From an uncultured Pseudomonadales bacterium (GTDB lineage Bacteria; Patescibacteriota; Microgenomatia; UBA1400; UBA12108): DNA of 26,943 nt. The stretch is from the NCBI GenBank assembly GCA_964491465.1, contig CAZBFT010000002.1, positions 1 through 26,943 of the forward strand. Reading direction: 5' to 3'. A program made the position numbers and the translations under genes. This document shows positions 1 to 26,943 of this stretch, one piece after another (position 1 is the first letter of the stretch; each line of letters begins with the position of its first letter). Under the pieces are notes generated by a model. The model saw nothing but the letters and a program-made list of their open reading frames with translations. It did not search any database and had not been told where the DNA came from.

Positions 1-5
1 CTTTT

Positions 6-1244
6 TTATTTATTTTCGGCTTCGCGTTCGGCTTGGTAGCGGGCCATTTTTTCGGCTTCTTCTTTCGCCATGTCCTTTTTCTTGTGCCAGCGCACGATGG
101 CTTTGCCGGTTTCCACATAGGCCCGAGGATCGAGCTCGTCGATTTGGGCTTTGAGGCTTTCCAGCTTGTCTTCGAGTTCTTTGACAGTCGTGATCTTGAG
201 CTCGAGCAAAGTATTTCTGACTTTGCTGCCCAAACCTAGCTCGTCGATTTCGAATTGCTCGTCGCCGGTGGTGCTCATGGCTACTTTGGCGGCACCATCT
301 CCTTTGATGTCAATCTTAAAACCGGTTAGTTTGGCGGCTAGGCGAGCGTTTTGGCCGCCGCGCCCAATCGCCAGACTGAGCTGGTCTTCGGGAACAGTCA
401 CCACGACTTTGCGTTTTTTCTCGTCCACTTCAACATTGATTCCTTCGGCGGGAGCTAGGGAGGATTTGATGTATTCGTCAATGCGGTCGCTATATTCGAC
501 AATGTCGATTTTTTCACCGTTGAGTTCGTTGATCACGGCCTGGACACGAACACCTTTTTGGCCGACACAGGAACCAACCGGGTCAATCCCGTCTTCCTTA
601 CTTTTGACTGCCAGCTTGGTGCGGTGGCCGGCCTCGCGGGCGATGGCAACGATCTCGACCGAGTTGCTGCTGACTTCGGGAACTTCGCGGCTAAAAAGTT
701 CTTTGACCAATTCGGGTGCGGTGCGGCTGACGATGATGGTCTTGCCTTTGTAAGTGTCGCGAATTTCTTTGATATACACGGCGATCCGCTGATTGAGGCG
801 GTAAAACTCGTTGGGGATGCTTTCGCCAGTCGGCATGTAGGCTTGACCGCGGCCGATGTCGACGACCACATTGGGGCCGTCGAAGCGGAGAACCATGCCG
901 GTAACCAGCGTGCCCATTTTGCCTTCGTATTCACCGATAATCGCGTCCTTTTCGGCTTCGCGTACCCTTTGCATAATAACTTGTTTGGCCACCTGGGCGG
1001 CGATCCGACCAAACCCGGCGGGAGTAGCGTCTTTGCCGTCTTTTTCCACGGTGATGGCTCCCGTGCTTTCGTCCACGTTGACGATATAACCAACGAGAGC
1101 TTCTTCTTCGGCAAGACCCAGGTCGCGTTTGAGAGCAGCCAGAATGGCTTGTTTGATTGATTCAATGACAATTTTTGGATCAATACCTCTCTCGGCACAG
1201 ATTTGATTGAGGGCTAGGGCAAATTCGGATTTGAGTTGAGACAT
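6..1244 (-). CDS. nusA: Transcription termination/antitermination factor NusA (412 aa)
   Basis: FGRIAAQVAKQVIMQRVREAE, S1 domain, KH motifs (AREAGHRTKLAV, DPVGSCVGQKGVRVQAV, SLAIGRGGQNARLAAKLTG); SD AAAGGAG 5 nt before ATG. Confidence 0.97.
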   Translation of the reverse strand: MSQLKSEFALALNQICAERGIDPKIVIESIKQAILAALKRDLGLAEEEALVGYIVNVDESTGAITVEKDGKDATPAGFGRIAAQVAKQVIMQRVREAEKDAIIGEYEGKMGTLVTGMVLRFDGPNVVVDIGRGQAYMPTGESIPNEFYRLNQRIAVYIKEIRDTYKGKTIIVSRTAPELVKELFSREVPEVSSNSVEIVAIAREAGHRTKLAVKSKEDGIDPVGSCVGQKGVRVQAVINELNGEKIDIVEYSDRIDEYIKSSLAPAEGINVEVDEKKRKVVVTVPEDQLSLAIGRGGQNARLAAKLTGFKIDIKGDGAAKVAMSTTGDEQFEIDELGLGSKVRNTLLELKITTVKELEDKLESLKAQIDELDPRAYVETGKAIVRWHKKKDMAKEEAEKMARYQAEREAENK

Positions 1245-1301
1245 GTAACTCCTTTGGAGTAAATAACAAATAACAGACTATGTTGTGGCTTATTTACAAT
1301 A

Positions 1302-1322
1302 AAAGGTGGGAATCCCACCTTT
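1302..1322 (-). terminator. Intrinsic terminator-like hairpin upstream of nusA
   Basis: Perfect 9-bp inverted repeat AAAGGTGGG-att-CCCACCTTT; on the minus strand the GC stem is followed by TTTTATT. Confidence 0.7.
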
Positions 1323-1337
1323 CACTTTTCACACTAC
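1317..1337 (-). repeat. Degenerate heptamer repeat (GTAGTGT GAAAAGT GAAAGGT)
   Basis: Three 7-nt units in register; same GAAAAGT unit as at 18075-18102. Confidence 0.4.
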
Positions 1338-1354
1338 AACAGGGGCATTATACA

Positions 1355-1594
1355 CTATTCCAAATCGGAGAAGTCTTCGTCGAGAATTTGAGTACTATTG
1401 ATGTCGGATTCCAGACTGTTATCGTCGGTGCCGGAGCCAACGGCCGGCTGAGATTCTAGGGCCGAGTCGGGGGTGGGTGTGGGAGTGGCGACGGGACTGG
1501 CCGAGGTGGACTGGCCGCCAGTGGGAACTAGATTTGACAAAGTACAACCACCCAGGATGAGGGCGCTACCAATCAAAAAAATCAATTTCTTCAT
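1355..1594 (-). CDS. Small lipoprotein with Pro/Thr linker and acidic tail (79 aa)
   Basis: MKK + hydrophobic stretch + lipobox LGGC; TPTPTP linker; ATGA overlap with upstream gene. Confidence 0.75.
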   Translation of the reverse strand: MKKLIFLIGSALILGGCTLSNLVPTGGQSTSASPVATPTPTPDSALESQPAVGSGTDDNSLESDINSTQILDEDFSDLE

Positions 1595-2190
1595 AATGAT
1601 TGCTCCACGGCAGAGCTAGCAGCGGGGAGCGCGGGCTTACTGATAGTTTTTAGTAGTTTGAGGGCGTCTTTGAGCAATTTGTGAACTTCGAGGAAAGCGC
1701 CGCGAGCTTGCATGGCCTGGTCGCGCGCTGCCTGAGCTTGGGCTTTTTGTTCGCTAAACTTGGCTGGATCGATGGCGCGGAAGTCAGCCACGGCCTGCTC
1801 GCCGAGAGATTTTGCGCTAGCGAGCTGCGTCTTGGCGGCATCCAGCTTGACCTGGATGGTGGAGACGTCGGTGCCTTTATTTTTGAGAGTATCAAGGCGA
1901 GTTTGGAAGCGAGTAATGATGTTGGTCAGACGTTCAAAATAAAATTTGAAGCGACGCTCCAGGCGGTTGGCGTGATTTTGGGCGACACTGCTACGGAGGG
2001 TTTGCAGTTGGTTTTGAGCTTGCTCGCGCAAGTTTTGCCGACCGTCTTTGATTTCTTGCACCTCGAGAGGGCGACTAGAGTCCTTCCGACGCTGGGGCGA
2101 GGGTTCGACCGAGCCATCCGTGGCGTAGACGCAGAGGGGTGTAAACAAAGTTAACAAAATAAAGACGGTGAGCAGGCGCGAGCTGAGCAT
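1591..2190 (-). CDS. Exported coiled-coil protein (199 aa from ATG 2190)
   Basis: Signal peptide (LLTVFILLTLFTPLCVYA), long helical Q/A/K/R-rich body; AGAGG SD 7 nt before ATG 2190. Confidence 0.75.
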   Translation of the reverse strand: MLSSRLLTVFILLTLFTPLCVYATDGSVEPSPQRRKDSSRPLEVQEIKDGRQNLREQAQNQLQTLRSSVAQNHANRLERRFKFYFERLTNIITRFQTRLDTLKNKGTDVSTIQVKLDAAKTQLASAKSLGEQAVADFRAIDPAKFSEQKAQAQAARDQAMQARGAFLEVHKLLKDALKLLKTISKPALPAASSAVEQSL

Positions 2191-2224
2191 AAACAAACCT
2201 CTTTGATTTTAGTTTAGCACGATC

Positions 2225-3139
2225 TCAGAAAGAGAAGCGTTCGAGGAATTTTCTGAATGGTGACGACTCGGTCGAAGTGGTCACGGTAACGCCAGTTTCG
2301 GCTGAGACTTCGGTTTGTTTTTGAAAACGAGCTCGGAAAAGTCCGAGGAAGCGCTTGGTTTCCTCGTGCTTGATTTGGTAGACAGGCTCGCCGGCCTTGT
2401 TTTCGGTTAATTGAATGTCGTCACTGTTTTCGACTTCAGCGACGTCATCGAGTAGACCTTTTTCAATCATCTTTTCAACTGCTTGGTCGGGGAGGACGGT
2501 GACGATTTTGGTGGTACCATCTGGGCGGGTCACGACCAGCTCATTGTTATTATTAACTGTGAGTGGCAGCTCGGTTTTGGCCTTCAATTTTTCGCGCCTG
2601 ATTTCGAGCTCACCGTTTTTCACGGCGTTGATTTCGAGTCTTTCCCCGTCTGATTGGTCCACGTGGAGGGATTCTTTGGGTTCTAGTTCGACTTCTGTTT
2701 CTTGATGAGTACCATTGCGGAGCTCAATTTTTTGTTTGATTTTGAGTTTGTCCCCATCAGTTTCCAGTTCAAATTCATTCTTGCTGGGAGATTTTCTTTT
2801 GTTGGCTTCGATTTGACGCTCTAATTTTTGTTTGGCTGCCTCGCGGATTTTTTCGGCATTGCGTTTTTCCATTTCGCGATTGGTCTCAGCGACGCTATTT
2901 TCGGTTCGCTGGATGTTGCCAGGATTTGTGCCACGAGGGATGGCCTGGTTGGGGACTTCGCGAATATCTTCGGCGTCCTCGTTTTCGACCTCGACTTGGT
3001 CGTCGTCGCCCAAAACGGAACCATCAACTTTGATCAAGTATCCGGAGCCGTCGATCAAATAGTCGGCACGGGCGGTGCCGGTAGCGACAAAAGCGAAAAC
3101 TAGTAGCGTGAGTGAGCTGACAACGAGTGATTTGGACAT
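2225..3139 (-). CDS. Exported hypothetical protein (304 aa)
   Basis: Signal peptide ending ATGTARA, charged helical middle, beta-rich C-terminus; AGGAGG SD. Confidence 0.8.
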   Translation of the reverse strand: MSKSLVVSSLTLLVFAFVATGTARADYLIDGSGYLIKVDGSVLGDDDQVEVENEDAEDIREVPNQAIPRGTNPGNIQRTENSVAETNREMEKRNAEKIREAAKQKLERQIEANKRKSPSKNEFELETDGDKLKIKQKIELRNGTHQETEVELEPKESLHVDQSDGERLEINAVKNGELEIRREKLKAKTELPLTVNNNNELVVTRPDGTTKIVTVLPDQAVEKMIEKGLLDDVAEVENSDDIQLTENKAGEPVYQIKHEETKRFLGLFRARFQKQTEVSAETGVTVTTSTESSPFRKFLERFSF

Positions 3140-3180
3140 AAGTCCTCCTAATTTAGTAACTAGTATAGTAGTAGCACAAA

Positions 3181-4233
3181 TTAAAAAAGATTGAAAGTCT
3201 TGTTTTGCTCATTTTTGTTCCCCCGGGCGTCGAGGACACGAGCCGCAAATGAGTGAGCGGATCCGGAAGTCCCCTGGAAACAGTAGCTAGCGTCGACCAT
3301 ACTGGACCAGGTACCGCCGTCGACTTTTTGTTCGAGTTTGAGCTCGGAAGCTGTAGACACGTTGTCGGTGGGAGCGGAGGGGATGAGGAAGCAAGTACCA
3401 TTTTCACCCCAGTCGTAGGGGCCGGAAAGAGTAAAATTGGGAGCAATATTGTCGGTCAAATTTTCGTAGTCGACGCGGGCGAAGTTGTTGCTGTGGTTGG
3501 ATTCCTTCAGCGACTTGTCGCCATTGACGGTGAGCTTGAGGCTGTGACGACCGAGATCGATCGTGGCGTCGTGGCAGTAATCGTAAAGTCTGCCCGACTC
3601 AAGGCGATCATATTGACTCAGGGTCCCGGAGTCGATTTCTTTGTCATCGAGGGTCAAACTATATTTGACCAACTTGCCATCGGAGACGTTTTCGTTGGCC
3701 ACGAGATGAAAACAAACAGTGACCCGTGGAGACCAGGCCTGCTTGACTTCGTCAAATTGCCCAATTTGGACACTGGTGTATTCACGATTGATCTCGCGGC
3801 CATTGCCGCTACCGTCGTCGATTGTTTGGCGGATGTTGCCAGCCGGGTTGCCAAAGCGGAGGTCAAAAGTAGGGGGCTGATAAGGCGTCGGTGTGGGAGA
3901 GGGGGAAGCGTGGGGAGAAGGGATGGTTGTTGGCTTGACAGTAGGCTTGGCGGAAGCTTTGGGAGAAGAACTCGCCTCGGGGGAAGGAGAGGTTTCGGGT
4001 TCGGGACTAGGTTCGACAGTAGGAGAGGGGGTGGGCAGGGGAGCGGGAGAAGAGGAAATTTCTTGCTTGAGCTTGCTCATGTAGTAGGCACCCCCCAGGG
4101 CGGCGGCCAGGACAAAGACGACAACAACGCCAAGAAGCAGGGGTCCGATGGGATTGTGATGGCGAGTTTTCAGCGGGAGAATGGGAGTGGTGGGAATAAT
4201 ATCGGGAGGAACGGTAGCGGCAGGATCGGTCAT
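3181..4233 (-). CDS. Membrane-anchored surface protein: TM, Pro/Ser/Thr linker, CARDB-like and Ig-like domains (350 aa)
   Basis: TM LLLGVVVVFVLAAALGGAYYM; SPSP/TPTP linker; CARDB-type motif LTVNGDKSLKESNHSNN; C-terminal beta-sandwich with DARGN. Confidence 0.75.
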   Translation of the reverse strand: MTDPAATVPPDIIPTTPILPLKTRHHNPIGPLLLGVVVVFVLAAALGGAYYMSKLKQEISSSPAPLPTPSPTVEPSPEPETSPSPEASSSPKASAKPTVKPTTIPSPHASPSPTPTPYQPPTFDLRFGNPAGNIRQTIDDGSGNGREINREYTSVQIGQFDEVKQAWSPRVTVCFHLVANENVSDGKLVKYSLTLDDKEIDSGTLSQYDRLESGRLYDYCHDATIDLGRHSLKLTVNGDKSLKESNHSNNFARVDYENLTDNIAPNFTLSGPYDWGENGTCFLIPSAPTDNVSTASELKLEQKVDGGTWSSMVDASYCFQGTSGSAHSFAARVLDARGNKNEQNKTFNLF

Positions 4234-4240
4234 CTTCTAA

Positions 4241-5119
4241 CTATAATTCTTTTGATAGCTCTTGCACAAGCTCTTTGGCACGACGGCCCAGTTTTTCCGG
4301 CAACATGACCTTGAGTTTGATGTAAAAGTCCCCGCGGCCAGAACCCTGCAAGTGTTTAATCCCGCGGCCGGCCAGGCGGACGGTCGTGCTCGGTTGGGTG
4401 CCGGGACGGATTTTGATCTTGAGATCGCCGTCGAGCGTGGGGATTGTGGTGTCTCCCCCCAAAATGGCCAGGGTGAAAGGAATTTCGTGTAGGATAAAAA
4501 CGTCGGCGCCTTCGCGGCGGAAAGTTTTATCAGCCCTGACATTGACGCTCAGGTCAAATTCGCGATAGCGGATCCGGGTACCGTCGTCGGCGCCGGGCGG
4601 GATTTTAACCGTGAATTGTTTGCCTTGGTGGACAAAGGTTTTCTCCACGCCATGCACGGCGTCCATAAAGTCGATTGTCAGCGAATAGTGCGGTTTGGTT
4701 TGAAACTGACTGCCAAAGGGATTTTGGCCGCCAAAAAAAGATTCAAAAATGTTAAAGGGATCGGAAAATCCCTGGCCTTGGTTGCCAAATAAATCTTCGA
4801 ATCCTCCACCGGTCGTGTAGGTATAACTGAAAGGACCAGAGCGGTATGACTGACTACCCTGCCCGCCGCCAAACCCGCCAAAGCCGGAGCTGGGGTCAAA
4901 AGCGGCGTGACCAAACTGGTCGTACTTGGCTTTTTTCTCAGAATTGCTTAGGACTTCGTAGGCTTCGTTGACTTCTTTAAACTTGGCTTCGGCGCCAGAT
5001 TCTTTGTTGCGGTCGGGATGCCACTTGAGGGCTAGTTTGCGGTAGGCACTTTTGAGTTCGCTGTCCGTGGCGCTACGACTCACGCCTAAGATTTCGTAGT
5101 AATCCTTTTTCGTAGTCAT
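4241..5119 (-). CDS. dnaJ: Class B (CbpA-like) DnaJ chaperone without zinc finger (292 aa)
   Basis: J-domain DYYEILGV...KWHPDRN, G/F-rich region, C-terminal domain VKIPPG...IPTLDG...GRGD; no CxxCxGxG repeats. Confidence 0.92.
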
Positions 5120-5141
5120 GGGAGTGATTATAAAGCGCGGC

Positions 5142-5168
5142 TAAGCAGTAAACAAGGGTGAGTGCTAA
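5142..5168 (-). promoter_or_regulatory. Degenerate CIRCE (HrcA operator) over the dnaJ promoter
   Basis: Minus strand TTAGCACTC-N9-TACTGCTTA (9/9 and 6/9 vs TTAGCACTC-N9-GAGTGCTAA), overlapping -35 TTGTTT (5150-5155); -10 TATAAT at 5127-5132, 17-nt spacer. Confidence 0.7.
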
Positions 5169-5563
5169 AAGCGAGGATTACGGTTGGCATTTTCCAACCA
5201 TTGGCTATAGAAACCTATAACAAGCTTGTGATAATACTGCAATTGGGTTGACAGACGATGTTTGTCTTCTTTAAGTTCCCGCTCATAGTATTCGATGGCC
5301 CTTCGGGCATATACATCTGCAGGGGTTGTTTGATCAAGTCTATATTTTATTTCTTGTTCAAAATGTTCTGCAAATGCGGCCTTATTGCGCATAAACCTCT
5401 CATAGACGGCCGCGTCACTAAATACCACTTCATCGCTAGCCATAGGAGAAATGGTGGCACCGGCTACGAGGAAATAGACACTACACGGACCATCAAATAA
5501 CTGCTGCTGGCCTAGGTCAACTTCGCTTTGTGATAAATCATTTTCATGATTGGCTGCAAGCAT
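5165..5563 (-). CDS. Hypothetical protein (132 aa), AT-rich
   Basis: Fills the dnaJ-upp gap on the same strand; TAGAAT 8 nt before ATG; no recognised motif. Confidence 0.6.
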   Translation of the reverse strand: MLAANHENDLSQSEVDLGQQQLFDGPCSVYFLVAGATISPMASDEVVFSDAAVYERFMRNKAAFAEHFEQEIKYRLDQTTPADVYARRAIEYYERELKEDKHRLSTQLQYYHKLVIGFYSQWLENANRNPRF

Positions 5564-5650
5564 AAAAATATATTCTAACTGTATGAGTAATGATATAGGG
5601 CAGACTCTAGCACTCGCTAGGAGCAGAAACTACAGACAATAGCGGGCAGG

Positions 5651-6352
5651 CTAGACTGTGCCAAATTGGCGGTCGCCGGCGTCGCCGAGACCGGGCACGA
5701 TGTAGGCTTGCTGGTTGAGATGGTCGTCGACGGCGGCCACAGTGACCTGCACATCGGGATACTTTTTGTTGAGTGCACGGATACCTTCGGGGGCGGCGAG
5801 CATACTAATCATTTTGACAGTACCTTGGGGATAAATGGATTTGATCCGTTGCACCGTTTCGATCGCGCTGCCGCCAGTCGCCAACATGGGATCGAGAATC
5901 AAGAAAACTGCGTGTGCGCCGTGGTTGAGATAGGCAAGGTCTTTGAGATCGTAGTACCAGTGGGCAATCGCGGTTGCTTCGTCACGTGCCATCCCGGCGA
6001 AAATGGTGGTGGCCGCGGGGAAAATGGCTTGGGCTGGAGCCAACATCCCAACGCCAGAGCGAAGTACGGGGATCAAGACTATTTGATCTCGGAGACGGCG
6101 AGCATGGACGGGAGCGAGTGGGGTGGCAATTTTTACTTTCGTTTCGGCCAAATCGGCAGTGGCTGCATAGATAAGCGGCGGGGCGAGCCGATAGACCGCA
6201 GCGCGAAAGTTTTCGAGATTGGTTTTGTGATCGCGCATGACCCGCAGGCAGTCGCGAACCAAGGGATGATCAACAATCGTGACGTGGAGAGACGCATCGG
6301 CTTGGGCACTGACTAATAATTGTTGTTCGTCATATTCCAAATCTTGTGTCAT
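5651..6352 (-). CDS. upp: Uracil phosphoribosyltransferase (233 aa from ATG 6352)
   Basis: PVLRSGVGM, PRPP-binding LILDPMLATGGSA, YIVPGLGDAGDRQFGT; TACAAT 8 nt before ATG 6352. Confidence 0.95.
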   Translation of the reverse strand: MTQDLEYDEQQLLVSAQADASLHVTIVDHPLVRDCLRVMRDHKTNLENFRAAVYRLAPPLIYAATADLAETKVKIATPLAPVHARRLRDQIVLIPVLRSGVGMLAPAQAIFPAATTIFAGMARDEATAIAHWYYDLKDLAYLNHGAHAVFLILDPMLATGGSAIETVQRIKSIYPQGTVKMISMLAAPEGIRALNKKYPDVQVTVAAVDDHLNQQAYIVPGLGDAGDRQFGTV

Positions 6353-6447
6353 GTATGTGTATTGTAGTGGATTTACGGTAAGTTCATAGTAAGAGTGCTG
6401 CTTGTTGGCTGTTGTTTTACTGAATATATTGGACAATTATTAGATTA

Positions 6448-6696
6448 ATGCCAGGACATAATAACGAACAGGATAGTGCTACTCAGCCAGTACATGTGAC
6501 GGCAGCTGGTGTCGTCAGAAACGACAATGTCGGGCGGCCGTTAATTCGACCTCGCCCAATTGATCCTTTGATGGGGAAAAATACGCTTGATGGAAATGAT
6601 CCGCGATCATTGCCATTAACGGATGAGGCCTCTAGGTTATTAAGCGCAGAAGCACGGGAATTGACTAGATTGTACGTTCTGAGTTTGTACCCGTAA
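6448..6696 (+). CDS. Possible small hypothetical protein (82 aa)
   Basis: Only ORF filling the gap; ends 1 nt from the convergent hydrolase stop; no motif or clear initiation signal. Confidence 0.4.
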   Translation: MPGHNNEQDSATQPVHVTAAGVVRNDNVGRPLIRPRPIDPLMGKNTLDGNDPRSLPLTDEASRLLSAEARELTRLYVLSLYP

Positions 6697-6697
6697 T

Positions 6698-7261
6698 CTA
6701 GATGAATTGAAGTAATTCGGAGAGTTTGGAACTACCTTCTTCCGCGGACATATGGCCGCGGTTGTGGATGGTGATTATCTGAGGATTTAATTGGGTGCGG
6801 AAAAATCGGGAGTTTTCGGCATATGGCACCCAGGGATCATTGTCGGAAAAGATGGTAAGGAACTGCGAAGAGCGAGGTTTGATCTTGCCCCAGTCGAGAG
6901 GAGTTTTGAGCCAGGGATCTGCAACGGCCCACATCTCGTCACTTTCCAAATTCGCCAGAGTGACCCAGGGCGCGACCAAAATAACCTTATCGGCTCTTCC
7001 CTCCCCTCCCCTCTCCAGATAGCGGAGGATGGTTTGGCAGCCTATACTATGGCCGACAAAAATGTCGGTTGAGCGTAATTGACCCACCAGTTGAGCAAGG
7101 AGGGGTACCCACTCCCCTATCACTGGAGCGTCGGTATCGGGCATTTGCGGAGCGACGACTTGGTATCCTCTACTCTCTAGCTCGGCCGTTGCCCACGGGA
7201 ACCAATCGGCTTGTGGTCCCCCACCCCAGCCGTGAATAAGAAAAATGCGTGGTTTGGACAT
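6698..7261 (-). CDS. RBBP9/YdeN-family alpha/beta serine hydrolase (187 aa)
   Basis: FLIHGWGG...WFPW, nucleophile elbow GHSIG, SDNDPWVP, RGHM. Confidence 0.9.
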   Translation of the reverse strand: MSKPRIFLIHGWGGGPQADWFPWATAELESRGYQVVAPQMPDTDAPVIGEWVPLLAQLVGQLRSTDIFVGHSIGCQTILRYLERGGEGRADKVILVAPWVTLANLESDEMWAVADPWLKTPLDWGKIKPRSSQFLTIFSDNDPWVPYAENSRFFRTQLNPQIITIHNRGHMSAEEGSSKLSELLQFI

Positions 7262-7325
7262 GAGGTTATTGTAACAAGATAACTAGTTAGTACTGAGTTT
7301 TTGACCACAGGTCTAAAATAAGATA

Positions 7326-7724
7326 ATGACCGGTCTTGAAATCGCGGCTTTAAGAGTACTAACTATTAGAGATTCGGAAAGATTGTGGAAATTCCGGAGA
7401 CACACTCCAAAGCCTATTCCTGTAGATATAGTTGTATTACATCCAAATTTTCTTGATGGCGTGAAACATAGAGATGAGAAAGAATATCCTATTTTTACTG
7501 GCCTCCATGCAACTCTTGCTGGTGTTAATTATATTTGTCGGCTCGCACATTTAGCTGAAGATCGGATACTGACAGTAGCAGAAAGTGGTTATACCGAAGA
7601 GCAAATTCAAGAATGGTTATTGGCAGGACACGATACATTCCCGTACTTAAAGGATGTCCCAATGGCCATAGCAGGAACTCAACTCAAAATTGCGGTCGTG
7701 GAACAACTTAGCAGAAAATTTTAA
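7326..7724 (+). CDS. Hypothetical protein (132 aa), AT-rich
   Basis: Fills gap; TAAAAT (7314-7319) 6 nt before ATG; no recognised motif. Confidence 0.65.
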   Translation: MTGLEIAALRVLTIRDSERLWKFRRHTPKPIPVDIVVLHPNFLDGVKHRDEKEYPIFTGLHATLAGVNYICRLAHLAEDRILTVAESGYTEEQIQEWLLAGHDTFPYLKDVPMAIAGTQLKIAVVEQLSRKF

Positions 7725-7773
7725 GATAAACAAATAAATCATCTTCCCAACCAAGTAGAGGGGCTAAAGAATG

Positions 7774-8319
7774 TTACCAATATCCTCTTCCGTAGTGGAA
7801 AGTTTCTGGGCTATTCATAATCAAATTGAATTTGGCCGGAGAATTGAGAGGGTGGAACATGGTTCCACGTTCTCGGATAATCCCGCCACGCACATTCTCA
7901 AATGTAATTTCTCGATCCATCATTTGGAAACCAAGTTTTTCGTAAAGACTATAAATTTTCTTGTCCAAGTCGACGTTGAGGCAGGCAATGTCGCATCCTT
8001 GCTCTGCCAGGATTTTGATGCCTTCTTTTAATAATTGAGAGGCGACGCCACGATGACGAAAACGTTCGGAGACACATACGCCACCCATGCCGCCTAACTT
8101 AATTGTGAGATTTTCAAATTTAACTATGCGGGAGAAAAGTGCCAGCCGGGCAATAATTTGGTTCGATTCGACAGCGAAGAGGTAGCCAAATGGTTCGGCG
8201 ATAAAGTTTTCGACTACTTCTTGAGGATCTACGTCGCCGAAACATTCTTTATTAAGCCGCTCGAGCGCGGTTTTGTGAATTTGACTCAGCTTATCCGCTT
8301 CGATAAAAGTTGCTTTCAT
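7774..8319 (-). CDS. GNAT-family N-acetyltransferase (181 aa)
   Basis: Acetyl-CoA motif A GGVCVSERFRHRGVASQLL, LYEKLGF; TACAAT 6 nt before ATG. Confidence 0.85.
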   Translation of the reverse strand: MKATFIEADKLSQIHKTALERLNKECFGDVDPQEVVENFIAEPFGYLFAVESNQIIARLALFSRIVKFENLTIKLGGMGGVCVSERFRHRGVASQLLKEGIKILAEQGCDIACLNVDLDKKIYSLYEKLGFQMMDREITFENVRGGIIRERGTMFHPLNSPAKFNLIMNSPETFHYGRGYW

Positions 8320-8359
8320 GAAGATATTGTAGCAACACTACTTACTACTGTAATTCGAA

Positions 8360-8866
8360 TTATGGTAGTGGGTGGCGGAGGTAGAAGTGATATTTGCCGC
8401 GTCGGTGGCGGGCAATTTTGGTGAGCGAGTCGAGAATATAATCAATGTTACCGCGCTGCCACAAGTAACTGAGGAGGTAGAGTTTGATTTGGAGCGGCAG
8501 TTGCCAGTAAGAGACTTGCGAAAAGCCTAGCCGTTCAACGACGTGCTGGACACGAGAGTTGGAGCTACCAATATAAAGCGAGTGGTTACGGTAGGCTTTA
8601 GCGACGCGATCCAGTAGCCGGCTACCTACGTGCTTGCCCTGGTGCTCTGATAGAACAATGATTGGACCGATTTTCATGTAATTACGCAGAGGCACGACGA
8701 CACAAACACCCAACAATTCTTGCCCGTTTGTGGCGACAAAAACGTGATTAAAATTTTTCCAAATGTGGGGAGCGATATAGCCGATATGAGGAGATTTTTT
8801 CGTTTCAGCGGCCAAAACTACCGATTCCTGTTGGGACAATTTGCGTTTGACGATAGAGATCCCCAT
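8360..8866 (-). CDS. GNAT-family N-acetyltransferase (168 aa)
   Basis: IIVLSEHQGKHVGSRLL motif A, VERLGF; TACAAT 6 nt before ATG. Confidence 0.75.
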   Translation of the reverse strand: MGISIVKRKLSQQESVVLAAETKKSPHIGYIAPHIWKNFNHVFVATNGQELLGVCVVVPLRNYMKIGPIIVLSEHQGKHVGSRLLDRVAKAYRNHSLYIGSSNSRVQHVVERLGFSQVSYWQLPLQIKLYLLSYLWQRGNIDYILDSLTKIARHRRGKYHFYLRHPLP

Positions 8867-8888
8867 ACGACTATTGTATCCTTATGCC

Positions 8889-9533
8889 ATGCAGCGCAAG
8901 GGGAGTTGGTTTGTGGGAGTAATGATGGGCGGAGTCATAATGGTCGCCGGACTTTACCTGTGGTTTATCACCACGCCCCAATTCGACTCATTTTTGGCGT
9001 GGGCACAACAAAACTACTGGCTATTCGTCACCCTACTTTTGGGAACAAAAGTACTGGGGATAGTGTTCCCGCCGATCCCAGGAGGGACGCTCACTCTCGG
9101 AGCGGTGCCAGTAATTGGCTGGTGGCAAGCATATTTGGTAGATTTGGTGGGAGGATTTGTGGGGGCAGCGAGCGCGTACTACCTAGGCCAAAAATATGGC
9201 TATCCCCTACTGCACAAAATTTTTGACGAGCAAGTGATTAGCAAGCTAAAAAGTATCAAAGTAAAAGCAGGAAGGGAACTGGAGGCGATGATAGTGTTCC
9301 GGATCGTCGGCTCGGGACTACTGACCGAGGCGATTTACTACGCGGCGGGACTACTATCTATCAGCAAGAAGAATTTTGTGTTGGGATATTTTCTGACCCA
9401 TGTAGCGCTAACTGCGCCCGCATTTTACATAGCCGATGTGGTGCTGTCGGCGCGGAACTTGGCGATGAATTTGGTATTTATGGTGGTGGCGATCCCGGTG
9501 ATGTGGAAGATTAAGGGAAGGTATTTGGAGTAG
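8889..9533 (+). CDS. DedA/VTT (TVP38/TMEM64, SNARE-associated) membrane protein (214 aa from ATG 8889)
   Basis: Multiple TMs, FPPIPGG re-entrant motif, YYLGQKYG, FRIV...EAIYYAAG. Confidence 0.8.
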   Translation: MQRKGSWFVGVMMGGVIMVAGLYLWFITTPQFDSFLAWAQQNYWLFVTLLLGTKVLGIVFPPIPGGTLTLGAVPVIGWWQAYLVDLVGGFVGAASAYYLGQKYGYPLLHKIFDEQVISKLKSIKVKAGRELEAMIVFRIVGSGLLTEAIYYAAGLLSISKKNFVLGYFLTHVALTAPAFYIADVVLSARNLAMNLVFMVVAIPVMWKIKGRYLE

Positions 9534-9567
9534 CTGGATAAACAGAATTATTAATTCGCTTGTTCTG

Positions 9568-10482
9568 TTAAAGACCCAATTCCGACTTGGTTCTAATTTC
9601 TATTCCTGGTAAAGGTTGACCATTCTCAGTAATTCTCGTATCTTCTTGTATTTGAGGGATTCCGAGCATATTAAAAGCGTTTAATTGATCGCCTTTGAGC
9701 CCCGTACGTACGGCGGCAATGAATAGACAATATAGTCCACAATTATAAGCATCAATTTGGAACCTTTGCGATTTGGCCTCCAATAGTTCGATATTCTCAG
9801 CAGTTTGGAGATCGCCTGGAAAAGTTAAGTCGTAAGTATTGTTTGCACCGACTGCTTCATTCATGATTACGGCTGATCCTGAGGTATATGAAGTTTGCCA
9901 ATCGTCAGGGAGGTCATGCCATCGCTCACCTGGCCTGGTAGGATCAGCGATTAATACCTTCCAATGGCCGTCCTGAGTTTGTTCAGGTCTTCTGAGTGCT
10001 AAAGCATAGTGTCCTGTTTCCAAACTCGCACCTAGCTTGATGAGAATCAAAGGAAGATGCCATCGCTCAGATAAGTAATAAAGTACTGACTGATTTAGTT
10101 CCTCATCTGGTGCATAGACATGCTTTTCTGGGGCTAAGGTAGATAAATTTGCCCTAACGCGAGCGCAAAACATATCCGAGGCAAGTTTGTTTTTTGTTTC
10201 GGCGTCGACTAAAAATTTTAATCCAAAATTTTCTCCACCAACCTCTAACAAATGCTGAGCATCTGTTAAATCAATTTGGCCGTCTGCTAATACTTCATTA
10301 ACTGTGGTGTCCATTATTTGAACGAAAGGCTCGAAGTTTCCTGGATCGAATAGGTCTTCATCTGTTACGTGGTGAAATACTTCTATCGCAGGTTCGGGGT
10401 CTGAGAGTATTTTTATTTGATCTCTCGGAACAATGTCGCGAGCTATTATGTGAATACCTGCATTAGCGTCTTTCTTGACCAT
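9568..10482 (-). CDS. Hypothetical protein with CE-clan (C48/Ulp1-like) cysteine-protease signature (304 aa)
   Basis: GHYALAL (H158), KVLIADP (D180), QIDAYNCGLYCL (Q242, C248); AT-rich (about 37% GC in a 60-nt hand sample). Confidence 0.6.
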   Translation of the reverse strand: MVKKDANAGIHIIARDIVPRDQIKILSDPEPAIEVFHHVTDEDLFDPGNFEPFVQIMDTTVNEVLADGQIDLTDAQHLLEVGGENFGLKFLVDAETKNKLASDMFCARVRANLSTLAPEKHVYAPDEELNQSVLYYLSERWHLPLILIKLGASLETGHYALALRRPEQTQDGHWKVLIADPTRPGERWHDLPDDWQTSYTSGSAVIMNEAVGANNTYDLTFPGDLQTAENIELLEAKSQRFQIDAYNCGLYCLFIAAVRTGLKGDQLNAFNMLGIPQIQEDTRITENGQPLPGIEIRTKSELGL

Positions 10483-10501
10483 GGTTACGCAATTTTACAC
10501 C

Positions 10502-10530
10502 AAAAAAAGCCCGGGTGGACCCGGGCTTTT
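10502..10530 (-). terminator. Intrinsic terminator of dnaK (potentially bidirectional)
   Basis: AAAAGCCCGGG-tcca-CCCGGGCTTTTTTT on the minus strand, 11 nt after the dnaK stop. Confidence 0.9.
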
Positions 10531-10541
10531 AGGACATAACT

Positions 10542-12485
<1,944 letters not shown>

Positions 12486-12506
12486 ATTTCTCCTTGATAT
12501 AAATAT

Positions 12507-12971
12507 TTAATTTGACGGTTTGATGGGTGCGCCGCTACCCACAATGACGCGGGCGGGACGGAGGACGCGGTCGTGGAGCTTGTAACCGCGACGGACTTCT
12601 TGGATAATTTGGTCTTTCTCGCCGGGAGCGGTTTCGTGGCATTCCATGGTTGATGGGTCAAAGCCAGCGTCGGTTTTGACCTCGGATACCCCTTCTTCGA
12701 CCAAGAGTTTGTCGAGATTGCCCAAGATCATTTTGAGCGAAGAGTCTCCGGTTGCGGCGGCCATACCAAGGTGATCGCGTATTTCGAGTAGTTTTTCGAT
12801 GAGGCTGGCGTTAGCAAACTTTACAATCGAGCTACTGTCGCGCTCGAAACGTTTCTCGAGATTGGCGTAGTCGGCGAGGGCGCGGGCGAGTTGAGACTCT
12901 AGATTCGAGATTTTAGATTCAAGATTTTGGATTTGGGGGGAAGTGGGTGTTTTGACAGTTTTAGCTTTCAT
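12507..12971 (-). CDS. grpE: Nucleotide exchange factor GrpE (154 aa)
   Basis: RALADYANLEKR, FDPSTMEC, RRGYKLHDRVLRPARVIV; directly upstream of dnaK. Confidence 0.96.
   Translation of the reverse strand: MKAKTVKTPTSPQIQNLESKISNLESQLARALADYANLEKRFERDSSSIVKFANASLIEKLLEIRDHLGMAAATGDSSLKMILGNLDKLLVEEGVSEVKTDAGFDPSTMECHETAPGEKDQIIQEVRRGYKLHDRVLRPARVIVGSGAPIKPSN
12894..12935 (-). repeat. In-frame degenerate heptamer tandem repeat in grpE
   Basis: Plus strand AGACTCT AGATTCG AGATTTT AGATTCA AGATTTT GGATTTG, six units in exact 7-nt register. Confidence 0.85.
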
Positions 12972-13002
12972 AAAGGTTTAATCCTGCTTAACTATTGATA
13001 AC

Positions 13003-13734
13003 TTAATTCCAGCTGGCGCTGATTTCGTCCAACAGACTACTCATATGGCGCAGCATCGGCATGACATAGGGATAGTTGAGCCGGGCGGGGCCAAGGACGC
13101 CGACGTGCCCGCTAAGTTTACCGGCGCGGAAGTCGATGTAGGCCATGGCGCAGGGATAGAGATATTCGTTGCCAAACTCATCACCCAAAATGATGTGAAG
13201 TGGCTGGGTGTCGACTACTTTGCCAAAAATAGTTTCCATCGCACTCGAGCTCTCGACGATGGAGAGGACCTGGCGCATGACGTCGATATCATAAAACTCG
13301 GGGAGATTTAGCAGATTAGCGTAGCCGCTACTATAGATAATGCCGTCGCTGGTCGTGGCAAAGCCGATGTTGCCGGTTTTCTCGGAAAGGACGTGGGTGG
13401 ATTCGCGCAAGAGCTCGCCTAGTTGGGCGCGGTGATCCCAGATACGCTCTTTGACCGAAACCTCCTCGGTCACCGGGAGAGTTTCTTCGCGCATGAGCTC
13501 GGAGACGTAGAGCTTGAGGGCAATGGGAGTGGGCACGCGGCCAGCACTAGTGTGGGGCTGCTTGAGATACCCTAGGTCTTCGAGCCGGACCATCTCGTTG
13601 CGGATGGTGGCGGGGGAGACGCCAAGGTTGAATTTTTTGTCGAGAGTGTCACTCCCCACGGCCTCGCCGGTCGAGGTATATTCCTCGACAATGGCTTTGA
13701 TAATGCTGATTTGGCGTGGACTAAGTGGCTTCAT
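13003..13734 (-). CDS. hrcA: Heat-inducible transcription repressor HrcA, short form (243 aa from ATG 13734)
   Basis: IVEEYTSTGEAVGS, VSPATIRNEMVRLEDLGYLKQPHTSAGRVPT, VGVLGPARLNY; the ORF-track TTG at 13770 is the -35 box. Confidence 0.95.
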   Translation of the reverse strand: MKPLSPRQISIIKAIVEEYTSTGEAVGSDTLDKKFNLGVSPATIRNEMVRLEDLGYLKQPHTSAGRVPTPIALKLYVSELMREETLPVTEEVSVKERIWDHRAQLGELLRESTHVLSEKTGNIGFATTSDGIIYSSGYANLLNLPEFYDIDVMRQVLSIVESSSAMETIFGKVVDTQPLHIILGDEFGNEYLYPCAMAYIDFRAGKLSGHVGVLGPARLNYPYVMPMLRHMSSLLDEISASWN

Positions 13735-13770
13735 TAGCACTATGATAGCGAGAGTGCTAGTGGATGTCAA
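13734..13770 (-). promoter_or_regulatory. Sigma70/A promoter plus CIRCE of hrcA-grpE-dnaK
   Basis: TTGACA (13765-13770)-17-TATCAT (13742-13747)-7-ATG; CIRCE CTAGCACTC-N9-TAGTGCTAA (13734-13760; 8/9 and 8/9). Confidence 0.92.
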
Positions 13771-13980
13771 CTACCCAAAATTGATCCTAGTGTATTTACC
13801 ATCCCTGGTGTACTTTAATTGGTAAAGTTTGGTTTCTTTGTCTATCCAGGCAAGTTCTTTCTTTGTCTTGTAATTCGAGAGTTTCACGTAAACATGCCCT
13901 AGAAAACGCCTACCTCTTCCCCGTTTTTGGAAAAATAGTTCGGCCAATTTGCCATTGATTAGTGCGAAACACCAGTTCAT
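13771..13980 (-). CDS. Small basic hypothetical protein (69 aa)
   Basis: TATCAT 6 nt before ATG; stop abuts the hrcA -35 box; protein-like pattern WCFALING...GHVYVK...Y. Confidence 0.55.
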   Translation of the reverse strand: MNWCFALINGKLAELFFQKRGRGRRFLGHVYVKLSNYKTKKELAWIDKETKLYQLKYTRDGKYTRINFG

Positions 13981-14030
13981 AAATTTATGATACTATGTTG
14001 AGGTAATACCTGTCTGCCCGAAGGAGGAGA

Positions 14031-14393
14031 ATGATAAGTTTTAAAGACGTGTTTAGGGGTGATATTTCGGGTCTGGTGGTGGAGACACCTTTCACCCAAG
14101 TCGATGACGGCAGGGGCGGAAACGATTTTTGGGTAGCATTTGCGGAAATAACAGAGTATGTCAAAAGATATGAGAAAAGATATAATATGTCAAACGCATT
14201 CTGTGGCACAAGTATGGCGATGATTTTGAGTAGTGTTCTTGGGTCATTTGGAGGAGATATTAGAACTGATCATAGAAGGAAGTCTGTAATAGCAAATTTG
14301 CCGGCGTGGAGTGGACGATCACCCGATGATGTTATTCAGAGATTGGCTCGCGCTGAATTTAGGAAAGATGCTGAATTACACGTGATGAGGTGA
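14031..14393 (+). CDS. Hypothetical protein (120 aa), AT-rich
   Basis: Strong SD AAGGAGG; extended -10 TGaTACTAT at 13988-13996. Confidence 0.65.
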   Translation: MISFKDVFRGDISGLVVETPFTQVDDGRGGNDFWVAFAEITEYVKRYEKRYNMSNAFCGTSMAMILSSVLGSFGGDIRTDHRRKSVIANLPAWSGRSPDDVIQRLARAEFRKDAELHVMR

Positions 14394-14436
14394 TGAAAAT
14401 AGTTAGGATCGAATGACAAGCTGAGTCAACGGTCGA

Positions 14437-16272
14437 TTAAATTTTGAGTATCTCGGTGAAGGCGGCCTGGGGGACCTCGACGCTCCCCAGCATTTTCATT
14501 TTCTTTTTGCCTTTTTTTTGCTTCTCGAGTAGTTTGCGGTTACGGGTCATGTCGCCGCCGTGTAGTTTGGCGGTCACGTCTTTGCGGTAGGCGCGGATTG
14601 TGGCGCGGGCAATGATCTTGCCGCCGATCGCGGCCTGGATCGCCACTTCGATCTGACTGCGGGGGATCACGTCTTTGAGTTTTTCGACCAATACCCGACC
14701 CCTCCCCTCGGCCTCACTGCGGGGGGCGACAAAAGAGAGGGCCTCGGCCGGTTCGGTATTGAGGAGAATATCTACTTTGACGGCGTCAACTGGAAGGTAA
14801 CCGGCGTGATCATACTGCACGCTAGCGTAGCCAGAACTCACCGATTTGAGACGGTCGTAGAAATTGGTAATGAGTTCAGCCAGTGGCATCAAGTAATTGA
14901 GCCGGACCCGACCAGAAACGTACTGCATATCCACAAATTCAGCCCGCTTGTTTTGGCAAAGTTCCATAATGCCGCCCACATAGGTTTCGGGGGTGTATAC
15001 GGTCAGGGTGACCATGGGTTCCTCCACGACATCGACCGTCTCTGGTTTGGGCCAGTCGGCGGGAGAGGAAATTTCCGAAGTGGTGCCATTTTTGATTTTG
15101 ATACGATAAGGGACCGAGGGCGAGGTATTGACCACGTTAACCTCGAATTCGCGGCTGAGGCGCTCGGTGACAATTTCGGCGTGGAGGATGCCCAGGAAGC
15201 CCACGCGGAAACCGTGACCGAGAGCAGGACTACTAGCCGCGTGGTAAGAAAGGGAGGTGTCGTTGAGGGCTAATTTGCCGAGAGCGTCGATAAGATTGCG
15301 ATAATCGGCTGCGTCCATGGGATAAAGATCCATAAAGACCATGGGTTGGGGACGCTGATATCCCTCGATGGGAGTGATGGTGGTACCCACGGTCGTGAGA
15401 GTGTCGCCAATAGTAATAGCGCGAATATCCTTGTGGCCGGTGGCGACAAAGCCAACTTCGCCTGATTTGATCGCGTCAGAGCTACGCATGTCGGGAGAGA
15501 AAAAGCCGATGTCGAGTGGAGATAACTTTTCCTGGGTAGCGTAAAGGAAAAGCGAGTCACGGTTGGATTGGTTGATCTCCCCTGCAATTACTTTCACAAA
15601 GGCAATCACGCCTTTGTGGGTGTCGAAGGTACTATTAAAAACTAGTGCCCGTAAATCCGTAGATCCGTGAATCCGTGAATCCGTGTAAGGAGCTGGGATG
15701 CGAGACACGATGGCGTCCAAGAGTACTGGAACACCCTCACCGGTTTTGGCAGAGACAAAGAGAATGTCGTCGTGGGTAAATCCCAGATTTTCGATGAGTT
15801 CGAGGGCAACTCTTTCCGGCTCGGCTCCAGCCATGTCGATTTTGTTGATGACAGGGATAATGGTTAAGCCAATTTCTTTGGCTAAGGCATAATTGGCCAA
15901 GGTTTGAGCCTGGACGCCCTTGGTGGCGTCAACTACTAGGACGGCACCTTCGCAGGCGTGGAGGGCGCGGCTGACTTCGTAGCTAAAGTCGACATGCCCT
16001 GGTGTGTCGATCAGATTCAGAATGAATTCTGAATCTGAATTCTCAAATCTTAAATTCTCCAATTGCTCCAATTGGGGGTGATAAATCATCCGGACGGGGG
16101 CGAGCTTGATGGTGATGCCGCGCTCGACTTCTATGGGATTGCTATCCATGAGGCGCACTGTTCCCCCCGGAGCCACGGTGCCGGTAGCTTCGAGTAAGCG
16201 ATCGGTCAAAGTAGTTTTGCCATGGTCAATGTGGGCAATAATACTAAAATTTCTTATATTGGGTGTATTCAT
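14437..16272 (-). CDS. lepA: Translation elongation factor 4 (LepA) (611 aa)
   Basis: IRNFSIIAHIDHGKTTL, ERGITIK, LIDTPGHVDFSYEVSR, NKID, GFRVGFLGILH, RKLLEKQKKGKKKMK. Confidence 0.98.
   Translation of the reverse strand: MNTPNIRNFSIIAHIDHGKTTLTDRLLEATGTVAPGGTVRLMDSNPIEVERGITIKLAPVRMIYHPQLEQLENLRFENSDSEFILNLIDTPGHVDFSYEVSRALHACEGAVLVVDATKGVQAQTLANYALAKEIGLTIIPVINKIDMAGAEPERVALELIENLGFTHDDILFVSAKTGEGVPVLLDAIVSRIPAPYTDSRIHGSTDLRALVFNSTFDTHKGVIAFVKVIAGEINQSNRDSLFLYATQEKLSPLDIGFFSPDMRSSDAIKSGEVGFVATGHKDIRAITIGDTLTTVGTTITPIEGYQRPQPMVFMDLYPMDAADYRNLIDALGKLALNDTSLSYHAASSPALGHGFRVGFLGILHAEIVTERLSREFEVNVVNTSPSVPYRIKIKNGTTSEISSPADWPKPETVDVVEEPMVTLTVYTPETYVGGIMELCQNKRAEFVDMQYVSGRVRLNYLMPLAELITNFYDRLKSVSSGYASVQYDHAGYLPVDAVKVDILLNTEPAEALSFVAPRSEAEGRGRVLVEKLKDVIPRSQIEVAIQAAIGGKIIARATIRAYRKDVTAKLHGGDMTRNRKLLEKQKKGKKKMKMLGSVEVPQAAFTEILKI
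15653..15684 (-). repeat. In-frame octamer tandem repeat in lepA
   Basis: Minus strand (CACGGATT)2 CACGGATC TACGGATT region; plus strand AAATCCGT AGATCCGT GAATCCGT GAATCCGT. Confidence 0.85.
16011..16075 (-). repeat. In-frame degenerate AATT-rich repeat with 13-bp inverted repeat in lepA
   Basis: TCAGATTCAGAAT-ga-ATTCTGAATCTGA (16011-16038) followed by irregular 6-9-nt AATTCT/AATCT units. Confidence 0.7.
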
Positions 16273-16281
16273 AGGGTCTTT

Positions 16282-16409
16282 TCAGTTTGTCAGTAGCTCG
16301 GCGAATCGGCAAGTCGGCTATATCAGTAAATCAGAAAATGCATTAATTGCTGATAAACTGGCAAACTGGTCGACTGGTATGCTGACTAGCTGATTTGCTG
16401 GTGTGCTGG
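16282..16409. repeat. Palindromic degenerate octamer element A (murJ-lepA intergenic)
   Basis: Seven TCRGnnnn units (16282-16338), 7-nt loop, eight nnnnCTGR units (16346-16409). Confidence 0.85.
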
Positions 16410-16410
16410 A

Positions 16411-18063
16411 TTATACCGAACTTTCGCTGGTATCGAGAGTTTCCTTGGAGAGCCCTAGGGCTTTGGGCCAGTTGCCGATCTTTTCGATTAAGCGAATAAA
16501 GACGCCAAGTTCGCGGATATTGAGGAAGTAGGAACAAGCCAGGTATACGCCAGTACCAATCAAGGTAACCGAGATAGTGAGCATGATCAGAGGGACGGTG
16601 CGGGTAGTATCAAATATCATTTGATCCAGATAGCGGAATGGGACCCAAAGGGCAATCGCGGTGACTCCGGTAGCTAGCAGCATTTTGCCTAGAGGAGCTA
16701 AGATGTGTGAAACGGCAAATTGGGCCAAGCTATAGAGGATGGAGGTAAGGATCACGGTCTCGATGAGCGAGGCGACGGTGATGGCAAAGGCCATGCCGAG
16801 TACACCAGATTTGATCACAAACAGAAAATAGTAACTCAGACTTACGTTGGTTATGGTTGAAAGCAAGTTGACAATAAAGGGAGTGCGGGTATCGTGAAGC
16901 GCGTAAAAGACGCGGACCAACACGTGGGTGAGCGAGCGGGCGGCGATGGAGATGGCCAAAATGGCAACCAATTTGCCAGTCAAGACGGTCTCCGCCCAGG
17001 GGAAAGAATCGGCTCCGTAAGCCAAGCGAACCAAGGGAATACGCAAGATGAGGACAATAACTGAAGCGGGAAGTGCCAGGTATAACATTTCCAGAATAGT
17101 GTTGTTGACCATGGTGGCTAAGTCACTAAGGTTGTGACGACCAGTTTCTTTGGCAAAAAACGGTAGCGAAGCCTGGCCGATCGGGATCCCAATTAAACGA
17201 ACGGGCAGGTTGGCTAACTGCTGGGCGATAGAGATAATAGTCACCGTGCCGACGGAGAGCCAAGAGGAAAAAGTGATGATGGCTGTCGCCTCGATTTGAG
17301 TAAGAGATAGAGTTAAGACCCTGGGGAGCATTAGACCCCCCATCTCGCGTACGGCGGGATGACGTAAGTCGATGGTGGGGAGATAGCGGAAACCTAATTT
17401 ACTGGCTAGGGGTAATTGAGCTAATAAATGTAGGCAGGCTCCCATCACTACTCCGATGGCAGCGCCATAAATACCCATGGATCGTCCAAACAACAGAATG
17501 CCCAAAATAATACCCAAGTTATACAAAATCGGGGACAGGGCCGGGATCAAAAAGCGTTTGTGGGATTGGATGATGCCGGTGAGGAATGAAGAGAAGCCAA
17601 AAAAGAGCTGGGCAGCGGCCATGATGCGGGTAAGGTTGGTCATTAGGGATAATTGGTCCGCTGAAAAACCACCAGCAATCAGCCGGGAAAGTGGGGCAGC
17701 AAAAATAAAGATAGCGGCCGAGAGCACAATCATGACCAACATAACAGCGTTGATCAGAGAGCAAGCGATTTTGTTGGCGTGGCCATTGTCACCCAAGTAG
17801 CGGCTAAAAACTGGGATAAAAGCGGAGGAGAGGGCGCCGACAATGATAATTTGAAAGACCATGTCTGGTAGCCGGAAGGCAGCCCAAAAAACATCTACGA
17901 TCCGGGGATCGGCGTAAAAGTAACTGATGAGCAGGCGAGTGCGAATTAAACCAAGTACAGCCGAGCCAAGCGTGGCGCCCATGATAATGGTGGCGGCGGA
18001 GAGGATGGAAGAACTTTCTTTTTCGAAAAGATCGCGGCCGTTTTGCATAAAGCGTTTGAACAT
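16411..18063 (-). CDS. murJ: Lipid II flippase MurJ (MviN) (550 aa)
   Basis: VLGLIRTRLL, AAFRLPD, ALSSAFIPVF, PALSPILYNL, QLANLPVRLIG, RVFYALHDTRTP; many TMs. Confidence 0.93.
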   Translation of the reverse strand: MFKRFMQNGRDLFEKESSSILSAATIIMGATLGSAVLGLIRTRLLISYFYADPRIVDVFWAAFRLPDMVFQIIIVGALSSAFIPVFSRYLGDNGHANKIACSLINAVMLVMIVLSAAIFIFAAPLSRLIAGGFSADQLSLMTNLTRIMAAAQLFFGFSSFLTGIIQSHKRFLIPALSPILYNLGIILGILLFGRSMGIYGAAIGVVMGACLHLLAQLPLASKLGFRYLPTIDLRHPAVREMGGLMLPRVLTLSLTQIEATAIITFSSWLSVGTVTIISIAQQLANLPVRLIGIPIGQASLPFFAKETGRHNLSDLATMVNNTILEMLYLALPASVIVLILRIPLVRLAYGADSFPWAETVLTGKLVAILAISIAARSLTHVLVRVFYALHDTRTPFIVNLLSTITNVSLSYYFLFVIKSGVLGMAFAITVASLIETVILTSILYSLAQFAVSHILAPLGKMLLATGVTAIALWVPFRYLDQMIFDTTRTVPLIMLTISVTLIGTGVYLACSYFLNIRELGVFIRLIEKIGNWPKALGLSKETLDTSESSV

Positions 18064-18074
18064 ACAAGGTTAGT

Positions 18075-18102
18075 GTAGAGTGAAAAGTAAAAAGTGAAAA
18101 GT
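18075..18102 (+). repeat. Degenerate heptamer repeat between divergent murJ and rpsT
   Basis: GTAGAGT GAAAAGT AAAAAGT GAAAAGT. Confidence 0.65.
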
Positions 18103-18104
18103 CG

Positions 18105-18133
18105 TTGTCAATTAATACTTGTCCTGATATACT
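18105..18133 (+). promoter_or_regulatory. Strong sigma70/A promoter of rpsT
   Basis: TTGTCA (18105-18110)-17-TATACT (18128-18133) with extended TGn; ATG 10 nt downstream. Confidence 0.8.
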
Positions 18134-18143
18134 ACGCCGTAAT

Positions 18144-18407
18144 ATGCCGATAACCAAATCAGCCATCAAGAAACAGAGGGTGGACAAGAAGCGCGCGATG
18201 ACCAACGAGCCGGTTACCGGTAGGGTTAAGGCCACAATCAAAGAGGTGAGACAAAGTCCTTCCAAGGAATCGGTAGCGGCTTTGTACCAAGCGTTGGACA
18301 AGGCAGTAGCGAAAAAGCTGGTCACTCTCCGGACGGCGGCGAGGATGAAGGCAAGGGTACTCAAGGCAATTAGGGCCAAGTTGACCAAATCTCCGTTTGG
18401 GAAGTGA
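18144..18407 (+). CDS. rpsT: 30S ribosomal protein S20 (87 aa from ATG 18144)
   Basis: MPITKSAIKKQRVDKKR...N...LDKAVAKK...AARMKAR matches the S20 pattern. Confidence 0.93.
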   Translation: MPITKSAIKKQRVDKKRAMTNEPVTGRVKATIKEVRQSPSKESVAALYQALDKAVAKKLVTLRTAARMKARVLKAIRAKLTKSPFGK

Positions 18408-18455
18408 AGTTAGAGCGGTTGTTGTATTGTTCCGCAGGTTAGCTATACTGGATTC

Positions 18456-19040
18456 ATGCAGCTGCCCGCTTTCTTTGGTCACAAAAAATCGATTAACTTG
18501 CTTCCCCGTGATGAGTTTGAGTCGAGTGCGATGGGAGTGGTGCTAGAGTGGGCACTGGCTTTTGGGAAGTGGGCGGTCATTTTGACACAATTGATAGTGA
18601 TGGGAACTTTCTTGTGGAGATTTTCGCTCGACAGGCAACTGACGGATCTAAAGAAATCAATTAACAAAAATGTGGCGATTATCAAGTCGTATGAGCAAAT
18701 CGAGAAGGACTTTATTTTGACGCAGAAGCGAGTCAGTTTGGCAACAAAAATCCTGGACCAACAAAACAAAGAGTCCGAGATCTTGACCCAATTGACCCAA
18801 ATTACCCCAGCTGATGTGTGGCTAGATAAATTGAATATCACGGAGAGTACGGTTAACCTGAGCGCGTACGCAGGATCATTAAATGGATTCGGGCAGTTTT
18901 TGACGGCAGCGCAAAAAGTGCCGTTGTTTAAAAGCATCACCGTGAACAAAATTCAAGATGGCGGGACAGAAAATGCTCAAATGCAGTTTGACCTGACAAT
19001 CACATACAACACCGGTGTAAAGACGGCGGAGAAGCTATGA
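18456..19040 (+). CDS. PilN-like type IV pilus alignment protein (194 aa)
   Basis: INLLP N-terminal motif, single TM, coiled coil, ITPADVWLDKLNI..., FDLTI ferredoxin-like core; TATACT 6 nt before ATG. Confidence 0.75.
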   Translation: MQLPAFFGHKKSINLLPRDEFESSAMGVVLEWALAFGKWAVILTQLIVMGTFLWRFSLDRQLTDLKKSINKNVAIIKSYEQIEKDFILTQKRVSLATKILDQQNKESEILTQLTQITPADVWLDKLNITESTVNLSAYAGSLNGFGQFLTAAQKVPLFKSITVNKIQDGGTENAQMQFDLTITYNTGVKTAEKL

Positions 19041-19735
19041 CAACGGCCAGACCACTGCAGTATCAAGCTAGCCGAACTAAGAAATATCAGCTAGATTTGG
19101 CTAGGTATTATCGGATCCCGGCTGTGCAAACATCGCTCCCTGTAGTGCTGTCGATCATGATCGTCGCATTTTTTGTGATGTTCGCCCTGCGACCAACACT
19201 GGTTACAATCGTGAATTTACAAAAAACAATTGAAGAGTCCAAAAAGACACTGTCACAGCTGGAGGTCAAGGTGGCCGCTTTGAATCAAGTTAATGTAATT
19301 ATGGAAGGGGTAAAACCCAAACTTGGGGCACTTGATGCCAGTATCCCGATGGGGACGGCTGGGTATGACTCGCTTGAGAGTGCACTGACGATCCTGGCTG
19401 AGCAGGCCGGAGTGAAATATGATTCTTCTAATTTGGGTGGGAGTGTGTTGTTTACTAAATTATTTGCGCCTTTTACCCTGACGAAGAATTCGGGAGCGAT
19501 TCCTTTGACATTTGATGCTCGAGTGAGCGGCAACTATACTCAGATAAATCAATATTTGCAGTCTATTATGAAAATGGACCGACTGGTCGCCATCACAGGC
19601 TTGAATTTTGGGCGGGATAATAAAAGTGAAGACAGCGATAACCTTACCCTGACGATAATGGGCACTACTTACTACATGGCCGATGAGGCACAGCTAGCCA
19701 AAGCCATACCGAACATTATCAAAGGAATCAAATAG
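19037..19735 (+). CDS. PilO-like type IV pilus alignment protein (232 aa)
   Basis: TM, coiled coil, VSGNYTQINQYLQSIMKMDRLVAI PilO-type motif; ATGA overlap with the pilN-like gene. Confidence 0.7.
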   Translation: MTTARPLQYQASRTKKYQLDLARYYRIPAVQTSLPVVLSIMIVAFFVMFALRPTLVTIVNLQKTIEESKKTLSQLEVKVAALNQVNVIMEGVKPKLGALDASIPMGTAGYDSLESALTILAEQAGVKYDSSNLGGSVLFTKLFAPFTLTKNSGAIPLTFDARVSGNYTQINQYLQSIMKMDRLVAITGLNFGRDNKSEDSDNLTLTIMGTTYYMADEAQLAKAIPNIIKGIK

Positions 19736-19736
19736 T

Positions 19737-20042
19737 ATGGCCAGAAATAATATAATCATGGTCAAAAAGGCTTATTATCAGATGGCGGTATTCACATTGT
19801 TGGGGTCGGTTTTGTGGGTATGTATAAGCATTTATCAGTCATTAAGCGGACAGAGCGAAGTAGATGTAGACCCGACTGCCATGGAAGTGATCACTCCCAC
19901 AATGGACGAGGCAACGCTACAAAAAATCACTGAACGAGACCGAACTACCCAGGGTGCAGCGGAGCAGTTGGCAACCATGACCATCAATGAGGTAGAGGTG
20001 GCCATAGAAACGGCGACCGAAGCAGCTATTATCCAAGAGTAA
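19737..20042 (+). CDS. Small single-pass membrane protein (101 aa)
   Basis: TM MAVFTLLGSVLWVCISIY; 1 nt after the pilO-like stop. Confidence 0.7.
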   Translation: MARNNIIMVKKAYYQMAVFTLLGSVLWVCISIYQSLSGQSEVDVDPTAMEVITPTMDEATLQKITERDRTTQGAAEQLATMTINEVEVAIETATEAAIIQE

Positions 20043-20065
20043 TTTTGTGTTAGCATGGGAGTAAT

Positions 20066-21412
20066 ATGAATCTTCTGGCCCGGAAATTTCCTACAATTTT
20101 GGGCATTTTGATGTTGGCCGGAGCTGTAGCCTACGGGGTTTGGTGGATTAGCCAAAATAAGCCCAAGGTTGACGCTACGCTTATGCCGAGCAAAGTGAGA
20201 ATTACCAACGTGGCGGATAGCAAGTTTAGCGTGTCATGGATTACGACACAGAGCACACAAGGCAAAATTGAGTACGGGAAAATTGGGGAAAAGATTACCG
20301 AGCAGGCAGCGGATGAACGGGGAGAGGTGAGTTCCAAGACACACCAAGTGACCGTAGAAGGGTTACAGCCTAACACTCAATATTCGTTCCGAATTGTGTC
20401 GGGATCCGGTCAAGCTCGCTTTGACAACAATGGTTCGCCTTACGCTGTCCAGACTGGTCCGGTAATCGGAGAGACACCGCCGGCCAAGAGCTTTTATGGA
20501 ACGATTAGGCCAGGTACAGGAGCGAGTGCTGAAGGCGCGATTGTGTATTTATCCCTCCCTGGGTCAGCGCCGGTCTCAACTTTGGTCAAAGCTGGCGGCA
20601 GTTATACTTTGTCGTTGTCGACGATCCGAGCAACTGATCTCAAAAGCTATGCGACGTATGATCCGTCGGCGACAATAGCCACGGTGACGGTCGAAGGCGC
20701 GGGGGAAGAATCGACAGTGACAGTCTCGACCGCCAATTCGGCACCGGTCCCCTTAATTACACTGGGACAAAATGCCGACTACCGCACAGCCGAAGTGGCT
20801 CCACAAATCGCCGAGTTGGATAACCCGGTTTCTTCCCCAACCCCGACTGCCAGCGCCGTGACGCCGGCAATTTTTAACGTAGAGCCATTGGCGGGTAGCG
20901 TGAACGAAATACAGGATTCCAGTTTGAAAATTATTAATCCTAGTGTAGAGGGCGAAGTACTGTCGACCCTGCGACCAGAATTTAGGGGCACAGGTCCGGC
21001 TAATATCACTTTAACCATCGCAGTTAGCGGGCAAAAGGCAGTAAGTGACACGGTGTTGACTGACCTGGACGGGACGTGGAGCTGGGCACCGGTGGTGGAC
21101 TTGAAAGCCGGTAAACAAACCCTAATTGTGTCGTACAAAGACAGTAGTAACAAAGAACAAAAAGTAAGCCGCGTGTTTAATATAAATACTACTGTGGTAA
21201 CCCCGGCGTTTGAGTCGACCCCTTCGGCGAGCGTAAAAACCAGTGCTGCGCCAATAGCGAGTAAAACCCCTACTCCCACACCTTCTCCGAGAGATACGTT
21301 ACCGGCGACTGATAGCGGGGTGCCTGTCACTGGGGTAATCACTCCGACTCTATTGACGGCAGGCGCATCTATTGTCATGATGGTGATAGGAGCGTTCTTA
21401 TTAGCGCTTTAG
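20066..21412 (+). CDS. Surface protein with FN3 (purple acid phosphatase N-terminal-like) and Ig-like domains, N- and C-terminal TMs (448 aa)
   Basis: ITNVADSKFSVSW...THQVTVEGLQPNTQYSFRI; Big-like GTWSW...DLKAGKQTL; PST linker; VPVTG + C-terminal hydrophobic helix. Confidence 0.8.
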   Translation: MNLLARKFPTILGILMLAGAVAYGVWWISQNKPKVDATLMPSKVRITNVADSKFSVSWITTQSTQGKIEYGKIGEKITEQAADERGEVSSKTHQVTVEGLQPNTQYSFRIVSGSGQARFDNNGSPYAVQTGPVIGETPPAKSFYGTIRPGTGASAEGAIVYLSLPGSAPVSTLVKAGGSYTLSLSTIRATDLKSYATYDPSATIATVTVEGAGEESTVTVSTANSAPVPLITLGQNADYRTAEVAPQIAELDNPVSSPTPTASAVTPAIFNVEPLAGSVNEIQDSSLKIINPSVEGEVLSTLRPEFRGTGPANITLTIAVSGQKAVSDTVLTDLDGTWSWAPVVDLKAGKQTLIVSYKDSSNKEQKVSRVFNINTTVVTPAFESTPSASVKTSAAPIASKTPTPTPSPRDTLPATDSGVPVTGVITPTLLTAGASIVMMVIGAFLLAL

Positions 21413-21419
21413 GATTGTT

Positions 21420-22946
21420 ATGCCTGACACACAATTACCAGATCCCCAGGCAGCTGTGAATGCCGCTTTGGGTAACCCGCCGGCAACTACTCCTATGGAG
21501 CCGGTGCAACCAATGACAACGCCTGCACCAATGCCTCCGACCGAGACCGTCCCAACGGAGTTGGTGAACCCAGCTGACCCCACTAAGCCCGTGGAAGCTT
21601 TGGTGGCGTCTGCTCCGGAACCAGTCACTTTACCCCAACCAGAACCACTGCCCATGCCACAGCCGGCCCCATCTACGGGTGTCCCGATGGGAGACGATAC
21701 ACCGCTCGCGTTTGCAGCAGCTCAGGCTATGGCCGCCCCATCGAGTCCTGCCCCAACCCCAGTTACAGAGGGCACTAGCAGCTATCTCCCCCCCACTCCG
21801 CCCATTCCTCCCGCTCCCGCCGTCCCACCCGAACCAAAGAAGAAAAAGGGAGGGAAGGGGAAGGTAGTGGGAGTATTGGCTGGAGTATTGTTGCTTGTAG
21901 TGGGGGTAGTGGGTGGACTCTGGGGATATGAAAGGCTATCGGGCAAACCTGGGTTAATTGCTGCGATCACCATGCCTTGCGGTGAGGCAGATGCTGGACA
22001 GTGTGTACCAAAAAGTTGGACGTGTAAAAGTTCTGGAAAGGGGACATGCTCCGGAGGAGGGAAATGTGGAATCAATTGTTCAGAACCAGGTGGGGGCGGT
22101 GGGGGTGGAGGAGACCCTGAAATTTGTACTCCAGGAGCTCAAAATAACTGTACACCGATTGATGGGTGTCCTGCCAAGTCTACGTGTAATTCGAGTGGAA
22201 CGGCATGGCAACCTTGTGCCAAGGTTGATCCAAATTGCAAACCATGTGCAAGTGTAATATGTGATCAAGGTGCTACTTGCAAGAATGGCCTGTGTGAATT
22301 CCCTTGTGCTGCAGGTTATGAGTTGGACGCTAGTGGGCAGTGCGTATTATTGAATGCAGGAGGACCTGTAAGTTGTGGCAGTATTAAGACTGCGGCTCAA
22401 TGTACTGCCGCTGGGGGTGAACCAGTGACAGAACCTGGTACGGGTAGTAAGTGTGATGCCAATGGACATTGGTGTAGTGTTATACGCGATGAGTGTAAAA
22501 TTAATGGTAAGTGGTGTTTAATGGGTACGAGTGATAAGTGCTCTGGTGGCGTTGACGAAAGATGTGTTCCGGCAACTCCTACTCCCACTCCCAAGCCGTC
22601 ACCAATTCCCTCTCCCACCCCCTCCCCTTCTCCCTCTCCCTCGCCTTCACCGGTGATGGCCTGTACAGGATTGACTAAGGCGCCAACTACGGCTCCAAAG
22701 ATTGGGGACAAAATAACGTTTACGTGTACAGGGACTTCTACCTATACTGGAGGAGCGGCGGCACTCAAATACAAATACCGCTATAACATAAATGATGGTG
22801 CCTGGACAAACTTGACTACCAAGACTAATGGAAAGTCGGAACTGACAATAGCCGCTTGCGGATCTTACGAAGTACAGTGCCGAGCTTGCGTGACCAGTGG
22901 AGCCACCGAGATTTGTGATCCTACATGGACAGGAGCAACACAATGA
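21420..22946 (+). CDS. Type II membrane protein: Pro-rich N-terminus, TM, Cys-rich ectodomain, SP linker, beta-sandwich (508 aa)
   Basis: KKKKGGKGK then TM; 26 Cys in 196 codons; (SP)n linker. Confidence 0.8.
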   Translation: MPDTQLPDPQAAVNAALGNPPATTPMEPVQPMTTPAPMPPTETVPTELVNPADPTKPVEALVASAPEPVTLPQPEPLPMPQPAPSTGVPMGDDTPLAFAAAQAMAAPSSPAPTPVTEGTSSYLPPTPPIPPAPAVPPEPKKKKGGKGKVVGVLAGVLLLVVGVVGGLWGYERLSGKPGLIAAITMPCGEADAGQCVPKSWTCKSSGKGTCSGGGKCGINCSEPGGGGGGGGDPEICTPGAQNNCTPIDGCPAKSTCNSSGTAWQPCAKVDPNCKPCASVICDQGATCKNGLCEFPCAAGYELDASGQCVLLNAGGPVSCGSIKTAAQCTAAGGEPVTEPGTGSKCDANGHWCSVIRDECKINGKWCLMGTSDKCSGGVDERCVPATPTPTPKPSPIPSPTPSPSPSPSPSPVMACTGLTKAPTTAPKIGDKITFTCTGTSTYTGGAAALKYKYRYNINDGAWTNLTTKTNGKSELTIAACGSYEVQCRACVTSGATEICDPTWTGATQ

Positions 22947-23875
22947 AACCAAGCATGAAGAAATCACTATTAATTGGACTCGGAATATTTGGGGTGATTG
23001 TGGTTTCCGTGGCTTTGGTTTATTACCTACGCAAGCCGACAGTGACTAGACCCACCCCGACCCCTACTCCGACTGTGGCAGTGACCCCCACGACCGCGCC
23101 GATCTTTGAAGTGAATCCGGCGGAGGCGGTGTGTTCAACTAAGTTTGTGGTCGCTTGTGCTTCGCCTTCACCTTCGATTTCACCATCCCCATCGCCTTCT
23201 CGTTCACCTTCACCCACTCCTTCTCGTTCACCTTCACCCACTCCTTCACCTTCACCTTCTATATTGCCCTCGCCTATACCTAGCCCATCGGTGATTCCGT
23301 CGGTTTCACCTTCCCCTGCACTATCAGCCAACTTGGACTGTGTGGCTAAAGAGGTATACGCGGATGATTCGAGGAATCGTGCCGGATTCTACTATTTGGA
23401 GTCGCGGATTACTGATGCTTCTAGTTTACAGACCGGGACAACCGTGACCTACAACATTATTGCTAAGAACAATGGGGGGGTCGCGGCGCCGGACGTGAAG
23501 ATCACTGATGTACTATCTACCAATCTAACCTTCGTCGATGCCGACAGTGACTGTAGCTACGACTCGGCGACCCGAACCTTGACATGCACAATGGGAACGC
23601 TAAATGCAGGAGCACAAACCCAACGCAGTTTCCGCGCTACTCTGAATACTTCGTCAACTGCTTCGGTGGCGAACACGGCCGAAGTCTTTTCGAGTAACGG
23701 CCAACGTGATAGCTGCGCCGTCAACCTAACAGCCACTGGGATAGTGGTGGTGACCCAACCATCTGAGGCACCCACGGCGCTGCCAGAGGCTGGGGTGTTT
23801 GAGATCACGGCTGGGACGATGGGGGTCGGGTTAGTACTACTGATACTCGGGGCGTTGGGACTGCTACTTATTTAA
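22943..23875 (+). CDS. DUF11 (conserved repeat domain) surface protein with SP linker and LPEAG C-terminal anchor (310 aa from ATG 22943)
   Basis: VTYNIIAKNNG...VKITDVLSTNLTFV...TLNAG DUF11 pattern; ATGA overlap with upstream stop. Confidence 0.8.
   Translation: MKPSMKKSLLIGLGIFGVIVVSVALVYYLRKPTVTRPTPTPTPTVAVTPTTAPIFEVNPAEAVCSTKFVVACASPSPSISPSPSPSRSPSPTPSRSPSPTPSPSPSILPSPIPSPSVIPSVSPSPALSANLDCVAKEVYADDSRNRAGFYYLESRITDASSLQTGTTVTYNIIAKNNGGVAAPDVKITDVLSTNLTFVDADSDCSYDSATRTLTCTMGTLNAGAQTQRSFRATLNTSSTASVANTAEVFSSNGQRDSCAVNLTATGIVVVTQPSEAPTALPEAGVFEITAGTMGVGLVLLILGALGLLLI
23195..23247 (+). repeat. Exact 24-nt tandem duplication in the SP linker
   Basis: CCTTCTCGTTCACCTTCACCCACT x2 plus 5 nt, encoding PSRSPSPT. 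Confidence 0.9.
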
Positions 23876-23996
23876 TCTGCACGTCAGTGAATCAGTTTGC
23901 CGGTTTGTTAGTATGTCGGTTTATCAGGTAATCGGTGTGTTGCTGGCAAGCTGGTAGTGATGACTAGCCGAATTGCCGGGTGTACTGATGTGCTGA
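23876..23996. repeat. Palindromic degenerate octamer element B (between convergent genes)
   Basis: Seven to eight YYRGnnnn units (23876-23939), then seven nnnnCYGR-type units (23940-23996); shares units such as TCAGTTTG with element A. Confidence 0.8.
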
Positions 23997-23999
23997 TTA

Positions 24000-26390
24000 T
24001 TATTTCCAGCTGGGGAAGAGACCAAAGATCGTGTTGCGGTAAACTTCTGGAGTAGGAAGGCCATAGAGAAGGGGTGCAATGAGAATCAAAGAACTAGAAA
24101 TTAGAATTAAACAGAGGACGCGGTATTTGTAGGGCAGTTCGAATAACCAGGCGGCGAGAATGACACAAAGAAAAGTAGCAGAGGGCAAGTAGTGGTAAAA
24201 GAACATGATGCGAGGAGAGAAGACCCAGGGGAGAGTAAAAATAGAATATAAGAGATAGGAGATGGTATATGGGAAGCGCAGAATCCTGGGGAGCAGCATA
24301 ATCGCGGCGATTAATCCTAGCCAAAGCAAAACGGGGTTGCCTTGGGCATAAATATTGCTCACGAGGCTACCGGCATAATCGACCCAGTACCAAACTGGGC
24401 GGGCAGAGACAACCCACTGCAGCGGGGTGGATTGGTATCCATGAGTGGCTACTAGATGGGTATGGTAGTACCACATTTGACGGCGTAGCTCCCACCACTG
24501 ATCCCAGGTGTGACCAGCAAGGATAAAGGGAGTGAATGTCAATACATAAACGGCTAGAGTAACTAACAACATCCGGATGGCAAAAACGAGGTGTCGAATG
24601 CTTGATTTTAGATTCCAGGATAAAGGATTATTGGAGTGAAGATAAATAAAGGTGAGAGGGACGATGCCATAAAGGGCGCTCCATTTACACCCCAAAGCGA
24701 GGCCGTAGAGGACAGCACTCCATTTCCAGCGTGATTTGACGGCGGCATACAGCGACCAAACAAAAAAACATAGCATATAAATGTCGTTCATGGCGATACG
24801 AGATTGGGAGATGTGCAGACCTTCGAGGCTGGCGAGCAAAGATGCAAGTAGGGCAAGCTTTTTTTGCTGGAAAACAGCGAGGGTGAACATGTAAATTCCC
24901 AGGATACTGATGATCCCCAAGGCGGCGCTGCCCACACGGTAGCCAAATTCATCTTCCCCAAACAGGAGCATCCCCAAGACCATACCGTATTTGGCGACAG
25001 GCGGGTGGGTCCATTCATAGGCGACCCCTTCGGGCGGAGTAGTCCACCACTCCCACGCTTCGATGCGATTGTGCAGGTATTCTTTGGCGGTAAAGGCGTG
25101 ATAAACTTCGTCAAAAATATAGGCGCGGGGATGGGAGAGGTTGGTCAATCGTAGCAGTGAAGCAATGAGCAAAATGCCAACGAGAAGTTTGTTGGATTTG
25201 AGAAGAGAGAAGAGAGAAGAGAGAGATTTTTGCCAGTCCCAGATAAAGGCGAGACTGATGGCGGTCAGAACAATGGCCCAGGAACTGAGTGAGGTCACCC
25301 ACAAAGGAAGTGGCCAAACTTGCGCGTGGTTGACCCAATAAAAGGCGCTATACAAATTGAGGGAAAAGGTACAAGTTAAAAGAAACAAGGGGAGCCAAAG
25401 AAACGATTGGGCCGGCACTGCAAGTGTCAGGAAAGGCAGACCAAATAAGAGATGGCGTTCGTGCATGCGAGTGGTAAAGGCATAAAACAAAATGAGAATG
25501 GTGGCGGCCAATCGAGGAGCAAATTGCGGAGCAAACTTAAGTTTGCGCCAGTGATTAAAGATAATTAGGGTAAATAAAGTAAAAAGAGTAAGGCCGAGTG
25601 CGCGGGCGGAGATACCCAAAACACTACCGGAATCGGGAATCCAAGCAAGGTTGGGGACCAGCGACCACAGGTTCCAGGCGTTGATGGTCATAAAGGGGTA
25701 AGTGCCGGCCTGATCCATAATGCGGCTGTAAAGGTGAGGCAGAAAGCTCCAGCCACCGGTCGGGATGCCGGTTGCAAAAAAAGTGGCAGCAGAAAACAAG
25801 GGGAATTGCCAGAAGTATTTCTTTTGGATGGCTACGATCCAGAGAACGGGAGCAACTAAAATGAGGATGGGTTTGTAGGCGACGGCTAGTCCAAATAGAG
25901 CTGCGGAGAAGTATTTGGCGCTTAGTATTTTGTATTTAGTATTAGGCTTATTGAGCAGTAAAGATAACGATAAAAGGGCGAGAAGAGAGGGAATGCTGTC
26001 TACCTGGCCCCAAAATGAGGTGTCGCCGATTAGAGCGGGAGACAAAAGAAGAAGAAGTTTGGGTAAGAGAGGTAAATTGGGTAAGAGAAGAATCAGGATG
26101 ACTTCGATAGCTGAGTGGAAAAGCTTGAAGATAAAACTAAAGTCCCAATGGAAAACTTGGGAGAGGTAGGCGGGGATGCCAAAACTGAGAATTGGCAGGG
26201 GGAGATAGTCCGACCAGATGTTGTCAAAGAAATGCCGGGCGCCGACGCTTAACAAATGATTGCCCCAAGCGTTGTAGGTCCCCATGTCGTAAGGCTGAGC
26301 GGTGGTAGTGCTGCCATAGAGCCGGATGCCAACGGCGAGGAAAAGAGCTAACCAAGGCAGATATTTACTTGACCAGATTTTCGGCCACAT
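24000..26390 (-). CDS. Fused double GT-C glycosyltransferase: N-terminal GT-C domain + protein O-mannosyltransferase (PMT/GT39)-like domain (796 aa from ATG 26390)
   Basis: C-half: IFDEVYH, THPPVAK, SRIAMNDI, CKWS, HGYQSTPLQW, GNPVLLW, FFYHYLP. N-half: YDMGTY, DYLP, WGQVD, NAWNLW, RMHERH. Confidence 0.85.
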   Translation of the reverse strand: MWPKIWSSKYLPWLALFLAVGIRLYGSTTTAQPYDMGTYNAWGNHLLSVGARHFFDNIWSDYLPLPILSFGIPAYLSQVFHWDFSFIFKLFHSAIEVILILLLPNLPLLPKLLLLLSPALIGDTSFWGQVDSIPSLLALLSLSLLLNKPNTKYKILSAKYFSAALFGLAVAYKPILILVAPVLWIVAIQKKYFWQFPLFSAATFFATGIPTGGWSFLPHLYSRIMDQAGTYPFMTINAWNLWSLVPNLAWIPDSGSVLGISARALGLTLFTLFTLIIFNHWRKLKFAPQFAPRLAATILILFYAFTTRMHERHLLFGLPFLTLAVPAQSFLWLPLFLLTCTFSLNLYSAFYWVNHAQVWPLPLWVTSLSSWAIVLTAISLAFIWDWQKSLSSLFSLLKSNKLLVGILLIASLLRLTNLSHPRAYIFDEVYHAFTAKEYLHNRIEAWEWWTTPPEGVAYEWTHPPVAKYGMVLGMLLFGEDEFGYRVGSAALGIISILGIYMFTLAVFQQKKLALLASLLASLEGLHISQSRIAMNDIYMLCFFVWSLYAAVKSRWKWSAVLYGLALGCKWSALYGIVPLTFIYLHSNNPLSWNLKSSIRHLVFAIRMLLVTLAVYVLTFTPFILAGHTWDQWWELRRQMWYYHTHLVATHGYQSTPLQWVVSARPVWYWVDYAGSLVSNIYAQGNPVLLWLGLIAAIMLLPRILRFPYTISYLLYSIFTLPWVFSPRIMFFYHYLPSATFLCVILAAWLFELPYKYRVLCLILISSSLILIAPLLYGLPTPEVYRNTIFGLFPSWK
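25911..25945 (-). repeat. In-frame degenerate heptamer repeat in the glycosyltransferase
   Basis: Plus strand GTATTTG, GTATTTT, GTATTTA, GTATTAG in 7-nt register at 25911, 25925, 25932, 25939; encodes PNTKYKILSAKY. Confidence 0.7.
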
Positions 26391-26943
26391 AAGCGTGAAT
26401 ATTGTCCCAAGATTCCGAGGGTACCAACACCCATTGATCATCGTAGACCCTGGAGTTTTTGGGATTAATAAATAATTGTTCGAGTCCGACACTGTGGATA
26501 TCATCCGTGCGGTTCATACCCAACAAAACTTTGAGAAAACTCCCCGACTCCGACTCGCTCACGTCGGTATCAATTGAAGATGCGACGGTAGATTTGAGGT
26601 TGGTGAGGGTGGTGGCGTTGAACAATGTACTACTACTAAAGATCTTTTCGCGAAAAGCCAGAATAATTTTTTCTTGCCTTTTACTTCTAGCAAAGTCGGT
26701 GCCTTCGTCCCCTATCGCATGTCGCGAGCGGGCAAATTTGAGGGCGGTCGCGCCGTCCATGTGAGTAGGCCCGGCGTCAAAATGGATATGTTCGTAGCGG
26801 TCACTTTCTGGGAGCGCGGTTTCACGGCCCGGAATGGGATATTTGTAGTCGTCAAAAGTACGGTCAACTACCAGGTCCAATCCGCCGACTGCGTCGATCG
26901 CCTGCACAAAACCCGAGAAATCGAGTACGACGGCATAGTGAAT
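26365..26943 (-). CDS. LytR-CpsA-Psr (LCP) family protein, 5' end outside the window
   Basis: Frame is open to the window edge: IHYAVVLDFSGFVQAIDAVGG, MDGATALKFARSRH, DFARSKRQEKII. Confidence 0.9.
   Translation of the reverse strand: MHYAVVLDFSGFVQAIDAVGGLDLVVDRTFDDYKYPIPGRETALPESDRYEHIHFDAGPTHMDGATALKFARSRHAIGDEGTDFARSKRQEKIILAFREKIFSSSTLFNATTLTNLKSTVASSIDTDVSESESGSFLKVLLGMNRTDDIHSVGLEQLFINPKNSRVYDDQWVLVPSESWDNIHAYVAENLVK

Follow-up and report, generated by a model that had tools for sequence, protein, structure and literature searches.

Short-period repeat families in the window

The short-period tracts that are found throughout the window, i.e., the whole stretch of 26,943 nt that was analysed, are dispersed repeat families rather than unrelated microsatellites. 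Probably they represent cassettes of the type known from rRNA intervening sequences (IVS), together with gene-less derivatives, which are kept where they are tolerated and have slippage superimposed on them.

An 859-kb assembly of a small groundwater bacterium was scanned for tracts that show a self-match of at least 75% over 24 nt. There are 49 tracts at lag 7 and 38 at lag 8; the same scan finds 3, 17, 14 and 2 tracts at lags 5, 6, 9 and 10, respectively, and 0–1 per lag in three Markov-3 nulls. The majority of tracts are located within ORFs. Within 621 non-overlapping long ORFs (626 kb), 24 lag-7 and 20 lag-8 tracts are present, and each of five codon shuffles of these ORFs gives 0 at both lags; the initial annotation of this DNA had anticipated a periodicity above a codon-shuffled null. 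The assembly is a fragmented MAG of 129 contigs, 86% complete with 3% contamination, and an artefact of assembly or chance might be suspected for this reason. However this is almost certainly not the explanation: the nulls yield 0–1 tracts, the tracts preserve reading frames, the same phenomenon is seen in about 20 other genomes, and Logan contigs, assembled independently for two groundwater samples, match positions 15259-15719, 15740-16569, 17937-18987 and 25813-26600 with zero differences. No insertion polymorphism is seen in two read sets at 3–4x depth.

Eight loci had initially been described as one connected system with a strict period. Six are significant on their own (12894-12935, 15653-15684, 16011-16075, 16282-16409, 18075-18102 and 23876-23996), but 25911-25945 is marginal, and 1317-1337, as well as a two-unit echo at 24603-24616, is at chance level. 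The strictness of the period was slightly overstated because unit length varies between 7 and 9 nt. The tracts do make up one connected system, and this is linked to small cassettes. The five “cores” are separate families and not variants of a single family. Most tracts do not fit the description of ordinary microsatellites or VNTRs, i.e., identical units that originate in place and vary in copy number only. Most units differ from one another, as had been pointed out, and unit order is common to unlinked loci; only a minority, such as the perfect array at 25200-25224 and (TCGGCATA)x10 in the related genome G004, conform to that description.

Family 1 and two intergenic hairpins

Family 1 consists of an arm of about 60 nt with approximately 7.5 octamers, each composed of TCRGY and three variable bases. 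A profile search (nhmmer) detects 48 arms at E<0.01 at unlinked loci of the genome, and these have different units in a common, colinear order over the ~60 nt. Two inverted pairs of arms are present in the window, with no strand assigned. Element A has its left arm, colinear with other arms, at 16280..16338 (E 2.1e-11) and its inverted right arm at 16347..16410 (E 4.2e-14). Together the arms occupy the whole murJ-lepA spacer, the 138 nt between the stop codon of murJ and the start codon of lepA. Element B is situated between two convergent genes, DUF11 and PMT; its left arm (23876..23935, E 4.4e-6) is more diverged and was absent from the profile training set, and its right arm is inverted (23943..23998, E 1.2e-3). 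The arms of A and B are separated by 8–15 nt. For the + strand of element A the folding energy is −55.5 kcal/mol (z −6.6), for its − strand −28 kcal/mol, and for element B −51.5 kcal/mol (z −5.5). [quoted passage not shown] No target-site duplication is seen by eye at the arm ends.

Both hairpins are far more stable than shuffled sequences and are placed exactly between stop and start codons, and a role as host regulatory elements should be considered. According to such an explanation they would be binding sites of a global regulator, or hairpins that act at the RNA level as RNase III sites, attenuators or stabilisers; selection would maintain them in operon spacers, and the coding copies would be incidental. 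The TCRGY core is conserved even in single family-1 arms, RNase III cuts the stem of the Coxiella IVS (PMC4990558), and the paired tandem octa-/heptanucleotide repeats of Geobacter are annotated as putative global-regulator sites (PMC2700814). However several observations make this explanation unlikely. The elements are absent from the orthologous spacers of close relatives, and most tracts lie in ORFs rather than in spacers. At variable columns, the two arms of a pair resemble each other no more than arms of different pairs do (similarity of 0.37 versus 0.43), which means that compensatory covariation is absent. The strong asymmetry between the strands of A and B tracks local GC skew, which is followed in 8 of 10 hairpins. 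The polarity of 29 four-helix-bundle cassettes (see below), whether sense or antisense, is inconsistent, at 16 versus 13, and a search of the window gave no Rfam match at gathering score.

Association with PF05635 genes

Three genes with matches to PF05635 (“23S rRNA intervening-sequence”), a four-helix-bundle (4HB) protein, are found in the genome, on contigs C31, C29 and C7. The gene at C31:890-1249 is flanked on both sides by family-1 octamer arms (E 5e-8 and 4e-7), and the one at C29:8626-8922 is flanked on both sides by arms of family 2, the family of an insert in lepA of the window. The window arms match the same family-1 profile as the C31 cassette arms, and the lepA insert matches the same 26-nt pattern as the C29 cassette arm. 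The window elements thus display inverted arrays of 7–9-nt units that are homologous to a cargo-bearing copy. On the contig of the window there is no PF05635/TIGR02436 ORF between arms, and elements A and B are not cassettes themselves but relatives without a gene. They are also not located in helix 25 or 45 of the 23S rRNA, but between or inside protein genes. The initial annotation had mentioned a tie of such tracts to 4HB (TIGR02436/PF05635) genes in other genomes and had stated that none is present in the window; the boxing of the C31 and C29 genes by families 1 and 2, and the location of all three matches on other contigs, agree with both statements. A further link that it proposed, to GxxExxY genes, is not supported, as no such gene is found in the 86%-complete assembly.

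Only one family-1 element carries cargo in this genome, among some 48 arms' worth, and the only cargo observed between arms is a 4HB gene. PF05635 is present in 24 of 31 relative genomes. Inverted 7–9-nt arrays are found on both sides of about 22 of 30 PF05635 genes sampled in relatives, and on at least one side of 26 of 30, and in the 4HB tree genes with the same arm word and period group together. Sampled DNA contains 5–26 tracts per 100 kb in six genomes that have PF05635; five genomes that lack it have 0, 0, 0, 5 and 8 per 100 kb. Genome G026, which is 99% complete, has no PF05635 match, yet it displays clear heptamer palindromes, and lepA tracts are present in G005 and G018, in which no 4HB gene was detected.

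PF05635 proteins are structural relatives of Avd, the accessory protein of diversity-generating retroelements (DGRs). This kinship, as well as the degenerate units of fixed period, which are reminiscent of stuttering synthesis, brings to mind a reverse transcriptase that, with an Avd-like partner, would write the arrays from a template, as a DGR- or telomerase-like addition of units. The assembly, 86% complete, has no RVT_1 match and no template/target pair is seen in it, and such a mechanism is extremely improbable.

Orthologous sites in related genomes

In about 30 relatives the orthologous sites are empty or have tracts with other cores. The murJ-lepA spacer, with its 138 nt occupied by element A, measures 0–8 nt in five relatives. 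The ybaB-recR spacer is 0–25 nt in 11 relatives, but in G000 and G014 it contains a 4HB cassette with family-1 arms, in G008 the same cassette with its cargo inverted, in G017 a gene-less family-2 palindrome, and in G028 and G029 heptamer palindromes. Presence/absence and cargo between arms, which had been suggested as checks at orthologous loci, are therefore both seen. It should be noted that the analysis revealed neither a transposase or recombinase nor a target-site duplication, thus the term “mobile” rests on presence and absence among genera and not on an observed event.

Family 2 and the lepA inserts

About 20 copies of family 2, with the core AATTCTCA, are present in the genome. Its 26-nt pattern has 20 genome matches, versus 0 for a reversed-pattern control, and is conserved to 0–2 mismatches over the 26 nt at 20 loci, across five genera. 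A copy composed of AATTCTCA-type octamers is at 16011..16075 (− strand), in frame in the β2-β3 loop of the LepA G domain. Positions 16038-16063 match the 26-nt pattern exactly, and 16011-16037 also pair with the conserved ILNLI codons as a 13-nt inverted repeat. This loop has 11 residues more than solved EF4; it is minimal in 10 of 27 relatives and has tracts with other cores in others.

Four ACGGATTC-type octamers (15653..15684, − strand, TRF score 53) form a second lepA tract, in the linker past the G domain, and are in frame as YTDSRIHGSTD, with 4 residues more than EF4. In G017 and G014, arms of 4HB cassettes are built of this ACGGATTC-type word, which in G010 occupies lepA site 1. Both lepA sites are loops by alignment to solved EF4 sequences, are variable in 27 relatives, and represent indel hot spots with different 7/8-nt words in different genera. 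Coding copies are thus seen in variable loops with the frame kept, as the initial annotation had described.

Copies inside other protein genes

At least ten family-1 arms are found in frame within housekeeping genes. Ten of the host ORFs are confirmed by Pfam as housekeeping (UvrD, RNR, Fmt, GT4, ComEA, LeuRS, DnaX, Fpg, Val/IleRS), coding status being based on ORFs and Pfam and not on gene calls or proteomics. Inside ORFs, 10 arms are in sense and 3 in antisense orientation. An arm has 1.2 of three frames open in sense and 0.2 of three in antisense, therefore the sense bias fits stop avoidance. The arms are read in all three phases, and the predicted peptides are rich in Ser, Ala and Gln and linker-like.

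The linker-like peptides, and two heptad-like repeats encoded by a tract in grpE, could be taken as signs of selection at the protein level, whereby the DNA periodicity is a by-product of peptide repeats such as GrpE coiled-coil heptads or flexible linkers. This is very unlikely, however, as neither 7 nor 8 nt is a multiple of three, and within ORFs tracts with these periods outnumber those with periods of 6, 9 and 12; in addition, the same DNA words are present in non-coding spacers and around 4HB genes, and the reading of arms in all three phases is not expected from such selection.

Other tracts and the contribution of slippage

The grpE tract consists of six AGATTYN heptamers (12894..12935, − strand; lag 7/14, TRF score 54) at the start of the long GrpE helix. 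Its word family has about 15 genome loci versus 4 in the control. It extends from a native CTAGAAT-CTAGTCT seed, and G008 displays a parallel expansion around conserved LES codons. The perfect (GAGAAGA)x3.6 at 25200..25224 (− strand, TRF 100% matches), which had been missed initially, encodes SLSSLFSLL in the linker between the halves of a PMT-type glycosyltransferase. Neither the grpE nor the 25200 tract is a simple insertion, because length is unchanged relative to relatives. The marginal GTATTTN heptamers (25911..25945, − strand, TRF score 37) are in a variable-length glycosyltransferase loop that is 3–10 residues shorter in relatives, and this word family has 7 loci versus 4 in a reversed-genome control.

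An array of 3.4 GTGAAAA-type heptamers (18072..18102, no strand assigned, TRF score 41) is found 12 nt upstream of the murJ start codon. It passes the lag-7 scan at the 80% threshold, and the genome-wide word-family count does not show its word to be a multi-copy family. Two GAAAAGT-like units at 1317..1337 (no strand assigned) adjoin a terminator-like hairpin at 1296-1316 and are not significant; the frequency of their word family in the genome-wide count is no higher than in the control. The echo at 24603-24616, of two units only, is also not significant.

Perfect or near-perfect arrays, i.e., 25200-25224, (TCGGCATA)x10 in G004 and (GTACATG)n, are signs of slippage. Together with the native seed of the grpE tract, its lack of net length change, and the heptamer copy-number polymorphism in the Coxiella IVS (PMC4990558), they could suggest that all tracts are VNTRs formed in place by local slippage and decayed by point mutation, their likeness being compositional and the 4HB genes bystanders. 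As a complete explanation this is improbable. At 48 unlinked family-1 loci, different units follow one another in the same order along ~60 nt, family 2 stays within 0–2 mismatches per 26 nt at 20 loci in five genera, and whole elements are present or absent at orthologous spacers. All of this argues against it, and slippage alone leaves the inverted pairs and the boxing of one gene family unexplained. The single writing process that had been proposed earlier is not supported; at least two processes contribute, dispersal of family copies, which have a colinear consensus in common, and local gain or loss of units by slippage.

Comparison with known repeat systems

The ORF-bearing 23S rRNA IVS of Coxiella burnetii, Leptospira and other bacteria are similar to the C31 and C29 cassettes, having a PF05635 (S23p) gene between stem-forming terminal inverted repeats. 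The 5′ part of the Coxiella IVS has 3–4 tandem GACAGAT heptamers, the copy number of which varies between strains (PMC4990558). In contrast, the elements described here are in operon spacers and protein genes and not in rRNA helices, they are mostly without an ORF, and their arms are long degenerate arrays of up to 7.5 units.

Rickettsia palindromic elements (RPEs) are dispersed palindromes of ~100–150 bp in a reduced genome, many of which are in frame in unrelated housekeeping genes at fold-compatible positions (reviewed in PMC10969869). In-frame palindromic repeats at permissive sites of unrelated conserved housekeeping genes are found here as well, a likeness by description. However RPEs are not described as built of 7–8-nt units, as the elements here are, and the usual coding form here is a single 60-nt arm. 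To our knowledge, RPEs do not box a 4HB gene.

In Geobacter metallireducens, arrays of 4–5 tandem 7-/8-nt units, some positions of which are degenerate, number dozens per genome, between and within genes, and include GGGACCG x4 elements. Most of them form inverted pairs whose distance varies; their role is a prediction only (“predicted global regulator binding sites”), and neither a PF05635 link nor in-frame translation is reported there (PMC2700814). Both the phylum and the words differ from those of the repeats described here.

Cyanobacterial short tandemly repeated repetitive (STRR) heptamers are dispersed tandem heptanucleotide arrays of unexplained origin. They belong to a different lineage and are mainly described as intergenic direct arrays, and no cassette or coding role for them is established in the literature searched (the term STRR appears in PMC2670836). 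Borg tandem repeats evolve fast, are written into ORFs and add disordered, low-complexity segments to proteins (PMC9879509). According to the abstract of that study they are perfect, direct and locally formed repeats of an archaeal extrachromosomal element, and it describes no palindromic partners or cargo gene.

Proposed origin and significance

In the favoured explanation, the tracts would belong, as copies, arms or fragments, to a group of short palindromic elements that occurs throughout the lineage. A complete element would consist of an inverted pair of arrays of degenerate 7–9-nt units around a small PF05635 gene, a build shared with the ORF-bearing 23S rRNA IVS. Most copies are gene-less, with a single arm or with two abutting arms that form a hairpin. 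Elements are probably gained and lost as whole units at orthologous sites, and selection would retain harmless copies alone. In spacers these would be copies in tiny operon spacers that adjoin stop and start codons, and in genes they would be in-frame, stop-free copies in surface loops and linkers, which are presumably translated. Slippage at the level of units adds or removes units and homogenises arrays.

A broader proposal, which is tentative and rather doubtful, is that the arrays are cis sites of a pentameric 4HB protein. Arrays and protein together would form a transposase-less, self-propagating cassette that seeds gene-less arrays across genomes, writes linkers of ~20 residues into essential proteins and can invert between its arms. 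Such a cassette could be the common origin of the ORF-bearing rRNA IVS and of the unexplained heptamer/octamer repeats of cyanobacteria, Geobacter and bacteria of candidate phyla.

The heptamer/octamer repeats of bacteria and the rRNA IVS protein have both been without explanation for about 30 years, and here they appear as parts of one element; the old repeats thus gain a testable candidate protein partner. On the practical side, the tracts can misguide gene callers, alignments and binning, and they flag fast-evolving sites that are useful in strain typing. At least 12 essential proteins (LepA, RNR, UvrD, LeuRS, DnaX, Fpg and others) in a genome of ~1 Mb contain repeat DNA that is probably translated. 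After the RPEs, this would be the second known example of essential proteins in which selfish DNA is translated, now from an unrelated lineage of reduced genomes, and the inserts add to the protein-length inflation and loop diversity of uncultured bacteria.

Periodic tracts in the window and in the genome

The genome that carries the window (G000) has groundwater as its source; the assembly amounts to 859 kb in 129 contigs and is 86% complete, the window being the first 26.9 kb of contig C2. Genome sizes of the relatives are 0.5-1.3 Mb, and the bacterium is probably of the candidate-phyla type. By Pfam, the window has an ordinary housekeeping map: nusA, dnaJ, upp, dnaK, grpE, hrcA, lepA (14437-16272), murJ (16411-18063) and a PMT-type glycosyltransferase gene (24000-26504) are on the minus strand, and pilN, pilO and surface-protein genes are on the plus strand.

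Tracts, defined by a self-match of at least 75% across 24 nt at a given lag, were counted genome-wide. At lags of 5, 6, 7, 8, 9 and 10 there are 3, 17, 49, 38, 14 and 2 tracts, respectively, with 0-1 per lag in Markov-3 nulls. Within 621 non-overlapping long ORFs, 24 lag-7 and 20 lag-8 tracts are found, and these outnumber the tracts at the codon-compatible lags of 6, 9 and 12; the codon-shuffled null that the initial annotation had proposed gave none in each of five shuffles. Thus the 7-8-nt period that it described is confirmed, both genome-wide and within ORFs. Six of the nine loci that it listed are individually solid, but 25911-25945 is marginal, and 1317-1337 and 24603-24616 do not rise above chance; a perfect (GAGAAGA)x3.6 at 25200-25224 had been overlooked. 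Among 87 strict tracts, open frames of 150 residues or more account for 54, whereas 17 are intergenic and the status of 16 is ambiguous. As such frames span 86% of the genome, the tracts are enriched in non-coding DNA, yet are mostly coding by absolute number.

The lepA tracts, the hairpin of the murJ-lepA spacer (element A), the tract upstream of murJ and that at 25911 recur identically in independent Logan contigs from two samples. No read-level indel polymorphism was seen in these contigs, which are of low depth, and reported joints were disregarded because they have short sides and occur in one contig each.

Codon-phase repeats with periods of 6, 12, 18 and 24 at 22575-22698 and 23160-23259, hosted by an ORF without a Pfam family (21420-22946) and a DUF11 gene (22925-23875), are of a different, ordinary kind. 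Elsewhere in the genome, C6:4964-4984 and 13393-13413 are identical heptamer tracts on opposite strands, 8.4 kb apart, whose flanks are also identical over at least 25 nt, a sign of a longer inverted duplication within the contig.

Dispersed repeat families

The tracts are dispersed repeat families and not independent microsatellites. Family-1 arms, when oriented to read TCRG, align colinearly across ~60 nt. Each arm comprises 7.5 units, in which a TCRGY core is conserved and the other three positions are weakly constrained, the outer units being of the GCACA type and the inner units of the GTTTG type. A profile search of the genome reveals 48 arms at E<0.01, among them those of element A at 16280-16338 (E 2e-11) and 16347-16410 (E 4e-14), and those of element B, the hairpin of the DUF11/PMT spacer, at 23876-23935 (E 4e-6) and 23943-23998 (E 1e-3). 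Family 2 consists of four AATTCTCA-type octamers in a row (~34 nt). Its 26-nt pattern has 20 genome copies, 18 of them exact (the reversed control has none), and one exact copy is inside lepA at 16038-16063. The grpE tract is made of AGATTYN heptamers, whose word family has ~15 loci in the genome, and the second lepA tract of ACGGATTC octamers, which in two relatives form the arms of cassettes with a four-helix-bundle (4HB, PF05635) gene between inverted arrays. A search for an inverted partner of every tract (13/16 matches within at most 300 nt) was too strict for degenerate arms and was uninformative.

Outside the window, family-2 copies are present at C3:12716, C23:9837, C50:3693, C15:289 and C11:15454. 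Several end in ...CTCAAATG or ...CTCCAATG, right at the apparent start codon of the next gene, and start codons may lie within the repeat or next to it.

Copies within coding regions

Ten ORFs with family-1 arms are bona fide genes of UvrD, ribonucleotide reductase, Fmt, GT4, ComEA-like, LeuRS, DnaX, Fpg and Val/IleRS proteins, and a whole family-1 hairpin is found within the DnaX gene. The arms translate into Ser/Ala/Gln-rich segments of 20 residues, with all three phases used. Ten coding arms have the TCRG-sense orientation and three the opposite one, a bias explained by stop codons, since the mean number of open frames out of three is 1.2 for sense arms and 0.2 for antisense arms. All coding arms contain an open frame, but 8 of the 28 other arms lack one, which argues that the coding inserts would be translated rather than removed.

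At its two tracts LepA is 11 and 4 residues longer than the solved EF4, and an alignment with 27 relatives shows both sites to be indel hot spots. Site 1 has a minimal loop in ten genomes; fillings in other genomes are (ACGGATTC)3, (AAATCCC)4, CCATTGN heptamers and a CACACCCGG hairpin, and relative G012 has the same family-2 copy as G000. A perfect 13-nt inverted repeat at 16011-16037 consists of the end of the lepA insert and conserved ILNLI codons; its constituent DSE[YF]I codons are common to relatives of several genera.

The grpE and 25200 tracts are different, in that relatives have the same length at these positions. The grpE tract grows from a native CTAGAAT-CTAGTCT seed. Both tracts resemble sequence that slippage has made periodic in place rather than sequence that was inserted.

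Three ribonucleotide reductase C-termini, at C4:17243-17302, C88:51-110 and C92:651-711, each have a family-1 arm in the same linker. They have diverged (~69% nt identity), with the arm preceding a CPxCG zinc finger; three copies in a ~1-Mb genome may represent paralogues or a strain mixture in the bin. It should also be noted that the match to the 834-residue fused glycosyltransferase (24000-26504) has one or two stop codons in six of nine close relatives (loci L106-L114), and the gene may be two genes, or broken, in other genomes.

Gain and loss at orthologous spacers

In G000, element A makes up the whole of the 138-nt murJ-lepA spacer. Five relatives have a spacer of 0-8 nt, and in others it contains unrelated hairpins or different 7-nt arrays.

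The ybaB-recR spacer of the conserved dnaX-ybaB-recR operon, which is the site of a cassette on contig C31 of G000 (locus L242), was compared across 29 relatives. It is 0-25 nt in 11 of these. Relative G014 (L245, on G014:C2) has a ~500-nt 4HB cassette with family-1 arms, as does G000; G008 (L254, G008:C14:81130-82169) also has this cassette, its arms in place but its 4HB gene on the other strand. An 89-nt family-2 palindrome is found in G017, heptamer palindromes in G028 and G029, and a different insert of 144-175 nt in five relatives. This last insert (L243, L247, L248, L249 and L250, from G013, G011, G015, G018 and G012, respectively) is conserved, terminates in CTGCACCTTGTGGCTCACA...ATACAAT and is devoid of 7/8-nt arrays.

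The three cassette proteins are mutual nearest relatives; their identity to that of G000 is 67-70%, compared with 73-81% for RecR. Two other members of the G014 genus have a 10-nt spacer, which implies several gains or several precise losses. With either history the element behaves as a unit, and the opposite orientation of the cargo in G008 suggests that the two inverted arms have recombined with each other. Of what the initial annotation had proposed to look for at orthologous loci, presence or absence of elements is thus seen at these two spacers, and cargo between arms at the ybaB-recR spacer.

Overlapping matches to a five-unit phased YCRG pattern number 73 in G000, 72 in G008, 53 in G004, 35 in G014 and 20 in G029, with none in 16 of 31 genomes; reversed controls give 0-2 per genome, with none in G000. 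At the variable positions the dialect is specific to each genome, and G004 displays a perfect (TCGGCATA)x10. In a cassette adjacent to efp, both arms have CCGT-core octamers in two genera and CAGT-core units in a third. Thus the arrays evolve in concert.

Association with four-helix-bundle genes

G000 has three PF05635 matches. The gene at C31:890-1249 has family-1 arms on either side, that at C29:8626-8922, with one internal stop, is flanked by family-2 arms, and that at C7:1915-2505 (L003) has TTATAA-core 8-9-nt arrays upstream, within the ORF and near its end. The array inside the C7 ORF translates as YNNYKSYNNYSRY. The initial annotation's interpretation, that one process writes the tracts or that they are scars or landing pads of small mobile cassettes, is partly supported: the tie to 4HB genes that it mentions holds for the C31 and C29 genes, but no GxxExxY (TIGR04256) gene, also named there, was found in the G000 assembly. 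No reverse transcriptase was found in it either.

PF05635 is present in 24 of 31 genomes (30 relatives and G000). Among 30 sampled 4HB genes, ~22 have inverted 7-9-nt arrays on both sides; 26 have arrays on one side or both, and 4 lack them. The array words are locus-specific, but closely related 4HB proteins have related words of the same period; thus gene and arms are inherited together. In samples of 40-80 kb per genome, lag-7 and lag-8 tracts together amount to 0, 0, 0, 5.2 and 7.8 per 100 kb in five genomes without a PF05635 match and to 5, 10, 20, 20, 20 and 26 in six with one, a comparison that is descriptive only because the genomes are kin and not independent. G026 is an exception, with clear heptamer palindromes and no detected 4HB gene.

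Secondary structure and possible function

The plus strands of elements A and B fold well (-55.5 kcal/mol, z -6.6, and -51.5 kcal/mol, z -5.5, respectively) and the minus strands poorly, because the differences between arms are transitions that leave G-U pairs on one strand only. Both strands fold in other family-1 hairpins, the strong plus-strand G-U asymmetry being peculiar to those at 16275-16415 and 23870-24000. The favoured strand is the locally G-rich one (GC skew) in 8 of 10 family-1 hairpins, suggesting C-to-T decay with a strand bias rather than an antisense RNA. A sense-strand polarity as a general feature was rejected: duplex energies of upstream and downstream arms, calculated for both strands of 29 cassettes, favour sense in 16 and antisense in 13 (Wilcoxon p 0.68). 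Nor is there support for compensatory covariation of partner arms, with a variable-column identity of 0.37 for partners and 0.43 for non-partners. Together these results argue against a structure selected as RNA, and we interpret the asymmetry of elements A and B as the result of mutations that accumulated in older copies. Single arms, too, retain the core, so the arrays may be protein-binding sites. Rfam gave no match in the window, and a promoter and terminator scan found nothing at the tracts; promoter-like sites number 24 versus 14.5 ± 3.8 in shuffles, and terminator-like sites are at shuffle level.

Relation to known elements

In Coxiella, the intervening sequence (IVS) of 23S rRNA has three to four tandem GACAGAT units ahead of the S23p ORF, which vary by strain, and its stem is cut by RNase III (PMC4990558). 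In Geobacter metallireducens, tandem octa- and heptanucleotide repeats occur in pairs, both in intergenic DNA and inside genes, and their annotation is that of putative regulator sites (PMC2700814). Rickettsia palindromic elements form in-frame insertions in many genes (PMC10969869). A full-text literature search of limited coverage found no paper uniting these three, nor such elements described in candidate-phyla genomes. The reading that we favour, with moderate confidence, is that the tracts would derive from IVS-type cassettes and gene-less derivatives of them, which selection would filter into spacers and protein loops, with slippage acting on top of this dispersal. The window ties cassette arms, gene-less hairpins and in-frame inserts to one another at the family level within one genome, and the ybaB-recR spacer, as a multi-state site, is a further contribution.

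Follow-up and report, generated by a model that had tools for sequence, protein, structure and literature searches.

Element A (16282-16409) occupies the space between lepA and murJ, two genes that are both encoded on the minus strand of the window. The window, by which we mean the whole stretch of 26,943 nt that was analysed, lies on contig C2 of an assembly (genome G000) that amounts to 859 kb in 129 contigs, is 86% complete and has a G+C content of 49%. lepA (14437..16272, minus strand) was recognised by its Pfam domains GTP_EFTU and LepA_C, and its start codon (16270..16272, minus strand) is 9 nt from element A. On the other side, the element ends 1 nt from the stop codon of murJ (16411..18063, minus strand; Pfam). 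A TATAAT sequence resembling a -10 box is found at 16410..16415 of the minus strand and overlaps the murJ stop codon (16411-16413), while no TAnnnT box and no Shine-Dalgarno sequence is present between element A and the lepA ATG. Public contigs with the same lepA come from a groundwater metagenome, and the closest named relatives are "Microgenomates group bacterium GW2011..." and "Candidatus Woesebacteria". Element A is identical in DNA contigs from two groundwater samples, with zero variants in unit number, and identical also in three public contigs that carry lepA. As a separate observation, lepA itself holds further short-period repeats at 15649-15685 and 16053-16074 (both by Tandem Repeats Finder), of period 8 (CCGTGAAT, 4.6 copies) and of period 9.

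Element A is composed of 7 + 8 octamer units that form a TCRG-N4 arm, a loop and an N4-CTGR arm. The left arm (16282..16338, plus strand) has seven units of TCRG followed by a 4-nt spacer, in the order TCAG twice, TCGG three times and TCAG twice, with a single 9-nt unit among the TCGG units. The tail ends of both arms meet at the central loop TGCATTA (16339..16345). The right arm (16346..16409, plus strand) has eight units of N4 followed by CTGR, which is either CTGA or CTGG. Re-reading of the sequence gave the arms and the loop of this ladder exactly as the initial annotation had written them. We use the term L strand for the strand of an array that reads YCRG-N4. The L strand of the left arm is the plus strand, which is the G-rich strand here, and this is also the orientation of the single arrays described below. 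The right arm is an inverted copy of the same family; its L strand is the minus strand, which reads CCAG five times and TCAG three times, and the arm opens with the head motif of the family, CCAGCACACCAGCAAA. The pattern (TCRG-N4)x3 has four matches in the window where 0.03 are expected from shuffles. Three of them overlap within element A and the fourth, near 23916, belongs to element B (about 23876..23998, plus strand), a second inverted dimer of the same family that lies between convergent genes. An inverted-repeat search restricted to Watson-Crick pairs misses element A on account of its wobble pairs.

That pairing in element A favours the strand antisense to murJ and lepA was the central claim of the initial annotation, and it was borne out when both strands were folded. 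As RNA, the plus strand reached -55.5 kcal/mol (z -5.6; 0 of 200 shuffles as good) and the minus strand -28.0 kcal/mol (z -2.2); as DNA, the plus strand was again the better folder (-18.8 versus -11.8 kcal/mol). Shuffled versions of the element averaged -34.9 kcal/mol for the plus and -20.8 kcal/mol for the minus strand, and because these averages already differ by 14 kcal/mol, about half of the RNA folding gap is accounted for by composition alone. The hairpin predicted for the plus strand only (16290..16409) is a near-continuous helix of 44 pairs, made up of 18 GC, 16 AU and 10 GU. The spacers pair too, so that the earlier description of 4-bp helices separated by 4x4 loops has to be replaced. 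Its other structural point is correct, in that the positions of the plus-strand G-U pairs are A-C mismatches on the minus strand. The minus-strand (sense) RNA is C/A-rich and weakly folded. Element B has the same polarity as element A (-51.5 versus -25.8 kcal/mol), with eight wobble pairs on the plus strand versus two. We agree with the annotation that element A is not an mRNA terminator: it has no U-tract, 0 terminator-like sites were found in 15900-16800, and the sense strand folds weakly. Rfam gave no match at gathering score in the window, and the sole match of a relaxed search (E up to 1) of 16150-16550 was a chance match outside element A.

The further copies anticipated by the initial annotation exist throughout the genome. 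When YCRG cores were chained at 8-nt spacing, 38 arrays of at least 6 units were found in G000. With the threshold lowered to at least 4 units, the chain finder returned 61 chains in the real genome and 11-13 per shuffled genome. A typical array has 7-8 units, which corresponds to arms of 56-64 nt, and eight arrays lie less than 200 nt from a contig end. The arrays share a position-specific consensus on the L strand (head TCRG-CACA, YCAG-CAAA, TCRG-CGAG, TCRG-CTAG and so on), which marks them as copies of a single ~60-nt sequence rather than unrelated microsatellites. They occur in two forms, namely inverted dimers of about 120-180 nt that fill intergenic gaps, of which there are 10 including elements A and B, and single arms, most of which are in long open reading frames (ORFs) and which fold weakly alone. 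About half of the arrays are inside ORFs. Element A is one inverted dimer of this dispersed ladder family, not a unique RNA gene. We did not find the family described in the literature searched, nor anything on such repeats in CPR genomes, and regard it as previously undescribed.

Covariation among homologues, the absence of which the initial annotation had named as counting against its reading, was not seen between the arms. Partner arms are 63% identical, compared with 67-73% for arms that are not partners. Chimeric hairpins, in which the left arm of one element is combined with the right arm of another, fold no worse than native ones (in G000, means of -55.7 kcal/mol for chimeras and -51.8 kcal/mol for native hairpins), and in this comparison element A takes fourth place of 10. 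Pairing is a property of the family consensus and not of individual hairpins.

In-frame arrays of G000 are found in a Val/Ile-type tRNA synthetase (C52:3338-3415), two RNR copies (C4:17243-17302 and C92:651-711), LeuRS (C22:2610-2664), UvrD (C2:29906-29966), a GT4 glycosyltransferase (C11:12232-12291), Fmt (C5:11744-11803), Fpg (C50:5247-5298) and the linker of DnaX (C31:1993-2156), where a whole dimer is in frame. These in-ORF ladders encode peptides of 18-55 residues such as IGTPASQRISKSASQ. The linker of Fmt that the ladder occupies is unchanged in length. In Fpg, the loop that is minimal in 11 orthologues has 18 extra, ladder-encoded residues in G000. At this same loop (loci L233-L253), G000 and G007 have the TCRG ladder, G025, G021 and G031 have a TCTCAAAT ladder, and G023 and G008 have other repeats, so that either the loop has been hit repeatedly or it is the sole site that tolerates inserts. 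The C-terminal regions of RNR on two contigs (G000:C4:17130-19310 and G000:C92:3-896) have the ladder at the same place with differing sequence; the two contigs could represent a second gene copy, a strain mixture or contamination, which is estimated at 3%. We also observed that, between recR and dnaX, a gene for a PF05635 "23S rRNA intervening sequence" four-helix bundle adjoins a ladder array (L257:890-1249, G000:C31). Diversity-generating retroelements (DGRs) have an accessory protein, Avd, that is related to this Pfam family. No reverse transcriptase was found in G000, the genome with the PF05635 gene beside a ladder.

Outside G000, the pattern (TCRG-N4)x5 was found in 16 of the 24 genomes of the taxonomic family. 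Across the 151 genomes of the order it was found in 18, namely the 16 of the family, one further genome with 22 matches and one with 2. A reversed control pattern was essentially absent (about 0). G069, a genome of the same order, has 14 matches to the reversed pattern (a GRCT-N4 ladder), which points to a further ladder family built on another core. The favourite units differ by genome, G004 for instance using CGTG and CATA spacers. In the same genome, about ten TCGGCATA units follow one another in near-perfect tandem (G004:C17:4568-4651), which shows recent slippage at the level of the single unit.

The adjacency of murJ and lepA is kept in 23 of the 23 family genomes with a lepA match (loci L138-L160). 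In nearly all 23, TATAAT or a near-variant (TATACT, TAGAAT or TAAAAT in a few) is found at the murJ stop, and in about half of them the lepA ATG follows this box by 6-12 nt, which makes the gene leaderless or near-leaderless. In the remaining family genomes, box and ATG are separated by inserts that differ: G025, G029 and G031 have an 8-nt ladder of GAATTT type, G028, G022, G023 and G007 have elements whose inverted ends are of GGTCAGACC type, G004 has a different hairpin, and G010 and G030 have another, unclassified insert. The TCRG ladder occupies this site only in G000 and is absent at the locus from 22 of 22 related genomes. Judged from these sequences, element A was inserted in this lineage only, at a hot or permissive position that separates the lepA ATG from its conserved TATAAT. 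The TATAAT at 16410..16415 is a probable lepA promoter, and because of this the sense (minus-strand) version of element A would probably form part of a lepA leader of ~130 nt.

We next consider what the direction of the wobble pairs follows. For each of 22 dimers from four genomes (G000, G004, G008 and G030), a small sample whose members are not independent, transition mismatches between the arms were counted as G-T on one strand or the other. The resulting polarity within elements departs strongly from randomness (chi-square 65, 22 df). The initial annotation had described an asymmetry opposite to the flanking transcription. This is true of element A, whose wobble-rich strand is opposite to lepA and murJ, but it is not a rule of the family: of the 13 dimers with co-directional flanking genes, 6 have more wobbles on the antisense strand, 5 have more on the sense strand and 2 favour neither. 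Transcription-coupled deamination was rejected as a cause, because the expected wobble-rich strand would then be the non-template (sense) strand, contrary to what element A shows.

Of 20 dimers, 15 have more wobbles on the G-rich strand and 5 have more on the other (rho 0.51, p 0.02), where the disparity between G and C was taken from 4-fold sites after correction for gene direction (|D| 0.2-0.7 everywhere). When pooled, 179 wobbles fall on the G-rich strand and 88 on the other (2.0:1), which is close to, but somewhat higher than, the neutral ratio of about 1.45:1 estimated from 4-fold-site frequencies. Elements A and B together have 17:3, and element A, at 9:1, is not an outlier from the 2:1 of the family (binomial p about 0.1). 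Selection may to some extent have favoured pairing on the G-rich strand or disfavoured it in the lepA leader. The letters of the core shift in a strand-dependent way as well: where the L strand lies on the C-rich strand, C at position 1 rises from 14% to 29% (p 4e-5) and G at position 3 falls from 42% to 30% (p 0.004). When core composition was compared crudely with local total GC skew, no correlation was seen, because nearly all single arrays share one orientation; the signal emerged with the 4-fold-site measure and after division into strand classes.

The strand disparity itself belongs to the chromosome. On contig C2, the 4-fold G/C skew is +0.22 for genes of the plus strand and +0.54 for genes of the minus strand; being positive for both, it makes the plus strand G-rich whatever the gene direction. 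Over G000, the 4-fold disparity has |D| of about 0.4 on 87 contigs and is likewise independent of gene direction. For Microgenomates, a G/C disparity of this kind that spans the whole chromosome is on record (PMC7143001). In G000, 218 of 650 genes are on the G-rich strand and about two thirds on the C-rich one. Because of this disparity and this distribution of genes, better folding of the antisense strand is what is expected for most palindromes in G000.

The arrays, those of G000, G004, G008, G021, G025-27, G030 and G064, also obey rules of orientation. Adjacent arrays come in the order L-then-R 23 times and R-then-L 0 times, so that dimers are always head-out. Raw flank skew places the L strand of 55 of 61 single arrays on the G-rich strand. 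The 4-fold measure does so for 49 of 53, and among in-ORF arrays the ratio is 25:0, though only a third of the genes are on the G-rich strand. Composition does not explain this preference, because the L-strand consensus has about equal G and C. Dimers were sought in G064 and G034, which belong to another taxonomic family, and only single arrays were found. The rules hint at a strand-specific making or keeping of arrays, in which the inverted arm is added at the tail, and they show that the family is not simply drifting junk and that some strand-specific mechanism exists. At the level of the family they keep a reading in terms of single-stranded DNA plausible, yet they are no evidence for a function of the element A hairpin.

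Candidate mobilisers were searched for and none was found to fit. PF01797 and the Y1 protein of a relative match nothing in G000, where at 86% completeness absence is not proof, and no Y1/HUH transposase was found in the ladder-bearing G030 and G021 either. RAYT/Y1 was rejected as the mobiliser on this ground and because its distribution is unlike that of the ladder. Reverse transcriptase was rejected since it occurs only in ladder-free genomes, and TnpB since there is none in any genome searched. The initial annotation had proposed a search for versions with an ORF in the loop; no transposase-like ORF was found there or between distant L and R arrays, the one ORF beside an array being that of the PF05635 protein. 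The ends of the arrays are too degenerate to define a target-site duplication. Multi-copy IS200-like Y1 genes encoding about 230 aa are present in G008 (L132:1240-2020, G008:C14), G004 and G025. The one that was inspected, in G008, is flanked by and contains a different palindrome, TTTACAGGGATCATCCCTGTAAA. This palindrome and its Y1 gene look like a separate REP/RAYT-like system of the relatives, which was not found in G000.

The ladder family resembles several known systems and is a member of none of them. With REP/BIME (PMC3333891) it shares short palindromic repeats in high copy number that fill intergenic space, often as inverted pairs, an orientation linked to the chromosome strand, and a single-stranded-DNA hairpin as the suspected working form. 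However, REP sequences are 20-40-nt palindromes with a GTAG-like head and are strictly extragenic, whereas ladder arms are about 60 nt of 8-nt units and occur in ORFs also; moreover, no Y1/RAYT gene was found in G000 and the Y1 genes of its relatives have a different flanking palindrome. Integron attC sites are likewise imperfect palindromes whose strands fold differently. Element A differs from them in having far longer, periodic arms and no cassette context, and neither of the attC core sites RYYYAAC and GTTRRRY is present on either strand of 16250-16440. The initial annotation had likened the hairpin to a single-stranded-DNA substrate of attC or REP type. A REP-like, strand-specific origin is plausible for the family in view of its orientation (55/61 and 23:0), but the features that define attC and REP/RAYT, that is the core sites and a Y1/RAYT gene in G000, were not found.

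Rickettsia palindromic elements (RPE; PMC10969869) are similar in that they inhabit a small, reduced genome, lie between genes as well as in frame in housekeeping genes, and in the latter add a peptide at permissive loops or linkers. They differ in that their lineage is unrelated, while the ladder has an internal 8-nt period, its in-ORF copies are mostly single arms, and element A is intergenic. The ladder is not known to have any obvious resemblance to RPE sequences, and the likeness is in the way of working, not in membership. Cyanobacterial STRR (PMC2670836) are dispersed intergenic, hairpin-forming arrays of short tandem units as well, of 7 nt instead of 8 nt. Period, core and phylum differ, and the ladder is fixed at about 8 units with position-specific spacers, forms strictly head-out inverted dimers and occurs in ORFs. 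MITEs share with the ladder a small non-coding palindrome with inverted arms, many copies and no coding capacity. Foldback-type elements have long inverted termini built of short tandem sub-repeats, and the family resembles MITEs of this type as well. For the ladder, however, no autonomous partner or transposase was found, and its ends are too degenerate for a target-site duplication to be defined.

We consider the most probable reading, at roughly 0.6, to be that element A is an inverted-dimer copy of the dispersed octamer-ladder family and most likely has no dedicated RNA product. Each arm is a copy of ~60 nt with eight units (core TCRG plus a 4-nt spacer) in a Microgenomates/Woesebacteria-like CPR lineage, and the palindrome consists of two arms joined tail to tail. 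On the G-rich (plus) strand, transitions towards G and T would turn A-T and G-C pairs into G-T, and the same changes would read as A-C on the C-rich strand, where two thirds of the genes lie, murJ and lepA among them. The one-sided G-U pairing would thus be mainly a by-product of the chromosome-wide disparity of G versus C between strands. The element itself would behave as selfish or neutral repeat DNA, tolerated where expression is unharmed. As suggested by the orientation rules, the family could spread via a strand-specific, replication-linked process with fold-back at the tail.

A stronger role for single strands is possible, with a clearly lower probability. The dimers could be substrates or products of a strand-specific process on single-stranded DNA, either REP/IS200-like or fold-back synthesis at replication, in which the hairpin would form on the single-stranded G-rich strand and G-T pairs would be tolerated on that working strand. 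Such a process would fit the placing of single arrays on the G-rich strand (55/61, or 49/53 by the 4-fold measure) and of in-ORF arrays (25:0), the head-out rule (23:0), a wobble ratio (179:88) slightly above the neutral estimate, and the better DNA fold of the plus strand of element A (-18.8 versus -11.8 kcal/mol). It is at odds with the lack of a Y1/HUH transposase in the ladder-bearing G000, G030 and G021, of which G000 is 86% complete so that absence is unproven there, and with the different palindrome that flanks the Y1 genes of the relatives. TnpB was not found, reverse transcriptase occurs only in ladder-free genomes, the arms do not covary, and the shift in composition is about the size expected from mutation pressure alone. 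In a tentative version that dispenses with a Y1 transposase, an unrecognised process specific to one replication strand would write 8-nt-period arrays on the G-rich strand only, essential genes included, and would sometimes fold back at the tail to give head-out hairpins like element A, the G-T polarity then marking the strand of the hairpin.

It is considerably less likely that the asymmetry was selected on the sense strand, such that A-C mismatches that break pairing in the lepA leader mRNA were favoured because they keep the start codon accessible and avoid termination, the antisense G-U pairs being their passive mirror image. Element A separates the conserved TATAAT from the start codon of a gene that has little or no leader in relatives, which would be in line with this proposal, as would the lack of a new -10 box or Shine-Dalgarno sequence adjoining the ATG and the weak folding (-28 kcal/mol) of the C/A-rich sense RNA. 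Against it, the sense strand is the strong folder in 5 of the 13 dimers with co-directional flanks, element B, which lies between convergent genes, has the same polarity on the same contig, and polarity tracks the chromosome strand.

We regard it as very improbable that element A encodes a cis-antisense small RNA transcribed from the plus strand, as the initial annotation had proposed. The strong plus-strand fold (z -5.6) favours such an RNA, and a consensus promoter scan gave three overlapping, weak sigma-70-like matches (16217..16260, plus strand) that point into the element. However, these promoter-like hexamers sit in conserved, AT-rich codons of lepA and are not evidence of an antisense promoter. 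No terminator follows the hairpin and no Rfam match was obtained; the element is absent at the locus from 22 of 22 related genomes; the about 40 copies of the family are in all kinds of contexts, ORFs included; and covariation is absent. No run recorded as RNA was found to contain the stretch. The proposal of an antisense RNA is unsupported. Equally improbable are clustered polar signals for protein binding (KOPS- or Chi-like oriented octamers, or sites of nucleoid or replication proteins), for although the strict 8-nt period, the conserved 4-nt core, the typical number of eight units and the strong G-rich-strand orientation would suit them, inverted dimers cancel polarity, cores differ between genomes at the same sites, many genomes of the taxonomic family have no arrays, and no candidate binding protein was identified.

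If element A is, as we favour, a copy of a dispersed repeat whose wobble asymmetry mainly mirrors strand composition, a warning for annotation follows: a large difference in folding energy between strands is to be expected in skewed genomes, and it is not in itself evidence of an antisense RNA. The ladder family itself is an interesting result. Genomes of CPR/Patescibacteria are thought to be streamlined and poor in mobile DNA, and no mobile elements are reported in a Microgenomates genome paper (PMC7143001). The genome studied here, of ~1 Mb, contains some 40 copies of a repeat with an 8-nt period, which occupies intergenic gaps and lengthens essential enzymes by 18-55 residues, like the palindromic elements of Rickettsia. 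In related genomes, different ladder families are found at exactly these sites, the lepA leader and the Fpg loop. The orientation rules make two questions testable together, namely the origin of this short-period repeat and the cause of the G/C disparity in Microgenomates.

Follow-up and report, generated by a model that had tools for sequence, protein, structure and literature searches.

Can one polypeptide both start and extend O-linked glycans on bacterial surface proteins? The question is raised by a gene in the window, by which we mean the whole stretch of 26,943 nucleotides analysed here. Bacterial protein O-mannosylation has been studied almost only in Actinobacteria, and the requirement of Pmt for a GT87-like partner has been proposed only recently. 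In the gene, which belongs to a minimal Patescibacteria genome (~0.86 Mb), this PMT/GT87-like pairing is hard-wired in one chain, with a partner module that, judged by its residues, still looks catalytically competent and with plausible substrates encoded adjacent to it.

One reading frame with two GT-C modules

The fused gene lies on the minus strand at positions 24000..26390 and comprises 796 codons and a stop at 24000-24002. The open frame itself spans 24000..26504 and gives 834 aa when counted from the first ATG, at 26504. The 38 extra residues are absent from homologues, and both these and the database copy P0034 (796 aa) place the translation start at M39 of the open frame, nucleotide 26390, the start already given in the initial annotation. 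The full-length protein was predicted by AF2 with a pLDDT of 93.4 and a pTM of 0.91, and the latter suggests that the predicted relative placement of the two modules is confident. The N-module (residues 1-385; 25236..26390, minus strand) is connected to the C-module (residues 400-796; 24003..25193, minus strand) by an amphipathic, K/R-rich linker helix (residues 386-399; 25194..25235, minus strand) that is predicted to be cytoplasmic. In the model, evaluated with DSSP and K/R counts, K/R-rich loops alternate in such a way that the conserved polar motifs of both modules would lie outside and the inter-module linker inside, and we infer this topology for the fused protein.

The initial annotation had read two separate GT-C modules in one chain, which is borne out by Pfam and fold for the C-half and by fold and motifs for the N-half, and each of the motifs that it quoted (FDEVYH, HPP, KWS, YQSTPLQW, YHYLP, YDMGTY, DYLP, WGQVD and HERH) is found in the translation. 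Among 109 full-length homologues, D35, D61-Y62, W127-G-Q-x-D131, K173-P174 and R308-M-H-E-R-H313 of the N-module are invariant or nearly so, as are D427-E428, H462-P463, K569-W570 and Y732-H-Y734 of the C-module, and the motifs are therefore not a matter of chance.

The fusion is real and conserved. Within the family, 21 of 23 genomes carry it. Of 80 related loci, drawn from Patescibacteria, Chloroflexota, Bacillota and Cyanobacteria, 64 are fused, among them loci of closed chromosomes and of a cultured Clostridium, and more than 100 independent database clusters span 93-95% of the fused protein. This spread within the family and across clusters and phyla suggests that the fusion is under selection. 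The genome is a fragmented metagenome bin (129 contigs, 86% complete) and some database entries are N-only or C-only, which could point to adjacent genes merged through an assembly or frameshift error, but the recurrence of the same unbroken frame in so many clusters, genomes and loci makes such an artefact hardly credible. The 486-aa C-only entries all start at the Met of RMHERH, within the N-module, and are thus most likely truncated gene calls; P0011 diverges at this same Met, as a frameshift would. We considered these entries as a sign of split N and C genes and rejected them as most likely truncated or broken calls. P0007 (385 aa) stops at the module border and is located on a 2.5-kb contig. 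Fusions of the GT87-GT39 type are widespread in public data and have already been noticed, so the finding opens no new class.

A GT39 module and a GT87/ALG6-like module

By Pfam and predicted fold, the C-module is a GT39 protein O-mannosyltransferase of the GT-C type with putative activity, in agreement with the assignment in the initial annotation. It matches PMT (PF02366; 1.5e-14, 54.6 bits against a gathering cut-off of 22.7), PMT_2 (1e-13) and PMT_4TMC (PF16192; 1e-12, 48.3 bits against 32.4); the last of these is matched by all 62 of 62 family members, and the C-module is its sole match in the genome. In Foldseek searches the best folds were Pmt4 (9i5k_A; E 7e-13, TM-score 0.68 normalised to target) and Pmt1-Pmt2 (1e-7). 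The DE motif (25107-25112, within FDEVYH at 25098-25115, minus strand) is placed in the first extracytoplasmic loop, before the first horizontal helix, and pairs with FDEVH of C. thermophilum Pmt4 in a phmmer alignment. D427/E428, HPP, K569/W570, R727 and YHY are invariant among the 109 sequences. Like bacterial PMTs, the C-module has no MIR domain. As it scores 42 bits against the NCBIfam Pmt equivalog NF058602, with a cut-off of 800, it is a distant GT39 member and not an orthologue of actinobacterial Pmt.

A Pfam search of the N-half at E <= 10 gave no match, neither to GT87 nor to Alg6_Alg8, but its predicted structure is a complete GT-C fold with ~12 TM helices and both ends cytoplasmic, consistent with the earlier reading of this half as a separate GT-C unit. 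The model of the N-module alone had a pLDDT of 96.2 and a pTM of 0.94, and the top 19 VIA and top 28 Foldseek matches all belong to the GT-C superfamily. The best structural match is yeast ALG6 (GT57, PDB 6SNH/6SNI; Z 27.3 over 359 residues, rmsd 3.6 A), followed by ALG3 (25.6), GPI-MT-I (23.8) and PimE (9dm5; 20.5 over 336 residues, TM-scores 0.60/0.62); PIG-U is also among the strong matches (Z 19.9), and PimE, ALG6 and ALG3 are the top three of Foldseek. Among the sequences, GT87 (PF09594) matches 17 of 62 close homologues (best 4.4e-9) and is carried by several distant relatives, Alg6_Alg8 (PF03155) matches one distant relative (P0016) and not the protein of the window, and a profile search for the N-module reached GPI mannosyltransferase 1 at E 1e-8. 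Against PDB sequences, the N-half gave only chance matches to CAD protein (E 2.2), and P0021, a distant GT87-bearing relative, gave none. ALG6 itself glucosylates a lipid-linked oligosaccharide in the eukaryotic ER, unlike this bacterial protein. The first outer loop of the ALG6/8 family, with D...W followed by DYPP, presumably resembles the YDxGTxxAW ... SDYLP of the N-module.

The residues of the N-module may be compared with those of the GT87 enzyme PimE (PDB 9DM5/9DM7), which has the same 12-TM GT-C fold, likewise with its two termini inside, and also an Asp at the first juxtamembrane helix, at 12-15% identity in the structural alignment (PMC12041525). The candidate catalytic base is D35 (26286..26288, within PYDMGTY at 26274-26294, minus strand), which in the predicted model opens helix 33-49, the first juxtamembrane helix in outer loop 1, after TM1 at 11-28. 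Its candidacy comes from position and conservation: the position is D in 108 of 109 homologues, the remaining one being truncated, and its equivalent is D in 59/59 fused and 11/11 stand-alone relatives from other phyla; its location fits the descriptions of PimE D58 and MtPMT D74 (PMC12041525, PMC12331936). WGQVD (residues 127-131; 25998..26012, minus strand) lies on the outer face and is invariant, SDYxP and K173 are effectively so, and D61, WGQVD and K173 are kept also across phyla. RMHERH (residues 308-313; 25452..25469, minus strand) is in the loop after TM9, and its conservation in the cross-phylum loci is a consequence of how those loci were chosen. The corresponding position in PimE is occupied by W319/H321/H322, residues that contact the donor phosphate, and a Lys and the His-containing loop of the N-module are located where PimE binds this phosphate; by position, D35, D61/WGQVD, K173 and RMHERH match PimE D58, D160/Q163, K195 and H321/H322 (PMC12041525). 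PimE works as a separate enzyme on a glycolipid (Ac1PIM4), the protein of the window falls short of the GT87 Pfam model, and as a structural match of the N-module PimE is outscored by ALG6, ALG3 and GPI-MT-I. A module like the N-module occurs alone in thousands of clusters and thus has a function without a PMT.

Surface proteins, the LCP gene and the sugar donor

Convergent with the fused gene is a plus-strand operon that begins with PilN-like and PilO-like genes (18456..19735; synteny conserved) and encodes three linker-bearing proteins. The first is an FN3/Big_13 surface protein of 448 aa (20066..21412) with a TPTPTPSP linker and, at its C-terminus, a LPATDSGVPVTG-TM signal; the second, of 508 aa (21420..22946), combines a Pro-rich N-terminus and a TM with an ectodomain rich in Cys and a TPTP/SPSP linker; and the third is a DUF11 surface protein of 316 aa (22925..23875) with a TM at its N-terminus, long linkers of the TPTP/SPSP type and an LPEAG-VFEIT-TM signal at its C-terminus. 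The initial annotation had counted five proteins with SPSP/TPTP linkers in the window; a strict rule of (S/T-P)x3 and a looser S/T/P-rich rule both give these three. The neighbouring proteins end in LPxAG/PxTDSG plus a TM; three sortases are encoded in the genome.

The link between the fused gene and such proteins was strengthened by comparison across loci. Of 59 fused loci, 23 had linker proteins immediately downstream in convergent orientation, versus 0 of 11 N-only loci, and such proteins made up 31 of 320 ORFs downstream of fused genes versus 16 of 953 in the genome, related genomes in these counts not being independent samples. The convergent arrangement of fused gene and surface-protein operon means neighbourhood, not co-transcription. 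The association with linker proteins and LCP was found only in Patescibacteria and one Dehalococcoidia locus, and was not seen in the fusion loci of Bacillota and Cyanobacteria.

The C-terminal part of an LCP (LytR-CpsA-Psr) gene (26365..26943, minus strand) runs on past the end of the window. The 26-nt overlap noted previously is correct, as the LCP frame ends at 26365 and the fused gene starts at 26390, and a stop/start overlap of ~26 nt occurs also in seven related genomes. The order tpiA-LCP-fusion, convergent on the PilN/PilO surface-protein operon, recurs in 7/7 family genomes, and a relative at 32% identity has it too; the operon with its 26-nt overlap is specific to the clade of the window; overall, LCP is upstream in 28 fused loci. 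Just beyond the window, the LCP gene changes frame exactly across a run of 33 N (contig positions 26944-26976); both halves of the LytR_cpsA_psr domain are there (profile positions 2-62 and 68-148), and the LCP of relatives is a single frame of 321-349 aa. We considered whether the gene is a pseudogene, which is unprovable since the frame change coincides with the run of N.

The search for a lipid-sugar synthase of the GT2 type, suggested in the initial annotation, gave a candidate: the genome has 21 GT2 matches, one of them a 218-aa AglJ/PpgS/Dol-P-hexose-transferase-like enzyme, together with a ManC-like guanylyltransferase, and a lipid-sugar donor route is thus plausible. The small genome also contains many GT2/GT-C gene pairs of the type associated with teichoic acid glycosylation (PMC8035078). 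A GtrA-type flippase (PF04138) had no match in the 86% complete genome.

Initiator, elongator or partner

We propose that the protein is a single-chain glycosylation enzyme with two active sites at the outer face of the cytoplasmic membrane, a reading on which we are evenly divided. The C-module would take a hexose, most likely mannose, from polyprenyl-phosphate-hexose and transfer it to Ser/Thr of proteins emerging from the membrane; its most likely targets would be the (S/T)P-rich linkers in the surface proteins encoded nearby. The N-module, tethered to the PMT via the cytoplasmic linker helix, would pack on it like the second protomer of eukaryotic PMT dimers or like Rv0051 in the mycobacterial Pmt complex. 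Because its active-site-like residues are invariant, the N-module most likely also transfers sugar from a polyprenyl-phosphate donor, and the reaction that we favour is extension of the first O-linked sugar, the N-half elongating what the C-half would start; in M. tuberculosis, PimE extends O-mannose (PMC12331936). The translationally coupled LCP enzyme upstream would place the pair in a cell-envelope glycoconjugate pathway. Sugar identity, acceptors and the way in which the modules divide the work are all put forward here as probable assignments.

The main rival of an initiator joined to an elongator is that the N-module is a built-in dimerisation partner of the PMT, non-catalytic or only lipid-binding, which would make the protein an intramolecular Pmt1-Pmt2 or Pmt-Rv0051 dimer; the N-module would then assist in recruiting acceptor peptide or lipid donor, with sugar transfer left to the C-module alone. 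We regard this as rather unlikely. Mycobacterial Pmt forms a complex and co-purifies with the GT87-like MSMEG_6899/Rv0051, which is described as having no catalytic residues, and GT87-GT39 fusions, known from Paenibacillus, are cited for obligatory dimerisation in the same work (bioRxiv 10.64898/2026.07.15.738315, a July 2026 preprint); as Rv0051 reportedly has no catalytic residues, a partner role needs no activity. PIG-U, which has a GT-C fold and no transferase activity, resembles the N-module strongly, and the high full-length pTM is compatible with a fixed pseudo-dimer. Unlike Rv0051 as described, however, the N-module retains the invariant Asp at the GT-C catalytic position as well as WGQVD, K173 and RMHERH; its residues are kept across phyla and in stand-alone relatives, as expected of purifying selection on an active site, and its occurrence without a PMT argues that it functions on its own.

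It is also unlikely, in our view slightly more so, that the pair glycosylates no protein directly but builds or decorates a lipid-linked or wall-bound glycopolymer, which the LCP enzyme then ligates to peptidoglycan or to a sorted surface protein. To our knowledge, all characterised GT39 enzymes O-mannosylate proteins, and here the family-specific PMT_4TMC is present and no other structures match nearly as well as those of Pmt. GT-C enzymes do act in this way for teichoic acids and mycobacterial lipoglycans, and those relatives of the N-module that have been characterised, in GT87, GT57 and GT50, use lipid-linked acceptors (PMC12041525). The LCP gene directly upstream with its overlapping stop/start, the sorting-type ends of the neighbours with the three sortases, and the many GT2/GT-C pairs would all fit; LCP enzymes transfer polyprenyl-PP-linked glycopolymers, and LcpA of Actinomyces oris glycosylates a sortase-anchored protein (PMC6381275). 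The LCP association is nevertheless missing from the fusions of other phyla, and an LCP-linked role can therefore not be the core function of the fusion.

The fusion has its direct precedent, the only one in the literature on GT39/GT87 fusions and Patescibacteria glycosylation that we searched, in the mycobacterial Pmt complex of that preprint (Pmt/Rv1002c, a GT39 enzyme, with the GT87-like Rv0051/ML2687c; bioRxiv 10.64898/2026.07.15.738315). The GT39-GT87-like pairing is the same, here fixed by fusion, and the preprint mentions GT87-GT39 translational fusions in Paenibacillus (UniProt V9WAU2). In contrast to Rv0051 as described, the N-module keeps a candidate catalytic Asp and other polar motifs; the locus of the window showed neither a beta-propeller nor a DivIVA-like partner; and the Patescibacteria host and the coupled LCP gene are further differences. 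With the yeast Pmt1-Pmt2/Pmt4 dimers (PDB 6P25, 9E61, 9I5K), the C-module has its fold, DE motif and PMT_4TMC in common, and the whole protein shares the union of two GT-C bodies in a single unit. Eukaryotic PMTs, however, combine two GT39 subunits with lumenal MIR domains, whereas the second body is here of another GT-C family and covalently linked. Functional analogies are offered by the streptococcal Pgf system, in which a GT2 makes the lipid-P-sugar and a GT-C enzyme modifies extracytoplasmic, disordered Ser/Thr-rich linkers (PMC12041528), and by Actinomyces oris LcpA-GspA, in which an LCP enzyme takes part in glycosylation of a sorted surface protein (PMC6381275); both differ from the locus in enzyme families and gene orders.

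More tentatively, and with doubt prevailing, the fused enzyme of these Microgenomates/Woesebacteria may form one dedicated pathway with the translationally coupled LCP ligase and the PilN/PilO-linked surface proteins convergent with it; O-glycans on (S/T)P linkers of adhesins anchored at their C-termini would be started by the PMT module and extended by a still-active PimE/ALG6-like module. If true, ultra-small episymbiotic cells would have a self-contained mucin-type coat, and the ancestral partner of bacterial PMTs would be a working glycosyltransferase, of which mycobacterial Rv0051 would be the degenerate remnant. The finding bears on how CPR bacteria build their surface, and the compact enzyme-substrate set, of 796 aa without propeller and without MIR, is suited to asking whether the second module is an elongating transferase or a structural partner. 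The host is a tiny groundwater-type CPR/Microgenomates bacterium.

Two GT-C modules in one chain

The fused gene (24000-26390, minus strand) lies in an open frame of 24000..26504, and homologue alignment together with its database copy, P0034, places the start at M39, nt 26390, giving 796 residues. All the motifs quoted for this gene in the initial annotation were found in the translation, and the reported overlap with an LCP gene is there as well, the upstream LCP frame stopping at 26365 and thus sharing 26 nt. An assembly artefact was excluded as the origin of the fusion. The window covers positions 1-26943 of contig C2 in a genome bin that spans 859 kb in 129 contigs and is 86% complete. 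Just beyond the window end, the LCP gene is broken by a run of 33 Ns (C2:26944-26976; L021:645-677) with a different reading frame on either side, and it appears as frames of 188 and 180 aa; in relatives it is a single frame of 321-349 aa.

The C-half (residues 400-796) matched Pfam PMT, PMT_2 and PMT_4TMC, all above the curated thresholds, while the actinobacterial Pmt equivalog of NCBIfam gave 42 bits, far under its cut-off of 800. For the AF2 model of the full-length protein (pLDDT 93.4, pTM 0.91), Foldseek ranked Pmt4 and Pmt1-Pmt2 highest (E 7e-13 to 1e-7), and phmmer aligned both the DE motif and the loop of PMT_4TMC with C. thermophilum Pmt4. Within the 86%-complete bin, PMT_4TMC matched the fused gene only.

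For the N-half (residues 1-385), no match was found in Pfam, even at E 10, or among PDB sequences. Its stand-alone distant relatives bear GT87/DUF2029, Alg6_Alg8 or PIG-U domains or go by the name Gpi18-like mannosyltransferase; among 62 close homologues the GT87 model finds 17, and a profile built from N-only sequences matches GPI mannosyltransferase 1 at 1e-8. Modelled alone (pLDDT 96.2, pTM 0.94), the N-half had PimE, ALG6 and ALG3 as top Foldseek matches. An independent VIA search gave ALG6 a Z of 27.3 (359 residues, 3.6 A), followed by ALG3 (25.6), GPI-MT-I (23.8), PimE (20.5), PIG-U (19.9), ArnT (18.7) and Pmt (17.8), against a baseline of about 7 for unrelated helical proteins. These matches bear out the earlier proposal that the N-half is a complete second GT-C module. 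A stand-alone paralogue of this module, a 407-aa frame with 30% identity, lies elsewhere in the genome (C23:6064-6885).

Among 109 full-length homologues (P0034 numbering), the N-half residues D35, D61-Y62-x-P64, K89, W127-G-Q-x-D131, K173-P174, N240 and R308-M-H-E-R-H313 are invariant, D35 being absent from a single, truncated row; most are also kept in stand-alone relatives at 21-27% identity. DSSP helices and alignment-averaged K+R counts predict 12 TM for the N-module with both ends inside, residues 29-83 as outer loop 1 and all of these motifs facing outwards; the linker helix that follows (386-399, rich in K/R) is predicted inside and leads into PMT TM1 (401-415). PimE has the same layout, with 12 TM and cytoplasmic termini; its first juxtamembrane helix bears the catalytic D58 at the tip, and K195 and H322 contact the donor phosphate in the TM9-10 loop (PMC12041525). 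From their positions, D35, K173 and H310/H313 would correspond to PimE D58, K195 and H322.

Distribution of the fusion

Queried with the N-half, 21 of the 23 genomes in this GTDB family yielded a close fused frame. In other families of the order both stand-alone forms and fused frames, the latter at 26-33% identity, were present. When the phylum was sampled evenly, only 5 of 301 genomes gave a match. A word-indexed database search returned 229 proteins, and more than 100 of the best 120 were of about 780-810 aa with 93-95% query coverage. Scanning one genome per prokaryote species for the RMHER pattern yielded at least 550 related loci, and among the best 80 both modules shared one frame of 790-1218 aa in 64. 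These 80 include Patescibacteria, Chloroflexota/Dehalococcoidia, Cyanobacteria/Sericytochromatia, Eremiobacterota and Lachnospiraceae, the last with the cultured [Clostridium] polysaccharolyticum. The fused proteins of the scan retain D35 (59/59), WGQVD (59/59), K173 (58/59) and, wherever aligned, the DE motif; conservation of RMHER in this set follows from its selection by that pattern.

The N-module superfamily comprises 14,859 clusters at 50% identity. It holds other tandem GT-C chains (among them P0166, P0168 and P0162), one type joining two GT87/ALG6-like modules and another an N-module, an F5/8 type C domain and PMT. Many records named uncultured Gammaproteobacteria or uncultured Pseudomonadales, one on an 810-kb chromosome, bear the Patescibacteria-type locus, with 50-55% identity and synteny with Microgenomates (L040, L048-L050, L052, L054, L057, L058 and others), and their taxon labels look wrong.

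Gene neighbourhood and proposed function

Seven family genomes keep one gene order: murJ, PilN-like, PilO-like, a small ORF, and three surface proteins, namely an FN3/Big_13 protein (~450 aa), a Cys-rich protein (~520 aa) and a DUF11 protein (~300 aa). The fused gene is convergent on these, with LCP and tpiA upstream of it on the same strand; genes for a UvrD-like helicase and FemAB, which are divergent, lie further out. In another family, a fusion at 32% identity has the same convergent arrangement. Orthologues of the surface proteins (L028-L035) retain the S/T/P linkers, and the C-terminal ends read LPxAG-VFE(V/I)T-TM or (L/I/M)PxT(D/G/E)SGVPVTG-TM; these signals, found at 21280-21412 and 23740-23875 in the window, have no basic tail after the TM. 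They resemble sortase signals without being canonical ones, and the genome has three sortase genes (C8, C74 and C4). One related genome (L033, G436:C4:22000-41900) carries the Cys-rich and DUF11 genes duplicated in tandem as a pair (2232-6989), the two DUF11 copies having identical C-termini.

In the species scan, a protein with (S/T-P)x3 was found at 23 of 59 fused loci, always convergent and directly downstream. Such proteins made up 31 of 320 ORFs at fused loci, compared with 16 of 953 in the window's genome, and N-only loci had none among 66 ORFs; LCP lay upstream on the same strand at 28 of 59, these counts being descriptive because related genomes are non-independent. The linker-protein loci are all but one, and the LCP loci all, from Patescibacteria.

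Most likely the fused protein is an enzyme of protein O-glycosylation that faces outwards and works as a single chain. Its GT39 module would start glycosylation on the Ser/Thr-rich linkers, and the PimE/ALG6-like module would serve as the fixed partner of GT39 and also act as a second transferase. One main rival makes the N-module purely structural: a mycobacterial complex of Pmt with the GT87-like Rv0051/MSMEG_6899, predicted with pull-down support and likened to Pmt1-Pmt2, has a GT87-like partner said to lack catalytic residues (10.64898/2026.07.15.738315), whereas the N-half keeps its outer-face motifs. The other has the enzyme act on a glycopolymer that an LCP enzyme then ligates (PMC6381275); the adjacent LCP gene fits this, and the convergent linker proteins fit protein O-glycosylation. 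The July 2026 preprint on that complex also notes that in Paenibacillus GT39 enzymes occur as translational fusions with a GT87 enzyme (10.64898/2026.07.15.738315), and the first O-mannose in M. tuberculosis can be extended by PimE (PMC12331936), so the GT87-like plus PMT architecture is known in outline. The fusion is real, well conserved and a further member of this architecture, its particular value lying in its small size and conserved candidate substrates.

Donor supply

Domain searches of the genome gave 21 GT2 and 8 PMT_2-type GT-C matches, often adjoining, and no GtrA flippase was found in the 86%-complete bin. A 218-aa GT2 resembles AglJ, PpgS and Dol-P-hexose transferases (1e-28, under the cut-off). 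A 522-aa frame (C49:3372-4937, minus strand; L121:817-2382) combines a ManC-like mannose-1-phosphate guanylyltransferase (residues 10-314, GMP_PMI 7e-53) with a polyprenyl glycosylphosphotransferase (349-521, EPS_sugtrans 5e-64); these domains predict a nucleotide-sugar synthase and an initiating phosphoglycosyl transferase in one chain. At six places (contigs C63, C19, C32, C65, C122 and C4) a small GT2 adjoins a GT-C gene, the layout known from three-component lipid-P-sugar glycosylation systems.
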